Shown here: positions 1-64,000 of the stretch, piece by piece | Numbering within the stretch: the first letter of the stretch is position 1 | Layout: the number at the start of each line of letters is the position of its first letter | Assembly (NCBI GenBank): GCA_029938605.1 | Contig: JAOZUO010000004.1 | Location: 23,048-87,047 of the forward strand | Reading direction: 5' to 3' | Length of the DNA: 64,000 nucleotides | Origin: Deltaproteobacteria bacterium | GTDB lineage: Bacteria; Myxococcota_A; Polyangia; HGW-17; JAJRWW01 | The notes under the pieces: model-generated | Database searches by the model: none | The model's input: the letters and a program-made list of their open reading frames with translations, nothing else | What the model was told of the DNA's origin: nothing | Position numbers and translations under genes: made by a program

Positions 1-740
1 GCCGTGAGCCAGGGGAACAGCGACGCGTTCTCGATGGGATCCCAGCCCCACCAGCCGCCCCAGTCGATGAGTCCGTAGGCCCAGAGCATGCCGAGCACTA
101 GACCTATGCCCAGGAAGATCCAGGTGGAGATGATCCACGGACGCATGATCCGTAGCCAGTCCTCCTCGTCCTGTCCGGGGCGGCTCGGGCGGATCAGCGC
201 GGCCACGCAGTAGGCGAAGGGCACGGTGGTGCCGATGTAGCCCAGGTACTGCGCCGGCGGGTGGAAGAGCATCCACGGATTTCGCAGCATGGGGCGCATG
301 CCGTTGCCGATCAGGGGTGTCTCCACCAGGTACTCGTTGAAGGGGGTCTTTTGGAAGAGCAGCAGGTACAAAAAGAACCCCAGCACCATCATCAGCACCG
401 CGGTGGCGTGGGGTGTGAGGTCCGGCAGGGTCTTGTAGTGCAGCCGCACGGCCAGGGCCGACGCGAGGCTCAGGATCCAGGCCCAGAAGAGGATGGAGCC
501 CTCCAGGTCCACCCACAGCAGGGTGATCTTGAAGTGTGCGGGCAGGGACCGGCTGGAGCTGGTCTGCACCATGCGCACGAGAAAGTCGTTGCTGTAGATG
601 AGCGCCATGAGCACCACCACCGCCAGGGTCACCAGGGCGGCGGTGGCGTAGACGGAGCGGCGCGACAGACGGATCAGATCCTGCGACCCGATACGCTGGC
701 CCCAGATGCCGGCGGCGGCAGCCAGGCCGGCCATCAGCAT
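1..740 (-). CDS. ccmF: Cytochrome c-type biogenesis protein CcmF (System I heme lyase subunit), N-terminal ~245 aa; gene continues beyond window start
   Basis: The minus-strand translation (not in the ORF track because there is no stop in the window) reads MLMAGLAAAAGIWGQ...NPWMLFHPPAQYLGYIGTTVPFAYCVAAL...WIFLGIGLVLGMLWAYGLIDWGGWWGWDPIENASLFPWL. This matches the CcmF N-terminal region and its tryptophan-rich WWD motif (WGGWWFWDPVENAS in E. coli CcmF). The start is placed at the ATG at 740..738 and is approximate. Confidence 0.7.
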   Translation of the reverse strand, partial: MLMAGLAAAAGIWGQRIGSQDLIRLSRRSVYATAALVTLAVVVLMALIYSNDFLVRMVQTSSSRSLPAHFKITLLWVDLEGSILFWAWILSLASALAVRLHYKTLPDLTPHATAVLMMVLGFFLYLLLFQKTPFNEYLVETPLIGNGMRPMLRNPWMLFHPPAQYLGYIGTTVPFAYCVAALIRPSRPGQDEEDWLRIMRPWIISTWIFLGIGLVLGMLWAYGLIDWGGWWGWDPIENASLFPWLT

Positions 741-1037
741 TGCGAGCTGGAGGGCGACGTTTCCTAGGGTAGACAACGGGTTTTCCTTAGCTGATGTGTC
801 TGGTGGTTACAGTCCACAATGGTCCAGCGTGGTCCTACGCCGTGTATCCTAACCTCTGATTTTCGATAGGAAAGGGGTTTATCGTCTACAACTTCGTTTT
901 TCTGGGTACTGTGTCTGTCTCACCGGTGTAAATAACTGGTATCTCACTGGGCCTACGTGGTTTACCCGGAGAAGGGGGAAATCCTGCGGAGAGACTGCGT
1001 ATTGCCCCGTGGCCCAGGCGATGCTACAGCAGTACCT

Positions 1038-1451
1038 ATGAGGCGTTCCCTACTGGTCAAAGTCGGTGTCACGGTTGCGTTGGTGCTCACCGCCGGCGTG
1101 ATCATCGTCTACACGGCGAGTAAGTCTTCTGGGCTGTTTCGCTTCGTGGACGAGGTGCGCGCCCAGGAGAAGTCGCTCGAGGGGCGGGACGTGTGGATGG
1201 CCGGGACCCTGGAGCCGACCACCCACAAGGTGCGGTCCGTGCGGGGACAGCGCCAGGAGCATAAGTTCTTCCTCAAGCACCGCGGCGCCCGCATCGAGGT
1301 CCGCTACACCGGCTCCATGCCCGCCAACGCCAAGGCGGGCCAGCAGCTCGTGGTCCTGGGCAAGGTCACAGGCAAGGGCCTGTTTCGCGCTCGGGAGATC
1401 CGCACCAAGTGCCCCTCCAAGTACAAGTCCCAATACGAAGCCCGCAAATAA
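1038..1451 (+). CDS. ccmE: Cytochrome c maturation heme chaperone CcmE, CxxxY variant
   Basis: ORF 957..1451; the likely start is the internal ATG at 1038, just before an N-terminal TM helix (LLVKVGVTVALVLTAGVIIVY). The periplasmic OB-fold region matches the CcmE pattern (RDVWMAGTLEPTTHKV...EVRYTGSMPANAKAGQQLVVLGKV...REIRTKCPSKYK). The heme-binding motif is C-P-S-K-Y, not the canonical HxxxY. Confidence 0.7.
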   Translation: MRRSLLVKVGVTVALVLTAGVIIVYTASKSSGLFRFVDEVRAQEKSLEGRDVWMAGTLEPTTHKVRSVRGQRQEHKFFLKHRGARIEVRYTGSMPANAKAGQQLVVLGKVTGKGLFRAREIRTKCPSKYKSQYEARK

Positions 1452-1473
1452 GTAGGACCGGACCCGTTTGGAG

Positions 1474-1731
1474 TTAGTCTTTGCGGTCGTCGCGGTCCAG
1501 GCGCGCCTGGAGCTGGCGTCCGAGCGCCTGGGCTTCGGCGTCGACGCGGTGTTGGCCGGTGGCCATCCAGGCGATCCAGCCCACCAGCCCGAGCCACAGC
1601 GTGGCGTATAGGACTACCAGTAGCGTTGGCGAGGGGAGGGCCTCGGACGCCTGGTCAAGACCCTTGGCGAGGGCCCAGAGGATGTTCGCCAGAACGGTGT
1701 TCGCCTGGACGGTGTTCGCCAGGACCATCAT
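1474..1731 (-). CDS. Small single-TM membrane protein, hypothetical; overlaps the ccmH stop by 4 nt
   Basis: 85-aa ORF with one hydrophobic helix (LLVVLYATLWLGLVGWIAWMA) and a 15-bp in-frame repeat at its N-terminus (ANTVQANTVLAN). Placement is by operon context only. Confidence 0.3.
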   Translation of the reverse strand: MMVLANTVQANTVLANILWALAKGLDQASEALPSPTLLVVLYATLWLGLVGWIAWMATGQHRVDAEAQALGRQLQARLDRDDRKD

Positions 1732-2270
1732 CCCGGGGCCGTCGATGGGTGACCGGTCTTGGGTTTTGAGGACGGGGCTTTTCCCGCTACGAGGGCGTCG
1801 ATGCGCTCTTCGAGCTCGGCCGGGATTTTGAAATCCTTGGGCAGGTTCTGGTCGGGTCCGGCCGAGGGCGCCCGCTTGCGGGTCATGAGCACAGTCATCA
1901 CCAGCAGGCCGATGAAGGCCAGCCCGAAGGGGACGCCGTACAACACAAAGCCGGAGAGTCCGCCTCCGGGGGGCTCGACGAGCACGGCCTGTCCGTACTT
2001 CTTTTTATAGTGGGCCAGGATCTGCTTCTGGGACTTGCCCTTGGAGAGCATGGTGCGGATGTCGGCGCGCATCTTCACGGCCAGGCCGGAGTTGTGGTCC
2101 GCCAGGGTGCCTTTGTAGCAACACGGGACCGTGAGCAGCTTCTCGATGCGTTTGGCTCGGTTCTCTACGTCGCGTTTCTTCGCGTCCGCGGCCGAGCCGC
2201 CGGCCAGGGCGTCGGGCGCCATGAAGGTCAAAGTAAACAGTGCCAATGGGAGAGTAAGGGCGCGGTTCAA
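1728..2270 (-). CDS. ccmH: Cytochrome c-type biogenesis protein CcmH/NrfF family, with signal peptide and C-terminal TM anchor
   Basis: The ORF runs to 2300 from a TTG; a better signal peptide (MNRALTLPLALFTLTFMAPDALA) starts from the TTG at 2270. VPCCYKGTLADHNSGLAVKMRADIRTMLSKGKSQKQILAHYKKKYGQAVLVEPP matches the CcmH thioredoxin-motif region (LRCxxCQNQSxADSNAP...) but with vicinal CC in place of CxxC. A C-terminal TM helix (FVLYGVPFGLAFIGLLVMTVLMT) is present. Confidence 0.6.
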   Translation of the reverse strand: MNRALTLPLALFTLTFMAPDALAGGSAADAKKRDVENRAKRIEKLLTVPCCYKGTLADHNSGLAVKMRADIRTMLSKGKSQKQILAHYKKKYGQAVLVEPPGGGLSGFVLYGVPFGLAFIGLLVMTVLMTRKRAPSAGPDQNLPKDFKIPAELEERIDALVAGKAPSSKPKTGHPSTAPG

Positions 2271-2351
2271 GGGATCGCTCCAAGGTAGTCCAGCCCACAA
2301 CCTAACACGTCATCGGCCGGAGTAAAGGCCACAGGGGTCTGGGTACTTGTC

Positions 2352-3245
2352 TTACCGCCGACGGCGATAGCCGGGCCTTGGGTGCTTTGTATAGATTTTT
2401 CGAAAGGAGTGGTTCCGGAGCTCGTACAGTATCTTGCGGGGCGCTGGGGCCAGGCACCGAGCACGTCGGGCGGGGAGGTCGTCCTGCCTGGTTCCTCTCA
2501 AGATCGTCTTTCCTCCTTTTTGCTCGATTCGGAGGTTGGATATGCTGTGGCCGCCGAAACCATCGGCGCTTCGTCGGCGTATGGTGAGCAGCAGGGTGTT
2601 GCGCCAGATGGCGCCCACCGGTACGAGCAGTAGATCCTGCCAGGACTCGGTGCCGGTGTGTCGGGAGGTTCCGAGGCCCAACCGGCCATTGCGGGGAGTG
2701 GGGCTCTTTTTGTGCAGGCGTTTGAAGCTAATTTTCAGTACGAGGATAGGGGTTTTCATGCCGCGGGCCCTGGCGTATCGCCAGGAGATGCGCCTGGAGC
2801 CGGGCCTCGATGGTTTGGCGAGATCGATGAGCTCGTGCAGGTGTACATCGTAGGCTTCCGTGAAACGGCGCGAAGCTGTCGGTGAGCCGTCCGGGGGTAC
2901 CAGGACGATGAGGTCCTGGCCCTTGTGGCGGAGCCAGCCCACGTATGCGACTACGCGGCCATCGACGTGGATGGATTTGACCTTTTTGATGGAGGCGATG
3001 GGTAGCCGGGATCCCTTCGCGACGATGTCGGCGAACTTCACGGTGACCGGCCCAGGTGTCTTTGTGACGGGGCGCATGACGACGCCCATGACGGGGCGTT
3101 TGACGGCGCCCACGAGGGGGCGCTTGTCGCTTGTGAGCTTCACAGGCTCTGACTGGGGTCGTGGCCCCTGTTTTTGCGTCGAGCACGAGGGGCTCGTCAT
3201 GGAGACGAGCACGGCGACGAGGCTAGAAGCATGGGGTCCAGTCAT
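2352..3245 (-). CDS. Hypothetical protein; the N-terminal ~200 aa look protein-like, the Arg-rich C-terminal third is dubious
   Basis: 297-aa ORF. The central segment (KFADIVAKGSRLPIASIKKVKSIHVDGRVVAYVGWLRHKGQDLIVLVPPDGSPTASRRFTEAYDVHLHELIDL) is compositionally typical of a real domain. The tail is R/P-rich and may be a frame artefact. No family recognised. Confidence 0.3.
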   Translation of the reverse strand: MTGPHASSLVAVLVSMTSPSCSTQKQGPRPQSEPVKLTSDKRPLVGAVKRPVMGVVMRPVTKTPGPVTVKFADIVAKGSRLPIASIKKVKSIHVDGRVVAYVGWLRHKGQDLIVLVPPDGSPTASRRFTEAYDVHLHELIDLAKPSRPGSRRISWRYARARGMKTPILVLKISFKRLHKKSPTPRNGRLGLGTSRHTGTESWQDLLLVPVGAIWRNTLLLTIRRRSADGFGGHSISNLRIEQKGGKTILRGTRQDDLPARRARCLAPAPRKILYELRNHSFRKIYTKHPRPGYRRRR

Positions 3246-3257
3246 AAGCGGACCTCC

Positions 3258-4703
3258 TTACAACGACAGCTTCTGAATGGTCCCATCTCCCCAATTCGTC
3301 CAGTATAGGCTCGTGGAGTCGATGGCGAGGTACTTGGGGGAGCCCTGTCCCGAGGCCAGGATGGTGCGCGAACCGCCCCCAACAGGGATGCGAGAGATCT
3401 CACCGGCGGTTGAATCGGACCAGTAGAGGAATCCGCCGTCGAGCAGAAGATGGTACGCGGATACTCCACCGGAAAACAGCGTGGTTACCGCGCCGCCGGC
3501 CAACGGGACCATCCTCACGGAACCGTCGCCGTTGCAGATGAAGTAGGCGTGGGTGGCGTCCAGGACGATCCAGTAGGGGCTGGGAACTCCAGAGGCGATG
3601 GTGGTGGCGGCCCCGCCCCCTATGGGAGCTCGCCTGACGGCGTCGTCGTCGATGCTCGTCCAGTAGATGTGGGTGGCGTTTACGGCGGGGCCGAAGGGAG
3701 AGGACTGATCGGTGGCGATGATGGTCGGGGTACCGACGCCGTTCAGCGGAACGCGCTGGACGGTGTCTCCGAAGTAGGTCGTGAAGTAGGCGTACTGGGT
3801 ATCGACCAGGAGCCCGATCGGACAGTCAAGGGTGTCCGCGATGGTTTGGGGCGAGGCGGAGCCGTTCACTGGGAGGCGCACGATCGAGCCGGTGTCTGTT
3901 TTGGCGTTCGACCAGTAGACGTAACCCTCGATCACATTGACGCCGGTGGGATCGTCCTGGCTACTTGCGAGCAGATCGACGGTTCCACCGCTCTTGGCGA
4001 CTCGCTTAATCTCTCCCGCCTCGGAGTTGGCCCAGAAGACGTGGGTTGAGTCCACGGCAATGCCCCATGGAGAGTACTGAGAGTCGGCCAGGGTGACGAT
4101 CGTCCATCCGCAGTCGTCGTGGCAGTTGTCCGGGAGCTCTCCCTTGGTGGTCTCGCAGATCCCATCGCCGCAAGTGAAGCACCCGGAGAGGTCCAGCTCA
4201 CACAGCGAGGTGCAGCTTAGAGAGCCCCCGGTGGCGCCGAGCTGGGCGCAGGTATTGCCCCCCAGGTTTGGCCCATCGCACATCTCGGGACCCTCGACGT
4301 TGGCGTTTCCGCAGGTGTAGCAGTCAGTATAATTCACCAGGCAATCTGTAGTGCACGATAGGGTGCCCTGGGTCAAACCGAGCCCGGATAAGCAGGTCTG
4401 TCCTCCGAAGTCGCTTCCGTCGCAAAGCTCGTTGGAATCGAGCACATCGTTGCCACATAGGAGGCCACCGTCGGTTGTCTGGGCGTCGGTCGTCTGGGCG
4501 TCGCTCGCATTTGCGTCCGTCGCCAGGGCGTCCCCCTGTCCACCGTCGGTTTGGAGAGGGTTGCTGAACGACACGACGCACCCCGATGATAGGAGTACGC
4601 CGTAGACAAGAAGCACCCACGGGGAAGGCAACGGCTTGTTTGGTGCATCGGAGTGGGTTTTGCAGCGAGTTTTTCTTATTGATATGTTGAATAGCCGAAT
4701 CAT
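3258..4703 (-). CDS. Secreted lipoprotein: Myxococcus cysteine-rich repeats followed by a six-bladed YWTD-type beta-propeller
   Basis: Lipobox LLSSGC. There are three or four CGNDxLDxxELCDGxxxGGxTC units of the myxobacterial C-GDG...E-CDDGN repeat class. Six propeller blades follow, each with an aromatic-W motif (HVFWANSEAGEIKRV, YVYWSN, AYFTT, HIYWTS, AYFICN, FLYWSDSTAGEISRI, SLYWTNWGDGTIQKL). Confidence 0.75.
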   Translation of the reverse strand: MIRLFNISIRKTRCKTHSDAPNKPLPSPWVLLVYGVLLSSGCVVSFSNPLQTDGGQGDALATDANASDAQTTDAQTTDGGLLCGNDVLDSNELCDGSDFGGQTCLSGLGLTQGTLSCTTDCLVNYTDCYTCGNANVEGPEMCDGPNLGGNTCAQLGATGGSLSCTSLCELDLSGCFTCGDGICETTKGELPDNCHDDCGWTIVTLADSQYSPWGIAVDSTHVFWANSEAGEIKRVAKSGGTVDLLASSQDDPTGVNVIEGYVYWSNAKTDTGSIVRLPVNGSASPQTIADTLDCPIGLLVDTQYAYFTTYFGDTVQRVPLNGVGTPTIIATDQSSPFGPAVNATHIYWTSIDDDAVRRAPIGGGAATTIASGVPSPYWIVLDATHAYFICNGDGSVRMVPLAGGAVTTLFSGGVSAYHLLLDGGFLYWSDSTAGEISRIPVGGGSRTILASGQGSPKYLAIDSTSLYWTNWGDGTIQKLSL

Positions 4704-4834
4704 TGAAACACTCCCAGACGGTCTTTAAGAAGAGTCCTATCCGTAAGAAAGTCCATGCTGACTTTAGGGCATTTGACTAAGTATGGGGGGTAAGCCGGTA
4801 GGGGGTCAAGCGGTGGATGGAGGGACCCTGTCTT

Positions 4835-6256
4835 CTACACCACTCCGAGCTTTTTGAGCTTGCGTAGAAGGGTGGTGCGGTGGATGCCCAGGTCCTGGGC
4901 GGCGCGGGTGCGGTTGCCGCCGGACCGCTCGAGGGCGGTGAGGATCGCGTCCCGTTCGATCATGCCCAGTCCGCCCCAGACCTGTGGGGAGGCGGCGCCT
5001 GGTATGGACCCGGAGGCGTCTTTACGTAGGGGGGTGGCGAACAGGTGCGGAGGCAGGTGCTCGGGTCCTATGCGCGCGGAGCGGCACAGGACCACGGCGT
5101 GCTCCATGGCGTTCTCCAGCTCGCGGATGTTGCCGGGCCAGGGGTAGCGTACGAGCGCCGCGAGGGCTTCGGGCGATACGCCGTCGATGGCTCTGTGCGA
5201 AGCTCCCGCCAGGCGACGGACGAAGTGGCGCACCAGCAGGGGGATGTCTTCGGTGCGGCCCCGCAAGGGCGGCAGGGGGATCTCGATGATGTGGATGCGG
5301 TAGAATAGATCCTCTCGGAACCGCTTCTCCGCTACGGCTTGACGCAGATCCACGTGGGTGGCGGCGATGATCCGCACGTCGGCGCTGACCGTCTCGGTGG
5401 CGCCGAGGGGCTCGTACCGGTGGTCCTGCAGGAAGCGGAGCAGCTTCGCTTGGATGGACAGGGGGAGATCGCCCACCTCGTCCAGAAACAGCGTGCCCTG
5501 GTCGGCCTGGGCGATGCGGCCGGGCTTGTCGCGCCGGGCGTCGGTGAAGGCGCCCTTGCGGTAGCCGAACAGCTCTGACTCGATGAGGGTCTCGGGCACG
5601 GCCGCGCAGTTGAAGGCCACGAAGGGGCCCTTGGAGCGTCCGCTCTGGTTGTGCAGGGCGCGGGCCACCAGCTCTTTGCCCGTGCCGCTCTCGCCCGTGA
5701 CCAGCACCGTGGTGCAGGAGTCGGCGATGAGGGGCAGGGTGGCGAAGATGCGCTCCATCTCCGGGTTGCGGCTGATGATGTCCTCGAACTGGTACTGCCC
5801 GTCGAGCTTGCGCTGCAGGGCCTCCATGCCGGAGATGTCCCGGAACATCTCCACGCCGCCGATGAGCGCGCCGTCGGGGGCCACCAGGGGCGACGTGGAT
5901 ACGAGGATGGGGACGGAGCGACCGTCCCGGGTCTGGATGCGTACCTGCTGGCGGCCGATGGACTCCCGCTCCCCCATGGACTGCTTCAACGGGCAGATGC
6001 CGTCGCACAGATCCGTGCGGAAGATCTCGGAGCACTGACGGCCTATGGCCTCCTCGGGGCAGTAGCCGGTGATGAGCTCGGCGCCGCGGTTGAAGGAGGT
6101 GATCCGCGTGGACTCGTCCACGGTGAAGATGCCCTGGTCAATGGCGTCCAGGATGAGGGGCACGTAGCGATGGTCGAACGGATCGGGCACAGCATCACCT
6201 TGTGTGAAAAAGTAGCATAGGTGAAATCGTAGCAATTTGCATCGATAGTGATGCAT
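4835..6256 (-). CDS. Sigma-54-dependent transcriptional activator (PAS sensor - AAA+ sigma-54 interaction - Fis-type HTH)
   Basis: PAS-like N-terminus (IFTVDESTRITSFNRGAELITGY), Walker A GESGTGKELVARALH, ESELFGY (GAFTGA-type) motif and C-terminal HTH (RTRAAQDLGIHRTTLLRKLKKLG). The exact start is uncertain; an in-frame GTG lies downstream of the listed ATG. Confidence 0.85.
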   Translation of the reverse strand: MHHYRCKLLRFHLCYFFTQGDAVPDPFDHRYVPLILDAIDQGIFTVDESTRITSFNRGAELITGYCPEEAIGRQCSEIFRTDLCDGICPLKQSMGERESIGRQQVRIQTRDGRSVPILVSTSPLVAPDGALIGGVEMFRDISGMEALQRKLDGQYQFEDIISRNPEMERIFATLPLIADSCTTVLVTGESGTGKELVARALHNQSGRSKGPFVAFNCAAVPETLIESELFGYRKGAFTDARRDKPGRIAQADQGTLFLDEVGDLPLSIQAKLLRFLQDHRYEPLGATETVSADVRIIAATHVDLRQAVAEKRFREDLFYRIHIIEIPLPPLRGRTEDIPLLVRHFVRRLAGASHRAIDGVSPEALAALVRYPWPGNIRELENAMEHAVVLCRSARIGPEHLPPHLFATPLRKDASGSIPGAASPQVWGGLGMIERDAILTALERSGGNRTRAAQDLGIHRTTLLRKLKKLGVV

Positions 6257-6375
6257 CAGTGTAGCAGAGTACGTCTATTTATGCAATAGCCAAGGGGGAG
6301 ATTGAAAGGGAGGCGGATTGTGTAACCAACTGAAACTATGTCGAAACTACTGAGAGGCGGCGGTGCAGCACCGGG

Positions 6376-6391
6376 CGGTCCGGAATTTGCA
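6376..6391 (+). promoter_or_regulatory. Possible weak sigma-54 (-24/-12) promoter for the downstream Hmc-type operon
   Basis: cGGtccggaatTTGCA satisfies GG-N10-GC with a perfect TTGCA -12 element but a poor -24 context. It lies ~95 nt upstream of the proposed GTG start at 6483 and next to a divergently encoded sigma-54 activator. Confidence 0.25.
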
Positions 6392-6482
6392 CAATGCGCG
6401 GAATGAGCAGAATGAACAGAAACAGCGGAAACAACCGAAAACGCAGAATCTGTGGTGTTCCCGGAAAGGAAGGACGGCGGCG

Positions 6483-6932
6483 GTGAGTGAAGACCGGTCC
6501 AGTACTAACACAGGCTGCCAGGAAGACAAGCCGTTGCAGCATGGCGACGTGGCCTTCAGTACGGGCCAGGCCGCGCGGTATTGCTTCGTCACCGGGGACA
6601 CCATCGTCAACTGGATCAAGAGCGGCTCCCTAAGCGCTCAGAAGACCCCCGGGGGCCAGTACCGCATTCTGGTGACTGTGCTGTACGCCTTCATGCGCGA
6701 GCACGACATGAACACCGCGCTGCTCGAGGCCGAGCATAACGTGCGTCCGCTCTGCATGGAGTTCCATTGTCGTCGGCAGAAGACGCTTGGCTGCTCCGAA
6801 TGCCTGGTCAACCGATCCGGCGCCCAGCGTTGCTGGGAGCTGCGGACCGTGCTGCACGCTTCGGACGCGCGGCCCGGGCGATGCGAGGACTGTGACTACT
6901 TCCGGCGGTACTGCCGCGAGGATGGCCAATGA
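6483..6932 (+). CDS. Excisionase/MerR-type HTH DNA-binding protein with a C-terminal cysteine-rich (8 Cys) domain
   Basis: The ORF is annotated from 6363 but the N-terminal 40 codons are low-complexity and AT-rich; GTG at 6483 is proposed. The HTH segment FSTGQAARYCFVTGDTIVNWIKSGSLSAQKTPGGQYRI resembles excisionase-family DNA-binding domains. The C-terminal domain is CMEFHCRRQKTLGCSECLVN...RCEDCDYFRRYC. The stop overlaps the next gene's start (ATGA). Confidence 0.5.
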   Translation: MSEDRSSTNTGCQEDKPLQHGDVAFSTGQAARYCFVTGDTIVNWIKSGSLSAQKTPGGQYRILVTVLYAFMREHDMNTALLEAEHNVRPLCMEFHCRRQKTLGCSECLVNRSGAQRCWELRTVLHASDARPGRCEDCDYFRRYCREDGQ

Positions 6933-8215
6933 CCGAACGTGAGACCGAACGCGAGACCGGACGCGAGAAATGGAACTGGGACGTAGGCTCCCGCAACGTT
7001 GCCGATCTGGGCAAGCTCCGCGCCGCGTACACCGATGTGCACGAGCTCACGGTCAGCGCCGACGGAGAGCGGGTGGCCGCGCCTGTGGTGGCCGAGGACG
7101 GCTCCTTCAGGGTGGCGGTCAACGGTGAGGTGTGGGAGACCGAGCTGGAGAAGGCTTGGCACCTGAAGTTCACGCCTGATGACCGGCTCACCGCCCTGGT
7201 GCGCGTGGATGACATGTGGACCGTGGCCGTGGAGGGCGAGCTTTGGGAGCAGCGGTATCCCTTCGCCTGGAACACGAAGTTCTCCGCCGATGGGCGCACC
7301 ATCGCCGTGCAGATCAAAGCCGGCATGGAGTACTCCCTGTGCATCAATGACAAGCCCTGGGACCGGAACTTTCTGTCCATCCGGAACTACGCCTTGTCCG
7401 ATGACGGCCGACGGGCGGCCGCCCTGGTGCAGGTGGTGGAGCTCGTCACCGCCGACACCGAGACCTTCGCCGAGGGCACCTGGAGCGTGGCCGTGGACTC
7501 GGAGACCTGGGACGAGAAGTTCATCGGCGTGTGGGCGCCGGTGATCAGCCCCGATGGGGAGCACGTGGCCGTACAGACCCGCACCGAGCGGTTCGCCTAC
7601 ACCATCGCCCTCGATGGCGCCCCGTGGGAGTCCCGGTATGGTTGCGTGTGGGAGCCCGGGTTCAGGCCCCGGGGCGAGGGGCTTTTAGCGCCCGTGCGGA
7701 CCGGGGCCTCCTGGAGCCTGGCCGAGGACGGCGAGCCCCTTTGGAAGACCCCCTACGTGCAGTTGTGGTACGTGCGCTTCTCCCCGGCGGGGGAGCGGGT
7801 GGCCGCGGTGGTGGCCACTGACTTCGGCCGGTGGACCGTGGCGGTGGACGACCGCCCCTGGGGATGCACCTTCGGGGACGTGGTAATGGCGCCGGTGTTC
7901 TCCACCGACGGTAAGCGCGTGGCGGCCGCCGTCAGGCACGAGGGGCGTTGGACCGTGGCGGTGGACGGTGAGCCCTGGTCCCATTGGTTCGACACGGTGT
8001 GGGATCCGGTGGTGGGGGCCGGGCGCGGTCCGGTCCTGGCCAAGGTGAAGAACCAGGGCGCCTATGGTTTGGCCGTGGACGGTCGTGTGGGCGCCCAGCG
8101 GTATGAGCACCTCTGGGATCCGACCTTCAGTCCGGACGGCGACAAGGTCCTGATCCGCGGCGTGCAGAGCGGAAAGTACATCCGGCGGGTCGTCCTGACC
8201 GAGGAGCTGGGATGA
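6929..8215 (+). CDS. Cytoplasmic beta-propeller repeat protein (about nine ~45-aa PD40/TolB-like repeats), translationally coupled to the following NarI-like gene
   Basis: No signal peptide. The repeat unit is FSPDG.RVAA.V...GRWTVAVDGEPW...F..VWDPV, seen nine times (for example FSPAGERVAAVVATDFGRWTVAVDDRPWGCTF and FSTDGKRVAAAVRHEGRWTVAVDGEPWSHWF). The N-terminus carries a 12-bp x3 codon repeat (TERETERETGRE). There are 4-nt ATGA overlaps at both ends. Confidence 0.7.
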   Translation: MTERETERETGREKWNWDVGSRNVADLGKLRAAYTDVHELTVSADGERVAAPVVAEDGSFRVAVNGEVWETELEKAWHLKFTPDDRLTALVRVDDMWTVAVEGELWEQRYPFAWNTKFSADGRTIAVQIKAGMEYSLCINDKPWDRNFLSIRNYALSDDGRRAAALVQVVELVTADTETFAEGTWSVAVDSETWDEKFIGVWAPVISPDGEHVAVQTRTERFAYTIALDGAPWESRYGCVWEPGFRPRGEGLLAPVRTGASWSLAEDGEPLWKTPYVQLWYVRFSPAGERVAAVVATDFGRWTVAVDDRPWGCTFGDVVMAPVFSTDGKRVAAAVRHEGRWTVAVDGEPWSHWFDTVWDPVVGAGRGPVLAKVKNQGAYGLAVDGRVGAQRYEHLWDPTFSPDGDKVLIRGVQSGKYIRRVVLTEELG

Positions 8216-8868
8216 GCACTATGGTCAACTTTGTCTCAGGTCCCCTGGTCTGGATCGCCCTGGTCACGTTCGTGGTGGGGACCGTGGTGCGCATTGTCTT
8301 GATGATCCGCACCATCAAACTGGACAAGACCGTCCTGCCCGCCATGACGGTCAAACACAGCCTCCGGTCTATCTTCTTTTGGACGCTGCCCTACGGGAGC
8401 CGGTCCATGCGGACGCGCCCGTTCTTCTCGGGCCTGTCCTACCTCTTCCACCTGTGTCTGCTGGCGCTGCCGCTTACGGTCATGGGGCACGCGGTGCTCT
8501 GGCAACAGGCCTGGGGGATCCGCTGGTGGAGCCTGCCTTCCGGGGTGGCGGACGTGATGACGGCGGTGGTGATCTTCGCCGGGGGGATCTTTTTGTTGCG
8601 GCGGATCATGTCTCCGGAGGTGCGCAACGTAAACACCTGGCGGGACTACGTGATCCTGGTCATCGTTCTTTTGCCCTTCGTCACCGGGTTCATCGCCTAC
8701 CACCAGTGGCTGGACTACCGGACGATCATCATCCTGCACATGGTCAGCGGCGCGGTGTGGCTCATGGCCATTCCGTTTACGTGGCTGCAGCACATGTTCA
8801 TGTTCTTCTTCTCCCGAGCGTACATGGGCAGCGAGTTCGGCGCCGTACGCAACGCGCGGGATTGGTAA
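8212..8868 (+). CDS. hmcE: NarI-type dihaem cytochrome b membrane subunit (HmcE / DsrM / HmeC family)
   Basis: 218 aa with 5-6 TM helices and conserved His in helices (LFHLCLL, MGHAVL, ILHMVSG, LQHMF), as in nitrate-reductase-gamma-like quinol-oxidising subunits. The size matches HmcE. Confidence 0.8.
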   Translation: MSTMVNFVSGPLVWIALVTFVVGTVVRIVLMIRTIKLDKTVLPAMTVKHSLRSIFFWTLPYGSRSMRTRPFFSGLSYLFHLCLLALPLTVMGHAVLWQQAWGIRWWSLPSGVADVMTAVVIFAGGIFLLRRIMSPEVRNVNTWRDYVILVIVLLPFVTGFIAYHQWLDYRTIIILHMVSGAVWLMAIPFTWLQHMFMFFFSRAYMGSEFGAVRNARDW

Positions 8869-8880
8869 AGGGTAGGTCGT

Positions 8881-10209
8881 ATGGCGGATCTCGAAGATAT
8901 GGCGGTGGCTGACCCGGGATTCGATCTCGCGCTGGCGAAGCTCACCCCCGAGCGCATCGAGCAGGTGATCAACTCGGTCCTCTCCCAGGCGGTGGCCGAG
9001 AGGATGAAGCTGTTTCTCAAAACCTGCGTGCACTGCGGCCTCTGCGCCGACGCGTGTCACACCTACCTGTCGCGGAACCGGGACCCGGATTTCGCGCCGG
9101 TGGCCAAGGTTCGGGATACGCTGGGGGTGATGCTGAAAAAGAAGGGCCGCGTCAGTCCCGAGTTCATGAAGAACGCGGCGCGCGTGGCCTTCATCGAGTG
9201 CGGCGGCTGCCGGCGCTGCTCCATGTACTGCCCCTTCGGCATCGACATCGCCACGATGATCATGACCATCCGGCGCATCTGCAGCCTCCTGGGCATGGTG
9301 CCCCAGTTCATTCAGGACACCACCAACAGCCACTCCGCCACGTCGAATCAGATGTGGGTCCAGCCCGACGACTGGATCGACACGGTCATGTGGCAGGAGG
9401 AGGACGCCCAGCTCGAGGTAGCCGGCCTCCGCATCCCCCTGGACAAGGAGGGCGCCGAGGTCATGTACTCGGTGATCGCGCCCGAGCCCAAGGTCATGGC
9501 GCAGCTCATCGCCAACATCGCCGTGCTCATGACCGTAGCCAAGGTGGACTGGACCATGCCGTCGGCCGACGGGTGGGACAACAGCAACATGGCCATGTTC
9601 TCGGGGGACCTCGAGATCATGGGGCGCATCGAGCGGGAGCACTGGGAGCGCGCCCTGGAGCTTCGGGTGGGCAAGATGGTCATGGGCGAGTGCGGCCACG
9701 CCTACCGCGGCGCGGTGTACGACGGCCCCAAGTGGCTGGGGTGGCAGGGGCCGCCCTTGCCCATGGTGCACGCGGTGGAGCTCTACTACGACCTTCTGCG
9801 CGAGGGGCGCATCGAGATCACCGACAAGCTCACCGAGCCGGTGACCATCCAGGATCCTTGCAACATCGTGCGCGGGCGCGGCCTGCACGAGAAGCTGCGG
9901 TACGTGGTCCATGCTCTGTGCGACAACGTCGTCGAGATGGACCCCAAGTTCGAGCACAACTACTGCTGTGCCGCCGGCGGCGGGATCATCAACTGCGGCG
10001 CGCCCTGGAAGATGGCGCGGCTCAAGTCCATCAAGATCAAGGCCACGCAGCTCAAAAAAACGGGTGCGAGCCTGTGCATCACGCCTTGTCACAACTGCCA
10101 CCACGGCGTTGTGGACATCATCGGTCACTACCACATCGACATGCGCACCTCGTTCCTCATCGAGTTGATCGTCAAGCAGATGAAGATACCCGAGGGGCTA
10201 GGAGTATGA
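8881..10209 (+). CDS. hmcF: HdrD-like iron-sulfur oxidoreductase with two [4Fe-4S] motifs and two CCG domains (HmcF / DsrK / HmeD family)
   Basis: CVHCGLCADAC and CGGCRRCSMYCPFG ferredoxin motifs. CCG-domain signatures are DPCNIVRGRG, NYCCAAGGG and CITPCHNCHHG. The stop overlaps the next start (ATGA). Confidence 0.85.
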   Translation: MADLEDMAVADPGFDLALAKLTPERIEQVINSVLSQAVAERMKLFLKTCVHCGLCADACHTYLSRNRDPDFAPVAKVRDTLGVMLKKKGRVSPEFMKNAARVAFIECGGCRRCSMYCPFGIDIATMIMTIRRICSLLGMVPQFIQDTTNSHSATSNQMWVQPDDWIDTVMWQEEDAQLEVAGLRIPLDKEGAEVMYSVIAPEPKVMAQLIANIAVLMTVAKVDWTMPSADGWDNSNMAMFSGDLEIMGRIEREHWERALELRVGKMVMGECGHAYRGAVYDGPKWLGWQGPPLPMVHAVELYYDLLREGRIEITDKLTEPVTIQDPCNIVRGRGLHEKLRYVVHALCDNVVEMDPKFEHNYCCAAGGGIINCGAPWKMARLKSIKIKATQLKKTGASLCITPCHNCHHGVVDIIGHYHIDMRTSFLIELIVKQMKIPEGLGV

Positions 10210-11834
10210 CGACCATGTCTGGACGAATCGCAGCGTGGGTCCCGGCCGCACTGGTCTTGGCCCTCGTCCTGGATGCGGGAGCGTCAGCGGGGTGTCAGCG
10301 TCCGGCGGCCCAACCCACCCGGGAGGTGGGTCCCGGCGTCCTGGTGATCCGCATGGCGCCGGCGCTGGGCAAGATGCGTCGGCCCCCCGTGACGTTTGAT
10401 CATGACCAACACTCGGCCGCGGTCAAAGGCGACTGTAAGACCTGCCACCTCGTGGATCGCGCCCAGACGCTGTCTGCGAAGTTCCTGCGGGGTAACGACG
10501 GTAAGAGCGCCGGCAAGCTTCAGGACTTTTATCACGATCGCTGCCTGGGCTGTCACAAGCGGCGCGGCCGGGGCGCCATGGTCTGTGGTGAGTGCCACGC
10601 CAAGGGACCCCGGATCCGATCGACCTGGAAGGAGCTCCGCATGGACTACTCCCTCCACGCGCGTCACGTCCTGGCCCAGCAGAAGCGGTGCGCCGACTGT
10701 CACCACGTCTTCGACAAAGCGAAGCAGAAGCTGGTGTACAAAAAAGGAGCCGAGGAGAGCTGCAAGTCCTGCCACACCGCCCGCACCGTGGGGCGGCGGC
10801 CGTCCCTGCGGTTGGCGGCGCACCAGGCTTGCATCTCGTGCCACCTGCGGACCCGGGGTGCCGGTCTGGCCACAGGTCCCCTGGACTGCGCGGGTTGCCA
10901 TGGCCCCCGGGCCCAGTCGAAGATCAAGCGGTTGGAGCACCCCGAGCGGCTCATGCGCGGCCAAAAGGACCGGCTGTGGGTGAAGGCCAAAGGGGGCAGT
11001 TCCCAGCGGGTCCCCTTCAACCACCTGGCCCACGAGAAGGCCGGGTCGAGCTGCAGCACCTGTCACCACCAGACCCTGGGATCCTGCAACGGGTGTCACA
11101 CCATGGGGGGCGCGAAAAAGGGCGGCGGAGTGACCCTGGCCCAGGCCCACCACGACCCCGGATCTGTGCATAGCTGCGTGGGCTGTCACGCCCAGGCGAC
11201 CAAGCAGGCGAGCTGCGCTGGATGTCACCATACGATCAAGGCCGAGGCCAGTCGGCGAAGCTGCGGTGTTTGTCACAGTGGGCCCAAGGCGGGGACTCCG
11301 CTGGCGGCGGGGATTCCGCTGGCGGCGGGGACTTCGGTGGCGGCGGGGACTCCGCTGGCGGCGGGGACTCCGCTGGCGGTGGGGACTACGCTGGCCCCTC
11401 CCGTCGTGTCGCGTCGCGTGACCACGGCCCTACCGGCCTACTCCAAGGATTTCCCCGAGCGGGTCACCATCAAGATCCTCGCCCGGGACTATGCGCCGGT
11501 GGTGATGGAGCACGGGCGCATGGTGCGCAAGCTGCACAGCCTGGCGACGAAGAGCTCGCTGGCGGTACGGTTCCACGGTGGGGTCGAGTCCCTGTGCGCG
11601 GGGTGTCACCACCGGGCCAAGCCCGGGACCCGGCCCGCGCCCTGTAGCGCATGCCACACCCGCCAGGGCCACGCCACCCGGGACCGACCGGCGCTTGGGG
11701 CGGCCTACCATCGGCAGTGCGTGGGTTGTCATCAGAAGATGGGGCTCACCAGGTGGCAGGGCTGCGAAAGCTGTCACAAGAAGGGGTCGTCGAAAAAAAC
11801 CGCTGGCTCCCGGCCGCGAGGAGGAGTGCGATGA
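10206..11834 (+). CDS. hmcA: Sixteen-heme periplasmic cytochrome c (HmcA-like high-molecular-weight cytochrome)
   Basis: Begins at the ATG at 10206 inside the long 9054..11834 frame. Signal peptide MTTMSGRIAAWVPAALVLALVLDAGASAG. There are sixteen CxxCH motifs (CKTCH, CLGCH, CGECH, CADCH, CKSCH, CISCH, CAGCH, CSTCH, CNGCH, CVGCH, CAGCH, CGVCH, CAGCH, CSACH, CVGCH, CESCH) in ~540 aa, which is the HmcA architecture. Confidence 0.85.
   Translation: MTTMSGRIAAWVPAALVLALVLDAGASAGCQRPAAQPTREVGPGVLVIRMAPALGKMRRPPVTFDHDQHSAAVKGDCKTCHLVDRAQTLSAKFLRGNDGKSAGKLQDFYHDRCLGCHKRRGRGAMVCGECHAKGPRIRSTWKELRMDYSLHARHVLAQQKRCADCHHVFDKAKQKLVYKKGAEESCKSCHTARTVGRRPSLRLAAHQACISCHLRTRGAGLATGPLDCAGCHGPRAQSKIKRLEHPERLMRGQKDRLWVKAKGGSSQRVPFNHLAHEKAGSSCSTCHHQTLGSCNGCHTMGGAKKGGGVTLAQAHHDPGSVHSCVGCHAQATKQASCAGCHHTIKAEASRRSCGVCHSGPKAGTPLAAGIPLAAGTSVAAGTPLAAGTPLAVGTTLAPPVVSRRVTTALPAYSKDFPERVTIKILARDYAPVVMEHGRMVRKLHSLATKSSLAVRFHGGVESLCAGCHHRAKPGTRPAPCSACHTRQGHATRDRPALGAAYHRQCVGCHQKMGLTRWQGCESCHKKGSSKKTAGSRPRGGVR
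11287..11396 (+). repeat. Six 18-bp in-frame tandem repeats inside hmcA encoding a (G-T-P-L-A-A)-type linker
   Basis: gcggggactccgctggcg repeated about six times with point variants. It encodes AGTPLAAGIPLAAGTSVAAGTPLAAGTPLAVGTTLAPP between heme clusters 12 and 13. Confidence 0.8.
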
Positions 11835-12919
11835 GCATTTCACGGAGAGGATTCATCGGCGGCGCTGGCGCGGGCGCGGTGGCGTCGGTGGCGGTGGGTA
11901 GCAAGGCGGCCCGGGCGGGGGGCGGCGCGGATCGGTTCATGGGCCACCCGGGGTCCATGGGACTTTTGCATGACACCACCCTGTGCGTGGGGTGCCGGTC
12001 CTGCGAGCTCGCCTGCACCAAGGTCAACTCAAAGCCCAAGCCCGCGGGGCCTCTGCACGACAAGTCCATCTTTTCCAAGCTGCGGCGGGTCACAGACAAG
12101 CTGTACACGGTGGTGAACCGGTACGTGAAGGCGGCAGGCAAAAAGCCGGCGGTGTACCGCAAGCATCAGTGCATGCACTGTCAGGAGCCCTGCTGCGCCT
12201 CGGTGTGTTTCGTCAAGGCCTTCACCAAGACCCCCGAGGGGCCGGTGCTGTACGACCCGAGCGTGTGCGTGGGCTGTCGCTACTGCGTGAACGTGTGTCC
12301 CTACTACGCCCTGGGATATGAGTACGACAACGCCTTCAATCCCACGGTACAGCGGTGCACCATGTGCTACACGCGCATCAAAAAGGGGGAGGAGCCCGGG
12401 TGCGCCCAGGCGTGTCCCATGGGGGCCATCGTCTACGGCAAGCGCGAAGATCTACTCAAGCTGGCCCGGCAGCGCATCGCCAAGTTCCCGGACCGGTATG
12501 TGGACCAGGTGTTTGGCGAGCACGAGTACGGCGGCACGAGCTGGTTGACCATCGCCGGGGTGACCTTCGACAAGCTCGGCCTGCCGGTGAATGCCAGCCA
12601 CAAGCCCCTGCCCGAGCTGACGGCGGGGTTTTTGTCCATCGTACCTTTGGTGATCACCATCTACCCGGGGCTGCTGTTAGGCTTTCATGCCTGGACCAAG
12701 CGCAAGGAGCGGTTGGCCGAACAGGAGCGACTGGCGGCGGCCGCCGAGGCCAAGGCCGCCGCCGAGGCGGCGGGCGCCACCAAGGCCGCCCAGCAGAAGA
12801 AGCTCGCAGATTCCCGCCACGCCAAGGCGGTGGACCTGGCCGTGAAGAAGGCGCTGGCCCAGGCGGCTAAGGAGCGTGAGGCGGAGTCTGACGCGGCGAA
12901 GAAGGAGGACACCCCATGA
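11831..12919 (+). CDS. hmcB: Tat-exported 4x[4Fe-4S] ferredoxin-type subunit with C-terminal TM anchor (HmcB / DsrO / PsrB family)
   Basis: Twin-arginine leader MSISRRGFIGGAGAGAVASVAVG. Four Cys clusters (CVGCRSCELAC; CMHCQEPCCASVC; CVGCRYCVNVCP; CTMC...CAQACP). A C-terminal helix (FLSIVPLVITIYPGLLLGF) is followed by an Ala/Lys-rich tail. ATGA overlaps at both ends. Confidence 0.8.
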   Translation: MSISRRGFIGGAGAGAVASVAVGSKAARAGGGADRFMGHPGSMGLLHDTTLCVGCRSCELACTKVNSKPKPAGPLHDKSIFSKLRRVTDKLYTVVNRYVKAAGKKPAVYRKHQCMHCQEPCCASVCFVKAFTKTPEGPVLYDPSVCVGCRYCVNVCPYYALGYEYDNAFNPTVQRCTMCYTRIKKGEEPGCAQACPMGAIVYGKREDLLKLARQRIAKFPDRYVDQVFGEHEYGGTSWLTIAGVTFDKLGLPVNASHKPLPELTAGFLSIVPLVITIYPGLLLGFHAWTKRKERLAEQERLAAAAEAKAAAEAAGATKAAQQKKLADSRHAKAVDLAVKKALAQAAKEREAESDAAKKEDTP

Positions 12920-14151
12920 GTGACTCCACTGCCAACGACGTCGGTGTTGCCACGGACGTCGGTGTCGCCACGGACGTCGGACCTGCCACGGAGGCGGCGC
13001 CCACAAAGCGGCCGCTGCTGACTCCCTTCAACATCATCGCCACGTTGATCCTGCTGGCGGGCGTGGCGGCGGGGCTCTACCGCCTCGCCGTGGGGCTCGG
13101 GCCCTCCACCAACCTGGACCACGTGAACCCCTGGGGCCTGTGGATCGGCTTCGACGTCATGACCGGTGTGGCCCTGGCCGCCGGCGGATTCACCATCTCG
13201 TCGGCGGTGTACCTCTTCGGCCTCAAGGAGTACCAGCCCCTGGTGCGGCCGGCCATCCTCACGGGCTTTCTGGGGTACTTCCTGGTGGTGGTGGGACTGC
13301 TGGTCGATCTGGGGCAGCCCTGGCGGCTGCCGTACACCTTCGCGGTACAGGCCGGACCCACCTCGGCGCTGTTCGAGATCGCCCTGTGCGTGGCGCTGTA
13401 TCTCACCACCCTGTTCGTGGAGTTCACGCCGGCGGCCTTCGAGTGGCTCGGCTGGAAGCGGTGGCGGGCCCTGGTCCACTCCATGACCATCGCCCTGACC
13501 ATCTTCGGGCTGATCCTGTCGACCATGCACCAGTCCACCCTGGGGGCCATGTACCTGATCGCCCCGTCTCGGTTGCACCCGCTGTGGTATTCGACGCACA
13601 TCCCGGTGCACTTCTTCGTGTCGGCGGTCATCGCGGGTCTGTCCATGGTGATCTTCGAGTCGGCCCTGTCCCACCGGGTCTTCGCCGACAAGGTGGAGAT
13701 CACGCACGAGAAGCTCGACGAGATGACCATTGGACTGGCCAAGGCGGCCTGCGTCGCCCTGGGGGTGTACCTGGCCATCAAGGTGGTCTCTGTCTCCCTG
13801 GACAACGAGTGGGCGCTGCTGTTTACGCCCTACGGCCACTGGTACCTCTTTGAGATCCTAGGCTTCGTGGTGCTGCCCTTGATTGGGTACACCATCGGCT
13901 TCCGAGAGAGGCGGCCCACGATCATTCGGGTCTCGGCGGTGATCACGGTTTTGGGCATCGTGCTCAATCGGTTGAACGTGTCGATCTTCGCCTACAACTG
14001 GCAGTTGCCGGCCCACGAGCGGTACTGGCCCCACCCGTACGAGATCATCGTCACGGTGGCGCTGGTGACCTTCGGCGTTGTGATGTTCAAGTGGATCGCC
14101 AACCGGATGCCCATTTTGCACGAACACCCCGACTGGCGGGGCGATCACTAG
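12916..14151 (+). CDS. hmcC: NrfD/PsrC-type integral membrane quinone-interacting subunit (HmcC / DsrP family)
   Basis: 411 aa with ~10 TM helices typical of the NrfD family. The N-terminus has an 18-bp x3 repeat (NDVGVATDVGVATDVGPAT). Confidence 0.8.
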   Translation: MSDSTANDVGVATDVGVATDVGPATEAAPTKRPLLTPFNIIATLILLAGVAAGLYRLAVGLGPSTNLDHVNPWGLWIGFDVMTGVALAAGGFTISSAVYLFGLKEYQPLVRPAILTGFLGYFLVVVGLLVDLGQPWRLPYTFAVQAGPTSALFEIALCVALYLTTLFVEFTPAAFEWLGWKRWRALVHSMTIALTIFGLILSTMHQSTLGAMYLIAPSRLHPLWYSTHIPVHFFVSAVIAGLSMVIFESALSHRVFADKVEITHEKLDEMTIGLAKAACVALGVYLAIKVVSVSLDNEWALLFTPYGHWYLFEILGFVVLPLIGYTIGFRERRPTIIRVSAVITVLGIVLNRLNVSIFAYNWQLPAHERYWPHPYEIIVTVALVTFGVVMFKWIANRMPILHEHPDWRGDH

Positions 14152-14173
14152 ACCAGGAGAACCCGAGTCAATC

Positions 14174-14296
14174 ATGCATACGTTGCAGGACTTCTTCCAT
14201 TTCACAAAGGGCCTGACCTACATTGTAGCTGGGCTCTTCCTGTTGGCCTCCATTGGCTTCTGGCTGTTTTTGACCAGCCGAGAGGATGAAGAGTAA
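14174..14296 (+). CDS. 40-aa single-TM membrane peptide, possible HmcD analogue
   Basis: Not in the ORF track (below the 60-aa cut-off). AGGAGA lies 13 nt upstream of ATG. Translation is MHTLQDFFHFTKGLTYIVAGLFLLASIGFWLFLTSREDEE. It sits directly after the NrfD-like gene, as HmcD does in Hmc operons. Confidence 0.35.
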   Translation: MHTLQDFFHFTKGLTYIVAGLFLLASIGFWLFLTSREDEE

Positions 14297-14345
14297 GGGC
14301 TTCGGTGACGACCGGGCTTCGGTGACGACCGGGCTTCGGTGAAGG
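14297..14345 (+). repeat. Intergenic 17-bp tandem repeat (about 2.9 copies) directly upstream of the receiver gene RBS
   Basis: gggcttcggtgacgacc gggcttcggtgacgacc gggcttcggtgaagg, followed by GAAGGAGA and the ATG at 14357. Confidence 0.8.
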
Positions 14346-14356
14346 AGACAGACCCC

Positions 14357-14887
14357 ATGGAGAATGAGAAACCCAAGCTGGTGCTGGTCGTCGACGACGA
14401 GCCCGACGTGCGCATGTTCATCGAGGCGGCCCTCGAGGACGCGGGCTTTGAGGTGGTCACGGCGGGCAACGGTCACGAGGCCTACAACCGCGTCAAGGAG
14501 CGGGCGCCGGATTTCATTACGCTGGATCTGGTCATGCCCAAGCAGTCGGGCGCGCTGTTTTATCTGAAGCTGTGCAACAACAAGACCTGGTGTGACATCC
14601 CGGTGATGATCATCTCGGCCCACGCTCACGACGAGTTGGGCGAAGACGACTTTCGGCAGCTCATGAAGGGGCAGGGCGCGCCCCGCCCGACGCACTTCAT
14701 GGAGAAGCCGGTGCGTCCAGACGAGCTCGTGCGAGTCGTGTGCGAAACCCTCGGGTTGGATCCGAGTGGTGCTGTCGCCGACGACGCCACCACCGACGCC
14801 CGGGATGAGGTGTTTTCCAAGCTTAAGGGCGCCGACTTGAAGACCCTAAAGAGGATCCGGTCGGTGCTCGACAAGGAGGAGGGCTGA
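14357..14887 (+). CDS. Stand-alone CheY-like receiver (REC) protein
   Basis: KLVLVVDDEPDVRMFIEAALEDAGFEVVTAGNGHEAYNRVKERAPDFITLDLVMPKQSG...IPVMIISAH. The acidic pocket and phospho-acceptor Asp are present, and there is no output domain. A strong RBS (GAAGGAGA) lies 8 nt upstream. It is a paralogue of the REC genes at 45311 and 48457. Confidence 0.8.
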   Translation: MENEKPKLVLVVDDEPDVRMFIEAALEDAGFEVVTAGNGHEAYNRVKERAPDFITLDLVMPKQSGALFYLKLCNNKTWCDIPVMIISAHAHDELGEDDFRQLMKGQGAPRPTHFMEKPVRPDELVRVVCETLGLDPSGAVADDATTDARDEVFSKLKGADLKTLKRIRSVLDKEEG

Positions 14888-14915
14888 GCCTGGCGGCCAG
14901 AGCCCAGACGACCCT

Positions 14916-16448
14916 ATGGCACCTGACGAGCTTAGAACCTGGATCAGCGAGCAGCTGTTCGATGTCGCCCCCATCGCCATCGCCACCATCGATCGTGACT
15001 TCAACGTCGTGCAGGCCAACGCGGCCTTTGAGGCGAAGTTCGGCGAGTGGCAGGGGCGCAAGTGCTACCAGGTCTACAAGGACCGGGACGCGCTGTGCCC
15101 GCGGTGCATGGCGTCACGGTCCTTCGAGGATGGGCAGAGCCGCGTCACCCCCGAGGTGGGCGTGGACGAGCACGGATCGATCACCCACTACATCAAGCAC
15201 ACCGTGCCCATCGTGCGGGAGTCCGGGGAGATCCCGTATCTGGTGGAGATGTCCATCGACATCACCGAGTCGCTGCGACTCGAAGATGAGCTGCACATCG
15301 CCCACGACTTTCTGAAGACGCTCATCGCCACCTCTGCCGACGCCATCGTGGGCGTCAACGCGGACCAGGAGGTGCGGGTGGTGAACCCTGCGGCGCGAAA
15401 GCTGTTCAAGATCGCCGACACCGAGACCCTCACCGGGGATCAGCTGGTGGAGATCCTGCCCCGGGGCCTGTTCGACGACGTCTTCTCCTGCGACCGCAGC
15501 CTGCTTCTGCCCGAGACCACCGTGCGCGCCACCGACGGGGAGGAGATCCCCGTGCGGCTGGCCGGGGCGTGCATGGAGTCGGGCGGCAAGCTGCTCGGGG
15601 GCGCCATCTCCATCACCGACCACCGGGAGCTGCGAGATCTGCAGGCCGAGAAGCTGGAGGCCGAGCGGTTGGCGGCGGTGGGGCAGACCGTGGCGGGCCT
15701 GGCCCACGGGGTCAAGAACCTGCTGACGGGCCTGGAGGGGGGCATGTACCTCATGTCCACCGGCCTCAAAAAGGGCAACCAGAAGCGGGTAGATAACGGC
15801 TGGGACATGCTCAACCGGAACATCGTCCGCATCTCCCGGTTCGTGCGCGACTTCTTGAGCTTCTCCAAGGGCCGGACCATCACCGTGGAGCCGGCAGACC
15901 CCGTGGCCGTGGCCCGGGAGGTGGTGGGCCTCTACGTGGCCCGGGCCGAAGAGGCCGGCGTGAAGCTCACCTGGAGCGCCAAAGGAGACATCGCCCCGGC
16001 CAACCTCGACTTCGAAGGCTTGCATGACTGCCTCACCAACCTGGTGGGCAACGCCATGGATGCCTGCCAGATGAGCGAGCACGAATCCGATCCCGAGTCC
16101 GAGCTCGAGCCCGATCCCGAGTCCGAGGGTGGTCAGGCAGAGGCGGGCTCCACCGTGCACGTCTGCGTGTCCGACGAAGACGGCGTGCTGCGCTACTCGG
16201 TGACCGACAACGGCGTGGGCATGGACTACGAGCTTAAGCAGAAGGTCTTCACCACGTTCTTCACCACCAAGGGTCTCGGCGGCACCGGCCTGGGCCTGCT
16301 CACCACCCGCAAGATCATCCAGGAGCACGGCGGCCGCATCGAGCTGGAGTCCACCCCCGGCAAAGGCTCCACCTTCACCATCCTCCTCCCCCGCGACCGC
16401 CTCCCCGCCCGCACCACCAAGAGCGACGACCCCGACCAGGGCGCGTAA
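14916..16448 (+). CDS. Sensor histidine kinase with two PAS domains (first PAS carries a C-x11-CPRC cysteine motif)
   Basis: PAS (IAIATIDRDFNVVQANAAFEAKFGEWQGRKCYQVYKDRDALCPRCMASRSF), a second PAS, a HisKA H-box (LAAVGQTVAGLAHGVKNLL) and HATPase_c (TDNGVGMD...KGLGGTGLGLLTTRKIIQEHGGRIELESTPGKGSTFTI). An acidic insert has a DPESELEPDPESE DNA repeat. Confidence 0.85.
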   Translation: MAPDELRTWISEQLFDVAPIAIATIDRDFNVVQANAAFEAKFGEWQGRKCYQVYKDRDALCPRCMASRSFEDGQSRVTPEVGVDEHGSITHYIKHTVPIVRESGEIPYLVEMSIDITESLRLEDELHIAHDFLKTLIATSADAIVGVNADQEVRVVNPAARKLFKIADTETLTGDQLVEILPRGLFDDVFSCDRSLLLPETTVRATDGEEIPVRLAGACMESGGKLLGGAISITDHRELRDLQAEKLEAERLAAVGQTVAGLAHGVKNLLTGLEGGMYLMSTGLKKGNQKRVDNGWDMLNRNIVRISRFVRDFLSFSKGRTITVEPADPVAVAREVVGLYVARAEEAGVKLTWSAKGDIAPANLDFEGLHDCLTNLVGNAMDACQMSEHESDPESELEPDPESEGGQAEAGSTVHVCVSDEDGVLRYSVTDNGVGMDYELKQKVFTTFFTTKGLGGTGLGLLTTRKIIQEHGGRIELESTPGKGSTFTILLPRDRLPARTTKSDDPDQGA

Positions 16449-16567
16449 TCACCCGCTGCCCTTCGTCCTCGTCCTTGTCCGGTATCCGTCCCACCGGTCC
16501 GGTATCCGGACGCGCACGCCCCGAGGTCCGATCCGGGTACATAGGTAACAGATTTCTCCGGAGACAT

Positions 16568-16717
16568 GGACGCCCACCGCTCTTCCCAGTGGTCGAGGTA
16601 GGCTTGCGCCCCTTCGCGGCTCTTGAAGCGCATGTCCTTGAGCGGCGACCCTTTGGCGTGGCCGACACCTCGCTCCACTTTGCCCTTGCGATCCGGATGG
16701 CGCACCCTGGCTGGCAA
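16568..16717 (-). pseudogene. DDE transposase (IS21 IstA-like / rve-core) C-terminal fragment
   Basis: The first 50 aa of ORF 16226..16717 read MPARVRHPDRKGKVERGVGHAKGSPLKDMRFKSREGAQAYLDHWEERWA. This matches the HP-x-TKGKVER...F.S..ELN..L..W motif after the catalytic Glu of IS21/IS481-type transposases. Homology is lost after that and there is no upstream catalytic core, so this is a remnant. Confidence 0.5.
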
Positions 16718-16822
16718 AGCGACCGCGCCATGTAAGATTATGTTAACCTTCCCACTACCTAGACACCCACTGTGGTACAGTGTAAGCGCTTTGCGTCACT
16801 GGTCCGCCTAGCCCTGAGATTG

Positions 16823-17356
16823 ATGATGTTCGAGATTTCCACCACCCTCGTCGTTGTAATATCGGCCCTGACGCTCGCGTTGGGCCTTGCCGGCGCGCTC
16901 TACTTCCTTCGGGATCAATTCGGCCTGTTGTGGTGGGTGGTGCGGTCCAAGGTGGTTGCCGAAGTCGATGTCGAACCGGTCGCCCCCCACCGATTTGCGC
17001 TGCGCCACCTGCTGCAAGGCAGCCGCCTGCATCGAGTCTGTCTCAAGCTACACGTATCGGGTCCGCACGGTTCGGTGGGCTTGGCCTGCAAGTACAAGGT
17101 GTCCATCGCGGGACAGGTGGTGACGGAGGAGGTCGTCGGCCACGGCCACTTCCCTCCCAAGCCCTTCGACCGGCGCATCACCCTGAGCCTCTCCAGCGTC
17201 GAGACCAAGGGTCTCGACCGTCACACCCAGAAATGCACCATAGTGTTGACCGATGTCGCGTCCTGCGCACCGGACACGGAGATCGTCGTCGCCGGAGAGA
17301 TCCGGTTGTCTGCCGGGGCCGAAGCGCAGGAGCTGACCGTATTGCTGCGCGCCTGA
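16823..17356 (+). CDS. Hypothetical membrane-anchored protein (N-terminal TM helix + beta-rich domain) in a low-GC accessory patch
   Basis: ORF 16772..17356; internal start MMFEISTTLVVVISALTLALGLAGALYFL. No recognisable family. GC is lower than in flanking genes. Confidence 0.3.
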   Translation: MMFEISTTLVVVISALTLALGLAGALYFLRDQFGLLWWVVRSKVVAEVDVEPVAPHRFALRHLLQGSRLHRVCLKLHVSGPHGSVGLACKYKVSIAGQVVTEEVVGHGHFPPKPFDRRITLSLSSVETKGLDRHTQKCTIVLTDVASCAPDTEIVVAGEIRLSAGAEAQELTVLLRA

Positions 17357-17924
17357 AAACGAACGCGAACGATGTGTGGGGCAGATACATCTCCTCTGAC
17401 CCACGCCGATCCGGGTGAGTGTGAGCACGTTGTTTGATGGAAATGGTCTTGGCGCGGCAGGTCGCGACGATGCCGAGCAGGGTCGCGGCCCGATGGGCAC
17501 CTTCGGTGCTTCCTGTAAAGAGGCTATTGAGCCTGACCTTCGCTTGTTCTGGCTACTTTGGTCATCGGCACAACGGAGGTGCGTGTTTGAGGATTCGAAT
17601 CATCGCTTGGGGGCAGCCTGGAGGAGAAACCGACGCCCTCGACCAGAGCGACCCGCTCGACGAGACTTTGCGTGTTTTGTCCGCTTGCACTCGTGAGGTG
17701 GTAATTTCCACGGACCTCCCATATTGCTAGAAAGGCCCCAGCAGACGTCTACACCGCATATATTGACCCCTCAGCACTCATACCCGATACGTAAGCATGT
17801 GGCCAAAAGTCAGCATGATGTTCTTTAGGCACCGGTCATTTTTACTATAGATCACCTGCCCAGCAGTCATCTGTAGCAAAAATGACATCGCACCTTGCAA
17901 CCGGGCGGAGGTGCGCGGTGGTTG

Positions 17925-18746
17925 CTATTCGGCGATGAAATCATCCAGAGTCAGCACCACGATGTCGGGCTGAGACTCGACCTGCCTGGTCACCCCACCT
18001 GCCGCTACGAGAACGAGTTCCAACGTGCTGCGCTCCCGGTTGGGGTACAGCTGGGCCTTCTCGCGGAGCTGGTGCACCGCGTCCATTCCAGTCCGTTTGC
18101 GAGACCATTTGCACTCGACCAGCGTCGTGACTCCGTCGGTCCTACCGAGCACGAGATCAATCTGGACTCCGCGCTTTCGCTGGGTTTTCCGGTGCCAGTA
18201 GGAGCCGACCTCCTCCAGCGCATCTTCGGCGTCCAGTTGTCTGGCGATCAGGTCGGCATGCTGGTCCACGAAACGCTCGAAGGCAGCCCCCAGGAACCGG
18301 TCCCAGTCTTCCCGACCGATCAGGTCGAAGGGAGACGTGCGCCGTCGCCGATGGATCTTACGTAGGTTGGGTGCAACGAGCTTGAAATAGAAACGCAGGT
18401 AGCTGTCGTCGAGGCGATATCGAATGGTTTTCGAGCGCGGTCCTGCGCCGATGGGGGTGTGACGAGAGACAAGGTCGAGCAGCAGCATCCGCTCGAGATA
18501 GTAAGCGATCAATCCGGTCGCTATCTCCGTCCGCCTGCTCAGCTCGGCCATCGAGAGCGCTTCGCGGGCAAGTTCCCCCAGGATCTGGAAGTACCTCTCC
18601 GTCTCTTTGAGCTGCTCGCTCAACACGAATCTGACTTCGTCCACCAGAAATCCCCCGGCCGAGAATGCCTGTTCGGCAAGGACCCGTCGTACGGGCTTGG
18701 GGCCGGCAAATAGCTCCACGTAGGCGGGCACTCCGCCCACAGCCAA
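17925..18746 (-). pseudogene. 5'-truncated gene of the DUF234/archaeal-ATPase family (winged-helix + PD-(D/E)XK-like C-terminal nuclease domain), lacking the N-terminal P-loop ATPase half
   Basis: The 273-aa ORF starts in the middle of the family architecture. It has the DUF234-like segment LIAYYLERMLLLDLVSR...TIRYRLDDSYLRFYFKLV and the C-terminal restriction-endonuclease-like segment VGSYWHRKTQRKRGVQIDLVLGRTDGVTTLVECKWSRK. No Walker A/B region is found upstream in any frame. Confidence 0.5.
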
Positions 18747-18868
18747 CAGTGACGGTTATGGAAAGCTCTCCATAAGAGGTAGCACGGCGTGTTCGCAAAC
18801 CGCTCCCGACATCGCCCACTGCTTCCAAGGCCGTCGCGGAAGCGAACCCGAAGCTGGTAGCCAGGTTC

Positions 18869-19141
18869 ATGAACTGGGTCCAGGCCCGGTTCCACGACGA
18901 CAACCGACGAAAAGGTGAGGTCCGGGCCGAGGACAATCAGGCACCAGGAGGAATCGACACGATGCTCGAATCAGCGATCAAGGAGCGAGCAGAGAAAGAG
19001 CGCCGGGAAGGCCGCCAGGAAGGCCGGATGGAGGAGAAGCGCGAGGTAGCTCGTAAGGCGCTGGCCAAGGGCATGAGCCCTGCTGACGTGGCCGAGTTGA
19101 CCGCGCTGCCGTTGGAGGAGGTCCAAAGGCTTACGCACTGA
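18869..19141 (+). pseudogene. C-terminal fragment of an Rpn/YhgA-like (PD-(D/E)XK, transposase_31 family) recombination-promoting nuclease
   Basis: ...ESAIKERAEKERREGRQEGRMEEKREVARKALAKGMSPADVAELTALPLEEVQRLTH matches the characteristic tail of this family (EGRQEG repeats + ...GLS.EEI..LTGLS.EEV..L). The N-terminal ~250-aa nuclease domain is absent. Confidence 0.4.
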
Positions 19142-19489
19142 GTTGTGTAAACCAGAGATGGACAGGTTGAGAATCTGACGAATCTCCAGAAAGATAGTTG
19201 GTGTAACTGCTCCTTTGGGGAGCAAATCAAGAACTCTGCCTAACGGCGGGGTTTTTGGTTTACACCACGACTTCCTGAGCAACACCGGCCTGCAGGACGT
19301 CGAGTACCTGGTCGGCGACCCGCCTCCGGGGCCCAACGGCGTCGCCACGGTGTTTTACAACAAGTCCTGCTACCATCCGATCTATGCACCCAGGTAAAGG
19401 ACGTCCAGTTGCGCTGTCACACCACCCTGGACGGCCTGCATCGCATCAAGCTCTGCCGTTGAGCCGATTGCGGGGTGGAGTGAAGAAGC

Positions 19490-20671
19490 TCAGGTGGCCG
19501 TCAGGCGTCCCTCGAGGAAATCGAGGACGCGTCGGGCGCGGGCGGGGTAGGTGTAGTTTTGACTGTCGGCCAGGGCTCGAGCTCCCAGCTGGGCGCGGTG
19601 ATCGGGGTCTGACTGCAGCAGGCGCAGTGCCCGGGCTGCCGCGGCCAGGTCGCCCGGTGGTACGAGGATACCGTTGTGCTCGTGGCGGATCACCTCCCGG
19701 AGGTCCGGCGTGTTGCCGGCGAGCACGGGTCGGCCGGTGGCGAGGTAGAGAAAGGCCTTGATGGGCAGCACCGTGTGGCCCGCGTCCTGTAGGCCGGTGG
19801 CTGAGGGCGGAATGGTCAGCACGTCGGCCGCATAGAGGTAAGGGGCGAGGGCGGCCTGACGCATCCAGCCGAAGACCTGGACGTTGGGCAGGCTCCGGGC
19901 ACGCCGCTCCACTGGCCCCTGGCCTTTGGAGCCAACGAGCAGGAAGCGCACGTCCGGGAGCCGCGCGGCGAGGTCGCAGAGCAGATCGACGCCCTTGGTG
20001 GCGGTGACGTCACCCACGTAGGCGACGGTGAAGGGATCGGCATCTGATGCCAGGGGAGGTAGGTCGAGGATCTGGCGGGCCTGGGCGCGGCTGAGCCGGG
20101 GCTCCAGGCTGGAGGGGTTGAAACCGTTTCTGGCCGTGAGCAGCCGATCGGGCTCGAGGCCGCAGCAGGCGTAGCTATCGGCGGCCAGCTGGGAGTGCAG
20201 GATCAGGCCGCAGAATCGCGGAAGCCGCGCCAGTTGGCGGAACAGCATCGCCATGTGAGCGTACTGATCCGGCCAGGGGCGATAGGTCTCGTAGAAGGTC
20301 GGCAGAGGGGTTTGGTGTAGGCCCGCCAGCAGGGCGGGCAGGTTGCGCGAATAGACGAGATCGGCGGTGGTGTCTGCGATGCGGGCGGCGGCCCGGTGGG
20401 CCAAGGTGAGCTTCTCGAGACCGCGGAATAAGCCCGGGCCCGGGCCGCGGCCGCAGAGGCTCACCGCGAGGGGCACGGTGGCGAAGGTCGGTGCGACGTC
20501 GTAGTGCGCGGCGATGGCCTCGTCGGTGGCGGCCTGCGCGGGGTCGTTGGAGGTGTAGTAGAGCGTGACCCGCGCCCCGGCGGCGCCGAATGCCGAGCAC
20601 ATGGTCACCACCTGCAGGCGATCCGTGCCGGTGCCGGGGTAACGTTGGTCGCTGACGTAGGCGATATGCAT
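19490..20671 (-). CDS. Glycosyltransferase family 4 (GT-B, retaining)
   Basis: C-terminal GT4 catalytic region (YVGDVTATKGVDLL...VRFLLVGSKGQGPVERRARSLPNVQVFGWMRQAALAPYLYAADVLTIPPS...FLYLATGRPVLAGNTPDLREVIRHEHNGILVPPGD). Confidence 0.8.
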   Translation of the reverse strand: MHIAYVSDQRYPGTGTDRLQVVTMCSAFGAAGARVTLYYTSNDPAQAATDEAIAAHYDVAPTFATVPLAVSLCGRGPGPGLFRGLEKLTLAHRAAARIADTTADLVYSRNLPALLAGLHQTPLPTFYETYRPWPDQYAHMAMLFRQLARLPRFCGLILHSQLAADSYACCGLEPDRLLTARNGFNPSSLEPRLSRAQARQILDLPPLASDADPFTVAYVGDVTATKGVDLLCDLAARLPDVRFLLVGSKGQGPVERRARSLPNVQVFGWMRQAALAPYLYAADVLTIPPSATGLQDAGHTVLPIKAFLYLATGRPVLAGNTPDLREVIRHEHNGILVPPGDLAAAARALRLLQSDPDHRAQLGARALADSQNYTYPARARRVLDFLEGRLTAT

Positions 20672-20695
20672 GGCGTGCGCGTAGGGGGTTGATGA

Positions 20696-21946
20696 TCACC
20701 GACCGGGGGGGTTGCCCTGGCCCGGACGGAGGCTCTCACGCCAGAGGCGATCGATGGTTTCGTAACAGGTCTTGGCGTACCGTGGCTCGAGGGTCGGGAA
20801 GACGAGGTCGCGCAAGCCCGAACGCTTCGCGGCGTAAGGCTGCAGGTCCTGCCACTGCCCGGAGACGATGAGCTCCACCAGCTCCTCCACGTCCCACACC
20901 ACGGGGCCATAGGCGATGTCTTCATAGTCATCGTAGAAGTTACGCCGCTCGAGGTAGTGATCCAGATCGTAGGGAAAGAAAATCATCGGCTTGTCCAGGG
21001 CCAGGTAGTCGAAGATGGCACCGGAGTAATCCGAGATGAAGCCGGCGCAGCGCAGCATGGCCGCCTGGAGCTCGGCTGGGGGCAACCACTGCACTCGCGC
21101 CTGGAGCCGCTCGGCCTGCGACAAGCCCACGGTGTTGATGTGCGCCCCCACCAGCAACCGATAGTCCTGATCGGCCAGCCAGGCCTGGAGCCGCGGGTGG
21201 TCCATCAGAGCCTCGACGGTGGCGCCCAGCGCCTGCTGGGACTGGCGCTCCTCGCGCCAGGTGGGGAAGTAGAGCAGGGTTCGCTCGGTGGCCGGGAGGT
21301 CGCGGCGGGCCTCGAGCAGGCCGTCCAGGTGGGCCCCGCCGCCCAGATGGACCTTGTGCGCCTGGTCCGGGTAGGAGAGGGCGAAGTTGGCGCGCTCCTT
21401 GTCCGAGGAGGCCAACAACGCGTCGAAGTGGGGAACTGTCTGCTCGAAGGCCCAGCGCCGGACGCCGCGCAGCTCGTGCACCCCGGGGTCGTGATACTGA
21501 CCCGCCTTGAGCAGGTTCATGGAGTGGTTCAGGTGCACGCGGAAGCCGGTCAGACCCCGCATGAACAAAAGACAGAGTTCGAGATCATCCTCCCCGTGGG
21601 AGTAGATCAGCACGGGGGCCTTGAAGATCGTCCAGCGGGCCCGCGCCGTGTTGCCGCAGAGGCAGGGCAGACCGCGGGCGCTGAGCTCGGCCAGCACCGA
21701 GTCGTTGGTGCTGATCCAGATCACCGGCTGCCGAGTATGGTTGACCATGTACTCGTGGAGCACTGCGCAGTTGTCGACGCGAAGCCGACCGCCATGCCCG
21801 CCGATTACCCAGGGCTCATTCTCTCCGCGTTTGAGGCGAGCGAGGGGATACAGCAAGGGCGTGCTGGCCAGAAAACTGACGATGTTGCGAGCGGGCCCCG
21901 CCACCTTGCGGGCCTGGTCACGCAGTGCGGTCAAGCTCGACTTCAT
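20696..21946 (-). CDS. CDP-glycerol glycerophosphotransferase (TagB/TagF family)
   Basis: N-terminal TagF domain (EPWVIGGHGGRLRVDNCAVLHEYMVNH). Catalytic-domain hallmarks are TLLYFPTWREE and ISDYSGAIFDYLALDKPMIFFPYDLDHYLERRNFYDDYE. Confidence 0.75.
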   Translation of the reverse strand: MKSSLTALRDQARKVAGPARNIVSFLASTPLLYPLARLKRGENEPWVIGGHGGRLRVDNCAVLHEYMVNHTRQPVIWISTNDSVLAELSARGLPCLCGNTARARWTIFKAPVLIYSHGEDDLELCLLFMRGLTGFRVHLNHSMNLLKAGQYHDPGVHELRGVRRWAFEQTVPHFDALLASSDKERANFALSYPDQAHKVHLGGGAHLDGLLEARRDLPATERTLLYFPTWREERQSQQALGATVEALMDHPRLQAWLADQDYRLLVGAHINTVGLSQAERLQARVQWLPPAELQAAMLRCAGFISDYSGAIFDYLALDKPMIFFPYDLDHYLERRNFYDDYEDIAYGPVVWDVEELVELIVSGQWQDLQPYAAKRSGLRDLVFPTLEPRYAKTCYETIDRLWRESLRPGQGNPPGR

Positions 21947-22193
21947 GGCGGTATTGTAGCGAAGGAGCCCGGCCTTGTGAAGTGATTGGGCTCAAACCTG
22001 GGTCACGATAAACATCCGATGTTAAACATTCCATTGACTACGCTAAGCTGCTTCGCGGATACTCGGGTCGAGTTCATCCGAATCACTACACAAACCCGCA
22101 TCGTTTCGAGAAAGCGATCCGAGCCATGGCAGGCCCCCTCAACGGCAAGACTGAAGACGATGGGGAGAGCTGCCTCGAGCGTGCCCAGCCGAG

Positions 22194-23738
22194 ATGAGCG
22201 AGAACCAAGAGCGAGCCCGTCAGACCACCTTCCTGGTGGTCGGCAAGGTCCTCTCCTCGCTGTCCGAGGCAGCGGTGCCCATGGTGCTCGTGCGAATGCT
22301 GCCCGCCACAGAGGTGGGTATCCTGAGCGCCATACTGCTGCTCTACGCGATCCTGGCGCCGATTCTGACCGCGGCCTTCCCAGCGACCCTGATGTTCTAC
22401 CTGCCGACCCGCGAGGCCCCGGCCCGGCGCGCCATCGCCGCGCGGGTGGGTCTGGTGCTGTTTGGCCTGGGCGCATCGGCTGCAGCGCTGCTGTTCGGCC
22501 TTGGGCTGATCGCCCTGCTGGCGCCCAACACCCTACACGCGCTCACCAACAGCGTTGTAGGTGGCACCTCGGCTGTGGGCCCCGAGGGACTGAAGTACCT
22601 GCTCATCCTGGCGATCATGCCCCTGGGCGATCTCCCGTCCCGGATGCTGCCCAACCTGCTGGTGGTGGAGGGCCGCGCCAGCACCGCCGCCGGCATCGGC
22701 GTGGTGAAGTCCATCGGCACTGCGGTCTTCAGCATGGTGCCGCTCTTCCTCGGGATGGATATCTGGTACGTCGTCGGTTCCATCGCCCTGTTCGGCTTCG
22801 GCTACGGGGGGCTGGTGCCCTACTATCTCCGGAAGCTCTATCCAGGGGCTAGCCGAGCGGCCGTTCCCTTCACCACCGGCGCTCTCTTCCGCTTTGCCAT
22901 TCCCCTCGGCCTCACTGACATCACCTCGACCCTGAACGCCAAGCTGGATCAGTTCCTGATTACTCTCTACTTCGTCGCCGCCATGGTGGCCCAGTATCAA
23001 ATGGGCGCCTTCCGGATACCCGTGGTCACCGCCATCGCCATGTCCACCGGTGCGGTCTACGCGCCACACTTCACCCGCCTCTTTAGCAAGGGAAAGTTCC
23101 GAGAGGCCATCGACACCTGGCGTCTATCGATTCGCAAGGTTGCCATGCTCGTCGTGCCCATCTCCCTGGTGTTCGTCGTGGCCGCAGAGGAGACCATCGA
23201 GCTGCTGTTCACCAGGGACTATCTGGCCGCGTCCAACGTGTTTCGGGCGTACTGCGTCTTGAGCATGATGCGCGTCGCCGCCTTTGGCCCGGTGATCGTC
23301 GCCGCGGGGCGCCCCAAGCTGGTCTTCAAGGCCGCAGCCATCTCTTTCGGCTCCAACGTGGTAATCAGCGTGCCCCTCCTTTTCATCATTGGCTTCGAGG
23401 GCCCGGCCGTTGGTACGGCGCTGGCCTTCATCCCCGGTGCCGCCGCCTACTGCTGGTACATTGCCAAGGCCTCTGGCATGCACTTCCGAGAGATCTTCCC
23501 GGTGACGGACTACCTGAAGGTGGTGGCCGTGGGCGCGGTGGCAGCAGGCGCGGCAGCGGCGTTCAAGCTCAGCTTTCCTTTTGGCGCGGCACTGCGGCTC
23601 ACCGGAATTGCGGTGGTGTTGCTGGCCGTATTCGTTATCGTGGGCTCGGCGACCCGATTGATCCGCCGTGAGGACTGGTTGTTCGTGGGCCAGTGGTTCT
23701 CCAAGAAGCTGCGACGCGAGAACGACGAAAACCGCTGA
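22194..23738 (+). CDS. Wzx/RfbX-type polysaccharide flippase (MOP superfamily)
   Basis: 514 aa with ~14 predicted TM helices and the polysaccharide-biosynthesis-protein N-terminal signature. Adjacent to glycosyltransferases. Confidence 0.75.
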   Translation: MSENQERARQTTFLVVGKVLSSLSEAAVPMVLVRMLPATEVGILSAILLLYAILAPILTAAFPATLMFYLPTREAPARRAIAARVGLVLFGLGASAAALLFGLGLIALLAPNTLHALTNSVVGGTSAVGPEGLKYLLILAIMPLGDLPSRMLPNLLVVEGRASTAAGIGVVKSIGTAVFSMVPLFLGMDIWYVVGSIALFGFGYGGLVPYYLRKLYPGASRAAVPFTTGALFRFAIPLGLTDITSTLNAKLDQFLITLYFVAAMVAQYQMGAFRIPVVTAIAMSTGAVYAPHFTRLFSKGKFREAIDTWRLSIRKVAMLVVPISLVFVVAAEETIELLFTRDYLAASNVFRAYCVLSMMRVAAFGPVIVAAGRPKLVFKAAAISFGSNVVISVPLLFIIGFEGPAVGTALAFIPGAAAYCWYIAKASGMHFREIFPVTDYLKVVAVGAVAAGAAAAFKLSFPFGAALRLTGIAVVLLAVFVIVGSATRLIRREDWLFVGQWFSKKLRRENDENR

Positions 23739-23755
23739 ACGGCGGCAAGGATCCA

Positions 23756-26593
23756 ATGTCTGGATTTGCATCACGCATCTTGAAGTACTTCGCGCGGTAC
23801 GCCGCCTACGCGAGCCGACGTCCTTGGATACCACTGCTCCTGTCGCTCGGGGTGGCCGCCGCGGCGCTCGTGGCCGCCTCCCAGCTGCTCCAGTTGGATC
23901 CGCGCTTTGACGCCCTGCTTCCCTCGGGCACCCCCTCGGTGGAAGCGCGGGCCGAGGCTCGCAAACGCATGGGCTCGAGCGCCCTGTACCTTATCGCCGT
24001 GCGTAGCCCCGACCCGGTGGCCAACTACCGCATGACCCGGGATCTGGCGAAGGAGATCTCCGGGTGGAAGGAGACCGTGTGGGTGCTGCATCGCCGGGAC
24101 ACGGAGGTGTTCCGTAAGCACGCCCTGTTTTACACCGACGAAAAGGATCTGAAGGAGCTGGCGGTCACCCTCAAGCGAGTGGTGGACCGAGCCCTGCAGC
24201 GGGCCCGGGCCAAGGCCAGCGGGTGGGAGCCCTTAGACGACGAAGAAGAGGAAGAGATCAAAAAGAAGGACCAGGCGGACAAAGACCGCCTACGGGCCCT
24301 GGGGGACAAGTACCGCTTCCGGCTCATGCAGGCCAAGCAGGAGGGCCTCCTCGCGGAGTTGGACGCGCTGCTGACCAAAGAGAAGACGCTCAAAAAGGCG
24401 GACAAAAAACGGATCCGCCAGGTCTACCGGGACGCCCTGGAGACCTTCCGCCAACCCCGGCTATCCAAGCGGTTGGACCGGTGGCTGCCTCGGCACAAGG
24501 AGCTCACCGCCGCCCAGCGCCAGCAGCTCCGCAAGTCGATCCGGGACGCCCTGATCAACGACTCCGGGGACGTGACGGTGGTCATCGCCCAACTGACCAA
24601 GGGTACGAACAACGTGGAGTTCGCCCGGCGCGTGTACCTCAAGGGCGAGACCCTGATCAAAAAGCTGGACCCCCACAAGTACCACCCGGAGATGATCGCG
24701 CGGGTGGGCGGCGCCTACCGCAGCTTCCGGGAGTACGACCAGGCCATCAGCGACATCCGCGCGGCATCCATCGCCTCGCTGCTCATGGTGCTGGGCCTGC
24801 TGGTGGTCTTCTTCCGGCGCCTGCGCGCCATCGTCGTCGTGCTCGTTCCGCTGTTGGCAGGCATCGCCTGGGCCGCCGGCTTCGCCGCCCTCGCCTTCGG
24901 GAAGATGAACATCATCACGTCCTTCATCGCGGCGATCCTCATCGGCCTGGGCATCGACTTCGCGATCCACCTCTACTCCGCCTATCGCAGCCACCGGCTG
25001 GGCGGGGCGAACTTGGAGGAGGGGCTGTCCGGTGCCGTGCACGAGGCGGGGCCGGGCATGTTCACCGCCGCCATCACCACCATGGCTGCGCTGCTCACCC
25101 TGGCAGCCGCGCACTTTCGGGCCTTCAACGAGTTCGGCTACATCGCCGCCGCGGGAGTGCTCTTGTGCCTGGTCGCGGCGCTGGTGGTCATGCCGCCGGT
25201 GATCGCGATTCTCGACCGCATCCGCACCGAGCGCTTCCCCGCGCCGAAGGAGGGGGCCACCCGCAAGCTCACGGCGCAGCGCATCCGCTGGCTGGCGGCG
25301 ACCGCGGGGGGGCTTGCGCTGATCATCACGGCGGTCCTGGCCTGGCGGGCCCCATCGGTGGCCTTCGAATACGACTTCAAGAAGCTTCGCGGCAAGGGCT
25401 CGGCCAAGACAGGCATCGCCTATGGCGAGGCCATGCGCGGCTCCAGTGGCTCGGCGCCCATGGTGCTCATGGCCGACAGCGCGGCGCACATCCGTCTCGC
25501 TCACAAGGAGCTGAACCGCCGCAAGAAAGCAGAGCAGAGGTGCTGCGACGTCTACCTGGCCGGCTCCATGCCCCAAGGCAAATGGTGCAAGCGTATGGGG
25601 CTCACCAACCCGCGGTCCCGGCGCATCGTCTACACGGCCTGGGATGGCACGCGCAAGTGCCGCCCCCGGGTACGGGATATCGTGACCGTGGCCACGTTCA
25701 TCCCCGAAGGGCAGAAGGCCAAGCTGCCGCACATCCGGATGATCCGCGAGACGCTCAGGCCCACCAAGAAAAAGGGCGACCCCATCGAGGAGGCGTCGGG
25801 GGACATCCGCAAGGAGCTGAGGCAGCTACGGGACTACGCCCAGATCGACGCCCCCCTGACCATTACCACGCTCCCGCGTTGGGCACGCCGGAGCCTCACC
25901 GAGAAGGTGAACGGGCCCGACGGCAAGCCCCGCATGGGCGCCATCGGCCTGGTGTACTGCAGCCTGCACTTCCGGGACGTGCGGGACATGATCGACATGT
26001 CCCGCGACTACGCCCAGCTCAAGGTGGGCGAGCGACCCGTGCGGCTGGCCGCCGGGCAGTTTGTGGTCTCAGAGGTGGTGGAAACGGTGCAGAAGGACGG
26101 CGAGCACGTGTTTATCTACGCCTTCGTGGCGGTGCTGCTGCTCCTGCTATTGGACCTGCTCTCCATCTCGGGTGCCCTCATCTGCTTCACCACCCTGACC
26201 CTGGGCTTTTTGTGGTCCCTGGGCGCCATGCAGTGGTTCGACCTGAAGCTGGGGGTGTACAACATGCTCGTGGTGCCCACCGCCTTAGGCGTGGGCATCG
26301 ATGGCTCTGTCCATCTGTACCACCGGTTCAAGCGCCTTGGCCCGGCGTATGCCGATGCCCCCCTGGGCCATACCGGCACTGCGGTCATCGCCTCCTCCAT
26401 CACCACCACCGCCGGCTTCGCCGGTCTGTTCTTCATCGCCCACGGTGGCCTCCGCACCATCGCCTGGTTCGCCACGGTCTCCATCGTCCTCACCCTGGCG
26501 GGCATCCTGACGATCCTCCCCGGCCTCCTCATCTGGCGCTCCCGAGCCCTCCAGAAGAAGCAGGTCCAGGACGAGCCCCACCCGAAGCCGTGA
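23756..26593 (+). CDS. MMPL/RND-superfamily exporter (two 6-TM bundles with large periplasmic loops)
   Basis: Starts at the ATG at 23756 inside the longer 23693 ORF. There are two repeated SSD-like TM regions (for example SIASLLMVLGLLVVFFRRLRAIVVVLVPLLAGIAWAAGFAALAFGKMNIITSFIAAILIGLGIDFAIHLYSAY, plus a second set near the C-terminus). Coiled-coil-rich periplasmic domains. Confidence 0.75.
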   Translation: MSGFASRILKYFARYAAYASRRPWIPLLLSLGVAAAALVAASQLLQLDPRFDALLPSGTPSVEARAEARKRMGSSALYLIAVRSPDPVANYRMTRDLAKEISGWKETVWVLHRRDTEVFRKHALFYTDEKDLKELAVTLKRVVDRALQRARAKASGWEPLDDEEEEEIKKKDQADKDRLRALGDKYRFRLMQAKQEGLLAELDALLTKEKTLKKADKKRIRQVYRDALETFRQPRLSKRLDRWLPRHKELTAAQRQQLRKSIRDALINDSGDVTVVIAQLTKGTNNVEFARRVYLKGETLIKKLDPHKYHPEMIARVGGAYRSFREYDQAISDIRAASIASLLMVLGLLVVFFRRLRAIVVVLVPLLAGIAWAAGFAALAFGKMNIITSFIAAILIGLGIDFAIHLYSAYRSHRLGGANLEEGLSGAVHEAGPGMFTAAITTMAALLTLAAAHFRAFNEFGYIAAAGVLLCLVAALVVMPPVIAILDRIRTERFPAPKEGATRKLTAQRIRWLAATAGGLALIITAVLAWRAPSVAFEYDFKKLRGKGSAKTGIAYGEAMRGSSGSAPMVLMADSAAHIRLAHKELNRRKKAEQRCCDVYLAGSMPQGKWCKRMGLTNPRSRRIVYTAWDGTRKCRPRVRDIVTVATFIPEGQKAKLPHIRMIRETLRPTKKKGDPIEEASGDIRKELRQLRDYAQIDAPLTITTLPRWARRSLTEKVNGPDGKPRMGAIGLVYCSLHFRDVRDMIDMSRDYAQLKVGERPVRLAAGQFVVSEVVETVQKDGEHVFIYAFVAVLLLLLLDLLSISGALICFTTLTLGFLWSLGAMQWFDLKLGVYNMLVVPTALGVGIDGSVHLYHRFKRLGPAYADAPLGHTGTAVIASSITTTAGFAGLFFIAHGGLRTIAWFATVSIVLTLAGILTILPGLLIWRSRALQKKQVQDEPHPKP

Positions 26594-26603
26594 TCCGGCA
26601 GCG

Positions 26604-27299
26604 TTACTTGCGCTGGCGTTTGAGATTCTGCTGGCGCTTGAGTTTGTCGGGAGACTTCGTGAAGTAGCGCTGGATCTCGTGGGCCATGTGTCGCACCGAC
26701 CGGCGCACCCGAGGGCGCTCGAAGTTTCTGGGCAGCATGGGCGAGATCTTGAGAAAGTACCCGTAGTCCACCTGGCACCAGCCCGGGTGGCCGGGCAGCT
26801 TATGGAGCTGAACAAACCCGGCCGCCGCCTGGAAGCTGCCGTCCACCATCTTCCAGCGGCTCCGCATGCGCTTTCTGTCGTACCAGGTCTTGTTCTTCAT
26901 GTAGGCGCCCTCGGGGTGGGTGAGCACCATCTTGTTTACCTCCCAACCGTCCCCTTTTTTGACGAGGGTGCACGACGCGACGCCCTTGAGCGCCTTGGCC
27001 AGCTCGCTGCACTTGGAGAGCGAACTCCAGGCGTGGTCCATGGACACGTCCAGGTGGAACCTGGCGATCCAACCCGGCACCCCATCGGGCGACGTGCCGG
27101 GTACCAGCTTCACTACACCCAGCTCCGGGCGGGTGGCCTTGACGGTCTTAGTCTTCGGCGTGTACAGCAACCCCGCCACCCAGTGGTAGACAAAAAAGCC
27201 CCCCACCACGACCACCACCAGTCCCACCACAGACAGCCCACCCCACTTCAACCCCTTCTTCCAAGTCGGGCCGTGGGTCTTATTTTCGCACTTTGACAT
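26604..27299 (-). CDS. Membrane-anchored SRPBCC (START/Bet v 1-like) domain protein
   Basis: Internal start MSKCENK; N-terminal TM (LSVVGLVVVVVGGFFVYHW). The lipid-binding-fold pattern is FHLDVSMDHAWSSLSKCSELAKALKGV..CTLVKKGDG...W.MVDGSF...G.V.L..LPG...CQVDYGYFL. Confidence 0.5.
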   Translation of the reverse strand: MSKCENKTHGPTWKKGLKWGGLSVVGLVVVVVGGFFVYHWVAGLLYTPKTKTVKATRPELGVVKLVPGTSPDGVPGWIARFHLDVSMDHAWSSLSKCSELAKALKGVASCTLVKKGDGWEVNKMVLTHPEGAYMKNKTWYDRKRMRSRWKMVDGSFQAAAGFVQLHKLPGHPGWCQVDYGYFLKISPMLPRNFERPRVRRSVRHMAHEIQRYFTKSPDKLKRQQNLKRQRK

Positions 27300-27415
27300 G
27301 GTCGGCTCCAAAGTACGGACTATGACACGCCTCACGCCGCTTGTGTAGTTTCCGCGCCCGGCTCGCCCCGCGTGAGCCCTTGACCATCGCCCGCGACCTC
27401 GTAATACTCCCCGCC

Positions 27416-28345
27416 ATGTCTTCGACCCCAGTACCCAGCCCGCCCAGGGGAGGACTCTACGCGCCGCGTCTGTGGCGTAACCCCGACACGCTTCCCTTCA
27501 TCGCCCTCGTGACGGCGGTGGTCTTGCTGGCCGGAGGCGGCATCCTGCTGGGACAGCCCACCTGGGGACTGGCCCTTGCGCTCTGCGTCGGCATCGCAGG
27601 AGTCGCGGCGCGCCAGGTCTTGCACCACCGTTGGGTGCTATTTCACCTGGAGCACCAGCAGCGGAATCAGCAGGCCCTCGACGCCCTGCACCGGCTGCTC
27701 CCCCTCAAGGCCCCCCTTCCGCCCATGACGAGCTGGGCGTGCACCCCGGAGCTGGCGGCGGTGGTGGCCGAAGCGGTCCTCACAGGTCGACCCCGGCGGG
27801 TACTGGAGGTGGGCAGCGGCGTGTCGAGCGTGGTCATGGGCTACTGCCTCGAAAGCAACGGCTCCGGGAAGTTGCTGTCTCTGGACCACGGCGACGCCTT
27901 TGCGGACCAGACCCGCGAGCAGCTCGCTCGCCACGGGCTGTCCCAGGTGGCCGAGGTCGTGTACGCGCCCCTCGGTCCGGTCCAGGTGAACGGTGAGCAG
28001 TGGGCCTGGTACGACACCGCCGCAGTGGGGGAAGAGCCCATCGATCTACTCGTGGTGGACGGCCCGCCCGAAAAGAGCCGTCCCGAGGCGCGCTACCCGG
28101 CCGTGCCGCTGATGTGGGACCGGCTCAGTGACCGGGCGGTGGTGATCCTGGACGACGCCCGGCGGAGCGACGAGCAGGCCATCGTGGCCCGCTGGCGCCG
28201 GGAGCACCCCGAGCTGCACCTGGAGTGGGTGGACGCAATCAAGGGCATCGCCATCCTGCACCGCGGCCCGCGAGTTCGCGTAGAAGCGGAAGTCAGCCCG
28301 TCGCAGCCACCCGAGGGCGGCAGTCCAGTGAGTAGCTCAGGGTAG
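27416..28345 (+). CDS. Class I SAM-dependent methyltransferase with two N-terminal TM helices
   Basis: Internal start MSSTPVP. SAM-binding motif VLEVGSGVSSVVMG and motif-II-like IDLLVVDGPPEKSRPEARYPAV...AVVILDDARRSDE. Confidence 0.6.
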   Translation: MSSTPVPSPPRGGLYAPRLWRNPDTLPFIALVTAVVLLAGGGILLGQPTWGLALALCVGIAGVAARQVLHHRWVLFHLEHQQRNQQALDALHRLLPLKAPLPPMTSWACTPELAAVVAEAVLTGRPRRVLEVGSGVSSVVMGYCLESNGSGKLLSLDHGDAFADQTREQLARHGLSQVAEVVYAPLGPVQVNGEQWAWYDTAAVGEEPIDLLVVDGPPEKSRPEARYPAVPLMWDRLSDRAVVILDDARRSDEQAIVARWRREHPELHLEWVDAIKGIAILHRGPRVRVEAEVSPSQPPEGGSPVSSSG

Positions 28346-28771
28346 AGACTTACGCGCCTCGTCAAGCAGGGTTTGCAGGCGCGTGAGCTCGATGGGGGCG
28401 GGCTCGATGTTGAGCTCCATTCCGTCGGCGAGGTCCGGGATGGTCTCGGGGTTGTTGACCGCCAGGTCGTCGAACATCCCCAGGGGACAAAGCAGCACGG
28501 CCGTTTCGTAGCGCCCAAAGGCTTCGGTCTTGTGGGATTCGTCGAAGTAACGAAACACCGCCTTACGGTACTTCAACCAGCCCGGGGTGAGCCAGTACAC
28601 CTCCCGCCCGGCGGCGATGTCTCGACGCGCGTCGGCGTCGGCGAGAAACTCCACGCAGTTGCCAGCCTGTAACCTCACCACGCGATCTCCATACTCAGCC
28701 AGGATGGCGTCTATGGTGCGCTCGGGCGCGTTGAGGTTCATCATGCAGCGATCCCCGAAGCCCCCCACCAC
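28337..28771 (-). CDS. Hypothetical protein (uncharacterised conserved-domain-like)
   Basis: 144-aa ORF (GTG start in track; the ATG at 28744 is also possible). No recognisable catalytic motif. Overlaps the methyltransferase stop. Confidence 0.4.
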   Translation of the reverse strand: MVGGFGDRCMMNLNAPERTIDAILAEYGDRVVRLQAGNCVEFLADADARRDIAAGREVYWLTPGWLKYRKAVFRYFDESHKTEAFGRYETAVLLCPLGMFDDLAVNNPETIPDLADGMELNIEPAPIELTRLQTLLDEARKSLP

Positions 28772-29036
28772 CTGGTCAGCGTGCTTAAGCGCCTCGTCGA
28801 TTCGTTCCCTGAGCTGACGCTCCAGCTCATCGGGGTTGTCGTGAAGGCCGGGAGCCGTGTAGTGGACGGCCGAAAAACCGGGGGGTTACAGCGCCGGTTT
28901 GGCGATCCTTGGGAGTAAAATCCGGGACGCTATACAGAGGTCAATGCGGCATGGCGGGTCCTTAGGGTCCGCGAATGGACAACTCAGTCGTCCTGGCCGC
29001 CGATCCATCCCGCTGGTCGGCGTCGCTCGTCGATTG

Positions 29037-30697
29037 GTAACCGTTCACGGGGTGTGACACCGCTTTGGTCTTCTGGGGGACCCCGTGGACCAGTTGGCGA
29101 CCATGCTTGAGGTGATGCCTCCGTTCGGGCGCGAGGCGAAGAAAAAGTTGACTTCCCGATCGAGGAGATCCTAATAGGTGGATCTCACGCCGACTCAAAA
29201 AGCTTGAAAGCACGCTGCAGCAGGTTCAAGAGGCACTCCTGGCTCTAAGCAGGGAGAACGCTGCGCTTCGTGAGGAGAACGCTGCGCTTCGTGAGGAGAA
29301 CGCTGCGCTTCGTGAGGAGAACGCCGCGCTCCGTACTCGCGTGGCGGAGTTGGAGGAGAAGCTGCGAACCGACTCGTCGAACTCCTCGAAGCCGCCATCG
29401 AGTGACCCACCATGGGCAGACACAAAGAAGCGCAAGCGGGGGAAGCGCAAACGTCGGCCCGGCGGCCAGCCTGGACACAAAGGAAAAACCCGTGCCCTGC
29501 TACCTCCCGCCCAGGTAGACGACTTCGTGACGTGCCATCCGCCAACGCTGTGTGGCTGCGGAGGGCATGTGGTCCGTACTGACGAGGACCCGCAGCGGTT
29601 GCAGAATTTGGAACTGGCGCAGATCAAGGCATACGTCACGGAGTACCTGCTGTTGAGCGGGCTCTGTGATCAGTGCGGAAGACTGCATCTTGGGAAGCTG
29701 CCCCCTGAATCTCCAACCGGCGTGCTGGGCCCGCGGGCGATGGCGGCAGTGGCGGTCCTCTCGGGCAAGTATCACTTGAGCAAACGACAGGTCGAGGAGG
29801 TCCTACAGGACCTACTGGGAATACAGGTGTCGTTGGGCACGGTGTCCAATACTGAGGCCCGGGTCAGCGCCGCCCTGGAAGCCCCTTTTGAGGAAGCCAG
29901 AGCTTACGTCCGCGAGCAACCCGTGGTCCACGCCGACGAGACGGGTCACAAGATGGCCGGGAAGAAGGCGTGGATGTGGACCGCGGTGACGGTTGCTGTA
30001 AGCGTATTCCTGATCCGTTTCACCCGTGCGACGAAAGCAGCCAAGGAGCTGCTGGGAGCCACCTTCGCTGGGATCTTGGTTTCCGACCGGTGGGGGGCGT
30101 ACAACTGGGTGGACACCACTCGGCGCCAGATTTGTTGGGCCCATCTCATTCGGGATTTGGTGAAAATCGAAGCGCGAGGCTGGCGCTCGGAAGAAATTGC
30201 TAGCGAGATTTTGGAGTATGTCAAAGAGATGTTTGTCCTGTGGAACACGTTCCAACAAGGCAAGCGTCAGCGCCCGTGGTTGCAGCGAAAGATGAAGGTG
30301 ATCCGCGAGAAAATTGAGGGTCTCCTTGAGCAGGGTGAAGTTTGCTACCACATCAAGACGCAGGCCACGTGCAAGCGGCTCCTTAAGTTGAAGAACGCGC
30401 TGTGGACCTACGTGGATGTCCCGGGTGTCGAGCCGACAAACAACCTTGCGGAACGCACGATCAGACCCTACGTACTCTGGCGCCGGGTGAGCTTCGGAAC
30501 GCAATCTGAGCGCGGCAATCGGTTCGTGGAGAGAATGATGACGGTGTCGGCAACCTGCAGGCAGCAGGATCGCAACGTGCTTGAGTATGTGACAGCGGCT
30601 GTGCAAGCTCACACGCAAGGGAAAGCCATCCCTTCTCTTCTCCCTCAGGCCAAAGCTGAAATTTCTGAAGCAGCAGCCTGACCCCGTGAACGGTTAC
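29037..30697. mobile_element. IS66-family insertion sequence, single-ORF type, ~1.66 kb, with 17-bp perfect terminal inverted repeats beginning GTAA
   Basis: Left IR GTAACCGTTCACGGGGT (29037..29053) and right IR ACCCCGTGAACGGTTAC (30681..30697) are perfect reverse complements. The right IR abuts the transposase stop codon. No 8-bp target-site duplication is evident (flanks gtcgattg / cgttaacg). Confidence 0.8.
29341..30681 (+). CDS. IS66-family transposase (TnpC-like)
   Basis: Hallmarks are SSNSSKPPSSD, QPGHKGKTR, the zinc-ribbon-like CGCGGHV...CDQCG, the DDE region HADETGHKMAGKKAWMWTAVT, CWAHLIRD and the C-terminal LWTYVD...PTNNLAERTIRP. In-frame coiled-coil sequence (LKKLESTLQQVQEALLALSRENAALREENAALREENAALREENAALRTRVAELEEKL) extends upstream to 29152 with no canonical start codon, so the true start is unresolved (GTG at 29341 as listed). 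Confidence 0.8.
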   Translation: MAELEEKLRTDSSNSSKPPSSDPPWADTKKRKRGKRKRRPGGQPGHKGKTRALLPPAQVDDFVTCHPPTLCGCGGHVVRTDEDPQRLQNLELAQIKAYVTEYLLLSGLCDQCGRLHLGKLPPESPTGVLGPRAMAAVAVLSGKYHLSKRQVEEVLQDLLGIQVSLGTVSNTEARVSAALEAPFEEARAYVREQPVVHADETGHKMAGKKAWMWTAVTVAVSVFLIRFTRATKAAKELLGATFAGILVSDRWGAYNWVDTTRRQICWAHLIRDLVKIEARGWRSEEIASEILEYVKEMFVLWNTFQQGKRQRPWLQRKMKVIREKIEGLLEQGEVCYHIKTQATCKRLLKLKNALWTYVDVPGVEPTNNLAERTIRPYVLWRRVSFGTQSERGNRFVERMMTVSATCRQQDRNVLEYVTAAVQAHTQGKAIPSLLPQAKAEISEAAA

Positions 30698-30978
30698 CGT
30701 TAACGTACGGTGTGCTAACGCACAACCTGTCGCACACGAGGTCACTGGGCCAGGTGTCCGGGTGAAACCTAGGCACGGTTGGGCAAACGAGCTAAATACG
30801 GATGACATCTCATTTTTTGAAGGCTATGACATCCGTGTCCGAAGCGTTCTCGTTAGGGCGAGGTTGTCCTACACGGGAATACGCCTACCTTCAACGAGGG
30901 CTGAGACCGAGCACTGGTTCTACCTTAAGACAGATATCGCAATCTGGCGGCCAGGGTCGAGCAACCTGGAGTGAATCG

Positions 30979-32595
30979 ATGAGTAGTCCGTCTCCGATTT
31001 TGAGGTCCCCCGCCTGCAAGTATCACACGAAGTTCCAAGCGTCGCTGTTGGATAAACGCACGTTCAGTGTGACCTGGGAGTTGGTCCTGGGTCGTGGTTC
31101 CTTCGAGCGGTCCCAGGAGATCGTGCTGGAGTCTGCAAACGCCGTCGCCAAGGGCGGCAAGGTCCATGCCCTCACCATCACCGACAACCCGGGAGGAAAC
31201 CCCGCCATCTCCTCGGAGATGCTCAGCGCCGAGCTCGCTTTACTCGGCGTCGAGTCGCTGGTGCATTTCACCTGCAAAGACAAGAATCGGAACCAGCTCG
31301 AGGGGCTCCTCTACGGCTTGGAGCGGGAAGGAGTTCGCAACCTGCTCGCGCTCACCGGAGACTATACCTCTGGCGGTTACCTGGGACGGTCCAGCCCGGT
31401 CTTTGATCTGGATTCCTGCCACCTCCTCGACCTGATTGGCGCCTTGAACCGTGGCCTGGAGGTGCGGACCCGAAATCGAAGCACCATGATGAAGCCCACC
31501 CACTTTTGCGCCGGCGCCGCGGTGAGCCCGTTCAAGGCGCTCTTGGTGATGAAGACCCTCGGTTTCGGGCACGTGCCCCTGGTGGGCAACATCTATTTGC
31601 TGTCCAAGGGGGCTGGGCGGTTGATGAACCGAAACGGGGTGGCCGGCTGTGTGGTTACGGACGAACTCATGCGGGTGCTGGAGGATGAAGCGGGATCAGG
31701 CGCCGCGGCCCAGGACAAGAGACTGGAGCGGGCGGCGAAGATGTACGCCCTTATGAAGGGCATGGGCTTCGCGGGCGTGCACATTGGCGGCCATGGGATG
31801 ACGTACGAGGACCTGTCGCTCGTCCTGGAGAAGGGGGAGGCCCTGACGCCGAGTTGGCGGGAGTACATCCGGGAGTTCGACATGCCGCAACCGAACGGCT
31901 GGTACTTCTTTGATAAGGATGAGGAGACCGGGCTCAACACCGAGGACCCCGTGGATCGCACCAAGACTCCCACGTCTGGTGGGCTGGGCTACGCGCTCTT
32001 CCGGCTGACCCACCGCATGATGTTTCGGGACAAGGGGCTCGTCTTCAGGCCGACGCGGGCCATCGCCAGGAAGGTCGACGGCAGTCGCTGCGAGCACAGC
32101 TTCACGCGCCTTGAGCAGGTCATGAAGGGGATAACCAACGAGTGCATGCATTGCGGCGACTGCGCGATGGCCGAACTCGCGTATCTCTGTCCGATGAGCC
32201 AGTGTTCAAAGGGCCAGCGCAATGGCCCCTGTGGGGGCAGCTTCGAGGGCTACTGCGAGGTGTATCCCGAGAAGAAGCAGTGCATCTACGTTCGCGCGTA
32301 CAACCGGCTCAAGTCCAAGGGGGAGGAGGAGACCCTGGCGGCGCTCCACATGCCCCCCGTGAACCACGATCTGCGGTGGACCTCGTCGTGGATCAACTTC
32401 TACATGGAGCGGGACCAGTGCGCCACACGGTTCGCCAAACAAGCCGTGCTGCACGCCGGGTCCCACGACGATGGACCTGCCTGCCACCACTGCAATCCCA
32501 GACCCTGTGACCTCGGTCCCGAGGAGGCGTCCGCTGCCGAGGAGGCGTCCGCTGCCGAGGAGCGGCCTCCCAGTCGCGACAAGAGCAAACCGTGA
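30979..32595 (+). CDS. metF: Methylenetetrahydrofolate reductase (MetF/MTHFR TIM-barrel) fused to a C-terminal MetV-like cysteine-rich domain
   Basis: Starts at the ATG at 30979 within ORF 30802. MTHFR motifs are FSVTWELVLGRG, VHALTITDNPGGNPA and HFTCKDKNRNQLEGLLYGLEREGVRNLLALTGDY. The C-terminal ~150 aa carry CMHCGDCAMAELAYLCPMSQCSKGQRNGPCGGS...GYCEVYPEKKQCIY, as in the Cys-rich MTHFR-associated (MetV/MTHFR_C) domain of anaerobes. A 21-bp x2 repeat (EEASAAEEASAAEE) lies at the extreme C-terminus. Confidence 0.75.
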   Translation: MSSPSPILRSPACKYHTKFQASLLDKRTFSVTWELVLGRGSFERSQEIVLESANAVAKGGKVHALTITDNPGGNPAISSEMLSAELALLGVESLVHFTCKDKNRNQLEGLLYGLEREGVRNLLALTGDYTSGGYLGRSSPVFDLDSCHLLDLIGALNRGLEVRTRNRSTMMKPTHFCAGAAVSPFKALLVMKTLGFGHVPLVGNIYLLSKGAGRLMNRNGVAGCVVTDELMRVLEDEAGSGAAAQDKRLERAAKMYALMKGMGFAGVHIGGHGMTYEDLSLVLEKGEALTPSWREYIREFDMPQPNGWYFFDKDEETGLNTEDPVDRTKTPTSGGLGYALFRLTHRMMFRDKGLVFRPTRAIARKVDGSRCEHSFTRLEQVMKGITNECMHCGDCAMAELAYLCPMSQCSKGQRNGPCGGSFEGYCEVYPEKKQCIYVRAYNRLKSKGEEETLAALHMPPVNHDLRWTSSWINFYMERDQCATRFAKQAVLHAGSHDDGPACHHCNPRPCDLGPEEASAAEEASAAEERPPSRDKSKP

Positions 32596-32821
32596 CACGG
32601 GCGTTGTGATCTGGGCGTCGCCTGCCAATCCGACATCCGACCGAACTCCGCCAATGGTCTGTGTTTTTAGCTGGTTGTAAATTGGTCTCCGCATTGCATT
32701 GGCCTGGTATGGCCGGGCGTGGATCGAGCAGTGGCCCGATGCCCTAGCCGATGCCAATGCCAGAGCACTTGCGTTCCACAAATCTTTGACGTTCTCCTCC
32801 GTGGAGAGGGAGGAACTCGAC

Positions 32822-35551
32822 ATGAGGCATGGCGGACATTTGATGCTGGTGGCGATGTTGATCGCGACCGGCTGCGGAGACGATGACGGCGGAAACAACG
32901 CCAATCAACCCGACACCAGCGTCGAGGGCGTCTGCGGGGATGGCACCCTGGACCTCGGCGAGGCGTGCGACGAAGGGGCGGCCAACAGCGACTCCACGCC
33001 GGACGCTTGTCGCACGTCCTGCCGGCTGCCCTACTGCGGGGACGGCGTAGAAGACGCAAGCGAGCTCTGCGACGAGGGGGCGGCCAACAGCGACCGGCTG
33101 TCCAACGCCTGTCGGACCGACTGCACCTTGCCGGTTTGCGGGGACGGGGTCGTGGACGGGGACGAGGCCTGTGACGACGGAGAGGACAACAGCCTCACAG
33201 AGCCGGGGGCTTGCCGCCCCACCTGCGAGCTGTCCGGCTGCCAGGACGGCGTCTACGATCCGGGAGACATCTGCTACCGCTTCTGGGACCTGGCTAGGCT
33301 GGGGGGAATGTTCCAAGCCCACCGCGTGGACGACGACCCTTACCCCGACCTAGTGGGTTACCACAACCAGGCGACGGGCACGTTCATGGTGCTGAAGAAC
33401 ACCGGCGCCGGCCTCGCCAGGGGCCGCGGGTACCTGACCCCTGGACGCCCAGGGCCGCCTCAAGGGCTCGGGAAGGTCACCAGCGGGCCCAGCCAGACCG
33501 ATTTCCTCGTCGGCGGCTCGACTCCACGCCTGGCGAGCGCGGACACCGCCGGCCGGGTGGGTCTCCCCGAGGTTTTCGTCGCCCAGGACTATAGCCTCGG
33601 CATGATTGACGCGGTGACCGGAGTAACGACGGCGGGCGGACAACGCTATCTGACCTTGCTGACGGGTACCTCCGGGAGCCACCAGCACTGCGCGGTCCCG
33701 GTGGACGCGTCCAATGCGCCCCAGCCAACGCAGATGCATTGCGATCCCCTCACTGCGTTGGGTTGGAACGACCTGCAATGGCCCGAGACGCTGTATACGG
33801 CGAGCAACCAACCGGTGCTCGTCTACTTGAGCACTTATTCGGGATATCACTCAGCGAATCTGGTGACCCTCGACGGACAGGCCCGCGTGACGGACGCCAC
33901 CGAAGTGGTCTATCCCTCGAGTAGTGAAATAAAACAACGCTGGATCGCCTACCCGGTTCGCGGCTCCGATCAACCCTACTGGGCAAGCCACTCGCGGGTG
34001 GAGGTCTGCAGTATGTGTGGCGTATTTGGTCCGCTGCTGGAAGTCCGGCCGTGGGATGCCGGCGGCGCCACCTTCGGCGCGACGGTCTCTCTGAACGCAA
34101 CGGACCTGTACGCCGATGAAGAATCTCCCATCAGGGTTCTTTTTGGTAATTTCGGCGGAACCGGGCATTGGAAGGACCTCGCGTTGATTTCCTCACCGCA
34201 AGGTGTAGAAGAGCCGCAAATCAGCGTGTTCTTGCACAATGGAGGGGTTGGGGATGGCTACCCGGTCCCACCGGCGCAGCAGCTGCAGTGCGCAGGTCAT
34301 ATTCCCTCGGGCCGTAACGCGATCGCGGTGGACCTCGACAACGACGGGGATGACGAGCTCGTATACCAGGATGATGAGTACCCGACCTCGCTGGTGGTGT
34401 TGTGGAACGATGGCGGGCTGAGCTGCACCGGGTTGGATGCCTTTGCGTACCAAAATCATGCCGATGACGAGGGCGCTCTGGCCCAGGTTGGCCACATTGA
34501 CGGCGATGCGTTTCCGGATCTCTTGCTACTCAAAAGAGGTCAGGATGGCGACGGAGAAGGGGCCACGTACATCCTGTACGGCGGCGCCACACCCAGGATG
34601 GAGGCGGTGGGCATGGGGTCGAGCGGCTCTGCCGGCCTGTTTCCACGCAGCGGTGACCCGCTCACCTCGGATCTCTACCTGTTGCATGGCATGGATCCCT
34701 ACGTCGTCGGAGTCGTGCGCCGGGACGCCGGCCGCTGGGTCACCGGTAGACCGCTGCAGGTCGTCGGGGGTGAGCCCTTGGCCGAGCACACCAGCTGGTC
34801 CTTCGTGACCGACCTGGACGGTGACTCCCAGAACGACGTCCTGATCATGGGGAGCAGCAGCACGAGCTCCGTTCTTCATAGTTTTACAGGCCCCTACTCG
34901 GAGTCTTCGGAGGGGTTCGTCGCTCATCGCCAGGATCCGCTGCCCTACCGACCGGGCATGGTTATCCTCGCCGACATGGACGGCGACGACCTGCCGGAGG
35001 TTCTCACGATCCGAAGCAACCCCATAGAGACCGGGAGCCAGACCGATGATCTGATCACGATCCTGCCCAACAACGGCGGCGCCTTCGACCAGACACCGGT
35101 GACCGTACAGACGGCCTACGATCCGCGCATCATCGCGCCCGGAGACTTCAACGGCGACGGCCTGAACGACCTGGCCACCGCGCACACCACCGCCGGCATG
35201 ATGGCGGTGCTGATCAACGACGGCGCCGGGAACCTCACCCTGGACGAGGTGACAGGGGTCTACATCACCCCCGGGGAGCCAGCTACGCTCTCTCCCATTG
35301 ATCTGGACGGCGACGGGATCCTCGACCTGGTGGTCTCCACGCCGCTGCACGGTATGGGGCCGATCTTCTTCCGCGGGCTCGGGGACGGGACCTTCGAGGA
35401 GGCCGTGGATCTGAACCTCACCGCGAGCGAGTTCGGAGTAACCACCGGCGATATGGACGCCGATGGATTTCCGGATCTGATCATCTTGAAGAGAATCACC
35501 GAGGGAACCCAGGACTCCTGGGCCACCCTGGTCCTACGCGCGACCCCCTAG
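32822..35551 (+). CDS. Secreted lipoprotein: three Myxococcus cysteine-rich repeats + FG-GAP/integrin-alpha-type beta-propeller
   Basis: Start MRHGGHLMLVAMLIATGC (lipobox). Cys-rich repeats are CGDGTLDLGEACDEG, CGDGVEDASELCDEG and CGDGVVDGDEACDDGED. FG-GAP Ca-binding loops include DLDNDGDDELVY, ADMDGDDLPEVLT, GDFNGDGLNDLAT, IDLDGDGILDLVVS and GDMDADGFPDLIIL. Confidence 0.75.
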   Translation: MRHGGHLMLVAMLIATGCGDDDGGNNANQPDTSVEGVCGDGTLDLGEACDEGAANSDSTPDACRTSCRLPYCGDGVEDASELCDEGAANSDRLSNACRTDCTLPVCGDGVVDGDEACDDGEDNSLTEPGACRPTCELSGCQDGVYDPGDICYRFWDLARLGGMFQAHRVDDDPYPDLVGYHNQATGTFMVLKNTGAGLARGRGYLTPGRPGPPQGLGKVTSGPSQTDFLVGGSTPRLASADTAGRVGLPEVFVAQDYSLGMIDAVTGVTTAGGQRYLTLLTGTSGSHQHCAVPVDASNAPQPTQMHCDPLTALGWNDLQWPETLYTASNQPVLVYLSTYSGYHSANLVTLDGQARVTDATEVVYPSSSEIKQRWIAYPVRGSDQPYWASHSRVEVCSMCGVFGPLLEVRPWDAGGATFGATVSLNATDLYADEESPIRVLFGNFGGTGHWKDLALISSPQGVEEPQISVFLHNGGVGDGYPVPPAQQLQCAGHIPSGRNAIAVDLDNDGDDELVYQDDEYPTSLVVLWNDGGLSCTGLDAFAYQNHADDEGALAQVGHIDGDAFPDLLLLKRGQDGDGEGATYILYGGATPRMEAVGMGSSGSAGLFPRSGDPLTSDLYLLHGMDPYVVGVVRRDAGRWVTGRPLQVVGGEPLAEHTSWSFVTDLDGDSQNDVLIMGSSSTSSVLHSFTGPYSESSEGFVAHRQDPLPYRPGMVILADMDGDDLPEVLTIRSNPIETGSQTDDLITILPNNGGAFDQTPVTVQTAYDPRIIAPGDFNGDGLNDLATAHTTAGMMAVLINDGAGNLTLDEVTGVYITPGEPATLSPIDLDGDGILDLVVSTPLHGMGPIFFRGLGDGTFEEAVDLNLTASEFGVTTGDMDADGFPDLIILKRITEGTQDSWATLVLRATP

Positions 35552-35569
35552 AGATCAAACCTTCAACTT

Positions 35570-38500
35570 CTATTTTTCACCGAACTTGAAGGTGGCCTTG
35601 TCGATGATGGTCGATAGAGTTCCCGGCTGGGCGTGCCGTTCGTTCGCCAGCGGATACCGGTCGGGCGCCAGACGATTGATCTCCCGCTCACAGAGGCGGG
35701 ACCACTCGTTGAAGCACCGCAGCCTCTTGGACTGGGCCAGGCAGGTCTTGTACCCATCCTGTGCCTTGGCGAGCACTGGATTGTGCGCCGTCCCCCTCAA
35801 CATATTGTAGGCGTCCCGGACCGCGCAGTCCTTGAGGAACGTTGGCTCCGATGCGTTGAGAAGCAGCTCGGCGTAGTTGTGGTAGATCATGGCGGAGCGG
35901 GCCACTGAGGCGATGGACCAGTGCGTGTCACCACGCCTGCCGTCGCCGGTGTCCACCCGGGTGGTGGTGATGACCGACATGAACTTCTTCACCAATTTCA
36001 CGCCCGAAACCAACTTCGACTTTTGCCACCTGGTGAAGCGCCTGATGGACCGCTTTGCTTTCAGAGGATTTTTCGGGTCGAAATCCAGCTTTCGGGGCAG
36101 GCTCCATTTGAGGTAGTTTTCGAACCCGAGCTCCGCGCTCATGAACGCCGCCTGGGCGGCGTAGTGTCGGGCGTTGTAGATCTTTGCCATCCGATCCGTA
36201 TCGTTCTTCGGGATCTTGAGCAGGCCGCGGCCCTTTGCCCAGATCCGCAGGGCCCGGGCGAAGTATCGCTTCGCCATGCGCACGTTGGTGCTTTCGCGCT
36301 TAAGAAAAATGATCTTCTTCTGCTTCTTATTTTTACCTTTGCGCCGGTAGTACCGGATCCGGATGCACTGGCCGTGGGTCTGAGTCACCTTGCAGCTCCG
36401 TCGCCACCAGATGGCTCCCAACTTGGACAGGGCTTCTATGTGCTTGTCCACCTCGCCCGCCGATCCATAGGTCCGGGCGTAGCGGTCCAGGTTGACCAGG
36501 ACACTGTCCTCGTCACCCTGGTTTTCGTACATCTTGACCACCAGCCAGAAAGCCTTGGCTGACAGTTTCTTGTACTTGCCACCCTTGCGACTGTAGCGCT
36601 TGATGAACGCCGCGGCGTTCTTCATCATTTTGAGCTCTTGGCCGAGACCACCGCGGAGCACGATGCCCCACAGGAGGCTTTCGGGCGCTTCCTTGCGTTT
36701 GGAGTACTTGTCGAAGAACCGCTCGTACCACTTGGCGGCCTTCTTGAAGAACGCCAGGCTGCGGAAGTTCCCCGCCAGGTAGTACATGGACAGGGCGCGG
36801 TGTTTGGACTTTTTGAACCGCTGCACGATGGTTCGACGCATCTTCAGCGCTGGCCCCAGCATGCCGGCCGCCTCGTAGCAGGATCCAGCGTTCCAGAGGA
36901 AGGTGTCGAGGTTGCTCGCGGAGGTATAGCGCGTGGCCATCTCCTCGTACGCAGCGCCGCACTCGGCGAACTTCCCGGCTTTGCTGAGCTGCGTGGCGTT
37001 CGCCCACATGGCCTTGAGCTTGTAGTCCTGCATCTTGGCGGCGAAATCCTCGTCCTCCATCAATTTTGGGGTTGCGATGAACTTGTCCACGTACCGACGG
37101 ACGTCCTTGTAGCGCTTCTTCACGCTGAGCATTCCGATGATCCGGAAGGCCGCCGTACGCGCCGCCTTGGGCATGTCATTTACGTGGTTTACGGCCACCT
37201 TGAGGAACAGCGGGAGCGCCTTGTCGAAGTGGTTGTGTTTCCAGTATATGTGGCCGGTGTTAAATACGATGGTCGGCAGGTACTTGGACCTCGGTATGTA
37301 CTTGCTGTAGGTCTTGAAGGCCTTGAGCATGGCCACGTGGGCCGCCGGGATCTCCTGTTTCGGGTACTGGTAGGTCCACTCGACGCAGCGCCGACGCTTC
37401 TTCTTGGCGCAGACCATTTTACTCTTGGCCCCGCTGCCCATGGAGCGGATCTCTTTGCTGGTGATCTTGTTGGCCTTCATCCAACAACGCACCGCGGCCA
37501 GGGCCGCATCATTGCGCTTTTTGATGTAGATTTTCTGGGCCATGGTGCCCGGCTTTGGCATCTTGACGATGGCCCCGAAGACGTGGGCCAGCTTCACCCA
37601 CTCGTGCAACGGTACGTTCGGATTCCCCTTGTTGAAGAACCAGAGCAGGTCCGCGTACTGGTAGCGCATCAGGTAGATGACCTTGGATTTGGGATAGGTC
37701 TTGATGTACTCCTCGTACAGGGCGCGGGTCTTGCTGAGGGTGTCCATGTTCTTCGGACCTTCAGCATGCCACTGGGTGGCCAGCATTTTCATGGTGTTCT
37801 CGGCGGAGCTCCGGCACTGAGTGACCTGCGGGGCCTTTCGGCCGAACTGCTTGATCAGACTGAGGGTGATCTTACCCAGCTGTTTCACAGCGCTCACCTG
37901 AGCGGCTTTGTTTCCCGTGTTGATGGTAGCGTCCACCATGGTGGTGGCCCACTGACAGCGGTTCTTGTCACGGGGCCAGCGCCGCCGGGCTTCGCCGAAG
38001 ATCTTGATGCAGTCGATGTTTTTACCTTGGGCGTAGTACATGGTGCCCAGCAGCACGAACATCGTCTTCGAAACGTGCGGACGCCCCCCGGACACTTTGT
38101 GGAAGAAGTTGTACGCCTGGTCGGGCCGGCCAATGTGGGTGAAGGCGCGGACCACGTCCTTGCGCGCCGCCTGGATCAGGTTCTTGCCACCGTGTTTGCC
38201 GCCCGAGACCTGGACGAACTTGGACAGGGCCAACCGATACTTATTGAGGTTGAGGTAACACCAACCGATCTTGTAGTTGGCGTAGGGTGCCAGCGGCGAG
38301 CTCTTGTACCGGGCTACTTTCTGGAAGACGGCGATGGCCTTCACGATGCGGCGGCTGTTGAATAAGAACTCCCCTTTGGCCAACAGGGCGTCGGGGATGA
38401 ATCGGGAGCGCGGATGCTCCTTCACCAGACGACTGAACATGGCCATCATGACCTGCGAGTACTGCTTGGCCTTGGCGTGTTTGCCGCGCTTCTTCTCCTG

Positions 38501-39115
38501 CTCGGCGAGGCTCTTGGTCATGTCGCCGACGGTGAAGATCACTTCGTCCATACGGCGGTAACTACCGTACTTCTTGTTGGTGGTGATGCGCACGTATTTG
38601 GTCACGGACTTGCGCAGCCAATCGTTGGCCCGGGCGAAGTACAGCTTCTGCCGCTTGCGCAACTTGTCGGCCAGACCTTTGTTGCCCGCCTCCCGGGCCC
38701 CGAAGATCCTGGGGTGTAGCGATATCCCGGCCTTCCACAGGTTCAGGCACATGGCGTTGTAGTGCTCAGCCACGCGGAACAGGTAGTCCGGGTACTTGCG
38801 GTCGCCGGGATCCGCCAGCTTCAGGGTCGACTCGAGCAGCCGGATCCCCCGGCGGATGAACCCTGCCCTTCTCGAAGCCAACCTCTGAAGCCTGGCCTGG
38901 GAATTGCGGATGACCGCCGCCTTGATCTGCTTGGGGGCGGTCATCTTCAGGGCAGCGGCCACAGACAGCCTCTTGTGCTTGCCCATCTTTTTGATTTTTG
39001 ACCCTTTGCGCGTGCCCAACTGGGCTTGTGCGGTCTGGGCGCTCAGCAGTCCCAACGTGGCGGCCACCAGGATGGAAAACGCAGTACGCGATTTCATCAT
39101 AGAGGTTTCCCTCAC
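35570..39115 (-). CDS. Large secreted, very basic (Lys/Arg-rich) TPR-repeat protein, 1181 aa
   Basis: Signal peptide MMKSRTAFSILVAATLGLLSAQTAQAQ. Multiple TPR-like helical hairpins (for example ALLAKGEFLFNSRRIVKAIAVFQKVARYKSSPLAPYANYKIGWCYLNLNKYRLALSKF). Long antisense ORFs on the opposite strand are rejected. Confidence 0.7.
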   Translation of the reverse strand: MRETSMMKSRTAFSILVAATLGLLSAQTAQAQLGTRKGSKIKKMGKHKRLSVAAALKMTAPKQIKAAVIRNSQARLQRLASRRAGFIRRGIRLLESTLKLADPGDRKYPDYLFRVAEHYNAMCLNLWKAGISLHPRIFGAREAGNKGLADKLRKRQKLYFARANDWLRKSVTKYVRITTNKKYGSYRRMDEVIFTVGDMTKSLAEQEKKRGKHAKAKQYSQVMMAMFSRLVKEHPRSRFIPDALLAKGEFLFNSRRIVKAIAVFQKVARYKSSPLAPYANYKIGWCYLNLNKYRLALSKFVQVSGGKHGGKNLIQAARKDVVRAFTHIGRPDQAYNFFHKVSGGRPHVSKTMFVLLGTMYYAQGKNIDCIKIFGEARRRWPRDKNRCQWATTMVDATINTGNKAAQVSAVKQLGKITLSLIKQFGRKAPQVTQCRSSAENTMKMLATQWHAEGPKNMDTLSKTRALYEEYIKTYPKSKVIYLMRYQYADLLWFFNKGNPNVPLHEWVKLAHVFGAIVKMPKPGTMAQKIYIKKRNDAALAAVRCWMKANKITSKEIRSMGSGAKSKMVCAKKKRRRCVEWTYQYPKQEIPAAHVAMLKAFKTYSKYIPRSKYLPTIVFNTGHIYWKHNHFDKALPLFLKVAVNHVNDMPKAARTAAFRIIGMLSVKKRYKDVRRYVDKFIATPKLMEDEDFAAKMQDYKLKAMWANATQLSKAGKFAECGAAYEEMATRYTSASNLDTFLWNAGSCYEAAGMLGPALKMRRTIVQRFKKSKHRALSMYYLAGNFRSLAFFKKAAKWYERFFDKYSKRKEAPESLLWGIVLRGGLGQELKMMKNAAAFIKRYSRKGGKYKKLSAKAFWLVVKMYENQGDEDSVLVNLDRYARTYGSAGEVDKHIEALSKLGAIWWRRSCKVTQTHGQCIRIRYYRRKGKNKKQKKIIFLKRESTNVRMAKRYFARALRIWAKGRGLLKIPKNDTDRMAKIYNARHYAAQAAFMSAELGFENYLKWSLPRKLDFDPKNPLKAKRSIRRFTRWQKSKLVSGVKLVKKFMSVITTTRVDTGDGRRGDTHWSIASVARSAMIYHNYAELLLNASEPTFLKDCAVRDAYNMLRGTAHNPVLAKAQDGYKTCLAQSKRLRCFNEWSRLCEREINRLAPDRYPLANERHAQPGTLSTIIDKATFKFGEK

Positions 39116-39282
39116 CTCTCCCCGGCGGCTATTAATGATTTCTGCAGGCAGTCTGTCCGGAGGTCGACCTCCTCCGAACGGCTCAACTTCCAGTATACAC
39201 CGTTTGAGCGCCCACCTACGCGGTTTCTACGCGATTTCTGCGCGGTCCCCGAGTTCTCGGCAGCCTGACGGTGTGGAGTTGT

Positions 39283-39789
39283 TTACTTCTTGAGGCTTTT
39301 GCAGGCCTTGACTGCGTTGGTCTGCTGAGCCGGGCGGTGGGCGGTGGTGGTGCACGTGTAGGCTTTGCCACCAATCGTGCGGTGGACCCGGACAAAATAG
39401 TTTGTGCCCATGCCGCCCTTGTTCTCGAAGGTGAACACCCATCCATCACTCAGCTTTTCAGTTTTGATGTTCTTGGGGGTGAACATCTCGGCTTTCTTTT
39501 TTGCCTCCTGGACGGTTTTGGGATCAGAAGCACCGGCCGGGGCGATGGAGACCACCAAGCCAGGGGCCTGGATCAACACGCCCGTGCCCATTATGCCCTT
39601 GCTGATGTTGGCCCCCGCGGGCAGATCGATCTTGAGGCCATCGACCTGCTTCAGGACCGTGGCTTTGGGCTCGGCTGATTTTTTTGCCTTGGGCTCGGCC
39701 GATTTGCTTTTTGAAGAGTCCCCGGATGAGGGTTTGCCACAGGCCACCAGGCCCACAATGGCGACTAGAAACAGTGCAGTGATTTTCAT
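39283..39789 (-). CDS. Small lipoprotein, hypothetical
   Basis: MKITALFLVAIVGLVACGK lipobox, then a Lys/Ser-rich linker and a ~100-aa beta-rich domain. Local GC is slightly reduced. Confidence 0.55.
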   Translation of the reverse strand: MKITALFLVAIVGLVACGKPSSGDSSKSKSAEPKAKKSAEPKATVLKQVDGLKIDLPAGANISKGIMGTGVLIQAPGLVVSIAPAGASDPKTVQEAKKKAEMFTPKNIKTEKLSDGWVFTFENKGGMGTNYFVRVHRTIGGKAYTCTTTAHRPAQQTNAVKACKSLKK

Positions 39790-39802
39790 GATTGGTTCTC
39801 CT

Positions 39803-40495
39803 TTATAGGTTGGCGATCTTTTTGGTTCGGATCACGGTCAGGTCGTTGCAGGGTTTGCCCTTGGCGCGCTTGCGGGCGGTGCGGGTGTCGCAGTGGCCCT
39901 TGGCGTTGGCGGGGTAGCTCACTTTGATCTTGCGTACAGTGATGGTCACCCCGGTCCCTTCTGATACCACCGTGCTGGTGGCTGTGTGACCGTTTTTACA
40001 CACCGACTTTCTGAAAAACCCCGTGAAGTACTCGGCGCCTGTGAGCTTCCCTTTGGTGATCTCGCGGAAGTTGAAGTGGAAGGTCCCCCCCTCCCACTTC
40101 TGGACGTGCTTTCGACACTCGGCCACGGTCCCGCAGGAATAGGCCATCAGCGCCTTGCGAACCATCAGCTCCCCCATCACGAGCACCACGAAGCCGTCGC
40201 GCCCCTCGTCCGACAACACGGCCCCCTCGGCGGTGCAGACCTTCGGGTTGTGCGTCGTCTTCGTGATCTTGTAGATGCCGAGCAGCGGCGTCGCCTTGGC
40301 GATGACCGCCTTTTCCCGCTCAGCGGCGGTGTCCTTGTCCGACTTGTTGCCTTTGCAAGCGCTCAGGGCTAAGGTGCCCAGACCGCCTGAGATCCCGACG
40401 TAGAAAACAGGGACGGTGGGGATCAACACCGCGACCAGGGCGGCGCGAAAACGGTTGCGTAAACAGGGACCATACTGACGATTGGTTTTGCTCAT
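39803..40495 (-). CDS. Lipoprotein, hypothetical (Cys-containing beta-rich domain)
   Basis: Internal start MSKTNRQYGPCLRNRFRAALVAVLIPTVPVFYVGISGGLGTLALSACKGN. No family recognised. Confidence 0.5.
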   Translation of the reverse strand: MSKTNRQYGPCLRNRFRAALVAVLIPTVPVFYVGISGGLGTLALSACKGNKSDKDTAAEREKAVIAKATPLLGIYKITKTTHNPKVCTAEGAVLSDEGRDGFVVLVMGELMVRKALMAYSCGTVAECRKHVQKWEGGTFHFNFREITKGKLTGAEYFTGFFRKSVCKNGHTATSTVVSEGTGVTITVRKIKVSYPANAKGHCDTRTARKRAKGKPCNDLTVIRTKKIANL

Positions 40496-40530
40496 TGAAG
40501 GAGTATCGGGGATGAGGGCAGAGGGGTCAA

Positions 40531-40569
40531 CCGGCGCCTGACACCGGCGCCTGACACCGGCGCCTGACA
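40531..40569. repeat. Perfect 13-bp x3 tandem repeat in the promoter region between two divergent genes
   Basis: ccggcgcctgaca ccggcgcctgaca ccggcgcctgaca, sitting 36 nt upstream (minus strand) of the lipoprotein start at 40495 and 40 nt upstream of the 40610 ORF. Confidence 0.85.
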
Positions 40570-40609
40570 CACCCGAATTTTCGACTCGGGATCGCCAAGC
40601 TACAAGCTA

Positions 40610-42034
40610 TTGGATCCCCGACGATCCTTGTTTCCCGTATACTACTGCCCGGGAGAAAAAACATTGGGACATCACATCTGGAGCAAAGGGCCCACCGTAC
40701 GATCCCGCGTCAGTCGCGGCATAACCGGCCAACGCAGCGGGCAGGACGTTGCTGAGATCCCCTACAAGAAAGGATTCTGGGCCAACTACGGCTGGCAGAC
40801 TCTGGTCAGCCTGGCGGTGTGCCAGGGGGCATTGATTGTACTGGTGACCAGCTGGGAGGAGCTGTTCGCCGCGGGGGGGATACTCCACCTTAGCTTCGTG
40901 GTTGCCGTGTTCCTGGGGAGCGGTGTCACGCCGCTGTGGCTCTGGGGCAGCTACCGCGCCCTCGCCAAGGTGTTCGGCGACGTGGAGGATCACAAGCCGG
41001 TTCTGGCGCCGAAGCTGATCAAGGAGCACCCGAACCCCACGGTGTACGTGGACCACACCCATGTGGTGATCGCCGGGGTGATTCTTCTGGTCCTGGGGGC
41101 GGCGGATCTGCTGTTCGGCTATGCGGTGGTCTTTGGGGGGGTGAGATCCGGCAACGCCATCACGCTCGTCTGGCGCCTCTTCGGGATGTACCAGATACTG
41201 GAGGGCGTGGTGGTGCTGGGGCTGGGGGTCGCCACCCTGTTGGGCAAAGTCCGCGCCGCGGGGCTCGCCTTTATCTTCATGGTCGCGGGCTGGGGTGCGG
41301 CGCTGGCGACCCTGAGCATCCTGCCCATCGTGGTCCGCGCGACGGCGGCGGTGCTGGTCTGGCGCGGATACCAGTCCCTGCGGGAAATAACCAACCGCAT
41401 CATCGAGCCGGAAAAGGAGGACGCCCTCACTGTGTACTATCACAATATCCTGGCGGTCCTGGTTTGGGTGATGCGAGCCGACGGACAGTGCGACCGCCGA
41501 GAGAAGGCCAAGATGACGACCCTGCTCGGCAGCGTTCACCTGTCGCGCTTCGAACGTGATCTCGTGATCTCCGAGGCCAACCAGAGCGAGCGCCCGTCGA
41601 ACATCGAATCCACGGTTCGACGGTATCTCGAAGCGGCCGAGGCCCTCGATATAGTGGCCCCGGATCTGCACCTGATCACCGCCGCGCAGATCGTGGCCGC
41701 GGCAGACGGCGTGCTGCACGCTGAGGAAGCCACCGCCATCGGCGACATAGGCCGCTGGCTCGGGATGGATTCGGACGAGGTGGACGCCCTACTAGACCAG
41801 CACACGGCCTCCATGGACCTTGACGCCATAGACGGGGTTCGGGCCCGGGCGCTGCTGAACCTGGATTCCGACGCTTCCCCCGCCGACGCAAAGGTGGCCC
41901 TCGAGGCCTACAGGCAGGAGTATCACCCCGATCGCTTCGGACACCTGGGGAGCGCCATGGCTGACCACGCCGCCCGCCGTCTCCTGGCCGTGACCCGCGC
42001 CTACGAGATCCTGCAGGCGCAGACTACCGCTTGA
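40610..42034 (+). CDS. DjlA-like membrane co-chaperone: polytopic N-terminal TM domain + two TerB-like domains + C-terminal DnaJ J-domain
   Basis: ~6 TM helices in the first 260 aa. TerB-like segment ALTVYYHNILAVLVWVMRADGQCDRREKAKMTTLL and a second one (IVAPDLHLITAAQIVAAADGVLHAEEATAIGDIGRWLG). The C-terminal J-domain carries the HPD motif (VALEAYRQEYHPDRFGHLGS...RRLLAVTRAYEILQ). The N-terminal start is uncertain: the first ~35 codons look non-coding. Confidence 0.55.
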   Translation: MDPRRSLFPVYYCPGEKTLGHHIWSKGPTVRSRVSRGITGQRSGQDVAEIPYKKGFWANYGWQTLVSLAVCQGALIVLVTSWEELFAAGGILHLSFVVAVFLGSGVTPLWLWGSYRALAKVFGDVEDHKPVLAPKLIKEHPNPTVYVDHTHVVIAGVILLVLGAADLLFGYAVVFGGVRSGNAITLVWRLFGMYQILEGVVVLGLGVATLLGKVRAAGLAFIFMVAGWGAALATLSILPIVVRATAAVLVWRGYQSLREITNRIIEPEKEDALTVYYHNILAVLVWVMRADGQCDRREKAKMTTLLGSVHLSRFERDLVISEANQSERPSNIESTVRRYLEAAEALDIVAPDLHLITAAQIVAAADGVLHAEEATAIGDIGRWLGMDSDEVDALLDQHTASMDLDAIDGVRARALLNLDSDASPADAKVALEAYRQEYHPDRFGHLGSAMADHAARRLLAVTRAYEILQAQTTA

Positions 42035-42046
42035 GCCACAACTCCT

Positions 42047-42466
42047 TTACTCACTGTCCCCGTCCCCGTCTTTCCAGTACGTCGCTCGCTCGGCAATCAC
42101 CCACCGCACGCCACCGCGCGGGTCGGGAACATCCCCCCGCCACCGCGGGATCACGTGCAGATGACAATGCATCACCGTTTGCCCCGCCGCCTCGCCATCG
42201 TTCACGCCGATATTGAAACCATCCGGAGGTGGATCGAGCTCGATGGCCAGCGAACCACGCACCTGTTCGGCCAGCGTCCATAGGTCGGCCAACTCTTGGG
42301 CGGTACAGTCAGCGAGCCGACCCACATGCCTTCGAGGGACAACCAACGTGTGACCTTCAGCGACCGGGTAGGCGTCGCGGACGGCGACGGCCAGTGCAGT
42401 CGACTGCAGCTCACGCTTCGGTGAGAGAGCACAAAAGGGGCAAGAGTTGGCTTCTGGGGACTGCAT
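42047..42466 (-). CDS. HIT-family (histidine triad) nucleotide hydrolase
   Basis: Begins at the internal ATG (42466) of the longer 42047..43012 ORF, whose upstream part overlaps the opposite-strand lipoprotein gene. MQSPEANSCPFCAL...VAEGHTLVVPRRHV...AAGQTVMHCHLHVIPR carries the H-x-H-x-H-xx histidine triad. Confidence 0.75.
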   Translation of the reverse strand: MQSPEANSCPFCALSPKRELQSTALAVAVRDAYPVAEGHTLVVPRRHVGRLADCTAQELADLWTLAEQVRGSLAIELDPPPDGFNIGVNDGEAAGQTVMHCHLHVIPRWRGDVPDPRGGVRWVIAERATYWKDGDGDSE

Positions 42467-42556
42467 GGGTTGGGAGTATATCTTATTGGACCTCGGTCGT
42501 TGGTCATTGTCCCGCTGGTTATTAGGATTTATACTCGGGCTGGTGATTACAGGAAA

Positions 42557-44188
42557 ATGACACACATTAACGTCCAACGATGGGAACCCATCACGTCGCT
42601 TGCCCGGCAGCGTCCGCTTGGTGCTTTGGGTTGGCTGCTTCTGGCCTTTGGGGCGATCACCCTGGGAGCGTCTTCGGGCTGCCTCACCGACTTCTCCTCG
42701 CCGGGCTCCGGAGATGGAGGGGGCGCGGGCATTTGCGGCAACGGCATCGTGGAGGGTGCGGAGGCCTGCGATGACGGAGCGCTGAACCCCGGGGACGGGT
42801 GCGACGCCACCTGCCATTTGGAGCCGGGGTGGAACTGCTTCGGAGAGCCCAGCGTCTGCGCCATGTCTTGCGGCAACCTGGCGCTTGATCCGGGGGAGGA
42901 TTGTGACGGCAACCTGCTGGGCGGGGCTACCTGCGAGACCGTCTATGCCGGCTTTGATGGCGGAGACCTGGGGTGTACCGAGGCCTGCTTCTTTGACACC
43001 GCCAACTGTCACCTGCCCGGGTGTGGCGACGGGATGGTGGGCGTCAACGAGGAGTGCGACGACGGGAACACCTCCAACTCAGATGATTGCCTGAACAACT
43101 GTAGCGCCGCAGTGTGCGGCGACGGCTACATCCGCGCCGGCGTGGAGGAGTGCGACGACGCCAACGTCTATGACACTGACTACTGCACCAACGCGTGCAA
43201 GAACGCGGTGTGCGGCGACGGCTTCGTCTGGGTGGGGGTGGAGGTCTGCGACGACGGCAACGCCAGCTTGACCGACGGCTGCCCGGATGGGGCCATGGGC
43301 ACATGCCAACCGGCGGTGTGCGGGGACGGCCACGTCTGGGTGGGGCACGAGACCTGTGACGACCAGAACACCTCCAACACCGACGCCTGCCCCAGCAGCT
43401 GTGTTGCCGCCACCTGCGGGGACGGCTACGTCTGGTCGGGGAATGAACAGTGCGATGACGGGGACACCTCCAATTCGAATGACTGCCTTACGAACTGTAT
43501 CCACGCCACCTGTGGGGACGGCTACGTCTGGGTGGGCCACGAGACCTGTGACGACCAGAACACCTCCAACACCGACGCCTGCCTCAGCAACTGCGTCGCC
43601 GCCTTCTGTGGGGATGGCTACATTCGCGCCGGCTCGGAGGCGTGCGACGACGGAAACACCTCGAGCGGGGACGGCTGCAGCGCCTCGTGCACGGTGGAGT
43701 GTACGGGCTCTCTCACCACCACGTACACCGGCGGCGACTGGTTGTACCCGGGCGCCCTCATGTTCGAGGTCAGGGCGCTGACGGCCATGGAGCTCACCGG
43801 CATGGACGTGAGCCTGGAAGGCGACCCCACGGTGGACGTGGTAATTTACTATCGGCGTGGTATCTACGCTGGCCATGAGTCCACTCAGGCCGACTGGATC
43901 CTCCACACCACGGTGTCGGGCATCACCGCGGCGGGCATTCATCAACCCACATCGATTTCCATGCCCACGCTCTCGATGAGCAGCGGGGAGCTGATCTCCC
44001 TGTACGTGGCCACCACCTCGTCGAATCAGAAGATATTCAGCAATGTCGGGACCAGTGAGGGCGCAGTGTACAGGTCCAACTCATTTTTGACGGTGTATGA
44101 GGGGATCTCCCTGTACCACGCTTTCAGCACCACCCAATACTCGCCCCGGGTCTTTAACGGAACCCTCTACTACGACATCTGTCCCTAG
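42557..44188 (+). CDS. Secreted lipoprotein with about nine Myxococcus cysteine-rich repeats and a C-terminal beta-sandwich-like domain
   Basis: Start MTHINVQRWEPITSLARQRPLGALGWLLLAFGAITLGASSGC. Repeats of the form CGDG(Y/H/F)(V/I)xxGxExCDDGNTSNxDxCxxxCxxAxCGDG are seen about nine times. Two near-identical units at 43320-43440 and 43500-43620 (VCGDGHVWVGHETCDDQNTSNTDAC...) point to a recent internal duplication. Confidence 0.75.
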   Translation: MTHINVQRWEPITSLARQRPLGALGWLLLAFGAITLGASSGCLTDFSSPGSGDGGGAGICGNGIVEGAEACDDGALNPGDGCDATCHLEPGWNCFGEPSVCAMSCGNLALDPGEDCDGNLLGGATCETVYAGFDGGDLGCTEACFFDTANCHLPGCGDGMVGVNEECDDGNTSNSDDCLNNCSAAVCGDGYIRAGVEECDDANVYDTDYCTNACKNAVCGDGFVWVGVEVCDDGNASLTDGCPDGAMGTCQPAVCGDGHVWVGHETCDDQNTSNTDACPSSCVAATCGDGYVWSGNEQCDDGDTSNSNDCLTNCIHATCGDGYVWVGHETCDDQNTSNTDACLSNCVAAFCGDGYIRAGSEACDDGNTSSGDGCSASCTVECTGSLTTTYTGGDWLYPGALMFEVRALTAMELTGMDVSLEGDPTVDVVIYYRRGIYAGHESTQADWILHTTVSGITAAGIHQPTSISMPTLSMSSGELISLYVATTSSNQKIFSNVGTSEGAVYRSNSFLTVYEGISLYHAFSTTQYSPRVFNGTLYYDICP

Positions 44189-44192
44189 ACAA

Positions 44193-45209
44193 TCAAGACA
44201 GTTGCCCGACGAGCCGCAGCACGGCGGTGGCCACGTCCGGAGTCGGGAGCGGTGGCGGGGTTCGCTGGCCGGCGTTGAGCTCCCCCAGGAAGCGACGTAG
44301 CCGCTGGGGAGTGAAGGAGCCGAAGGTGCACCCGTCGCCCAGGCCGGCGCCACGAAGCATCTCCACGTTGAAGCGTTGCTCGTCGTCGTCTGCGTCGTAC
44401 AGGGCGAACTGGCTCACGCCCAAAAAGACGCACTCGGACATGAGCTGGCTCCCCGCAGAGGAGACCACCGCCGGGGCTGTGCGCAGTCCTTCGACAAAGT
44501 CGGCGCGATTCAGTGATCGGACGTTGATGGCGGCACGGGGCGGGTGGATGTGGCGGGTGAACAGGGTCACCGGGTGGCCGTGGTCTGCCAGCGCATCGAG
44601 CACTGCGTGGGCGTTGTTGTCCCGGAAGTAGGCCACCAGGGGGGCGTTTGGGTCGGGGTGAGGCGGTGAGGCCAGCAGGTCGGGCGGCAGGGCGGGTGAC
44701 GCTACGGTGGTGTGGACGGGATCCAGGGGTCGAAGCCTGACGAAGGACACCGCCACATGGTGGGTCGCGCCGAGGGACGACGCGCGGACCTTGAGCCCCT
44801 CTCGCCACCAGGCGCCGCGGTTCACCCCGGGCGGTCGGTGGCACGTGCCGGCCACGAGCCCGTGCCCCACCACCACGGTCGGGATATCGTGCAGGCGTGC
44901 AGCGATCAGGCCCGGGAGATCCGAGTCCGAGACCACGACGCTGGGGCGGTGGACCCGTTGGGCGGCGAGTGCCTCTCCCACTCGCCAGGCCACCAGAGGC
45001 GGCGTTCGTAGGCTGAATCGAGAGGGTATGCTTTGCACCCGACGACACTCGGTGACTTCGCGCACCAGGAGGGTGGCGTCCTCCCCGGCGAAGGCCAGCA
45101 CCCGGTAGCCCGCCTCGTTCAGAGCGCGGATTACGGCCACCGATCGCGTGGCGTGTTCCAGGCCGCGGCCGTGGACGTAATAGTGCACCAGTTTGTTGTT
45201 GGTGGGCAT
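44193..45209 (-). CDS. UDP-sugar-dependent glycosyltransferase, GT-B fold (MurG/PseG/MGT-like family 28/1)
   Basis: N-terminal HYYVHGRGLEHATRSVAVIRAL...G motif typical of MGT/GT28 N-domains, with a C-terminal nucleotide-sugar binding half. The exact family is not resolved. Confidence 0.6.
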   Translation of the reverse strand: MPTNNKLVHYYVHGRGLEHATRSVAVIRALNEAGYRVLAFAGEDATLLVREVTECRRVQSIPSRFSLRTPPLVAWRVGEALAAQRVHRPSVVVSDSDLPGLIAARLHDIPTVVVGHGLVAGTCHRPPGVNRGAWWREGLKVRASSLGATHHVAVSFVRLRPLDPVHTTVASPALPPDLLASPPHPDPNAPLVAYFRDNNAHAVLDALADHGHPVTLFTRHIHPPRAAINVRSLNRADFVEGLRTAPAVVSSAGSQLMSECVFLGVSQFALYDADDDEQRFNVEMLRGAGLGDGCTFGSFTPQRLRRFLGELNAGQRTPPPLPTPDVATAVLRLVGQLS

Positions 45210-45310
45210 AGGGTTTGATCAATGAAGCGCCCGCGATGGGGCGCACCTCCGGTCCGGGAGTATCTCCCGATCCTCTAGCGCCGGTCAAGGGCACCCCAGA
45301 CCGGTAGGGA

Positions 45311-45829
45311 TTACTCGGTCTTGAGCCTGAGGTTGATGGCGTGCAGGATCTCTGTATCCCGGTTGCGGGCGCGGCTTGTGATGGATCTTTGGTGGGTGGC
45401 CAGACCGATGTCCTCGTCGTTGATGTCTACTTGGAGGAGCTCGGCGATGAGGCGCACTAGCTCGGGGGGGGTGATGGGTTTTTCCAACACCCGTGCGGGG
45501 CGATGGTCCCGGGGGAAGGCGAGCAGTTGCCGCAGGGCCTCCTCGCCGAGCTCGTCCCGCAGGTGGGCGGTGATCAGGATGACCGGAATCCTCTCCCAGG
45601 GGCGGTTTTCGCGGAGCTTACGCAAAAAGGCCAGGCCGTTCATGCGCGGCATAACCATGTCGAGGGTGATCAAGTCCGGCGTGAGCGTGGCGAGCTGATC
45701 CAGGGCGTACTGACCGTCCTCGGCGGTGTGGACCACGAATCCGGCGTCTTCGGCGCAGGCCTCGAGGAACATGCGCACGTCCGGCTCGTCCTCCACTACC
45801 AGGATCGTTTTGTCATTCGCGTGTACCAT
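45311..45829 (-). CDS. Stand-alone CheY-like receiver (REC) protein, paralogue of the REC at 14357
   Basis: TILVVEDEPDVRMFLEACAEDAGFVVHTAEDGQYALDQLATLTPDLITLDMVMPRMNGLAFLRKL...IPVILITAH...DELGEEALRQL...EKPITPPELVRLI. It shares the distinctive DEPDVRMF(I/L)EA...GF.V.TA..G...PD(F/L)ITLD.VMP...IPV..I(S/T)AH..DELGE..(F/L)RQL...EKP..P.ELVR signature with the 14357 gene. 8-nt gap to the upstream HdrD-like gene. Confidence 0.8.
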   Translation of the reverse strand: MVHANDKTILVVEDEPDVRMFLEACAEDAGFVVHTAEDGQYALDQLATLTPDLITLDMVMPRMNGLAFLRKLRENRPWERIPVILITAHLRDELGEEALRQLLAFPRDHRPARVLEKPITPPELVRLIAELLQVDINDEDIGLATHQRSITSRARNRDTEILHAINLRLKTE

Positions 45830-45837
45830 GGGAGATT

Positions 45838-47448
45838 CTAGAACTCATCCTCCCACTTGATGAATCCCTCTTTGACCTCCGTCATGGCGTTGACGATGAG
45901 CTCCACGAGGCCCGAGTAGATCAAGCTCTCCTTCTCCTTCATCTCGTAGCGGTCGAAGATGTCGCGGATCTGGCCCTTACAGTTGGAGCAGGGAGCGCAG
46001 ACGTACTTGGGGGTCTCGGGCCCGCGGCAGTCACCGAAGGCGTCGAGGATCTGGGTTAGCTTTTTGCGGCCCGCTACCTTGTGACGCCAGTCGGGGATGT
46101 TGTTGCGGGTCATGATGGCGAAGCCGCTGCCCCCGCCGCAGCAGTAGTTGTGGACCCCATGGGGCACCATCTCCCGGAACTGCGGGCAGAGCTTCTTCAC
46201 GATGTCCCGTTGGGGCTTGATGATGCCCATGAGCCGGGTGACATTGCAGGGGTCGTGGATGGTCACGGGGAAGTCGTTGCGGCTCGGATCAAAGTCGATC
46301 TTGCCCGACATGACGATCTCCCTGAGCAGCGGGAAACAGCTCTCCCGGGGGGTCAAGAGCTCTTGGGGCAGCACGCGGTCGGCGATGACCGTCAGGGCCT
46401 TGTGGGCGTGGCCACACTCGCCCAGGACGATCTTGTCCACGTTGAGCTTCTTGGCTGCGTTGGCGTGGAGCAGAGCCGTGCGGGCGTACTGCACGTCGTC
46501 GTAGAACACGCCGTAGTTGATGGAGTCGTAGGCCGCCAGGTCGCTCGACAGGGTCCAGGAGCGGATGATGCCGGCCTTTTTCGCCGCCTCGAGGATGATG
46601 CCGAAGGCCCCCACGTTGTCGGGCCAGGCGAGGATCTCCCCGGCGTTGTGGATGAGCAGGATCTCGGCGCCCTCCACGTCCCAGGGGGTCTCGTACTCGT
46701 AGCCGGTTATTTCGGAGATGTCCTCGTCGATGAATTCCATGTTGTCCTTGACCACCAGGGAGTTCATGTTTGTGGAGGAGCCGGATTTGAGCTGCAGCAT
46801 GGATCCGTTTTTGTGCAGCTCGGGGGTGGTGATGCCCATCTCCTGGCTGAAGATCTTGCGGATCTCCCGGGCCACGAGGCCGTTGTCCGCCCCAATGGGA
46901 CAGGTCTGGGCGCAGCGTCGGCAGAGGTTGCAGCGATAGGCGAGCTCCCCCAGCCGTGCCACGGCCTGCCAGGTCAGGTCGATCTTGCCGTTGCGCCAGT
47001 CCGACCACATCTCGCCCTTGATGTGCTTTTTATAGATGCGGCGGAACACCTCCGTCCGGTAGGTGGGCCGGTACATCTCGTTTTCGCCGCTGGCTTCGTA
47101 GATGTGGCAGGCCTGCGAGCAGGTGTTGCACTTGGCGCAGTGGTCCATGGTGGTGACCAACTGCGCCAGGAAGGTCCAGTTGTTCTCGGCGGTGAAGAGC
47201 TTCTCCATGCCTGAGAGGAACTTCTCCACGAAAGCCTTCTGTTCGGCGGGAGTCTTGGGCTTGGGGATGGGTAGAATCGCCGTGTCATCCAGGATGCAGG
47301 CGAAATCTTCCCTGGTGGCCTCGGAGATCTCGCCCCACGCGGGCTCCTCGACGTCGATGGGCAGGGGCATGAGGTCGGCGTTGTCCACGTGGGCGAGCTG
47401 CGGCGTATCCTTGGAGATGTCAGTGATGCGGACGAATTTGTTACTCAT
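45838..47448 (-). CDS. HdrD-like iron-sulfur CCG-domain oxidoreductase (second copy; DsrK/HmeD/HmcF family)
   Basis: CAKCNTCSQACH and CNLCRRCAQTCPIG ferredoxin motifs. CCG-domain motifs are HDPCNVTRL, NYCCGGGSG and CAPCSNCKGQ. It has ~90 extra N-terminal residues relative to the first copy. Confidence 0.85.
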   Translation of the reverse strand: MSNKFVRITDISKDTPQLAHVDNADLMPLPIDVEEPAWGEISEATREDFACILDDTAILPIPKPKTPAEQKAFVEKFLSGMEKLFTAENNWTFLAQLVTTMDHCAKCNTCSQACHIYEASGENEMYRPTYRTEVFRRIYKKHIKGEMWSDWRNGKIDLTWQAVARLGELAYRCNLCRRCAQTCPIGADNGLVAREIRKIFSQEMGITTPELHKNGSMLQLKSGSSTNMNSLVVKDNMEFIDEDISEITGYEYETPWDVEGAEILLIHNAGEILAWPDNVGAFGIILEAAKKAGIIRSWTLSSDLAAYDSINYGVFYDDVQYARTALLHANAAKKLNVDKIVLGECGHAHKALTVIADRVLPQELLTPRESCFPLLREIVMSGKIDFDPSRNDFPVTIHDPCNVTRLMGIIKPQRDIVKKLCPQFREMVPHGVHNYCCGGGSGFAIMTRNNIPDWRHKVAGRKKLTQILDAFGDCRGPETPKYVCAPCSNCKGQIRDIFDRYEMKEKESLIYSGLVELIVNAMTEVKEGFIKWEDEF

Positions 47449-47453
47449 GGTCT

Positions 47454-48401
47454 CTACTCCGGTTCACTGCCGTCGGGCCGCATGGGGTTGTAGCTCGCCA
47501 CCTCCACCCAGTTCTTTTTGCCGTCGGCGTGGATATGCTCGGCGGCCCAGGAGACGGGCTGGCCCAGTGCCTCGCCGATGCGCCTGTTGGTCTCGGGGTT
47601 GTCGATGTTCGGCTCGTCTCCCCAGCGGATGTCGTGCCACAGGAAGTACTTCATGAAAAAGTGCGACATGTGCGTGAGCGGGATGTAGGCGAGCAACACG
47701 AAGATGAGGATCATCTGCGTGGCGAAGAGGGAGGACTCGAACTTGATGAACTTGAAGGTTAAGAGGCTGTAGACGAAACCTCGCATGGTGTGGAACTCGG
47801 GGTCCACCGTACGCCAGGTGTACAGGGCCACGCTGACGGTCACCAGAAAGAGCGCCAGGTTGAAGTAGTGGCCCACCGACGAGTAGTTGCGTAGCTCGAT
47901 GTTGGTGAGGCGTCGCAGCCCGAGGCCCAGGGCGCCCACCGCGCACAGCACAAAGCCCACGGGACCGACGATGCTCGTCACAGCGATCATCAGCCCAGCT
48001 GTGCCACCGGCCCCCGGGAACATGGAGATCCCGGCGGCGTGCAGGATCGCACCGAAGATCAGGAGACCGGCGAAACCCGCCAGGACGTAGAGCCCGAAGT
48101 GGAAGGGGAAGCTCACCCACCACAGGGATTTGTTGTGCTCCCAGACGCCTTTGAGCAGGAGGATCTCGGGGATCATCACCTTCATCTCCCCGAACAGGGA
48201 GACCTCCCGCTTCTTCTTCCACCAGTCCACCTCCTCGAGATAGCCGCCACCCCACTCGGCGCGCTTGGCCTCGTGGGCCACGGGGTACAGCTCCCAGCGT
48301 ACGTGCTGGGGCAGCCTTTTGTAGGCCATGATCCGGGCAAACACGGCGCCTAGAAATACGACTATGGCCGTGTAGGCGACCAGGTAGGCAACGATTGACA
48401 T
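47454..48401 (-). CDS. NarI-type cytochrome b membrane subunit (second copy; DsrM/HmeC family)
   Basis: 315 aa with six TM helices and His residues in helices (FPFHFGLYVL, AILHAAG, VGHYFNLALF, THMSHFFMKYFLWHDI). A 5-nt gap separates it from the HdrD-like gene. Confidence 0.8.
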   Translation of the reverse strand: MSIVAYLVAYTAIVVFLGAVFARIMAYKRLPQHVRWELYPVAHEAKRAEWGGGYLEEVDWWKKKREVSLFGEMKVMIPEILLLKGVWEHNKSLWWVSFPFHFGLYVLAGFAGLLIFGAILHAAGISMFPGAGGTAGLMIAVTSIVGPVGFVLCAVGALGLGLRRLTNIELRNYSSVGHYFNLALFLVTVSVALYTWRTVDPEFHTMRGFVYSLLTFKFIKFESSLFATQMILIFVLLAYIPLTHMSHFFMKYFLWHDIRWGDEPNIDNPETNRRIGEALGQPVSWAAEHIHADGKKNWVEVASYNPMRPDGSEPE

Positions 48402-48456
48402 GGTGAATCTCCTCTCTTCGTCAGCGCTGGGGGCAATTGCGGTTCCTATAGGGCCC

Positions 48457-48837
48457 TTAGGAGAGGAGGTCCGCGATCATCTTCAGCAGCTTGTCCTGAT
48501 CGATGGGCTTGGCCATGAACCCCTCGGGATTGGGCACCTGTTTTCTCGATTTGAGAAAGTGCTCCATGGGCTCTCCCACGGCGGTGATGATCACCACCGG
48601 GATCTTCGCCAGGTCGGGGTCGTCCTTGAGCTTCCGATAGGACTTCACCCCGGACTGCTCCGGCATGGTGATGTCGAGGGTGATCAGGTCCGGCGACGCT
48701 TCCTGGGCCAGGTTCAGACCTTCGATGCCATTTGCGGCCTCGAGGGTGGTGTAGCCGTGATCGGACAGAAGCGACTTGAGAAATGTTCGCACGTCCGGCT
48801 CATCGTCGACGATCAGAATGGTCTTGTTCTCGCTCAT
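48457..48837 (-). CDS. Stand-alone CheY-like receiver (REC) protein, third paralogue
   Basis: TILIVDDEPDVRTFLKSLLSDHGYTTLEAANGIEGLNLAQEASPDLITLDITMPEQSG...IPVVIITAVGEP...MAKPIDQDKLLKMIADL. Same subfamily signature as the other two REC genes. Confidence 0.8.
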   Translation of the reverse strand: MSENKTILIVDDEPDVRTFLKSLLSDHGYTTLEAANGIEGLNLAQEASPDLITLDITMPEQSGVKSYRKLKDDPDLAKIPVVIITAVGEPMEHFLKSRKQVPNPEGFMAKPIDQDKLLKMIADLLS

Positions 48838-48852
48838 GATTCCTAGACGTCC

Positions 48853-49107
48853 TTAGGTCGTGGAGGGTTGTGGTGGTGGTTCGTCCGCGTTCGGTTCGTC
48901 CGCGTTGGATGCACCCGATTCCTGGTGCAGCTTCAGCTCGTTCTGGGCGAGGCTTCGGACCTTGTAGGCCTTGTCCCGCATGGAGCCGAACACGATTCCG
49001 CACCCGGCGTCGGTACGGCAGGCGTCCCCGGCCGAAGCCAGCGCGATCATCTCCTCGGAGAGGTGAATGGCCTGCCTGAGGTAATCGTCTGGGGTCTGGC
49101 TGTCCAT
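48853..49107 (-). CDS. Small cytoplasmic cysteine-containing protein (C-x5-C), first gene of the sigma-54-driven REC-NarI-HdrD-REC operon
   Basis: 84 aa: MDSQTPDDYLRQAIHLSEEMIALASAGDACRTDAGCGIVFGSMRDKAYKVRSL..., with a C-terminal NADEPNADEP repeat. AAGGAG lies 11 nt upstream of ATG and a sigma-54 promoter ~35 nt upstream. Confidence 0.4.
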   Translation of the reverse strand: MDSQTPDDYLRQAIHLSEEMIALASAGDACRTDAGCGIVFGSMRDKAYKVRSLAQNELKLHQESGASNADEPNADEPPPQPSTT

Positions 49108-49150
49108 CGGGTTGCACGCTCCTTATGGTTGGGCTGCGACCGATACCCAA

Positions 49151-49166
49151 TGCAACCTGCGGGCCA
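49151..49166 (-). promoter_or_regulatory. Sigma-54 (-24/-12) promoter, minus strand
   Basis: The minus-strand sequence TGGCCCG-CAGG-TTGCA matches the consensus TGGCACG-N4-TTGCW at 15 of 16 defined positions with correct spacing. The predicted start of transcription lies ~33 nt upstream of the ATG at 49107. Confidence 0.55.
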
Positions 49167-49353
49167 GCTTCGTGACGACCTGGAGATCCCCTGTGATTGC
49201 GAGCGTATGTCCGGAAAGTGCTGGAAAGTGTCTGAGACCGGTGGGGGGGCGTGTGTCGGGATATTTCGGGTTTTTTTCCAATCGTCCGGGGTTGATAACG
49301 AGGCTAACACACTGGAAACACTGATACCTGTGGCCGACAGGTGGATGGGTTCC

Positions 49354-49397
49354 GTGTCTCGGGATCGAATCCGGGACACGCCCGAGACACGAGACAC
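49354..49397. promoter_or_regulatory. Cluster of GTGTC(T)CGGG half-sites in palindromic arrangement, candidate enhancer (UAS) for the adjacent sigma-54 activator
   Basis: gtgtctcggg atcgaat ccgggacac g cccgagacac gagacacggg contains a 26-nt near-palindrome plus a 10-bp inverted repeat. It lies ~190-240 bp upstream of the sigma-54 promoter and just downstream of the activator gene stop. No U-tract follows, so a simple terminator is unlikely. Confidence 0.4.
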
Positions 49398-49423
49398 GGG
49401 GGGGGGCGCGGTCCGGGGGCGCT

Positions 49424-51172
<1,749 letters not shown>

Positions 51173-51289
51173 GCTGCTTCTTCCCGCGTGGTCGTTGCCT
51201 GCCGTCGTTGCCTGCCTCGCTGCCTAAGCCTGGTTCTCCTACATGCGTCGCCAAAGGTCAACCGAGGTCCGCTGCCGGCGGGGCGATCT

Positions 51290-51358
51290 GGGCTCAGGCT
51301 TGGGCTCAGGCTTGGGCACTGCTTGGGCACTGCTTGGGCACTGCTTGGGCTTAGGCCT
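51290..51358. repeat. Intergenic compound tandem repeat (12-bp x2 then 11-bp x3)
   Basis: gggctcaggctt gggctcaggctt gggcactgctt gggcactgctt gggcactgctt gggcttaggcctgg. It lies between the hybrid kinase gene end and the sigma-54 activator gene start (minus strand). Confidence 0.85.
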
Positions 51359-53276
51359 GGACTCGGACCTGCCCGCGACGCTCCTCGAGCTCGGCCATGG
51401 CCTCGCGCATCTTCGCCAGACCGTAAGGCTTTGGCAGCACGCCCGAGAAGCCGTGGGACTGGTAGTCGGCCATCACCGGGTCCTGGGAGTAGCCGCTGGA
51501 GACGATGGCCAACACCTCCGGATCGAGCTGACGCAACTGCTTCATGGTCTCGGCGCCTCCGAGTCCACCGGGCACCGTCAGGTCGAGAATCACTAGGTCG
51601 ATGGGGCGGTCCGCGGCTCGCGCCTCTTTCCAGAGTGAGATTGCCTCGGCGCCGTCGGCGGCGGTGGTGATCTCGTACCCCAGCTTGGGCACAATCCGTT
51701 TGGCCATTCGCAAGATACGAGAGTCGTCGTCCATGATCAGCACCCGGCCTCCGTGTACCGCCCGAGAGTGCGTCTCGGTGCGCTTGGGCTCGGGCGTCTT
51801 GTCGTTGGCCGGAAGGTAGATGTTGAAAGTCGTGCCTTGGTCGACCACCGGGTCCACCTGAATGTGGCCGCCGTGGTTGCGTACAATGGAGTAGCACACC
51901 GTTAAGCCCAGGCCGGAACCGGTTTCTTTTGTGGTGAAGTAGGGGTCGAAGATCCGGTCCAGATTCTCCGGCAGAATTCCCTGTCCCTCGTCCTGCAGCC
52001 GGATCCGGGCGTAGGATCCGGGGTCCAGGGGCAGCCCGGAATCGCTGTCGACCTCCGCAACTGAGCTGGTGACCTCGAGCGTTCCGCCGTGGTCCATGGC
52101 CTGCACGGCGTTGATACAGATGTTGCTCACCACCTGCGATATCTGTCCCGGATCTGCGTCCACCCGCGGGAGGTCGCCGAGGTTCAATCGGGTGACGATG
52201 TTGGAGCCGCTGGTCGCGAGGGAGACCGCCTCGGTGATGAGGTCGTCGAGGGCTAGATTTTGCTTCACCGGTTTGCCGCCGCGAGAGAAAGTGAGTAGCT
52301 GCTGGGTGAGGCGCTGCGCTTGATTGGCGGCCAGCCTCGCATCCTCCAGCTCATCTGGCGTGTTATCGGGCCATCCATCGGGCGGGGCGGTCAGGGACAA
52401 GTTGCCGATGATCACCGTCAGCAGATTGTTGAAGTCATGGGCGATGCCCCCGGCTAGGACCCCCAAGGCCTCGAGCTTCTGGGCCTTGAGTAGCTCCTGT
52501 TCCATGGCGCGCCTGGTGGTGATGTCGCGCGCAATTCCCTCCACCGCGATCACTTGCCCCGCGGAGTCGAGCACCGGCGTCTCGAGCACTTCGAACCGCC
52601 GCGGCTCGCCTGACTTGTGAAGAATGTCCACCTCGTAGGGCTGCTGCTGCTCACCGGCGATGCTGCGTTCCGTGTACCTCCGCGCCTCTTCGTTGACGGG
52701 ATCATCAGTGAAGTGTTTGTCGTAGCCGGTGCGATACTCTTGGGTGGTGTAACCCAGGACGTCTTGAATCGAAGGGCTGAGGTAGGTGAAGGCGCCGTGC
52801 CTGTCGTGGGAGTAGAAAAAATACTCCTGGCGCAGGTTCTCCACCAGCCGTCGGTATCGCTCCTCGCTTTGCCGAAGGTGCTCCACGGCCAGCTTGGCTT
52901 CGGTTGCGTCGGTGAAGACGCTTGCGATTTCTCCCGTGGCGAGCTTGTAGATGTGGTTCTCGCGCCACCCGGCCGCCCGGTCATCTTTGTAGAAGGTGAT
53001 GGGGAGGTGCTCCGCCTCGCCGGTTCGCCACACCCGATGCATGACCTCTACCAGACCGAACTGTTCGACGCCGGGAAATACCTCGAAGATGTCCTTGCCC
53101 ACCACCTCGCGTCGGTCGATGTTTTCCAGACGTTGGGCGGCCAGGTTGAGGTTGGCGATGATGAAGCTGCGTCCGTCGTCCACGGCGCGGTAGACGATGA
53201 CAGCACTTTCCAGTTGCTCGCATAGGCTACCGAGGTCGAACGCGGAGACACCGTCTGGTTTTTTCTGATCGTTCAT
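51351..53276 (-). CDS. Hybrid sensor histidine kinase (multiple PAS - HisKA - HATPase_c - C-terminal receiver)
   Basis: H-box AHDFNNLLTVIIGNLSL, ATP-lid GSGLGLTVCYSIVRNHGGHIQV and a C-terminal REC (RVLIMDDDSRILRMAKRIVPKLGYEITTAADGAEAI...IDLVILDLTVPGGLGGAETMKQL...AIVSSGYS). Confidence 0.85.
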   Translation of the reverse strand: MNDQKKPDGVSAFDLGSLCEQLESAVIVYRAVDDGRSFIIANLNLAAQRLENIDRREVVGKDIFEVFPGVEQFGLVEVMHRVWRTGEAEHLPITFYKDDRAAGWRENHIYKLATGEIASVFTDATEAKLAVEHLRQSEERYRRLVENLRQEYFFYSHDRHGAFTYLSPSIQDVLGYTTQEYRTGYDKHFTDDPVNEEARRYTERSIAGEQQQPYEVDILHKSGEPRRFEVLETPVLDSAGQVIAVEGIARDITTRRAMEQELLKAQKLEALGVLAGGIAHDFNNLLTVIIGNLSLTAPPDGWPDNTPDELEDARLAANQAQRLTQQLLTFSRGGKPVKQNLALDDLITEAVSLATSGSNIVTRLNLGDLPRVDADPGQISQVVSNICINAVQAMDHGGTLEVTSSVAEVDSDSGLPLDPGSYARIRLQDEGQGILPENLDRIFDPYFTTKETGSGLGLTVCYSIVRNHGGHIQVDPVVDQGTTFNIYLPANDKTPEPKRTETHSRAVHGGRVLIMDDDSRILRMAKRIVPKLGYEITTAADGAEAISLWKEARAADRPIDLVILDLTVPGGLGGAETMKQLRQLDPEVLAIVSSGYSQDPVMADYQSHGFSGVLPKPYGLAKMREAMAELEERRGQVRVQA

Positions 53277-53395
53277 CCGAGTCGAATTGGAGCCAGTCGC
53301 GGTAACGGCATGGTCGGATTGCAGATGTGAAACATAGTCTTCCTTACGAAGTTATTCATGTGTGATAAATAGTATGTCTTTACTATCTCGAGGCG

Positions 53396-54556
53396 TCAAG
53401 GGTCATAGGTTCCCGGGCTGGATCCCCGGTCTGAGGCGTTCAGCAGCTCCAGGATGCGCTGGTTGGCTCGGGGGAAGGCCAGATCGGATAGCTGCGCCAC
53501 GGGGAGCCACTGCCAGGCGTCAGCAGCCCGGGGCTTCGGCGTTCCGCCCAGGTGGGTGCAGTGATAGGCGTGTAGGGTGATGCGGAAGTGAGTGTAGGCG
53601 TGTTCGAGGGTGGTGATCTTCGTTCCCACGGACACTTCGATGCCCAGCTCCTCGGCGATCTCCCGGCGTACGGTCTCAGTGAGCTTCTCCCGTCCTTCGC
53701 GCTTGCCCCCGGGGAACTCCCACAGGCCGCCCAGCAGGCCGTCTGCCGGGCGTTTTTGTACCAACACATCGCCAATGTCGTTGTGGATGACCCCTACGCC
53801 GATGGTGTAGTGGGGCGTGGCTCGCTTGGGCCTGGGTAGGGGGATCTGGTGCTGGCGCCCCTGTCGGTGGGCTTGGCACCAGCGGCGCACGGGGCAGTCG
53901 CCACACGTCGGCGCGCCCGAGCCGCACACTGTGGCGCCCAACTCCATGAGTGCCTGGTTGTGGTCCGCCGGGTCCGGTGCATCCTCCACCAGGATCTCGG
54001 CCGCCCGCCAGAGCCACCGGTCCACGGGCGGCCGCCCCTTGTCGGCAGCTACCGCATAGAGCCGCAGCAGCACCCGCTTGACGTTGGCGTCGAGCACCGG
54101 ATGGCGCTGCCCATGGGCGAAGCACAGGATGGACCCGGCCGTGGATCGCCCCACCCCTGGCAGCCCGTTGACCGCCGCCAGGTCCCGGGGCATCAGCCCG
54201 CCGTGGTCTGTCACCAGGATCCCCGCCGCCCGGTGCAGGTTGCGCGCCCTGGCGTAGTAGCCGAGCCCCTCCCACAGCTTGAGCACCTCGTCGAGCTCGG
54301 CGGTGGCCAGCGTCGCGACATCGCGAAAACGCTCCAGGAACCGTTGGTAGTACGGGATCACCGTCTCCACCCGAGTTTGCTGGAGCATGATCTCAGAGAC
54401 CCAGATGCGATAGGGATCGGGCGTCCGCCGCCAGGGTAGGTCCCGATGACCGCGCCCATACCAGGCCCCAAGCGCTCTGGCGAAGGCCGGTCGCCGCCGA
54501 AGGATCGGTAGCTCCGGCAGCGCCGGCAGCTCCGGTTTGCTTTCTTTCTTCGCCAT
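53396..54556 (-). CDS. mutY: A/G-specific adenine DNA glycosylase MutY
   Basis: HhH-GPD core (LPGVGRSTAGSIL), a [4Fe-4S] loop (CGSGAPTCGDCPVRRWC) and a C-terminal NUDIX-like domain (LWEFPGGKREGRE...). Start placed at MAKKESK (54556); the ORF extends to 54637. Confidence 0.8.
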   Translation of the reverse strand: MAKKESKPELPALPELPILRRRPAFARALGAWYGRGHRDLPWRRTPDPYRIWVSEIMLQQTRVETVIPYYQRFLERFRDVATLATAELDEVLKLWEGLGYYARARNLHRAAGILVTDHGGLMPRDLAAVNGLPGVGRSTAGSILCFAHGQRHPVLDANVKRVLLRLYAVAADKGRPPVDRWLWRAAEILVEDAPDPADHNQALMELGATVCGSGAPTCGDCPVRRWCQAHRQGRQHQIPLPRPKRATPHYTIGVGVIHNDIGDVLVQKRPADGLLGGLWEFPGGKREGREKLTETVRREIAEELGIEVSVGTKITTLEHAYTHFRITLHAYHCTHLGGTPKPRAADAWQWLPVAQLSDLAFPRANQRILELLNASDRGSSPGTYDP

Positions 54557-54710
54557 GCTCACGGGGCAGTCATTCAATCGCTCGTCGTCTGCCTGATGGT
54601 GTAGCAAAGATTGGGCCGTCGGGGAAAGAGGGCCCAAAGACCCGGTGGTCGACTCGTGCGTTTGTAGAAGGGTCGGAACCGATCACAAACGCCGTCTTCA
54701 GGAGGTCATC

Positions 54711-55001
54711 ATGCGTTCGATGTTGTTTGTCTGCTCGTTTCTCGCTGCCGCTGTTCTGATGACCGGGGCAGCCTTCTCCGCCCCGGCGCCGTCACCCGAG
54801 GCCGCCAAAACGGTCGACAAGTGCCTAAAGGACAAACACGGCATCATCCGGTGTGACCTCAGCGGTAGCGAGATCCCTGGGATCCTGGTCACGCCCAAGG
54901 GTACGATCATCTTGGGGAGTCGATCCATTGTCTGCGGCGGATTGATCGAATACCGGCAGAGCTTTCTCCCCGAGATCTACAAGACCGTCGAGGCGCTGTA
55001 G
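54711..55001 (+). CDS. Small secreted protein, hypothetical
   Basis: Internal start MRSMLFVCSFLAAAVLMTGAAFSAPAPS (signal peptide). A ~70-aa mature part has 3 Cys. Confidence 0.45.
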   Translation: MRSMLFVCSFLAAAVLMTGAAFSAPAPSPEAAKTVDKCLKDKHGIIRCDLSGSEIPGILVTPKGTIILGSRSIVCGGLIEYRQSFLPEIYKTVEAL

Positions 55002-55092
55002 TCCGGAGGCGGCGATGAGGAGAGGATGACGCTTGATTCGGCGCCATTTCTGGGAGACACTTGAATCTTCGAACTACAGTAAGGAGTGTCTC

Positions 55093-56484
55093 ATGTTTCG
55101 TTATTCTACCTACATGTGTCTTTTGGCGGGGCTGGGATTGGCGGCGGGCGGTGTGCTCGTTGGCTGCGGCGACGACAACGCCGGCACCTGTACGCCCTAC
55201 ACAGAGACGTGCAACAACCTGGACGACGACTGCGACGGCTTTGTGGACGAGGATAACAACGGACAGGCGCTGATCCAGGCCTGTACCGACTCGGAGGGCG
55301 GCGCCGGGACCCAGACCTGCGCGGCGGGCGTGTGGGGGACCTGTGTGTCGGGCTGCGTGCCGGTCGCCGAGGAGTGCAACGGCCTGGATGACGACTGCGA
55401 CGGCGAGATCGACGAGGGCGGAAGTCAGGGCCAACTGCGCCGGGACTGCGAGTCCGACTGCGGCTCGGGGTACGAGTACTGCTATGACGGACAGTGGGAG
55501 GCGTGCGACGCGCCCGAGCCCGACACCGAGATCTGCGACGGCCTGGACAACGACTGCGACGGGGACACGGACGAAGACTGCGATTGCGTTCACGGCACCA
55601 CCCGGCCCTGCGGCAGCAACGTCGGAGAGTGTCAGGAGGGGCTGGAGGACTGCGTGAACGGTGTGTGGTCGGGCAACTGCGTGGGCTCCGTGGACGCGGA
55701 GGCGGACGACTCGAACTGCAACGGCTTGGACGACGACTGCGACAACGAGGTGGACGAGGACTGCACCTGCACCCCGGGTGCCCAACAGCCTTGCGGCTCC
55801 GATGAGGGCGAGTGCGTGGCCGGGACCCAGACCTGCATTACCGGTGGGACCTGGGGACCGTGCACCGGAGAGACCGTCCCGGCCTCTGAGAGTCTCACCG
55901 GGTGCGACGGGCTGGACAACGATTGTGACGGCGTAGTGGACGAGGATCTGGCAGGGGACATTTTCGAGTCCAATGAGACCTGCGCCCAGACCCGCGAGGC
56001 TCCGAGTAGCCCCTTCGGCAGCGGCCCGGGCGAGGTTTGGGAGGACGACGGTCTGGGCTCTCTTACGGCTACGATGTATCCGGCCGGTGACGAGGACTGG
56101 TACCACTTCACCGCCATCGAATCCACGCACCTCGGTTGTAGTTACAACACTCCCCAGTGCTTCATGGTGGAGGTAACCCTGACCCTGCCGCCGGGGTTCG
56201 GCCAACATAACGTGCTGGCCACGGTGATGCCCGACTTCGACAACGACTGCTCCAACGGCACGAGCAAAAGCTTCGACTCGGCCAGCAGTGGCTCTTGGAC
56301 TACCACCGGGGGCCTCCAGGAGTGGACCATGGGGGTCCAGTGGAACGGCGCATGTGACTTCATCTTCTCCGATGACCTGGACTTTTTCATCTCCATCGAG
56401 AGCCTCAACAACGCCGAGTCCTGCGAGGACTACACCCTCTCTTACGAGATGATCTACGTCAGCGAAGGTACGGCCTGCCCGTAG
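55093..56484 (+). CDS. Secreted lipoprotein with about six MopE-like 'putative metal-binding' Cys/Asp repeats and a C-terminal beta domain
   Basis: Start MFRYSTYMCLLAGLGLAAGGVLVGC. Repeats CNNLDDDCDGFVDED, CNGLDDDCDGEIDEG, CDGLDNDCDGDTDEDCDC, CNGLDDDCDNEVDEDCTC and CDGLDNDCDGVVDED. Confidence 0.7.
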   Translation: MFRYSTYMCLLAGLGLAAGGVLVGCGDDNAGTCTPYTETCNNLDDDCDGFVDEDNNGQALIQACTDSEGGAGTQTCAAGVWGTCVSGCVPVAEECNGLDDDCDGEIDEGGSQGQLRRDCESDCGSGYEYCYDGQWEACDAPEPDTEICDGLDNDCDGDTDEDCDCVHGTTRPCGSNVGECQEGLEDCVNGVWSGNCVGSVDAEADDSNCNGLDDDCDNEVDEDCTCTPGAQQPCGSDEGECVAGTQTCITGGTWGPCTGETVPASESLTGCDGLDNDCDGVVDEDLAGDIFESNETCAQTREAPSSPFGSGPGEVWEDDGLGSLTATMYPAGDEDWYHFTAIESTHLGCSYNTPQCFMVEVTLTLPPGFGQHNVLATVMPDFDNDCSNGTSKSFDSASSGSWTTTGGLQEWTMGVQWNGACDFIFSDDLDFFISIESLNNAESCEDYTLSYEMIYVSEGTACP

Positions 56485-56575
56485 ACCAGCCTGCACGCAA
56501 ACCAGCGCTTCCCGTAAACAGAACCTCTCCCTTGGCGTCCTTGCACAACTTGTGGCTCGCGGTCATAGTGAGACC

Positions 56576-57601
56576 ATGCTCGGCTCTGCATGGCTTACGG
56601 CGGCGGCGCTGGCCTTTTCGTCTACACCGCCCCCGGCCGCGGCCGCTATGGCGGTGGCGCCCCTGCCACCGGTGTGGATCGCGGCGAGTCGGACCTCGGG
56701 TCTGGTTCACCGTCGCCCTGGGGGTGGCGTCGGCGCTGGTGCCGGCGTCGGAGTCGGAGTCGGCGCTGGGGGGTTGGAGGTACGCACGGGTGCGCGTCAG
56801 TCCGGGCGCAAGTGTTTGCGGGAGTTGGTGCGACTGGGCATACCCTTTACGCGGGCGCCTAAGACCCGGGGCGTCGACACGCCGGTGATCATCACCGGTC
56901 CCATCCGGGGGCTCAAGCTTGCGCCCATGTGGGGCAAGCGGCCCGCGCTGATGGATTGCATCTTCGCCCTGGCTTTTTATCGGATGGCGCCCGTGGTGCT
57001 CCAGTCGGGGGTCAACGAATTCCTCTACTCGAGCGTCTACTCCTACCGGAAGGTGGCGGGCACCAACGTGCTCAGCCGACACTCCTACGGTCTGGCCATC
57101 GACGTGTTCGCGGTGCGAGGGCCGGGCAAGGCCCGAGCGAACGTGAAGAAGGACTGGGTCAAGGCCATGGGGCGGCCGGGCCACTGCATCGGGCCGGTGC
57201 GAAGCCGCAAGGCGCGGCTACTGAGGGGGTTGGTGTGCAACCTGGAAAAGAGCCGGATCCTGTCGCTCATCATGACCCCGGACACGGACTACGCCCATCG
57301 GGACCACTTCCACATGGCCTGCCTCAAGGCTACCGAGCGACGTCACCACCGGGGCCGCTACGCCGGCCGACCCAAGGGCCGCACCTGGATCCCGGGGCGG
57401 GCCGTTCGCCGGTCCCGCCGCCGTCGCGCCCGTCGTCGTCGTCGCCGTCGCGCCCGTCGCCGTTCCGCTCGTCGTCGTTCCGTCCGACGTCGTTCCGCCC
57501 GTCGCCGTTCCGCTCGTCGCCGTTCCGTCAGACGTCGCCCCGCCCGTCGTCGCTCCGCCCGGCGCAGCCCCGCCCAGCGCCCCCGCCCGAGGAGGCGCTG
57601 A
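56576..57601 (+). CDS. Secreted extensin-like / LAS-metallopeptidase-fold protein with a C-terminal arginine-rich (RRRSA)n repeat tail
   Basis: Signal peptide MLGSAWLTAAALAFSSTPPPAAAA. LAS-type motifs are SRHSYGLAIDVF (S-x-H-xx-G-x-A-x-D) and DHFHMA (D-H-x-H). The last ~70 residues are RRRARRRRRRRARRRSARRRSVRRRSARRRSARRRSVRRRPARRRSARR, encoded by 15-bp periodic DNA repeats. Confidence 0.6.
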   Translation: MLGSAWLTAAALAFSSTPPPAAAAMAVAPLPPVWIAASRTSGLVHRRPGGGVGAGAGVGVGVGAGGLEVRTGARQSGRKCLRELVRLGIPFTRAPKTRGVDTPVIITGPIRGLKLAPMWGKRPALMDCIFALAFYRMAPVVLQSGVNEFLYSSVYSYRKVAGTNVLSRHSYGLAIDVFAVRGPGKARANVKKDWVKAMGRPGHCIGPVRSRKARLLRGLVCNLEKSRILSLIMTPDTDYAHRDHFHMACLKATERRHHRGRYAGRPKGRTWIPGRAVRRSRRRRARRRRRRRARRRSARRRSVRRRSARRRSARRRSVRRRPARRRSARRSPAQRPRPRRR

Positions 57602-57615
57602 GCCATGGCCTCCGG

Positions 57616-57784
57616 CGCTAGTGCCCTGTATCAGTGATAGGTTTCATAAGTCGCGAGACAATTTCGTTCGCTGGCAAGACGCGACGAGGACGTATACCGG
57701 GAGTATACAACTGAGGAGCAACGCAGCCAGCGGACGAAAGGGGCCGCGAATTTCGGAAGGAATCACTGATACAGGGCACTAGCG
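57616..57784. repeat. 23-bp perfect inverted repeat flanking a 123-bp structured spacer, in a convergent intergenic region
   Basis: Left arm cgctagtgccctgtatcagtgat (57616..57638) and right arm atcactgatacagggcactagcg (57762..57784) are perfect reverse complements. The spacer contains nested hairpins (tcgcgag...cgcgac; GTATACcgggaGTATAC). It begins 15 nt after the upstream stop codon and ends 35 nt before the convergent TetR gene stop. Confidence 0.6.
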
Positions 57785-57819
57785 GCATCGACTGAACAGT
57801 CTGTTGGTCCGAGGACCAC

Positions 57820-58449
57820 TCACGTATTTTTCGGTGGCTTGTCGCGCGGGAAGAGCCCTTCGCCGAGGATTTGCGTGAGCTGCATCATGAGGTTTACCAC
57901 GTCATCCTCATCGTGGCCGAGTAGGGCCAGGCGTCCATCCACGAGCAGGCGCGACAGGCCGTAGGCCATGACCTGGCCGGCGAGCATGGCGAGCTCCGGG
58001 GGACCCTCGCGGAGTAGGCCGGTCCGGGCCGCTTCGCGGAGGGCCTCGAGGTTTTCGGCGAGCTGGACCCGGGCGGCCGCGAGTACCTCGGGGCCGAGAG
58101 ACTCGTAATAGGTTCGCGAGCTCATGAGACGGAACAGGCTCGGGTGCTCCTTGGCGAAGCGGACCGAGGCAAGGCCATGCGCTCGGAAGGCCTCCAGTGG
58201 CCCGGGTCCGACCCGCGCGAGCTCCTCCTGGGAGATCTGGGCGTGTCGGCCCATGACCTCCATGGCCACCGCCGTCATCAGCTCCGCGCGGTTTTTGAAG
58301 TGCCGGTAGGGCGCGCCGGGCGAGACGCCCACCTGACGGGCTACCTCGCGTAGCGAGACCTGGTTGGGGCCTTTGGTTTCGACGAGCTCCAGGGCGGCTT
58401 CGATGAGCGCCCTACGCAGATCGCCGTGGTGGTACCGAGGTTTGTCCAT
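57820..58449 (-). CDS. TetR/AcrR-family transcriptional repressor
   Basis: N-terminal TetR HTH (RRALIEAALELVETKGPNQVSLREVARQVGVSPGAPYRHFKNRAELMTAV), divergent from the next gene. Confidence 0.85.
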   Translation of the reverse strand: MDKPRYHHGDLRRALIEAALELVETKGPNQVSLREVARQVGVSPGAPYRHFKNRAELMTAVAMEVMGRHAQISQEELARVGPGPLEAFRAHGLASVRFAKEHPSLFRLMSSRTYYESLGPEVLAAARVQLAENLEALREAARTGLLREGPPELAMLAGQVMAYGLSRLLVDGRLALLGHDEDDVVNLMMQLTQILGEGLFPRDKPPKNT

Positions 58450-58574
58450 GGGAAAATGTATACAGTGATTACTTTTCTGTTGACAGAGTTCGATGAGTGT
58501 AACATAGTTGCATGTAAGCAGTGATTACATTTCTTCCAAGGACCAAAAACCAAGGACCAAGGATAGGTAACACC

Positions 58575-59870
58575 ATGGCAATAGTAACGATTTTCGATGG
58601 ATCTCTTGATGACCAGGGCGAGCTTGGTGGATTCACCGATGGGCTGGTTGCGCGTATGAATGACAACGGACACGAGGTCGCGGTGCTCCGGCTGCGCGAT
58701 CTGCACATTTCTCGGTGTACGGGGTGCTGGTCCTGCTGGGTCAAGACTCCCGGCGATTGTGCCCACAAGGACGATGGGGATGAGTTCCGCTCCGCCTGGC
58801 TGCGATCCGATCTGGTGATTCTCGCGTGCAGGCTCGAGGCGGGTTTCATCAGCTCCGTCCTCAAGACCGCGGTGGACAAGTTCATTCCCCTGGCTCATCC
58901 GTATATCAAGCTGGTCAATGGCGAGTGTGCGCACCTTCATCGCTACGGCGACCTAGCCCCCTTGGGTGTGATCCTGGAGCCCGGACCGCGAGATTCTGAG
59001 GAGGACGTTCGCGTCACGGCTGATTGGGCCGAGCGCTTCGCCGATCAGTGCCGGGTGGACTTCGTGGTTTCCGCTACTACGGCTGATCCCCTCGAGTCCA
59101 CAGCCGCCACCATCGAGCAGTATCTCGCCGCGCCGAAGGTTGAGGAGAGGCGGTCGCCGACCAGGCCGGCGCCCGTTCCGATTCCGGAGGTCGACCCCGT
59201 GGCCGGCTCCCACCGCCTGCTCGTGCTCAGCGGATCGGCCCGGGCCGAGAGCAACACGGCGATCCTCATGGAACACTTCTGTGATGGCTTTGGGGGGATC
59301 GAGGGAAATGAGACCTCCTTCATGTTGCTCAAGAGCCCTCGTCAGCGCGCCGAGGCGATCGCGGCGTGGAACGAGGCGGATCTCGTGGTCTTTGCGCTCC
59401 CCCTGTACGTCCACGCCATGGCGGGGCACCTGAAGCGGTTTTTCGAGCTCCTGGAGGACACCGAGCCGCGCCCGGGACGGCGGGTCGCCTTCATGGTCCA
59501 GTCGGGTTTCCCCGAGGCCCATCAGTCCCGTTGGCTTGAGCAGTACCTCGCGCGGCTACCGGCTCGTTGGGGCGCTATCTACCTAGGGACGGCGGTTCGT
59601 GGTGGTGTGGAGGGAATACAGATCCAGCCGCCGTGGATGACCAAGAAGCTCTACGCGCAGCTCGCCGGTCTCGGCTTGGAGCTCGGTCGAAGCGGGCGCC
59701 TCGACCGCGATCTGGTAACGGCTCTGGCCCGGGGAGAGAGCTTGTCGGTGGTCGCGCGGTTCATGTTTACGCTGGCGAGCCGTGTGGGGCTGACCGATTT
59801 CTACTGGAACAAGCGGCTCAAGGAAAACGGCGCCTTCGGAGACCGCTTTGCTCGCCCTCTCGAACCGTAG
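58575..59870 (+). CDS. Tandem flavodoxin-like (NADPH-dependent FMN reductase / iron-sulfur-flavoprotein-like) protein; first domain with CxxCxxC motif
   Basis: Internal start MAIVTIFDGS. Domain 1 is IVTIFDGSLDD...CTGCWSCW...DLVILACRLEAGF (Isf-like Cys motif). Domain 2 is HRLLVLSGSARAESNTAIL...ADLVVFALPLYVHAMAGHLKRF. Confidence 0.7.
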   Translation: MAIVTIFDGSLDDQGELGGFTDGLVARMNDNGHEVAVLRLRDLHISRCTGCWSCWVKTPGDCAHKDDGDEFRSAWLRSDLVILACRLEAGFISSVLKTAVDKFIPLAHPYIKLVNGECAHLHRYGDLAPLGVILEPGPRDSEEDVRVTADWAERFADQCRVDFVVSATTADPLESTAATIEQYLAAPKVEERRSPTRPAPVPIPEVDPVAGSHRLLVLSGSARAESNTAILMEHFCDGFGGIEGNETSFMLLKSPRQRAEAIAAWNEADLVVFALPLYVHAMAGHLKRFFELLEDTEPRPGRRVAFMVQSGFPEAHQSRWLEQYLARLPARWGAIYLGTAVRGGVEGIQIQPPWMTKKLYAQLAGLGLELGRSGRLDRDLVTALARGESLSVVARFMFTLASRVGLTDFYWNKRLKENGAFGDRFARPLEP

Positions 59871-60071
59871 TGTTGGAGTTGAAGCGAACTAATATTTGCC
59901 CTCACGGAGGCGGGCAGCGGGGACTTCGGCGTCGTAGGTGTATTATCCTGATTCGGGGTGAGACAACTTCTGGATCGGTCATCGGGTGGGTGGATGTAGT
60001 TTTGCTTGCTGGGAAGCGGGACACGGCCTAGAGTAACGTCAATAGGATAACGACTTAATCTGGAGAGAGAC

Positions 60072-61868
60072 ATGAAACGGACGCTGTGCATTTTGGGGGC
60101 GCTGTGTATTTTGGGGCTGGTCGGCTGCGATGACGATCCCAACTACGATTGCGAGACACGGGAGGACTGCGCCAATCGCGGCGACTGTGTCAGTGGCGTA
60201 TGTGAATGCGACACGGGGTACTTTGGGATCCATTGTTCCACCTGCGATTGGACGGCGGGCTATGTATCCGACGGAGCGGATGGCTGCGTGCCCGACTCCT
60301 GTGAGGACCTCGATGATGACGGATACGACGGCTACGACGAGACGCTCTGCCTCCTGGGCGACGACGAGTGTGATGACGATCCCAATAACTGGACGATGGG
60401 CGGGTGCTCCGATTGCGTGGACGTGGACGGGGACGGTCACGGTACCGCCTGCGACCTGGGGCCCGACTGCGACGACGCCGACGTCTCCATCTGGGTGGAC
60501 TGCAACGCGTGCATCGACCAGGACGACGACGGTCACGGGGTGAACTGCTCCGACGGCCCGGACTGCAACGACAACGATCCGAACGTACACCGGGGCTGCT
60601 TTCGGTTGTGGTACTGGGGCGACTTCGATACGAACGGCACCTTCGAAGTGGCCAATCAGTTCTACCCGGGGGGCGCCCAGACCAAGCTGCTTCTCACGGG
60701 GCTGGACACCTCGGGGATCCTGGGCGGCGTGGCCGTTTCTCCCGATGGTGGTCATGTGGCGGTGGCGGCCTTTGACGCCAGCGGAATGGCGATGCTGAAC
60801 CTGTACACCACCGACGCCACGGGTACGCCTTTGACGCTGGCGGCGGCCACCACGGTGGGCCATCACATGGGCGACCCGTCCTTCTCGCCTGACGGGAACT
60901 GGGTGGCCTTCACCTGGGACGCCTCCACCACCTCCTCGCAACTGTACGTGGTGCCCGTGGGCGGCGGTACCGCGCAGGTGGTGAGCCCCACCCCCGGTGG
61001 AGCCGACTGTGACGTGACCTACTATCGATGGGCTCCGTCCCAGGGCGCCAACCAGCACATCGCCTTTGTGGGTGATGTGGACACCGACGGCCACTTCGCA
61101 CTGTGGGGGGTGGAGGTCACCGGAGCCTCGCCCATGGCGGCGGAGATCGTCTCCACGGCGGAGGCCACCACCCTGGGCGTGCAGCCCCTGCTGGGCTTCG
61201 ACGATGCCGATCGGGTGTATTTCATCAGCGACTTCGAGGAGATGGGGACCAAGCGGCTCTTCAGGTCCAATCTCGACGGCACGGGCAGAGATCAGGTGGC
61301 GAGCACCGTTCTGACCAATGGCCAGGGAGAGGCCTCCGTGACCACCTTCGGCCTCAACGACGCCGGCACCATGTTGGCGTTCAGTGCTGACTCGCCGGCC
61401 GTGGGGCTCAATCAGGTATACATCATCGATCTCGCCGTGGGCGATTCGGATCGGGTCTCGAACGTTACCTCCACACCGGCCCCCGCCGGGGACCACTTTG
61501 GCCCTGGCGAGAACCTGCCCATCGTCTGGGCCCCCGACGACGACTACCTGGCCGTGATTTCCGACTGGCCCCTGGACGCCAGCGATATGGACGATGCCTA
61601 CGCGCTGTATGTGCTGCCCACCCTGAATAACGGCGGCGAACGGCTCGTGGGTCTGCCCGACAGCGCCAGCCAGGACGTGCAGGAGGTGGTCTTCGCGCCC
61701 AGCGGTCTGCAGGTATTCCTACGTGGCGATCTCGTGGCCGATGAAAACGCTGAGCTCTTCCTCACTGAGAACCTCTGGTCGGTGGGCGTGGACCCCTCGT
61801 CCATCCGTATCGAGGATGTACCCACGGGCGGGGACGTCCTTGGGTTTTTTGTGGTTCTCGCTCCATGA
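60072..61868 (+). CDS. Secreted lipoprotein: EGF-like/MopE-like Cys-Asp-rich N-terminal region + PD40/TolB-like beta-propeller
   Basis: MKRTLCILGALCILGLVGC lipobox. CxDxDxDGxG repeats (CVDVDGDGHGTACDLGPDCDDAD, CIDQDDDGHGVNCSDGPDCNDND). PD40-type blades (VAVSPDGGHVAVAAFD, PSFSPDGNWVAFTWD, ...). Confidence 0.7.
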   Translation: MKRTLCILGALCILGLVGCDDDPNYDCETREDCANRGDCVSGVCECDTGYFGIHCSTCDWTAGYVSDGADGCVPDSCEDLDDDGYDGYDETLCLLGDDECDDDPNNWTMGGCSDCVDVDGDGHGTACDLGPDCDDADVSIWVDCNACIDQDDDGHGVNCSDGPDCNDNDPNVHRGCFRLWYWGDFDTNGTFEVANQFYPGGAQTKLLLTGLDTSGILGGVAVSPDGGHVAVAAFDASGMAMLNLYTTDATGTPLTLAAATTVGHHMGDPSFSPDGNWVAFTWDASTTSSQLYVVPVGGGTAQVVSPTPGGADCDVTYYRWAPSQGANQHIAFVGDVDTDGHFALWGVEVTGASPMAAEIVSTAEATTLGVQPLLGFDDADRVYFISDFEEMGTKRLFRSNLDGTGRDQVASTVLTNGQGEASVTTFGLNDAGTMLAFSADSPAVGLNQVYIIDLAVGDSDRVSNVTSTPAPAGDHFGPGENLPIVWAPDDDYLAVISDWPLDASDMDDAYALYVLPTLNNGGERLVGLPDSASQDVQEVVFAPSGLQVFLRGDLVADENAELFLTENLWSVGVDPSSIRIEDVPTGGDVLGFFVVLAP

Positions 61869-62338
61869 TCGATACGCAGAACCTTCGGGAGCTGGGGCGG
61901 TCCCTGGTGAGCTCGCGTCGCTTCGCTGATGCCATCTCGGTGTTCGAGAAGATTCGGGGGAGAGAGTCCGATGACGTCCACGCCTTGGACGTTCTGGGGT
62001 TCTTGTACTACTCCATGGACCAGTTCGAAAAGGCCCGGCAGAGCTGTGAGGCGTCCCTCGAGCTGCGGCCCGAGAATCACTACGCCCTCAAGGGGCTCGG
62101 TCTTTGCCTGGTGAAGCTGGGCCGGATTGACGACGGCATCGCCGCCCTGGAGCGGTCCATCGAGTTCAAGCCCGACTACTTCGATTCCCGCCACGATCTC
62201 GGCGTGACGTACATGGACCTTCAGCGTTGGGACGAGGCCCGGGCCTGCTTCGCCTGCGCCTTGGAGATCGATCCGGCGCGGGCCCCCGCGGTTCAGCGGG
62301 CCCTGCAGCGCATCGACGAGCTCAGCGCTTCAACCTGA
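61865..62338 (+). CDS. TPR-repeat protein (three or four TPR units), translationally coupled to the upstream lipoprotein gene
   Basis: ATGA overlap with the previous stop. TPR consensus residues are seen in ALDVLGFLYYSMDQFEKARQSCEASLELRPENHYALKGLGLCLVKLGRIDDGIAALERSIEFKPDYFDSRHDLGVTYMDLQRWDEARACFACALEIDP. Confidence 0.7.
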   Translation: MIDTQNLRELGRSLVSSRRFADAISVFEKIRGRESDDVHALDVLGFLYYSMDQFEKARQSCEASLELRPENHYALKGLGLCLVKLGRIDDGIAALERSIEFKPDYFDSRHDLGVTYMDLQRWDEARACFACALEIDPARAPAVQRALQRIDELSAST

Positions 62339-62465
62339 TCCCCCCCCCGAATTCGGGCCCCGCCCGTCTCAGGCATGTACCACAACCGAATATGTCTGGC
62401 GAATTGCTGGTAGACCACGTTATATTGCCGGCTAACTAGGGCAAATAGCACAAGGGAGAAATACC

Positions 62466-64000
62466 ATGGTAGGCGCTGCGAGACATTTGGGTCTGACTTG
62501 CTGGGCGGTCACTGCTTTGTGTTGTGGTTCTTTGCTGGCGTGTGGTCCGGTGGTGGGACAGGGGCAAAACAGCAACACCACCGGAGACGCCTGGGTCGGA
62601 GATTGTGAATGGGGGACCATCGAGTGTGTGGGCCAGACCGCGCGGATCTGCGGCCCCAACGGCAACTGGACCGAAGAGGAGTGCGCCGAGGCCTGCCAGG
62701 TGGGGCTGGGTTGTGTGCCCTGCATCGAAGGCGCTCCCTACTGTCAGGACGACTGGGTGGCCATCTGCCAGGGAGACGGGAGCCTGGTCAACGACTATCA
62801 GTGCCCCGATACCGAGGTGTGCATCCTGGGGAGCTGCGTCACCAAGTGCGACCCCCGGGTGCTCGAGCCCAGCAATGTGGGCTGTGAGTTCTGGGCCGTG
62901 GATCTGGACAACGAGGCGTCTGACCTGATGGGCTCGGGCGACGCGGCGGCGACGCAGTTCGGCATCGGCGTGGCGAACGTCAACGACTTCCCGGTGGTGG
63001 TGGAGGTGTACAAGAACTCGGGGCGGGTGGGGGATCCCATGAGTGAGACGCTGGTGACCAGCGTGACCATCCAGCCCCAGGACCTAGTGCAGATCGATCT
63101 CCCGCAGTTGGAGGTGGACGGATGCATGGGCCAGCACGGGACCTATGTGCTGGGCTCCGGCTCGGGCACCTTTGTGAGCCCCCACGCCTACCGCATTTTG
63201 TCCAACGGGCCGGTGGTAGCCTACCAGTTCAATCCCATCATTCAGCAGTTTTCCAATGACGCGTCGATCCTGATTCCAACCCAGGCGTTGGGGAGTCGAC
63301 ACTACGTGATGGGCTACCCCACGGCGAATCCCTGTGAGCCCATCATGCCCATGACGTCGATCCCGGACCACGCCGCGGTGACGATCATCGGCGTGGAGGA
63401 CAACACTACGGTGACGGTGACGACCACCCACGCGATCATGGCGTCGGCAGGGGACTCGGGCTTAGCCATTCCCCAGACCGCACGGGGAGAGGTGCTGGAG
63501 TTCACGGTGAATCGCTACGACGTGGTCAACCTCGAGTCCATGGCTCCCCCCGGGGACACCATGGCCTGTATGCAGCTCGTTGATGAACAGGGCGGCGACT
63601 TCACCGGCACCTACGTGGAGTCTTCGAGGCCCGTGGTGGTCTTTTCGTCCAACGAGAGGGCCCTCGCCGGTGGGGAGGCGCCGCCGCCGCCCAACTGGGA
63701 TGGCGAGAGCTGCTGTACTGAGCACTTCGAGCAGCAGATGTTCCCGGTCCAGGCCCTGGGGTGGGACTTCGTCATCAGCCGCAGCCCCGTGCGGTCCACC
63801 GGCGGCTATCGGGAGTGGGACATATACCGGGTGATGGCCACGGCAAACAACACCACGATCACCACGAGTCTGGCGGACTTTGGGTCCTTCACCCTCAACG
63901 CGGGCGAGTTCGAGACATTCTGGGCGAATACGGGTTTCGTCGTGGAGTCACAGGGGGGCGCGGTCATGCTCGGCCAGTACCTGGTGAGCCAGGGCTATAC
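62466..64000 (+). CDS. Large secreted lipoprotein, hypothetical; 3'-partial (runs off window end)
   Basis: Not in the ORF track (no stop in the window). The ATG at 62466 gives MVGAARHLGLTCWAVTALCCGSLLACG (lipobox). A Cys-rich N-terminal module is followed by a long Thr/Val-rich beta region. Continuous open frame to the window end (>510 aa). Confidence 0.6.
   Translation, partial: MVGAARHLGLTCWAVTALCCGSLLACGPVVGQGQNSNTTGDAWVGDCEWGTIECVGQTARICGPNGNWTEEECAEACQVGLGCVPCIEGAPYCQDDWVAICQGDGSLVNDYQCPDTEVCILGSCVTKCDPRVLEPSNVGCEFWAVDLDNEASDLMGSGDAAATQFGIGVANVNDFPVVVEVYKNSGRVGDPMSETLVTSVTIQPQDLVQIDLPQLEVDGCMGQHGTYVLGSGSGTFVSPHAYRILSNGPVVAYQFNPIIQQFSNDASILIPTQALGSRHYVMGYPTANPCEPIMPMTSIPDHAAVTIIGVEDNTTVTVTTTHAIMASAGDSGLAIPQTARGEVLEFTVNRYDVVNLESMAPPGDTMACMQLVDEQGGDFTGTYVESSRPVVVFSSNERALAGGEAPPPPNWDGESCCTEHFEQQMFPVQALGWDFVISRSPVRSTGGYREWDIYRVMATANNTTITTSLADFGSFTLNAGEFETFWANTGFVVESQGGAVMLGQYLVSQGY

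Follow-up and report, generated by a model that had tools for sequence, protein, structure and literature searches.

A gene cluster in the window, the whole 64-kb stretch of DNA that was analysed, raises the question of whether it encodes a complete canonical HmcA-F complex, acquired unusually by a myxobacterium with its genes permuted to E-F-A-B-C-D, or a redox complex of another composition. The first of these had been proposed in a sequence-only reading, which described six consecutive, mostly overlapping genes within positions 6483-14296. All the described ORFs are present on the forward strand between 8212 and 14296, followed by a receiver gene and a PAS histidine kinase gene, and three junctions among the six (tmcB/hmcA, hmcA/hmcB and hmcB/hmcC) are 4-nt overlaps. 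The range holds eight ORFs, however: the first two had gone undescribed, and two further 4-nt overlaps connect the HTH gene with tmcD and tmcD with tmcC. The gene order is HTH-tmcD-tmcC-tmcB-hmcA-hmcB-hmcC-hmcD, with mostly 4-nt overlaps at the junctions (Table 1).

Table 1. Genes and upstream elements of the locus (window coordinates)
Feature	Position	Strand	Description
Enhancer-binding protein	4835..6256	-	PAS, sigma-54 activator (AAA+) and Fis-type HTH; divergently transcribed
Inverted repeat TGTAGCA-N15-TGCAATA	6260..6288		candidate activator binding site
Sigma-54-type -24/-12 promoter-like element CGGTCC-N5-TTGCA	6376..6391	+	read directly from the upstream spacer
HTH protein	6483..6932	+	149 aa; first gene of the operon; excisionase/MerR-like HTH and C-terminal Cys-rich region (8 Cys)
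TmcD	6929..8215	+	428 aa; Trp-rich (23 W, 5.4%), cytoplasmic beta-propeller-like subunit
TmcC	8212..8868	+	218 aa; NarI/DsrM-type membrane cytochrome b, 5 hydrophobic helices
TmcB-type protein	8881..10209	+	442 aa; cytoplasmic CCG iron-sulfur protein, HdrD/DsrK superfamily
HmcA	10206..11834	+	542 aa; 16-heme periplasmic cytochrome c, signal peptide
HmcB	11831..12919	+	362 aa; Tat-exported four-cluster ferredoxin, C-terminal tail anchor, Ala/Lys/Glu-rich tail
HmcC	12916..14151	+	411 aa; NrfD/HybB-type quinone-interacting membrane subunit, about 10 hydrophobic segments
HmcD	14174..14296	+	40-aa peptide, single helix
Receiver-domain protein	14339..14887	+	stand-alone; C-terminal extension of about 50 aa
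PAS-PAS histidine kinase	14916..16448	+	HATPase_c 80.6 bits, PAS_4 55.7 bits

Subunits were identified with NCBIfam models and their curated cutoffs, and also by Pfam and by alignment to PDB entries. The product of tmcD matched TmcD_fam (NF045725) with 505.6 bits (cutoff 440), and a composition and topology scan of the 428-aa protein found no transmembrane segments. The cytochrome b, previously taken for HmcE, scored 268.6 bits against the TmcC model NF045723 (cutoff 240) and 197 against HmcE (cutoff 275); its match to Pfam Nitrate_red_gam is marginal (22.7 bits, cutoff 22.9), and its residues H80, H93, H176 and H194 are invariant among 58 TmcC/HmcE sequences. The CCG protein does belong to the TmcB/HmcF/DsrK family, but the identity with HmcF did not hold: its best match is TmcB (NF045724, 669.3 bits, under the cutoff of 735), against 382 for HmcF (cutoff 750) and 184 for DsrK (cutoff 400). 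A relationship to GlpC/LldF is not indicated, the GlcF and LdhH models giving 28-32 bits. The protein carries two CxxCxxCxxxC motifs, a CCG domain and, at residue 269, the GECGH motif common to DsrK, HmcF and TmcB (PMC10861901). A control locus of canonical A-B-C-D-E-F order (L032) scored 356 bits for HmcE and 938 for HmcF, so the models do tell HmcE/F and TmcC/B apart.

For the other four subunits the profile searches agreed with the earlier identifications. HmcA has exactly 16 CxxCH motifs (33 Cys, 37 His), and CxxxCH or CxxCK variants were absent from the motif count over its 542 residues. It exceeds the cutoff of its model (NF045713, 453.3 bits, cutoff 400) and aligns over its full length (residues 27-526) with the solved 16-heme cytochrome of D. 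vulgaris (PDB 1GWS, E = 4.9e-96), and the gene set is therefore not a chance assembly. The C-terminal half also matches nine-heme cytochromes (1OFW, E = 1.8e-37). Since Cys30 is conserved, HmcA is possibly a lipoprotein. HmcB has four groups of Cys, and its Tat motif (RRGF) and predicted C-terminal transmembrane helix (residues 267-285) agree with the description of this subunit in PMC10924467; its best match is the HmcB model (NF045715, 400.3 bits, under the cutoff of 420; runner-up HybA, 210), and the DsrO model gives 85.5 bits (cutoff 200). HmcC likewise matches its own model best (NF045714, 540.6 bits, under the cutoff of 550; runner-up HybB-type, 256) and Pfam NrfD with 63.4 bits. The 40-aa peptide passes as HmcD (NF045712, 58.2 bits, cutoff 34), and the equivalent ORF in two related loci (L081, L082) matches PF28260 DVU_0533. 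TmcB, HmcB and HmcC each fall slightly under the equivalog cutoff; they form subclades of their own and are not strict orthologues.

These family scores place the locus among the transmembrane redox complexes of the Hmc, Tmc and DsrMKJOP kind. Its Fer4_11 and NrfD modules are common to Psr, Nrf, Ttr and Dms enzymes, as would also be expected of a terminal reductase of the generic NrfD/PsrBC sort, or of an extracellular conduit like OmcA/MtrC, unrelated to Hmc. But neither a molybdopterin subunit nor another catalytic one is encoded in the operon, and the cytochrome is of the class III c3 type, aligns with solved HmcA structures and reaches only 18 bits with the decaheme DmsE model. The family scores and the structure alignment refute such an identity, to which we give practically no chance.

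Judged by these models, the locus combines the cytoplasmic half of Tmc (DCB) with the periplasmic half of Hmc (ABCD), two complexes known from sulfate reducers, and is a hybrid, not a permuted Hmc, because the cytochrome b scores as TmcC, the CCG protein matches TmcB best and a TmcD gene precedes the pair; only the A, B, C and D subunits are of Hmc type. A permuted canonical complex would explain that HmcA and HmcD pass the Hmc models and that HmcB and HmcC score best against them. It would also have the same functional architecture, HmcE/F and TmcC/B being homologous, and the order does mirror DsrMKJOP, with the 16-heme cytochrome at the place of DsrJ, as had been pointed out. We nevertheless regard this disfavoured reading as distinctly unlikely: the cytochrome b and the CCG protein lie far under the HmcE and HmcF cutoffs and above or near those of TmcC and TmcB, the canonical E and F proteins score in the opposite way, and the TmcD gene, absent from canonical Hmc, is translationally coupled upstream. 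Nor is the order a local permutation. It was found (D-C-B-A-B-C(-D)) in 54 of 79 HmcA loci from species-representative genomes and was the commonest architecture among the loci retrieved, a proportion that over-represents the hybrid since only the 80 loci that matched the window's HmcA best had been kept. The labels of these loci include Myxococcota, Acidobacteriota, Zixibacteria, Ignavibacteriales, Nitrospirota and Desulfomonilaceae, and 73 of 76 complete HmcA copies have 16 heme motifs. Relatives with an HmcA of 76% and 68% identity keep the whole neighbourhood (ccm genes, sigma-54 activator, HTH gene, the seven genes, receiver and next ORF). As the layout occurs in many lineages, it is, on this comparison of sequences, real, well conserved and widespread among many uncultivated lineages, and no one-off rearrangement in a myxobacterium. 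The hybrid is of value mainly because it may link Hmc and Tmc in evolution.

The host may plausibly be assigned to Myxococcota, since L002, the nearest relative that carries a label, bears the name 'Myxococcota bacterium' and DUF4215 repeat proteins are encoded in the window. The view that Hmc is not a described feature of this phylum was contradicted by Hmc-type clusters in many Myxococcota-labelled MAGs (L002, L010, L011, L021, L025, L047, L048 and others), and dissimilatory sulfate reduction in Myxococcota MAGs has already been published (bioRxiv 10.1101/2021.07.06.451402; PMC10591310). A separate DsrK-like/NarI-like pair lies at 45838-48401.

The divergently encoded activator (Pfam Sigma54_activat 229.9 bits, PAS, HTH_8) has the same position in L081, L082 and L083 and is likely to regulate the operon. 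The inverted repeat beside it deviates from a palindrome by one mismatch, where chance would give 0.23 matches in the window; its TGTAGCA motif is invariant in an alignment of the window, L081, L082 and L002, and further GTAGCA half-sites occur at 6212 and 6230. The promoter-like element has 3 mismatches to TGGCAC-N5-TTGCW and was missed by a consensus scan at ≤2 mismatches; in the same four sequences GG-N10-GC with TTGC[A/T] is kept, and the rest of the spacer has diverged. Control by sigma-54 is probable. The HTH protein (TIGR01764 30.2 bits, cutoff 28.8; HTH_17), a putative redox- or metal-sensing regulator, is kept in L002 (72%), L047, L081 and L082, with none found in the Acidobacteriota loci examined. 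The stand-alone receiver noticed earlier behind the complex is indeed a receiver-domain protein (Response_reg 70.4 bits). Its best NCBIfam match is DVU0259_DivK (84.3 bits, under the cutoff of 160); DVU0259 adjoins tmc in D. vulgaris. A receiver gene comes after hmcD in most of the Acidobacteriota and close Myxococcota loci. The kinase is found at the corresponding place in L002 and L082, and unannotated ORFs at that place in L081 and L083 probably encode it too.

We estimate at about 75 per cent the probability that 6483-14296 and the flanking regulators (4835-6256 and 14339-16448) make up a single operon, probably under sigma-54 control, for a transmembrane redox complex of seven subunits that is a Tmc/Hmc hybrid. 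From characterised homologues we infer that all seven proteins may act in one complex, and the direction of electron flow and the cytoplasmic partner are proposed on the same grounds. HmcA, in the periplasm and possibly lipid-tethered, would exchange electrons with soluble periplasmic carriers and pass them through the tail-anchored four-cluster ferredoxin HmcB to HmcC. QrcD and HybB, which HmcC resembles, have been argued to be electrogenic quinone reductases (PMC6303296); HmcC would interact with menaquinone, probably electrogenically, as shown for QrcD. Parallel to this route, or in series with it via the quinone pool, electrons would cross the membrane by way of the two b-hemes in TmcC and reach TmcB at its non-cubane [4Fe-4S]/CCG site, where TmcD would be bound, and TmcB would reduce, or in reverse oxidise, a cytoplasmic thiol/disulfide carrier.

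The same seven genes could instead encode two physically separate complexes sharing HmcA, an Nhc-like quinone reductase (HmcA-HmcB-HmcC-HmcD) and a Tmc-like wire in which HmcA replaces TmcA beside TmcC-TmcB-TmcD. Each half-architecture exists alone, TmcABCD being without the B/C/D subunits of Hmc and NhcABCD without E/F. HmcABC loci without CCG or TmcD genes also occur (L042, L045, L046, L051 and MetFV-type loci), and HmcA in part resembles TmcA (97 bits with that model). We consider this division unlikely in view of the tight gene coupling, the fixed seven-gene order across phyla and the description of the homologous DsrMKJOP and HmcABCDEF each as a single complex (PMC10861901, PMC10924467).

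For the hybrid complex, the DsrC trisulfide would be a candidate partner of TmcB if the organism respires sulfite. Neither dsrAB, dsrC, aprAB, sat and qmo nor genes for hydrogenase, formate dehydrogenase and small cytochrome c3 were found in the 64-kb window, and a search for the DsrC C-terminal motif gave no match in the window or in the other loci searched. The complex might also replace DsrMKJOP in a sulfite or sulfate reducer and act there as terminal DsrC-trisulfide reductase, the 16-heme protein taking the place of DsrJ; this would fit the module order, the GECGH catalytic motif and the many hybrid-bearing lineages reported to carry Dsr, such as Sulfomarinibacter (PMC8528874) and Thermodesulfovibrio (PMC5165239). 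Yet the DsrK and DsrO scores are less than half of their cutoffs, Thermodesulfovibrio has DsrMKJOP as well as the hybrid-type cluster, and the window contains the separate DsrK-like/NarI-like pair and no dsr genes nearby, which makes the replacement very unlikely.

Among known systems, HmcABCDEF of D. vulgaris (Nitratidesulfovibrio) Hildenborough shares with the locus the 16-heme HmcA, the Tat-exported, tail-anchored four-cluster HmcB, the NrfD/HybB-type HmcC, the small HmcD, a cytochrome b and CCG protein pair and downstream regulators. It differs in having HmcE/F where the window has Tmc-type proteins, in lacking TmcD, in its order (A-B-C-D-E-F against D-C-B-A-B-C-D) and in having rrf1/rrf2 in place of the HTH gene and sigma-54 activator; the window's HmcA has a conserved N-terminal Cys. 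With TmcABCD (D. vulgaris / D. alaskensis) the locus has in common TmcC and TmcD, which pass the equivalog cutoffs, TmcB as best match and a DVU0259-like receiver. In contrast to that system, the 16-heme HmcA stands in for the tetraheme TmcA, there is an additional quinone-interacting module (HmcB, HmcC, HmcD), and the tmc genes are reversed (D-C-B). DsrMKJOP resembles the locus in GECGH and in its modules (cytochrome b, CCG protein, periplasmic cytochrome c, FeS protein, NrfD), but has a triheme DsrJ and no TmcD or HmcD, and the present cluster is unlinked to dsrAB or dsrC. NhcABCD shares the FeS/NrfD/small-subunit module and cytochromes like the C-terminal half of HmcA, but has 9 hemes and lacks cytochrome b, CCG and TmcD subunits. 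A cluster in cultured Thermodesulfovibrio sp. N1 (THER_1440-1444), named simply "Hmc" in 2016, has the CCG protein, HmcA, FeS protein and NrfD in the window's order, and TmcD and cytochrome b genes and an affinity to Tmc are unmentioned there (PMC5165239). It belongs to a proven sulfate reducer of another phylum, with only 30-56% sequence identity to the window, and the Thermodesulfovibrionia MAG loci L072, L075 and L076 have the order tmcD-tmcC-tmcB-hmcA-hmcB-hmcC.

Ten ORFs, all in the same direction and with a high GC content at third positions, lie on the + strand between positions 6483 and 16448 (table). Overlaps of 4 nt were found at five junctions between 6483 and 14151, tmcC and tmcB being separated instead by a gap of 12 nt, and the spacers between the last four ORFs, from hmcC to the kinase gene, are 22, 42 and 28 nt long. 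The spacer separating hmcD from the receiver gene (14297-14342) is taken up by a perfect 17-bp repeat in 2.7 copies, which may shift the true start of the receiver gene. In the sequence-only reading this region was taken for a complete Hmc complex with permuted gene order in a myxobacterium-like genome. The ORFs described there exist, and all the features listed for them (16 CxxCH motifs, a Tat FeS protein, a protein with about 10 segments and a 40-aa peptide) were confirmed, but two upstream ORFs lying inside the same range had been left undescribed.

Features of the operon and of the second redox module, with scores against curated models in bits and model cutoffs in parentheses
Feature	Unit	Position	Strand	Length (aa)	Best model	Competing models
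HTH + Cys-rich protein gene	operon	6483-6932	+	149		
tmcD	operon	6929-8215	+	428	NF045725 TmcD 505.6 (440)	none
tmcC	operon	8212-8868	+	218	NF045723 TmcC 268.6 (240)	HmcE 197 (275)
tmcB	operon	8881-10209	+	442	TmcB 669.3 (735)	HmcF 382 (750), DsrK 184 (400)
hmcA	operon	10206-11834	+	542	NF045713 HmcA 453.3 (400)	none
hmcB	operon	11831-12919	+	362	NF045715 HmcB 400.3 (420)	none
hmcC	operon	12916-14151	+	411	NF045714 HmcC 540.6 (550)	none
hmcD	operon	14174-14296	+	40	NF045712 HmcD 58.2 (34)	none
Receiver gene	downstream of operon	14339-14887	+	182		
PAS histidine kinase gene	downstream of operon	14916-16448	+	510		
Receiver	second redox module	48457-48837	-			
NarI-like cytochrome b	second redox module	47454-48401	-	315		
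DsrK-like CCG protein	second redox module	45838-47448	-	536	DsrK 291.5 (400)	
Receiver	second redox module	45311-45829	-			

Among the redox complexes of sulfate reducers, Hmc and Tmc are textbook cases. Pfam recognized only generic domains in the proteins of the operon (Cytochrom_CIII, Fer4_11, NrfD and CCG, with Nitrate_red_gam marginal), and the subunits were typed by their scores against curated NCBIfam equivalog models, using the model cutoffs and a positive control. The control was L032, a locus of canonical A-B-C-D-E-F order from a Desulfobacteraceae MAG, whose E and F proteins scored 356 with HmcE and 938 with HmcF, the TmcC and TmcB models scoring lower there. D-C-B-A loci of Nitrospirota, Acidobacteriota, Zixibacteria and Desulfomonilaceae gave 512-530 with TmcD, 318 with TmcC and 660-728 with TmcB. 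Because the control and these homologues scored oppositely, the models discriminate Tmc from Hmc. The cytochrome b of the window fell below the cutoff of the HmcE model NF045716 as well as below its own TmcC score, and the CCG protein stayed far under the cutoff of the HmcF model NF045711. With the TmcB model NF045724 (cutoff 735), four hybrid-type homologues scored 660-728 and the window protein 669.3. Judged by these profiles, three subunits of the window are on the Tmc side and four on the Hmc side. The claim of a complete Hmc thus holds for HmcA and HmcD, which pass their cutoffs; for HmcB and HmcC the Hmc models were the best hits, with scores slightly below cutoff, and for HmcE and HmcF, in whose place Tmc-type proteins were found, the claim does not hold.

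Other identities were weighed in the same way. Membership in DsrMKJOP was not supported by the scores of DsrK (184 vs 400) and DsrO (85.5 vs 200), both below cutoff, and no DsrJ-like triheme cytochrome was found in the 64-kb window. No second multiheme ORF that could represent a tetraheme TmcA was detected in the window; the TmcA model matched only residues 153-232 of HmcA, with 97.4 bits vs a cutoff of 114. A PDB search with the CCG protein yielded no close relative (best E = 7.7e-5). An OmcA/MtrC-type identity of the cytochrome was rejected, the DmsE-type decaheme model giving 18 bits on HmcA, and so was a GlpC/LldF-type identity of the CCG protein, for which the GlcF and LdhH models gave 28-32 bits. 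The sequence-only reading, which had named these two families as the outcome that would speak against it, was right about the general nature of the system. HmcA could be aligned over its whole length to the D. vulgaris HmcA structure 1GWS (E = 4.9e-96).

The cofactor motifs and predicted topologies of the individual subunits were inspected. In HmcA the CxxCH motif occurs exactly 16 times and variant heme motifs are absent; 16 CxxCH were likewise counted in 73 of 76 complete HmcA copies. In the PDB search nine-heme cytochromes aligned to its C-terminal half. Within hmcA an 18-bp tandem repeat (11288-11395, 6 copies, 91% match) encodes an AAGTPL-type linker between heme motifs 12 and 13, which probably contributes to the length excess of the protein over shorter relatives (513-523 aa). 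A Cys residue directly follows the hydrophobic core of the HmcA signal peptide (10206-10300), in the context SAGC in the window and VGGC in L002, a locus labelled Myxococcota bacterium. Since such a lipobox-like motif occurs in part of the HmcA set (18/54 hybrid-type, 3/6 MetFV-type and 0/11 canonical sequences), HmcA may be lipid-anchored in some lineages. TmcC has five hydrophobic helices, and its residues H80, H93, H176 and H194 are invariant in 58 TmcC/HmcE sequences, the pattern that two bis-His b-hemes would be expected to leave. TmcB, which has neither a signal peptide nor a TM segment, carries two CxxCxxCxxxC motifs, a CCG domain and, at residue 269, the sequence GECGH, a motif that is common to DsrK, HmcF and TmcB and is probably catalytic (PMC10861901). 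TmcD contains 23 Trp residues (5.4%) and weak PD40 propeller repeats. With its RRGF Tat motif, four Cys groups and hydrophobic C-terminal helix, HmcB matches what has been published on this subunit, a tail-anchored ferredoxin integrated by the Tat route (PMC10924467). HmcC, with about 10 hydrophobic segments and a Pfam NrfD score of 63.4, is a member of the 10-helix QrcD/HybB/HmcC group, whose members have been argued to be electrogenic quinone reductases (PMC6303296); its N-terminus carries DVGVAT repeats encoded by an 18-bp repeat in 3 copies (12937-12992). The 40-aa HmcD peptide is a single helix.

To determine how the layout is distributed, an HmcA-alignment scan was made over one genome per GTDB species; 305 relatives were confirmed by tblastn, the best 79 loci were kept, and the gene content of each, with 10-kb flanks, was read by tblastn with the window proteins. 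The order TmcD-TmcC-TmcB-HmcA-HmcB-HmcC(-HmcD) was found in 54 of the 79 loci, a proportion that is biased towards the window's own type because these loci are the closest to its HmcA. The canonical A-B-C-D-E-F order, which is absent from the window (D(tmc)-C-B-A-B-C-D), was present in 11 of the 79, mostly with Desulfobacterales or Desulfobacteraceae labels, and the E and F proteins of such loci are about 40% and 38% identical to the window counterparts. The remaining architecture, HmcABC without an adjacent CCG gene, accounted for 14/79, and no canonical tmcABCD locus was seen among the 79. The labels of the hybrid loci include Myxococcota, 'Deltaproteobacteria', Zixibacteria, Ignavibacteriales, Eiseniibacteriota, Nitrospirota/Thermodesulfovibrionia and Acidobacteriota, the last represented by Sulfomarinibacteraceae, Thermoanaerobaculia and Holophagae. 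TmcB-type proteins are abundant and well conserved in metagenomes: 2904 were found at E <= 1e-20, and the best 120 of the 2904 were all at least 65% identical. The window operon belongs to a hybrid of two known complexes that is both widespread and conserved. With TmcD present, TmcC passing its cutoff, TmcB the best-fitting model and the same order in 54 of the 79 best HmcA loci, the notion of a permuted canonical Hmc had to be abandoned, and with so many phylum labels so had that of a trait peculiar to a myxobacterium.

In 7 of the 54 loci, all from Desulfomonilaceae-type genomes, hmcD lies between hmcA and hmcB; these loci (L044, L053, L059, L070, L071, L077 and L079) usually have receiver and kinase genes on both sides. 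In a Thermodesulfovibrionia MAG (L072, 433-15489) the tmcD-tmcC-tmcB-hmcA-hmcB-hmcC cluster occurs twice in tandem. The closest relatives are L081 (HmcA 76% identical), L082 and L083 (68%) and L002. The first three keep most of the neighbourhood: ccm genes, sigma-54 activator, HTH gene, the seven genes, receiver and a further ORF, which has no Pfam annotation in L081 and L083 and encodes a PAS histidine kinase in L082. L002, with HmcA 51% and TmcB 84% identical, carries the HTH gene, the seven genes, receiver and kinase on a 9.6-kb contig.

A third HmcA architecture was observed in L017, L018, L020, L024, L029 and L058 (e.g. L020, 7089-13766). The gene order in these loci is MetF (methylene-THF reductase), cytochrome b, MetV, HmcA, HmcB, HmcC; CCG and TmcD genes are absent, and the cytochrome b is HmcE/TmcC-like with a Lys-rich insertion. 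Such an arrangement suggests that methylene-THF reductase is connected both to the membrane and to the pool of periplasmic cytochromes. The accession prefix of L024, JAFGIB01, is also the name of a Zodletone Myxococcota family described as sulfate-reducing and Wood-Ljungdahl-encoding (bioRxiv 10.1101/2021.07.06.451402). No paper that connects MetF/MetV to Hmc came up in a full-text search.

Upstream of the operon a PAS/sigma-54 activator gene is divergently oriented. A scan for the sigma-54 consensus allowing up to two mismatches found nothing upstream of the operon; the candidate at 6376-6391, a GG-N10-GC element (CGGTCC-N5-TTGCA), was visible only in the alignment with L081, L082 and L002, in which it is conserved. 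A palindrome at 6260-6288 (TGTAGCA-N15-TGCAATA; 0.23 matches expected by chance) is conserved in the same spacer alignment, and scans for sigma-70 promoters and terminators gave background levels. The operon is predicted to be under sigma-54 control. Its first gene encodes an excisionase-type HTH domain followed by a C-terminal region with 8 Cys; it is kept in the nearest Myxococcota-labelled relatives and was undetected in the Acidobacteriota loci. The downstream receiver matched the DVU0259 family best, with 84 bits, under the cutoff of 160. In Desulfococcus multivorans response regulators and kinases lie beside adjacent tmc and hmc clusters, as described earlier for D. vulgaris (PMC5109826).

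System I cytochrome c maturation genes adjoin the operon at 3-2300 (a CcmF/NrfE-type heme lyase cut by the window edge, CcmE and CcmH). They adjoin it in L081 and L082 too, L081 having in addition a 106-aa cytochrome c3-like gene that is absent from the window. Genes for dsrAB, dsrC, apr, sat, qmo, hydrogenase or small cytochrome c3 were not found in the 64 kb, and the C-terminal motif of DsrC had no match in the window or in the loci searched. A second membrane redox module occupies 45311-48837 on the - strand. Upstream of it are a sigma-54 consensus with one mismatch (49151-49166) and genes for a second PAS sigma-54 activator and a hybrid histidine kinase (49424-53276). In L082 a gene for a 172-aa receiver stands beside a 536-aa CCG gene near the hmc cluster, and DsrK/TmcB-like genes with receivers nearby were noted in L017, L020, L074, L078 and L080. 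The window, with a GC content of 59-68%, also contains glycosyltransferase genes and an IS66 transposase gene (29341-30681), directly followed by a 597-aa ORF (30802-32595) with an MTHFR domain and an 'MTHFR C-terminal' (MetV-like) domain, only 30-37% identical to MetF/MetV of the Hmc-linked loci. Large secreted repeat proteins are encoded at 32699-35551, 42470-44188, 55033-56484 and 60072-61868; features across them are DUF4215 Cys-rich repeats with FG-GAP, MopE-like metal-binding motifs, and EGF and a PD40 propeller. The first two are DUF4215 'Myxococcus cysteine-rich repeat' proteins, and proteins of this kind had been the ground for the Myxococcota call of the sequence-only reading. A MutY search made for taxonomic placement gave no informative names among its top matches. 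Taking the MAG labels and the repeat family together, Myxococcota is the most likely assignment.

The operon indicates anaerobic respiration via periplasmic cytochromes in an uncultivated Myxococcota-like lineage. This lifestyle fits the Myxococcota MAGs with sulfate reduction already published (bioRxiv 10.1101/2021.07.06.451402; PMC10591310) and is no surprise in itself. Which cytoplasmic partners Hmc and Tmc have, and which way electrons flow through them, is a matter of continuing debate (PMC4215793), and the mechanism we propose for the predicted hybrid complex is drawn by analogy from its homologues. One reading is that TmcDCB-HmcABCD is the ancestral, phylum-spanning source of both the Desulfovibrio-type Hmc, in which TmcD was lost and the genes were rearranged, and Tmc, in which HmcBCD were lost and HmcA shrank to a tetraheme TmcA, and that it has a non-sulfur function in the window organism, which shows no Dsr genes in the 64 kb. 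In such a role it could connect menaquinone and a pool of periplasmic cytochromes with a thiol/disulfide carrier of the cytoplasm that is not DsrC. We consider this reading unlikely, at roughly one chance in five.

In a Thermodesulfovibrio genome paper the name 'the Hmc complex' was given to HmcA and the CCG, FeS and NrfD proteins whose genes lie together with it (PMC5165239), and Flieder et al. reported an Hmc-type cytochrome in Sulfomarinibacter, a genus of Acidobacteriota (PMC8528874). In full-text searches, which did not cover the Pereira 2011 review, no paper was found that names the TmcDCB+HmcABCD combination as such, and a prior description is possible. The hybrid is apparently present in cultured Thermodesulfovibrio, which makes it accessible to purification and testing. 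The idea that Tmc may be a simplified Hmc, or derived from Hmc, recurs in Price et al. and Dörries et al. Joining the cytoplasmic and membrane half of Tmc, including the enigmatic TmcD, with the full periplasmic and quinone half of Hmc, the hybrid is a concrete candidate for an intermediate. Its conservation extends from Nitrospirota to Acidobacteriota and Myxococcota, and the Desulfovibrio models may be atypical.

What the first reader, a model, noticed from the sequence alone, without database searches (positions are those of the whole stretch)
6483..8215. Two unexpected leader genes translationally coupled to the Hmc-type operon: an excisionase-HTH/8-Cys protein and a cytoplasmic nine-repeat beta-propeller
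The genes at 6483..6932 and 6929..8215 overlap each other and the hmcE-like start by ATGA, so they are almost certainly co-translated with the respiratory complex. Neither has a counterpart in described hmc or dsrMKJOP loci. The first combines a MerR/excisionase-type HTH with a C-terminal cluster of eight cysteines (CMEFHC...GCSEC...RCEDCDYFRRYC), which fits a metal- or redox-sensing regulator. The second is a signal-peptide-less PD40-like propeller (FSPDG..VA....GRWTVAVDGEPW...F..VWDP x9). That suggests a cytoplasmic scaffold or substrate-presenting partner for the HdrD-like subunit.
Basis: partly seen in the sequence, partly recalled or inferred. Interest (0 to 1): 0.55.

Follow-up and report, generated by a model that had tools for sequence, protein, structure and literature searches.

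The report
TmcD propeller plus unnamed HTH-cysteine regulator
The two "leader" genes are real and belong to the respiratory operon: the propeller is TmcD, an already described subunit of the Tmc electron-transfer complex, while the small DNA-binding protein with a cysteine cluster belongs to an unnamed family that heads this kind of operon in at least six bacterial phyla.

Summary
The sequence observation holds. ORFs 6483..6932 and 6929..8215 overlap each other and the next gene by ATGA. Three more ATGA overlaps (10206, 11831, 12916) tie the whole cluster into one operon.

The propeller is TmcD: NCBIfam equivalog NF045725 scores 505.6 bits against a cutoff of 440. The next two genes are TmcC and TmcB, followed by HmcA, HmcB, HmcC and HmcD. 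The order tmcD-tmcC-tmcB is canonical in a Desulfovibrio-type tmc locus. The same tmcDCB + hmcABC composite occurs in Thermodesulfovibrio yellowstonii. The AlphaFold2 model (pLDDT 94.7) shows ten repeats, nine full and one truncated, and matches ten-bladed sortilin best.

The HTH/Cys protein is the newer part.
- It has a BldC/excisionase-like HTH plus a cysteine module with six invariant Cys that matches no Pfam family and no PDB sequence.
- In most of about 45 full-length genome loci from six or more phyla it lies just upstream of an HdrD/DsrK-like gene.
- It usually sits behind a conserved sigma-54 promoter, next to a divergent sigma-54 activator.
- Relatives carry fused receiver and DsrC-like domains.

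It is most likely a regulator of its own operon. No cofactor, DNA target or signal has been shown.

The parts
4835..6256 (-). Divergently transcribed sigma-54 enhancer-binding protein (PAS - AAA+ - HTH_8). The true start may lie about 25 codons further in.
   Evidence: Pfam Sigma54_activat 229.9 bits, PAS, HTH_8. An orthologue sits in the same position in most HTH-Cys loci. The L001 orthologue is 447 aa.
6228..6289 (.). Upstream-activating-sequence-like conserved blocks: CGTAGCAATTTGCATC (6228-6243), TGTAGCAGAGTACGTC (6260-6275) and TATGCAATAG (6280-6289). The protein that binds them is unknown.
   Evidence: Conserved in the alignment with L001 and L003. In the upstream regions of 40 loci, TGTAGCG occurs in 13 (0.7 expected), TGTAGCA in 11 (0.8 expected) and TGTTGCA in 16 (2.2 expected).
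6376..6391 (+). Sigma-54 (-24/-12) promoter-like site CGGTCCGGAATTTGCA. The transcript start is inferred near 6403.
   Evidence: Three mismatches to TGGCAC-N5-TTGCW, which is not significant on its own in the window. The site is positionally conserved in L001 and L003. 27 of 39 distinct loci have a site with at most 2 mismatches at -250..-30, against 0.7 +/- 0.8 in control windows.
6463..6474 (+). Purine-rich ribosome-binding region GGAAAGGAAGGA, 8 nt before GTG 6483.
   Evidence: Read directly from the sequence.
6483..6932 (+). HTH-Cys protein, 149 aa: a BldC/excisionase-type winged HTH (about residues 24-73) plus a helical Cys-rich module (residues 85-149).
6929..8215 (+). TmcD, 428 aa: a cytoplasmic Trp-rich beta-propeller with ten repeats.
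   Evidence: NF045725 scores 505.6 bits against 440. Homologues are named TmcD. AF2 pLDDT is 94.7. The best Foldseek TM-score is to ten-bladed sortilin. Repeat alignment.
8212..8868 (+). TmcC, a NarI-type membrane cytochrome b anchor.
   Evidence: NF045723 scores 268.6 bits against 240. HmcE scores 197 against 275.
8881..10209 (+). TmcB-like HdrD/DsrK-family cytoplasmic Fe-S/CCG subunit. It contains the GECGH motif.
   Evidence: NF045724 scores 669 bits (cutoff 735), against HmcF 382 and DsrK 184. Fer4_8 + CCG domains. The GECGH motif is visible in the translation and is described in PMC10861901.
10206..11834 (+). HmcA-type multihaem cytochrome c with a signal peptide.
   Evidence: NF045713 scores 453 bits against 400. 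N-terminus.
11831..12919 (+). HmcB-like periplasmic Fe-S subunit with a Tat signal.
   Evidence: NF045715 scores 400 bits (cutoff 420). RRGFIGG is visible in the translation.
12916..14151 (+). HmcC-like NrfD-type membrane subunit.
   Evidence: NF045714 scores 540.6 bits (cutoff 550). Pfam NrfD.
14174..14296 (+). HmcD, a 40-aa membrane peptide.
   Evidence: NF045712 scores 58.2 bits against 34. The L001 orthologue carries PF28260.
14339..14887 (+). Single-domain receiver protein (DVU0259-like).
   Evidence: Response_reg 70 bits. The best NCBIfam hit is DVU0259_DivK, 84 bits, below its cutoff of 160.
14916..16448 (+). Cytoplasmic PAS histidine kinase.
   Evidence: PAS_4 and HATPase_c. It is conserved downstream in most related loci.

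Best explanation
The region is the front of a sigma-54-dependent operon, HTH-Cys - tmcD - tmcC - tmcB - hmcA - hmcB - hmcC - hmcD. A receiver protein and a PAS kinase follow it.

**Gene 2** is TmcD, the known cytoplasmic Trp-rich subunit of the Tmc transmembrane electron-transfer complex. It is a ten-repeat beta-propeller without conserved cysteines. It therefore most likely acts as a non-redox docking or stabilising subunit next to the HdrD-like catalytic subunit TmcB. That role is inferred.

**Gene 1** encodes a small DNA-binding protein: a BldC/excisionase-type HTH followed by a Cys6-7 metal- or thiol-based module that matches no Pfam family and no PDB sequence. It is the conserved first gene of HdrD/NarI-type (Tmc/Hmc/DsrMK-like) operons in Myxococcota, Acidobacteriota, Planctomycetota, NC10, Omnitrophota and Armatimonadota. 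Because it is made from the same transcript as the complex, it most likely feeds back on the sigma-54 promoter region. In this reading the cysteine module sets its DNA-binding or oligomeric state according to cellular redox or metal state. That would make it functionally analogous to the Fe-S regulator Rrf2 of the Desulfovibrio hmc operon.

**Shown:** identities, gene order, linkage, the promoter motif, cysteine conservation, and the domain fusions.

**Inferred:** DNA target, cofactor, signal, and the direction of regulation.
For: **TmcD identity**
- Equivalog HMM above its cutoff, with full-length coverage.
- Named TmcD homologues at about 40% identity.
- tmcD-C-B adjacency in L056, L057, L001, L003, L009, L015, L030, L032, L035 and L043.

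**Propeller**
- AF2 pLDDT 94.7, pTM 0.88.
- TMq 0.55 to ten-bladed sortilin, against 0.43-0.46 for three intermediate matches that I recall, untested here, as nine-bladed eIF3b/eIF2A, and roughly 0.25-0.35 for most WD40-type matches.
- Ten aligned repeats.
- No conserved Cys among 40 homologues.

**Operon**
- Five ATGA overlaps.
- Terminator-like sites at chance level.

**HTH-Cys linkage**
- Of about 40 full-length loci tabulated, the next gene on the same strand is an HdrD/DsrK-like gene in about 27 and TmcD in 7.
- In about 5 more loci an HdrD-like gene lies within 1-3 kb.
- A divergent sigma-54 activator is present in most loci.

**Promoter and upstream motifs**
- A sigma-54 promoter motif in 27 of 39 loci against 0.7 expected.
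- A shared upstream TGTAGC motif.

**Regulator role**
- The closest solved relatives of the HTH are the DNA-binding proteins BldC, RacA and Xis.
- Relatives carry HTH-Cys fused to receiver domains, and to receiver plus DsrC-like domains.
- An HTH-Cys-REC gene sits directly upstream of a dsrC-like and a narI-like gene in L060.
- Another lies among PAS kinases in L061.
Against: - Nothing here shows DNA binding, a cofactor or a signal.
- The Cys module has only moderate model confidence (pLDDT about 80) and no structural match.
- In the receiver-fused relatives the input is presumably phosphorylation. The Cys module may therefore be structural (for example Zn-dependent folding or dimerisation) rather than a sensor.
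- The window's own sigma-54 site has three mismatches and is not significant by itself.
- Canonical tmc/hmc loci of sulfate reducers lack the HTH-Cys gene, so it is not needed for complex function as such.
- The function of TmcD is unknown in the papers I could read, and it was not tested here.
Confidence: 0.7

Rival explanations
1. The Cys module is a purely structural Zn site, and the protein is a DNA-architectural cofactor. It would bend or bridge DNA like Xis, BldC or IHF to help the divergent sigma-54 activator contact the promoter, and would not sense anything itself.
For: - The HTH is closest to BldC, Xis and RacA, which act as architectural or multimerising DNA binders.
- The protein sits next to a sigma-54 activator and a sigma-54 promoter in most loci.
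- In fused relatives a receiver domain supplies the input.
- Some relatives carry tandem triplication of the Cys module, like zinc-finger arrays.
- Individual Cys-module sequences give only weak, non-significant Pfam hits to zinc-finger families.
Against: - Six to seven invariant Cys across six phyla in a helical module would equally fit an Fe-S site.
- No Zn-finger family matches significantly.
- The placement in a redox-enzyme operon favours a redox signal.
Confidence: 0.2
2. The HTH-Cys protein is a redox partner or substrate of the HdrD-like subunit. It would be a DsrC-surrogate thiol/disulfide carrier, or a transcription factor whose cysteines are reduced by TmcB. That would couple electron flow through the complex directly to gene expression.
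For: - It sits directly upstream of an HdrD/DsrK-like gene in about 27 loci from organisms outside the classic sulfate reducers.
- Relatives are fused to a DsrC-like domain: PF04358 scores 33.8 and 29.8 bits against a gathering score of 24.9.
- In L060 an HTH-Cys-REC gene precedes a dsrC-like gene.
- DsrK-type subunits reduce DsrC (PMC10861901).
Against: - The fused DsrC-like domains lack the canonical C-terminal Cys arm.
- The HTH is a bona fide DNA-binding fold.
- No interaction data exist.
- Sulfate-reducer tmc loci work without this gene.
Confidence: 0.1
3. One reading: both genes are novel accessory components without counterparts in described complexes, and the propeller is a new scaffold.
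For: Neither gene is part of hmcABCDEF or dsrMKJOP as such. The HTH-Cys gene is absent from the two sulfate-reducer loci examined.
Against: The propeller passes the TmcD equivalog model and sits in the canonical tmcD-C-B order. TmcABCD is a described complex.
Confidence: 0.03
4. Gene 1 is a remnant excisionase of a mobile element that happens to lie upstream of the operon.
For: The only names given by source databases are 'excisionase family DNA-binding protein' and 'helix-turn-helix domain-containing protein'. TIGR01764 matches.
Against: - No integrase is adjacent.
- The position upstream of HdrD-type operons is conserved across six or more phyla.
- The family has a conserved extra Cys module.
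Confidence: 0.01

Closest known systems
TmcD of the TmcABCD complex (Desulfovibrio vulgaris; Pereira et al. 2006, cited in PMC10861901 and PMC5109826)
   Same: - It passes the NCBIfam TmcD equivalog model over its full length.
- It is about 40% identical to proteins named TmcD.
- It is Trp-rich (23 Trp, 5.4%).
- It has no signal peptide.
- It is encoded directly upstream of tmcC-tmcB.
   Different: - The partner cytochrome here is a 16-haem HmcA-type protein, followed by HmcBCD, instead of the tetrahaeme TmcA. T. yellowstonii has the same composite apart from a recognised HmcD.
- The host appears to be a Myxococcota-type organism.
- The operon is sigma-54-dependent and is led by an extra HTH-Cys gene.
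Rrf2/Rrf1 regulators encoded with the D. vulgaris hmc operon (from my own knowledge of Keon and Voordouw's work; not read here)
   Same: In both cases a small DNA-binding protein with a cysteine-based site, plus a receiver protein, is encoded in the same operon as an Hmc-type complex.
   Different: - There is no sequence relationship: no Rrf2 Pfam hit at E<=0.1.
- The HTH type differs (HTH_17/MerR superfamily).
- The gene is first rather than last in the operon.
- The Cys pattern differs.
BldC (Streptomyces; PDB 6ama, 6amk) and other minimal MerR-superfamily/excisionase HTH proteins
   Same: It is the best solved-structure relative of the N-terminal domain. The profile E-value is 1.7e-4 and Foldseek TM is 0.85-0.90 on the target.
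   Different: BldC has no C-terminal module. The protein here adds a 60-aa Cys6-7 module that is absent from Pfam and from PDB sequences.
SoxR ([2Fe-2S] MerR-type redox sensor)
   Same: Both combine an HTH of the MerR superfamily with a C-terminal cysteine site. There is a weak fold match (E 0.018).
   Different: - The model shows no long dimerisation helix.
- The Cys spacing is different and much longer.
- There is no significant similarity beyond the HTH.
Sortilin Vps10p ten-bladed propeller (PDB 3f6k)
   Same: It is the best global superposition of the TmcD model (TMq 0.55). Both have ten blades.
   Different: Sequence identity is 9%, with a different repeat type and different cellular context. 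The resemblance is in architecture only.

Membership tests
TmcD (NCBIfam NF045725, equivalog) | Whole-protein score above the curated cutoff, with end-to-end coverage | tested here: met
   505.6 bits against 440. Residues 14-422 match profile positions 2-410 of 412.
TmcD (NCBIfam NF045725, equivalog) | Encoded next to tmcC (NarI-type) and tmcB (HdrD-type) | tested here: met
   TmcC scores 268.6 against 240. TmcB is the best hit at 669 bits, below its cutoff of 735. The same order is found in L056 and L057.
TmcD (NCBIfam NF045725, equivalog) | Tryptophan-rich and cytoplasmic (no signal peptide) | tested here: met
   23 Trp in 428 aa. The N-terminus is charged. Many Trp are invariant or nearly so among 40 homologues.
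TmcD (NCBIfam NF045725, equivalog) | Physical subunit of the purified Tmc complex | not testable with these tools
   Needs biochemistry.
Canonical TmcABCD operon | Tetrahaeme type II cytochrome c3 (TmcA) as the periplasmic subunit | tested here: not met
   The gene after tmcB is a 542-aa HmcA-type cytochrome (NF045713, 453 bits against 400). The TmcA model scores 97 against 114.
Canonical HmcABCDEF operon | HmcE and HmcF as the cytochrome b and HdrD-like subunits | tested here: not met
   HmcE scores 197 against 275. HmcF scores 382 against 750. The Tmc models score higher for both.
Excisionase/HTH_17 DNA-binding domain (TIGR01764, PF12728) | Domain model above its cutoff, and a winged-HTH fold | tested here: met
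   TIGR01764 scores 30.2 against 28.8. Pfam HTH_17 scores 25 against 27 for this sequence, but is recorded for nearly all homologues.
MerR family proper (e.g. SoxR, CueR) | Long antiparallel coiled-coil dimerisation helix after the HTH, with the effector site at its end | tested here: not met
   The AF2 model has only short helices after residue 73. MerR-family matches are weak, at E>=0.018 with RMSD above 10 Å.
WhiB-like [4Fe-4S] proteins | Sequence-profile similarity to a Wbl protein | tested here: not met
   hhalign probability is 1.6% against M. tuberculosis WhiB1.
Rrf2 family | Rrf2 HTH domain | tested here: not met
   No Rrf2 hit at E<=0.1 in Pfam or NCBIfam.
PD40/TolB-type propeller | Significant PD40 repeats, or the TolB equivalog | tested here: inconclusive
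   PD40 scores 26 bits against 20.9 summed over the protein, with no individually significant repeat. TolB scores 16 against 343.

The most novel reading that the evidence does not exclude
The HTH-Cys family could be a new class of thiol- or metal-based transcription factors whose cysteine module is reduced or oxidised by the HdrD/DsrK-like subunit of the complex it is co-translated with. That would give direct enzymatic feedback from a respiratory heterodisulfide-reductase-type site to a sigma-54 promoter. The stand-alone form would work with the operon's single-domain receiver protein as a split version of the HTH-Cys-REC(-DsrC-like) fusion proteins.
Probability: 0.12. Interest if true: 0.75.

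Novelty: new variant of a known kind. Interest (0 to 1): 0.4.

Why it matters
**TmcD.** Nothing new arises beyond placing it in a Myxococcota-type genome and supporting a ten-bladed fold. It should not be reported as a discovery.

**HTH-Cys family.**
- It is unnamed in the source databases searched. It comprises 323 clusters at 90% identity with the full-length profile (E<=1e-5). The Cys-module profile alone finds 210 representatives at 50% identity (E<=1e-3).
- Its genomic behaviour is tight: first gene of sigma-54-dependent HdrD/NarI-type operons across at least six phyla.
- It therefore marks a widespread, unstudied group of Tmc/Hmc/DsrMK-like complexes outside the sulfate reducers, and gives a handle on how they are regulated.
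- The fusions to receiver and DsrC-like domains hint at a link between DsrC-type chemistry and transcription. That link could be tested directly.

**Evolution of Tmc.** The composite tmcDCB-hmcABCD order is colinear with the canonical tmcDCBA order. This fits the published idea that Tmc derives from Hmc (PMC5109826).

Tried and rejected
1. **Start at GTG 6363 for gene 1.** Rejected. It lies upstream of the conserved sigma-54 site, and homologues are about 150 aa.
2. **The sigma-54 site judged on the window alone.** Not significant: 243 matches against 261 expected at up to 3 mismatches. Only the cross-locus test supports it.
3. **WhiB-like Fe-S domain.** hhalign probability 1.6%.
4. **SoxR/MerR-type architecture.** Only weak matches, driven by the HTH.
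5. **Pfam and PDB sequence searches with the Cys module alone.** Nothing significant.
6. **Foldseek of the full HTH-Cys model.** No hit at E<=1e-3, and the top 50 listed are HTH or other DNA-binding proteins, with no Cys-rich module among them.
7. **Split response regulator idea.** The fused receiver domains are only generically similar (19-27% identity) to the operon's receiver protein. The idea stays a lead.
8. **Longer homologues (200-280 aa) from the first searches.** These are mostly N-terminal over-calls, not extra domains.
9. **A second HTH-Cys copy in the window.** None found by tblastn.
10. **Intrinsic terminators and sigma-70 promoters in 6000-17000.** At chance level.
11. **Literature.** Several searches for TmcD were swamped by unrelated acronyms. 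The Pereira 2011 review could not be fetched. No paper was found on an excisionase-type protein linked to heterodisulfide-reductase-like operons.
12. **Model coordinates were not accessible.** I could not measure which cysteines cluster together, and I could not count blades geometrically.
Full report
**1. What is in the sequence.**

ORFs 6483..6932 (the mechanical ORF starts at 6363) and 6929..8215 are present on the + strand.
- The stop of the first overlaps the start of the second in ATGA at 6929-6932.
- The stop of the second overlaps the next start in ATGA at 8212-8215.
- The same overlap recurs at 10206-10209, 11831-11834 and 12916-12919.
- A simple scan finds terminator-like sites only at the chance rate, none of them at a gene junction.
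- A metagenomic contig (L001) and a Myxococcota MAG contig (L003) carry the same gene order at 69-92% protein identity.

**2. The operon.**

NCBIfam models name the genes.

| Coordinates | Best model | Score | Cutoff | Other models |
|---|---|---|---|---|
| 6929..8215 | TmcD (NF045725) | 505.6 | 440 | - |
| 8212..8868 | TmcC | 268.6 | 240 | HmcE 197 (cutoff 275) |
| 8881..10209 | TmcB | 669 | 735 | HmcF 382, DsrK 184 |
| 10206..11834 | HmcA | 453 | 400 | - |
| 11831..12919 | HmcB | 400 | 420 | - |
| 12916..14151 | HmcC | 540.6 | 550 | - |
| 14174..14296 | HmcD (40 aa) | 58.2 | 34 | - |

- A single-domain receiver protein (14339..14887) and a PAS histidine kinase (14916..16448) follow.
- A PAS-AAA+-HTH_8 sigma-54 activator is transcribed divergently (4835..6256).

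The locus is therefore a Tmc front half joined to an Hmc back half, not an 'Hmc-type operon with two extra genes'.

**3. The propeller is TmcD.**

- Besides the equivalog hit, database homologues at 37-42% identity over the full length are named 'electron transfer complex subunit TmcD'. They come from Thermodesulfovibrio and Desulfovibrio.
- TmcABCD is a described complex (Pereira et al. 2006, as cited in PMC10861901, and PMC5109826). TmcD has been used as a phylogenetic marker and modelled with AlphaFold2 (PMC10553843).
- In a Desulfovibrio oxyclinae-type contig the transcription order is tmcD-tmcC-tmcB-tmcA. TmcD as the gene immediately upstream of the cytochrome b gene is thus the rule.
- In T. 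yellowstonii the order is tmcD-tmcC-tmcB, then a 525-aa multihaem cytochrome, a called 61-aa gene without Pfam hits, an Fe-S protein and a NrfD protein. This is the same composite as here, apart from a recognised HmcD.
- I recall from Pereira et al. 2006 that TmcD is called a tryptophan-rich protein. Here it has 23 Trp (5.4%), many of them invariant or nearly so.

**4. Fold of TmcD.**

- An AlphaFold2 model built on 40 homologues has mean pLDDT 94.7 and pTM 0.88. It is all-beta with ten strand hairpins.
- The sequence splits into ten repeats of 34-50 residues that align with one another.
  - The tenth lacks the DG-EPW strand.
  - The fourth carries a helical insert.
- Foldseek against the PDB gives the highest query TM-score (0.54-0.55) for the ten-bladed Vps10p domain of sortilin.
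  - Three matches that I recall as nine-bladed eIF3b or eIF2A (blade number and identity not tested here) give 0.43-0.46.
  - Most WD40-type matches give roughly 0.25-0.35.
- I could not read the coordinates, so 'ten blades closed by the N-terminal W15/W17 segment' is an inference.
- No cysteine is conserved, so TmcD is unlikely to carry a redox centre.
No paper I could read assigns TmcD a function.

**5. The HTH-Cys protein.**

*HTH domain*
- It passes TIGR01764 (30.2 bits against 28.8).
- It just misses Pfam HTH_17 (25 against 27).
- The AF2 model has pLDDT 80.5 overall and above 90 for residues 24-73.
- It superposes on BldC, RacA and phage Xis.
- A 60-sequence profile finds BldC at E 1.7e-4 and an HTH-B12 protein at E 3.7e-4 in the PDB.

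*C-terminal module*
- The 60-residue module is predicted helical.
- Across 60 homologues at about 37-92% identity C91, C104, C107 and C117 are invariant, and C134 and C137 are present in 59 of 60.
- C34, inside the HTH, is also invariant.
- C96 is present in 34 of 60 and His95 in 38 of 60. C146 is not conserved.
- The module alone matches no Pfam family and no PDB sequence.
- It is not WhiB-like.
- The only names given by source databases are 'excisionase family DNA-binding protein' and 'helix-turn-helix domain-containing protein'.

**6. Linkage of the HTH-Cys gene.**

- A scan of one genome per species returned 53 loci. About 45 contain the full-length protein. They come from Myxococcota, Acidobacteriota, Planctomycetota, NC10, Omnitrophota, Armatimonadota and unclassified 'Deltaproteobacteria'.
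- Eight Chloroflexota, Proteobacteria and Planctomycetaceae hits match the HTH, or the HTH and little beyond it. They show no such linkage.
- In about 40 full-length loci tabulated, the next gene on the same strand is:
  - an HdrD/DsrK-like gene in about 27 loci, usually followed by NarI-like, HmcB-like and HmcC-like genes;
  - TmcD-TmcC-TmcB in the Myxococcota-type loci;
  - something else in the rest, with an HdrD-like gene within 1-3 kb in about five more.
- One Acidobacteriota-type locus (L005) was examined in detail. It has a DsrK-like gene (281 bits), a TmcC/HmcE-like gene, an HmcB-like gene, and an HmcC-like gene fused to a multihaem domain, followed by a kinase and a DVU0259-type receiver.
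- Intergenic gaps are 10-180 nt in these loci. In L001 the two genes overlap by 4 nt, as in the window. L003 looks the same, but I have only an approximate start estimate for it.
- The two sulfate-reducer tmc loci examined lack the gene.

**7. Promoter.**

- The window has CGGTCCGGAATTTGCA at 6376-6391, with three mismatches to the sigma-54 consensus. Alone this is not significant.
- The site is positionally conserved in L001 and L003.
- Among 39 distinct loci, 27 have a site with at most two mismatches and intact GG/GC, 30-250 nt upstream of the gene. Control windows of the same loci give 0.7 +/- 0.8.
- About 100-150 nt further upstream lie conserved blocks containing TGTAGC(A/G) and TGTTGCA. 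They are enriched across the Myxococcota and Acidobacteriota loci.
- I cannot tell whether the activator or the HTH-Cys protein binds these blocks.

**8. Domain fusions.**

- A profile of the Cys module alone finds 210 representatives at E<=1e-3 among 1.84 billion.
- Roughly 60 of the 141 representatives newly returned by that search carry a C-terminal extension of 90 aa or more.
  - In the cases tested this is a receiver domain (P0285, P0301).
  - In two cases it is a receiver plus a DsrC-like domain above the Pfam gathering score (P0319 33.8 bits, P0333 29.8 bits, threshold 24.9). That domain lacks the canonical C-terminal cysteine arm.
- Other relatives have three tandem Cys modules after one HTH.
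- One HTH-Cys-REC gene lies directly upstream of a dsrC-like and a narI-like gene (L060). Another lies among PAS kinases (L061).
- These fusions argue for a signal-transduction or transcription role, and again tie the family to DsrC/DsrK-type systems.
- They also weaken the idea that the Cys module must be the sensor, because in the fused forms a receiver domain can supply the input.
- The fused receivers are only generically similar to the operon's own receiver protein.

**9. Conclusion.**

- Gene 2 is a known subunit in its normal place. It is ordinary, apart from the host lineage and the support for a ten-bladed fold.
- Gene 1 belongs to an unnamed family. It is most likely an autoregulatory DNA-binding protein acting at a sigma-54 promoter region.
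- Whether its cysteines bind Fe-S or Zn, and whether they sense anything, remains open.

**10. Confidence.**

| Claim | Probability |
|---|---|
| The propeller is TmcD | 0.95 |
| The operon is sigma-54-dependent | 0.8 |
| HTH-Cys is a conserved operon leader | 0.9 |
| HTH-Cys is a transcriptional regulator | 0.6 |
| The Cys module is a redox or metal sensor | 0.35 |

Noticed in passing
window 45425..51172, minus strand: A second sigma-54-type locus with a DsrMK-like pair. In transcription order it holds:
- a sigma-54 activator (49424..51172);
- a near-consensus sigma-54 site TGGCCCGCAGGTTGCA at 49151-49166 (one mismatch);
- an 84-aa ORF with a C-x5-C pair (48853..49107);
- a receiver protein (48457..48837);
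- a 315-aa ORF with hydrophobic stretches and no NCBIfam hit (47454..48401);
- a DsrK-like protein (45838..47448; 291 bits, cutoff 400);
- another receiver (about 45425..45832).

There is no HTH-Cys paralogue in the window.
   Followed up: partly
window 14297..14340: A 17-nt unit, GGGCTTCGGTGACGACC, is repeated about 2.5 times in tandem between hmcD and the receiver gene. Its purpose is unknown.
   Followed up: no
L057 8001..15099 (Thermodesulfovibrio yellowstonii, GCA_027925485.1): A cultured sulfate reducer carries the same tmcD-C-B + multihaem + Fe-S + NrfD composite as the window, without the HTH-Cys gene. It is colinear with the canonical tmcD-C-B-A order of L056. This fits the idea that Tmc is a shortened Hmc-like complex.
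   Followed up: partly
P0319, P0333, P0244, P0243; L060 209..2299: Variant architectures of the HTH-Cys family:
- HTH-Cys-receiver-DsrC-like;
- HTH followed by three tandem Cys modules;
- an HTH-Cys-receiver gene directly upstream of a dsrC-like and a narI-like gene.
   Followed up: partly
L005 11465..13303: In the Acidobacteriota-type locus L005 the HmcC-like NrfD subunit is fused to a C-terminal multihaem cytochrome c domain (612 aa) instead of having a separate HmcA.
   Followed up: no
window 29341..30681: An IS66-family transposase (DDE_Tnp_IS66, 158 bits) lies between polysaccharide-synthesis genes and an MTHFR-like gene.
   Followed up: no
window 957..4703, and L001 1..8284: In L001, cytochrome c maturation genes (CcmE, CcmF, CcmH) lie just beyond the sigma-54 activator. 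The window has ORFs of similar size and position (957..1451, 1728..2300). It also has a 481-aa ORF with Cys-rich N-terminal repeats followed by repeated stretches (3258..4703, minus strand). I did not run any of these against the libraries.
   Followed up: no

Follow-up and report, generated by a model that had tools for sequence, protein, structure and literature searches.

The 64-kb stretch of DNA analysed here (the window) encodes three receiver (REC) proteins, all of which exceed the Pfam Response_reg cut-off of 30.2 bits:

14357..14887, plus strand: REC1, long-type receiver, 176 aa (Response_reg, 70.4 bits)
45311..45829, minus strand: REC2, long-type receiver, 172 aa (Response_reg, 84.1 bits)
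48457..48837, minus strand: REC3, short-type receiver, 126 aa (Response_reg, 81.5 bits)

The start codon of REC1 (ATG at 14357) is preceded, at a distance of 9 nt, by AGGAG. In pairwise BLASTP comparisons, REC1 and REC2 are 50% identical over 135 aa (134 bits), and REC3 is 41% identical to REC1 and 38% identical to REC2. In a six-frame phmmer scan of the 64 kb, the three proteins score 75-135 bits against one another, whereas the single further REC, located at the C-terminus of a hybrid kinase (51351-53276), reaches 15-25 bits against them. The strings DEPDVR.F, PD(F/L)ITLD..MP and IPV.I..A are common to all three receivers and DELGE..RQL...EKP..P.ELVR is common to REC1 and REC2, so that the signature beyond the generic CheY fold, on which the original prediction was built, is indeed present. 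The description of these proteins as stand-alone CheY-like receivers holds insofar as they are single-domain, but REC1 and REC2 are larger than a minimal CheY because of an extra C-terminal stretch of ~45 aa. In the AF2 model of REC1 (mean pLDDT 86), the REC fold is accompanied by helices 144-158 and 161-175; the long type combines this C-terminal helical hairpin with a remodelled alpha4. REC1 has 1524 homologs at E<=1e-10 and, among the matches listed, most are 165-185 aa long.

REC1 lies at the end of a redox gene cluster (cluster A) and is followed, after 28 nt, by a histidine kinase gene (loci fetched for comparison carry the prefix L):

4835..6256, minus strand: PAS-sigma54 activator without a receiver, EBP_A, with C-x8-C-x3-C in the PAS domain (Pfam PAS, Sigma54_activat, AAA_lid_14, HTH_8)
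6376..6391, plus strand: weak candidate -24/-12 element, cGGtccggaatTTGCA, read off the sequence
6534..6932, plus strand: DNA-binding protein, HTH_17 (excisionase-type), whose C-terminal half is rich in Cys (NCBIfam excise domain 29.6 bits, cut-off 28.8; HTH_17 26 bits, just below the Pfam cut-off of 27)
6929..8215, plus strand: TmcD-family Trp-rich subunit (NCBIfam NF045725, 505.6 bits, cut-off 440)
8212..8868, plus strand: NarI-like cytochrome b, TmcC family (NF045723, 268.6 bits, cut-off 240; Nitrate_red_gam 22.7 bits, just below the Pfam cut-off of 22.9)
8881..10209, plus strand: HdrD-like Fe-S/CCG protein, closest to TmcB (NF045724, 669 bits, cut-off 735; HmcF model, 382 bits; Pfam Fer4_8 and CCG)
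10206..11834, plus strand: 16-haem periplasmic cytochrome c, HmcA-like (16 CXXCH motifs; Pfam Cytochrom_CIII in four stretches)
11831..12919, plus strand: Tat-signal 4Fe-4S protein, HmcB-like (Pfam Fer4_11; start codon and RRGF motif)
12916..14151, plus strand: NrfD-family membrane subunit, HmcC-like (Pfam NrfD, 63.4 bits)
14174..14296, plus strand: hydrophobic 40-aa ORF, HmcD-like (2 of 40 residues differ from an L001 ORF that matches PF28260 (DVU_0533); a Pfam scan of the window ORF gave no match)
14916..16448, plus strand: histidine kinase with a Cys-rich PAS domain (Pfam PAS_4 and HATPase_c)

REC2 and REC3 flank a second, shorter module (cluster B):

45838..47448, minus strand: HdrD-like Fe-S/CCG protein, DsrK-like (NF045796 DsrK, 291.5 bits, cut-off 400; Pfam Fer4_8 and CCG)
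47454..48401, minus strand: NarI-like membrane cytochrome b (Pfam Nitrate_red_gam, 31 bits, cut-off 22.9)
48853..49107, minus strand: conserved 84-aa ORF in which GCG...LRD.AYK.R is invariant (equally placed homologs in L001, L003, L005, L014, L019 and L095)
49151..49166, minus strand: candidate sigma54 promoter, TGGCCCGCAGGTTGCA, the sole one-mismatch match in the window
49424..51172, minus strand: PAS-sigma54 activator without a receiver, EBP_B, with C-x8-C-x3-C-x2-C in the PAS domain (Pfam; Cys motif)
51351..53276, minus strand: hybrid PAS-HisKA-HATPase-REC kinase (Pfam)

All three receivers had been placed directly beside HdrD/NarI genes. This is accurate for REC2, which starts 8 nt downstream of the HdrD-like gene, and for REC3, 55 nt upstream of the NarI-like gene, but between REC1 and the HdrD/NarI genes of its cluster there are four genes, encoding the 16-haem cytochrome, the HmcB-like and HmcC-like proteins and the HmcD-like ORF. 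The 84-aa ORF was also gene-called in an independent assembly, and a Pfam scan gave no match for it. No sigma70-like promoter or terminator was found between the cassette genes on the minus strand (45311-49107). Within the window, cluster B comes without its own Cys-PAS kinase and is accompanied solely by the hybrid kinase, which is of another type (its catalytic half is just 25% identical to that of the Cys-PAS kinase); whether the hybrid kinase is part of the REC/HdrD system is uncertain.

To analyze how the receivers are related, a neighbor-joining (NJ) tree was built with 135 REC domains, taken from the window and from 88 fetched loci. The clade set by the common ancestor of REC1-3 comprises 47 members; 2 derive from control loci, and the other 45 from loci chosen because their REC showed family-level similarity. 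The REC of the hybrid kinase falls outside, and the split that unites REC1-3 to its exclusion was recovered in 180 of 200 bootstrap replicates. Within this clade, REC1 and REC2 belong to the long type (recovered exactly in 156/200 replicates), and REC3 belongs to the short type, which also includes RECs fused to HdrD-like proteins. Rather than one recent set of paralogs, the three receivers represent two sister groups of old origin, long (REC1, REC2) and short (REC3). The DD/E pocket, the phospho-Asp, the T/S, the aromatic residue at K-3 and the Lys are kept in long, short and fused RECs, so that all are predicted to be switch-competent receivers.

Linkage of this clade to HdrD-type genes extends far beyond the window. 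Across two independent sets of public contigs, an HdrD-like gene lies within 10 kb of the REC at 18 of 23 clade loci compared with 1 of 63 non-clade (generic) loci (Fisher p = 4e-13); when genome-scan loci of >=10 kb alone are counted, the ratio is 11/13 against 0/48, and a metagenome replicate yielded 7/8 family loci (>=10 kb) against 1/56 generic loci. The close relative L001 (81-89% nucleotide identity) shares the layout of the window, and REC homologs of just 40-57% identity still adjoin HdrD/NarI genes, the linkage being kept in Zixibacteria, Ignavibacteria, Thermodesulfobacteriota, Omnitrophota and Acidobacteriota. Some clade members lack a nearby HdrD gene (L027, L112 and L132, the last consisting of a kinase and a long REC only). 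This clade-specific linkage supports the dedicated signalling partnership that had been proposed from the window sequence. No signalling domain is commoner than REC, of which a high-GC genome of such size often contains dozens of copies, so ordinary CheY-like paralogs could lie near redox genes by chance, with their similarity and adjacency being incidental; given the repetition of the linkage in two independent collections, its strong contrast to generic RECs, the HdrD fusions and the match, albeit below the cut-off, to the family-specific curated model NF045717, this explanation is highly improbable. In the literature, no paper naming HdrD together with a receiver domain was found.

At least seven fetched loci (L011, L018, L019, L021, L023, L104 and L110) encode an HdrD-like protein that carries a short-type REC fused at its C-terminus, both parts being encoded in one frame of a single ORF, and relatives with such a fusion number in the hundreds. 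All of the best 120 database matches to the L019 fusion combine Fer4_8/CCG with PF00072 (120/120; 560-602 aa) and are 77-100% identical to it across several phyla. The fused RECs nest inside the short group of the NJ tree and are 35-50% identical to REC3, which is no closer to them than to free short RECs (46-50% either way). As the fused cassettes also keep a free short REC, the fused domain may fill a different functional slot. In the AF2 model of the fused protein (pTM 0.62), the linker of ~17 residues is disordered (pLDDT 34), and therefore no fixed REC-HdrD interface is predicted. The fusion shows that REC and HdrD are functionally coupled, the direction and nature of control not being revealed by the fusion itself; it suggests that the switch acts on the redox module and lends independent support to the idea, advanced as an alternative in the original prediction, that the receiver is a docking partner. 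Minimal cassettes, in L089 (Zixibacteria) and L090 (Phycisphaerae), hold nothing beyond cytochrome b, HdrD-REC, kinase and REC; periplasmic partners and obvious substrate genes are absent. An Rrf2 gene adjoins the fused cassette in L090.

These partnerships also include a conserved kinase, such as the one beside REC1, and sigma54 activators, neither of which figured in the original prediction. Family neighbourhoods contain a Cys-rich-PAS histidine kinase and, in most cases, a PAS-sigma54 activator whose cysteines are spaced similarly to those of OrpR. At almost all family loci an ortholog of the window kinase adjoins the long REC, and nearly all aligned orthologs from other loci keep both the PAS motif C-x10-C-x2-C and the H-box AHG(V/I)KN; the kinase scores 150-430 bits in family loci versus about 50-100 in generic loci. 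The window kinase is likely the cognate one. The Cys spacing of EBP_A is kept in its orthologs and equals that of C52/C61/C65 of OrpR (PMC8359166), and EBP_B orthologs adjoin the same cassette in L003, L005, L014 and L019. The -24/-12 element at 6376..6391 is a tentative call owing to its three mismatches to TGGCAC-N5-TTGCA; an equivalent of the element at 49151..49166 is found equally far upstream of the small ORF in L001, L003 and L005.

It is possible, if less probable than the reading that we prefer, that the circuit is purely transcriptional, the receivers being cascade intermediates or modulators that set the expression of adjacent redox operons through the PAS-sigma54 activators, the HTH_17/Cys-rich protein or an Rrf2-type factor; the REC-HdrD/NarI adjacency would then merely reflect the common placement of regulator genes beside those of their targets. 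Most family loci have sigma54 activators and -24/-12 elements, the HTH_17/Cys-rich protein is recurrent in them (L001, L015, L017, L023), the Rrf2 gene of L090 fits such a role, and a transcriptional role, in regulating hmc expression, has been described in Desulfovibrio vulgaris for the genes rrf1 and rrf2, which lie downstream of hmc (PMC10924467; PMC13344952). However, as their input domain is PAS and a receiver is lacking, the activators need no phosphodonor; the neighbourhoods examined yielded neither an Hpt protein nor a DNA-binding response regulator; and adjacency leaves the covalent REC-HdrD fusion, a large and very conserved family, unexplained.

The reading that we prefer, and whose chances we judge to be about even, is that the clade is dedicated to modules of NarI-type cytochrome b and HdrD-type Fe-S proteins (Tmc/Hmc-like and DsrMK-like) as a two-component switch, with the short receiver contacting the HdrD subunit. 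The Cys-PAS kinase, through its three conserved PAS cysteines, would sense a redox or Fe-S-related signal and phosphorylate the family receivers. The beta1-alpha1 region is the usual kinase-docking surface, and the family-specific signature DEPDV..F located there could serve kinase docking. The short receiver, also where unfused, would directly contact the cytoplasmic HdrD-like subunit and either tune how electrons pass between the CCG active site and the quinone pool or report the state of HdrD back to the kinase. The long receiver, with its C-terminal hairpin and its position by the kinase, might form a second branch, serving as a phosphate sink or connecting the system to transcription, and the REC3-NarI-HdrD-REC2 operon would be expressed from the sigma54 promoter driven by OrpR-like PAS activators. 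The reverse flow of information seems unlikely: here the membrane module would be the sensor, NarI/HdrD reading the redox state of the quinone pool or thiols and passing it via the receiver to the kinase and to gene expression, so that the whole cassette, with comparably low probability, would be a redox-sensing device rather than a controlled respiratory complex. DivK, which feeds back on its kinases, is a precedent, and the minimal cassettes of non-sulfate-reducing phyla, the high identity of the fused protein across phyla and the Cys-PAS nature of the kinase and the activators themselves are all in line with sensing. Yet cluster A, with its 16-haem cytochrome, is a complete complex of the Tmc/Hmc type and has the look of an electron-transfer machine, and a receiver normally takes up phosphate instead of sending out a signal.

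Of the known systems with which the switch can be compared, the DVU0259 family (NF045717) is the nearest among curated families. This model is the top NCBIfam match for REC1-3 and six further clade members scanned, including an HdrD-fused REC, and is not the top match for the RECs of L072 and L073, which were also scanned; the clade RECs score 69-121 bits (REC3, 101), all below the cut-off of 160, and are thus relatives rather than members of the family. DVU0259 proteins are single-domain receivers of ~117 aa; the gene lies just upstream of tmcABCD (DVU0263-0266) in D. vulgaris Hildenborough, and cluster A of the window likewise has TmcD-, TmcC- and TmcB-type genes. The model (117 positions) lacks the C-terminal helical hairpin of the long type, which also differs in its remodelled alpha4. 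No paper discussing DVU0259 was found in the literature. Rrf1 (DVU0530), encoded with Rrf2 downstream of hmcABCDEF, is similar in gene placement, as a receiver gene ending an Hmc-type operon by the cluster of an HdrD-like subunit; unlike the rrf1/rrf2 locus, the window has no Rrf2 gene and contains PAS-sigma54 activators and a Cys-PAS kinase. The likeness to OrpR, a D. vulgaris sigma54 activator with a [4Fe-4S] PAS redox sensor whose reported regulon is limited to the orp operons (PMC8359166), concerns the partner activators and not the RECs: judging from domain order and cysteine spacing, EBP_A and EBP_B are both OrpR-like PAS-AAA+-HTH_8 proteins without a receiver. Genes of the orp type (Nitro_FeMo-Co, CbiA/ParA) adjoin the module in L006-L008. 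The closest solved structures, RR468 of Thermotoga maritima and the PhoB receiver domain, share the (beta/alpha)5 core (TM-score 0.88-0.90 normalised to the target, 28-32% identity) over about 126 residues only, and no solved structure extends over the long-type hairpin; we know of no link between RR468 and redox modules. Finally, regulators of the CheB, PleD and RpfG type unite a receiver and an enzymatic output in one chain, as the HdrD-REC fusions do, although in the latter the REC is C-terminal rather than N-terminal and the partner is an Fe-S/CCG subunit of a membrane complex, while in the window REC and HdrD-like protein are encoded by separate genes.

REC1, REC2 and REC3, three receivers encoded in the window, belong to a receiver clade that is specific for HdrD/NarI redox modules and has its own kinase; in relatives, a Rosetta-stone fusion joins the receiver to the HdrD-like (Fe-S/CCG) subunit itself, and redox-type cysteine motifs are found in the sensory domains. 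In the window, with its G+C content of about 64%, these receivers are encoded in two clusters, the first of which is Tmc/Hmc-like.

Features of cluster A
4835-6256, -, PAS-sigma54 activator, divergent from the rest of the cluster
6534-6932, +, HTH_17/Cys-rich protein
6929-8215, +, TmcD-family protein (505.6 bits, above the NCBIfam cut-off of 440)
8212-8868, +, TmcC-family NarI-like cytochrome b (268.6 bits, above the cut-off of 240)
8881-10209, +, TmcB-like HdrD protein (669 bits, below the cut-off of 735)
10206-11834, +, 16-haem cytochrome, HmcA-like
11831-12919, +, HmcB-like protein
12916-14151, +, NrfD/HmcC-like protein
14174-14296, +, HmcD-like ORF of 40 aa
14357-14887, +, REC1
14916-16448, +, PAS histidine kinase

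The stretch 6929-14296 is a Tmc/Hmc hybrid: behind TmcD, TmcC and TmcB-type genes come those of the HmcA-like 16-haem cytochrome and of HmcB-, HmcC- and HmcD-like proteins, the last of which gave no match in a Pfam scan. The same layout is present in L007, a locus from another genome, and in the close relative L001 (81-89% nucleotide identity), which has both clusters. The excisionase-type HTH_17 protein, possibly a redox-sensing or Fe-S transcription factor, carries eight cysteines in its C-terminal half (C.x4.C...C..C...C...C..C...C); its homologs adjoin redox modules in L001, L015, L017 and L023. The two clusters are about 29 kb apart in the window versus about 4 kb in L001, which suggests an insertion or rearrangement near 16226-18746. 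By eye, a transposase/integrase-like fragment (16226-16717, -) and a DUF234/DUF4143 ATPase-type fragment (region 16226-18746) lie just 3' of the kinase. Elsewhere in the window, 35570-39115 (-) encodes a 1181-aa lysine-rich protein with the look of a TPR-type lipoprotein, again by eye, and at 36000-40000 the G+C fraction is 0.586-0.588 versus about 0.64, with an AT skew of -0.22 to -0.23.

Features of cluster B
51351-53276, -, hybrid kinase
49424-51172, -, PAS-sigma54 activator (EBP_B)
49151-49166, -, candidate -24/-12 promoter
48853-49107, -, 84-aa ORF
48457-48837, -, REC3, upstream of the NarI-like gene
47454-48401, -, NarI-like protein
45838-47448, -, DsrK-like HdrD protein
45311-45829, -, REC2

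The cassette genes of cluster B are spaced 5-55 nt apart, and neither a sigma70-like promoter nor a terminator was found between them on the minus strand. By its profile scores, the module flanked by REC2 and REC3 is DsrMK-like only, with 291.5 bits for DsrK against a cut-off of 400 and 19.9 for DsrM against 300. The conserved 84-aa ORF always heads the REC-NarI-HdrD-REC cassette, just 3' of the sigma54-type promoter; its product has the motif GD..R.D.GCG.V(F/Y)G.LRD.AYK.R.LA, one invariant cysteine and no Pfam match. A DsrC-like two-cysteine substrate and an Hpt protein were considered for it and rejected, the former because just one cysteine is conserved and the latter because no histidine is. 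An element of the form TGGC-N8-TTGC lies 45-60 nt 5' of this ORF in the window, L001, L003 and L005, and similar -24/-12-type elements precede several Hmc/Tmc-like operons. Sigma54 consensus matches with at most two mismatches are not enriched across the window (23 found versus about 30 expected). Position and conservation alone speak for the candidate site at 49151-49166; ahead of cluster A no comparably good site was found, the candidate there being weak.

REC1-3 are genuine receivers, scoring 70.4 (REC1), 84.1 (REC2) and 81.5 bits (REC3) against Response_reg (PF00072; gathering threshold 30.2), and their phospho-chemistry is intact: each has the acidic pocket (VDDE/VEDE), the phospho-acceptor Asp (ITLD), the conserved Thr/Ser (I(S/T)A), the aromatic switch residue (F/Y at K-3) and the Lys ((E/A)KP), and the family alignments keep them too. 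The original prediction that they are related to one another was borne out: they share 38-50% identity and score 75-135 bits among themselves versus 15-25 against the only other receiver in the 64-kb window. The two HdrD-like proteins of the window share only 28% identity and the two NarI-like proteins can barely be aligned, so the receivers are more alike than the modules that they accompany. Searches of PDB by sequence and by fold gave matches limited to the generic receiver core. Chemotaxis CheY proteins are not indicated, as no che genes occur among the scanned cluster neighbours; CheY models are absent among the 25 families listed for REC1 or REC2, and the one listed for REC3 (CheY_Halo, 59.3 bits) falls well below DVU0259, PleD and PhoB. 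Nor are the receivers of the NtrC type, since they are separate proteins of 126-176 aa and both sigma54 activators have PAS instead of a receiver domain.

The claim that the three form a single set of paralogs held for their relatedness and failed for the single set, as the alignments separate two types. The long type, represented by REC1 and REC2, has an extended alpha4 (TAHA(H/R)DELG..DF), the motif P..YLEKPV, a linker and a C-terminal helical hairpin, while the short type, represented by REC3, has P.PEG(F/Y)..KP. A database search with REC1 gave 1524 homologs (E<=1e-10), and the majority of the 120 top-ranked ones are full-length at 165-185 aa; REC3 gave 1063 (E<=1e-12), mostly of 125-135 aa. 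The AlphaFold2 model of REC1 (mean pLDDT 86) comprises the receiver and helices 144-158 and 161-175. In a neighbour-joining tree of 135 receiver domains, REC1-3 define a 47-member clade split into a long group, which 156 of 200 bootstrap replicates reproduce exactly, and a short-plus-fused group. The three were united to the exclusion of the hybrid-kinase receiver in 180 of the 200 replicates, as expected if they form a clade of their own.

The predicted linkage to HdrD is retained in relatives: scored by tblastn with the window proteins, an HdrD-like gene is present in 18 of 23 loci whose receiver falls in the clade versus 1 of 63 others (p = 4e-13), and the clade loci without it are mostly on short or cut contigs. 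When species-representative genomes were scanned using the long-type alignment, about 15 family members emerged together with about 65 generic receiver loci, which serve as an internal control; among the loci of at least 10 kb, HdrD was found in 11/13 clade versus 0/48 non-clade cases. The result was repeated in a metagenome scan with the short-type alignment (7/8 family loci of at least 10 kb versus 1/56 generic ones), and HdrD/NarI genes adjoin the receiver in 6/6 homologs picked solely for their long contigs. Two layouts are common, one with an activator, HdrD-NarI-FeS-NrfD(cytochrome c) and short REC-kinase-long REC, and the other with small ORF-short REC-NarI-HdrD-long REC plus a kinase and an activator; L027, L112 and L132 are exceptions.

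In the window, REC2 and HdrD are separate (the HdrD gene ends at 45838, REC2 begins at 45829), whereas in relatives a TmcB/HmcF-like HdrD domain and a short-type receiver form a single in-frame ORF (L011, L018, L019, L021, L023, L104 and L110). Among the best 120 matches to the L019 fusion, 120/120 are proteins of 560-602 aa with Fer4_8/CCG and PF00072, at 77-100% identity and labelled Zixibacteria, Acidobacteriota, Planctomycetota, Bacteroidota and others. When 50%-identity cluster representatives were searched with the fused protein (P0241), the family collapsed to 1-2 clusters and thus represents one tight clade rather than many independent fusions. Its members, of about 580 aa with the receiver C-terminal, are annotated merely as 'response regulator' or 'Fe-S oxidoreductase'.

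Fused HdrD-REC ORFs and neighbouring genes in loci from other genomes
L019, 6678-8486, fused HdrD-REC
L011, 11945-13726, -, fused HdrD-REC
L023, 9443-11215, fused HdrD-REC
L104, 1576-3333, fused HdrD-REC
L089, 8001-9758, fused HdrD-REC
L090, 8001-9752, fused HdrD-REC
L089 (Zixibacteria), 6728-7264, Macro-domain gene directly 5' of the fused cassette
L090 (Phycisphaerae), 6645-7199, Macro-domain gene directly 5' of the fused cassette
L090, 6096-6602, Rrf2-family regulator gene preceding the Macro-domain gene

In the fused cassette, a membrane protein (about 230 aa; cytochrome b) comes first, followed by HdrD-REC, the Cys-PAS kinase and a short receiver, in that order; a Macro-domain gene often adjoins the cassette. 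The AlphaFold2 model of the fused protein (pTM 0.62) has a disordered linker and says nothing on docking. An apparent kinase-long-receiver fusion in L109 was rejected as an out-of-frame ORF artefact of high-GC DNA.

The kinase tracks the receivers, scoring 150-430 bits in family loci versus about 50-100 in generic ones. The motif G..CY.VYK.R...C..C (C-x10/11-C-x2-C) is present in every one of its PAS domains, and the H-box reads AHG(V/I)KN. Both sigma54 activators, which have no receiver, carry C-x8-C-x3-C in PAS, the spacing of the cysteines that bind [4Fe-4S] in OrpR (PMC8359166). Orp-type genes adjoin the module in L006-L008. EBP_B and its orthologs (559-582 aa; L003, L005, L014, L019) have an extra N-terminal domain of about 140 aa ahead of PAS, without a Pfam match, which by eye resembles a degenerate low-molecular-weight phosphatase/ArsC fold.

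The beta1-alpha1 region of receivers is the usual kinase-docking surface and the alpha4-beta5 region the usual output face. In this family the signature DEPDVR.F is located on beta1-alpha1 and the alpha4-beta5 region is remodelled; by general two-component principles, these two features would be expected of receivers that have their own kinase and their own target. The Cys-PAS kinase would phosphorylate receivers of the REC1-3 family, the free short receiver would contact HdrD, as a fused receiver necessarily does, and phosphorylation would alter electron transfer or report on it. We tentatively propose, as a possibility that we consider rather doubtful at present, that a phospho-switch formed by a dedicated two-component system directly controls HdrD-type modules at the post-translational level, with a free or fused receiver docking on the catalytic CCG subunit and either gating electron flow or turning the module into the redox-sensing input of the pathway. 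The proposal covers Tmc, Hmc and DsrMK-like modules and the two-subunit cytochrome b + HdrD-REC module, which is widespread in Zixibacteria, Acidobacteriota, Planctomycetota and Bacteroidota. A role of the receivers in transcription alone is a serious rival, being what is reported for rrf1/rrf2 in hmc expression (PMC10924467; PMC13344952); equally to be taken seriously is the reverse logic, by which the redox module is the sensor. Direct control of the HdrD subunit, if true, would give receiver domains an output of a new class and add to anaerobic respiration a layer of control that had gone unrecognised.

What HdrD-like subunits (TmcB, HmcF, DsrK paralogs) partner with physiologically, and how they are controlled, are open questions of anaerobic energy metabolism. 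Receivers that follow these subunits from phylum to phylum, and that hundreds of sequences join to one of them, offer a concrete way in. With phospho-mimic and phospho-null receivers one could probe whether electron transfer through HdrD complexes is switched, for which the highly conserved cassette of cytochrome b, HdrD-REC and kinase offers a compact setting. Two single-domain response-regulator families without a name are also defined by these results; they are currently annotated just as "response regulator" or "CheY-like", with a function predicted by genomic context. The literature search found no paper pairing HdrD-type proteins with receiver domains, or HdrD and DsrMK with a response regulator, and none mentioning DVU0259, DVU0260 or DVU0258; papers that map the sigma54 regulome and the response regulators of D. 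vulgaris make no mention of hmc or tmc. The cross-phylum receiver family, its long type and the fusion family thus appear to be undescribed so far, while regulator genes adjoining hmc and tmc are already known.

Among known systems, the closest by profile is DVU0259: NF045717 (DVU0259_DivK) is the top NCBIfam match for REC1 (84.4 bits), REC2 (69.3) and REC3 (101.2), all below the curated cut-off of 160 bits, which places them outside that family. DVU0259 itself is encoded beside tmc genes, and REC1 shares this trait, lying in a cluster with TmcD, TmcC and a TmcB-like gene. The gene order of cluster A is unlike either D. vulgaris operon, hmcABCDEF or tmcABCD. The likeness to Rrf1 (DVU0530) is an analogy of gene order only, and the Rrf2-family gene near the fused cassette of L090 echoes the rrf1-rrf2 pair that adjoins hmc.
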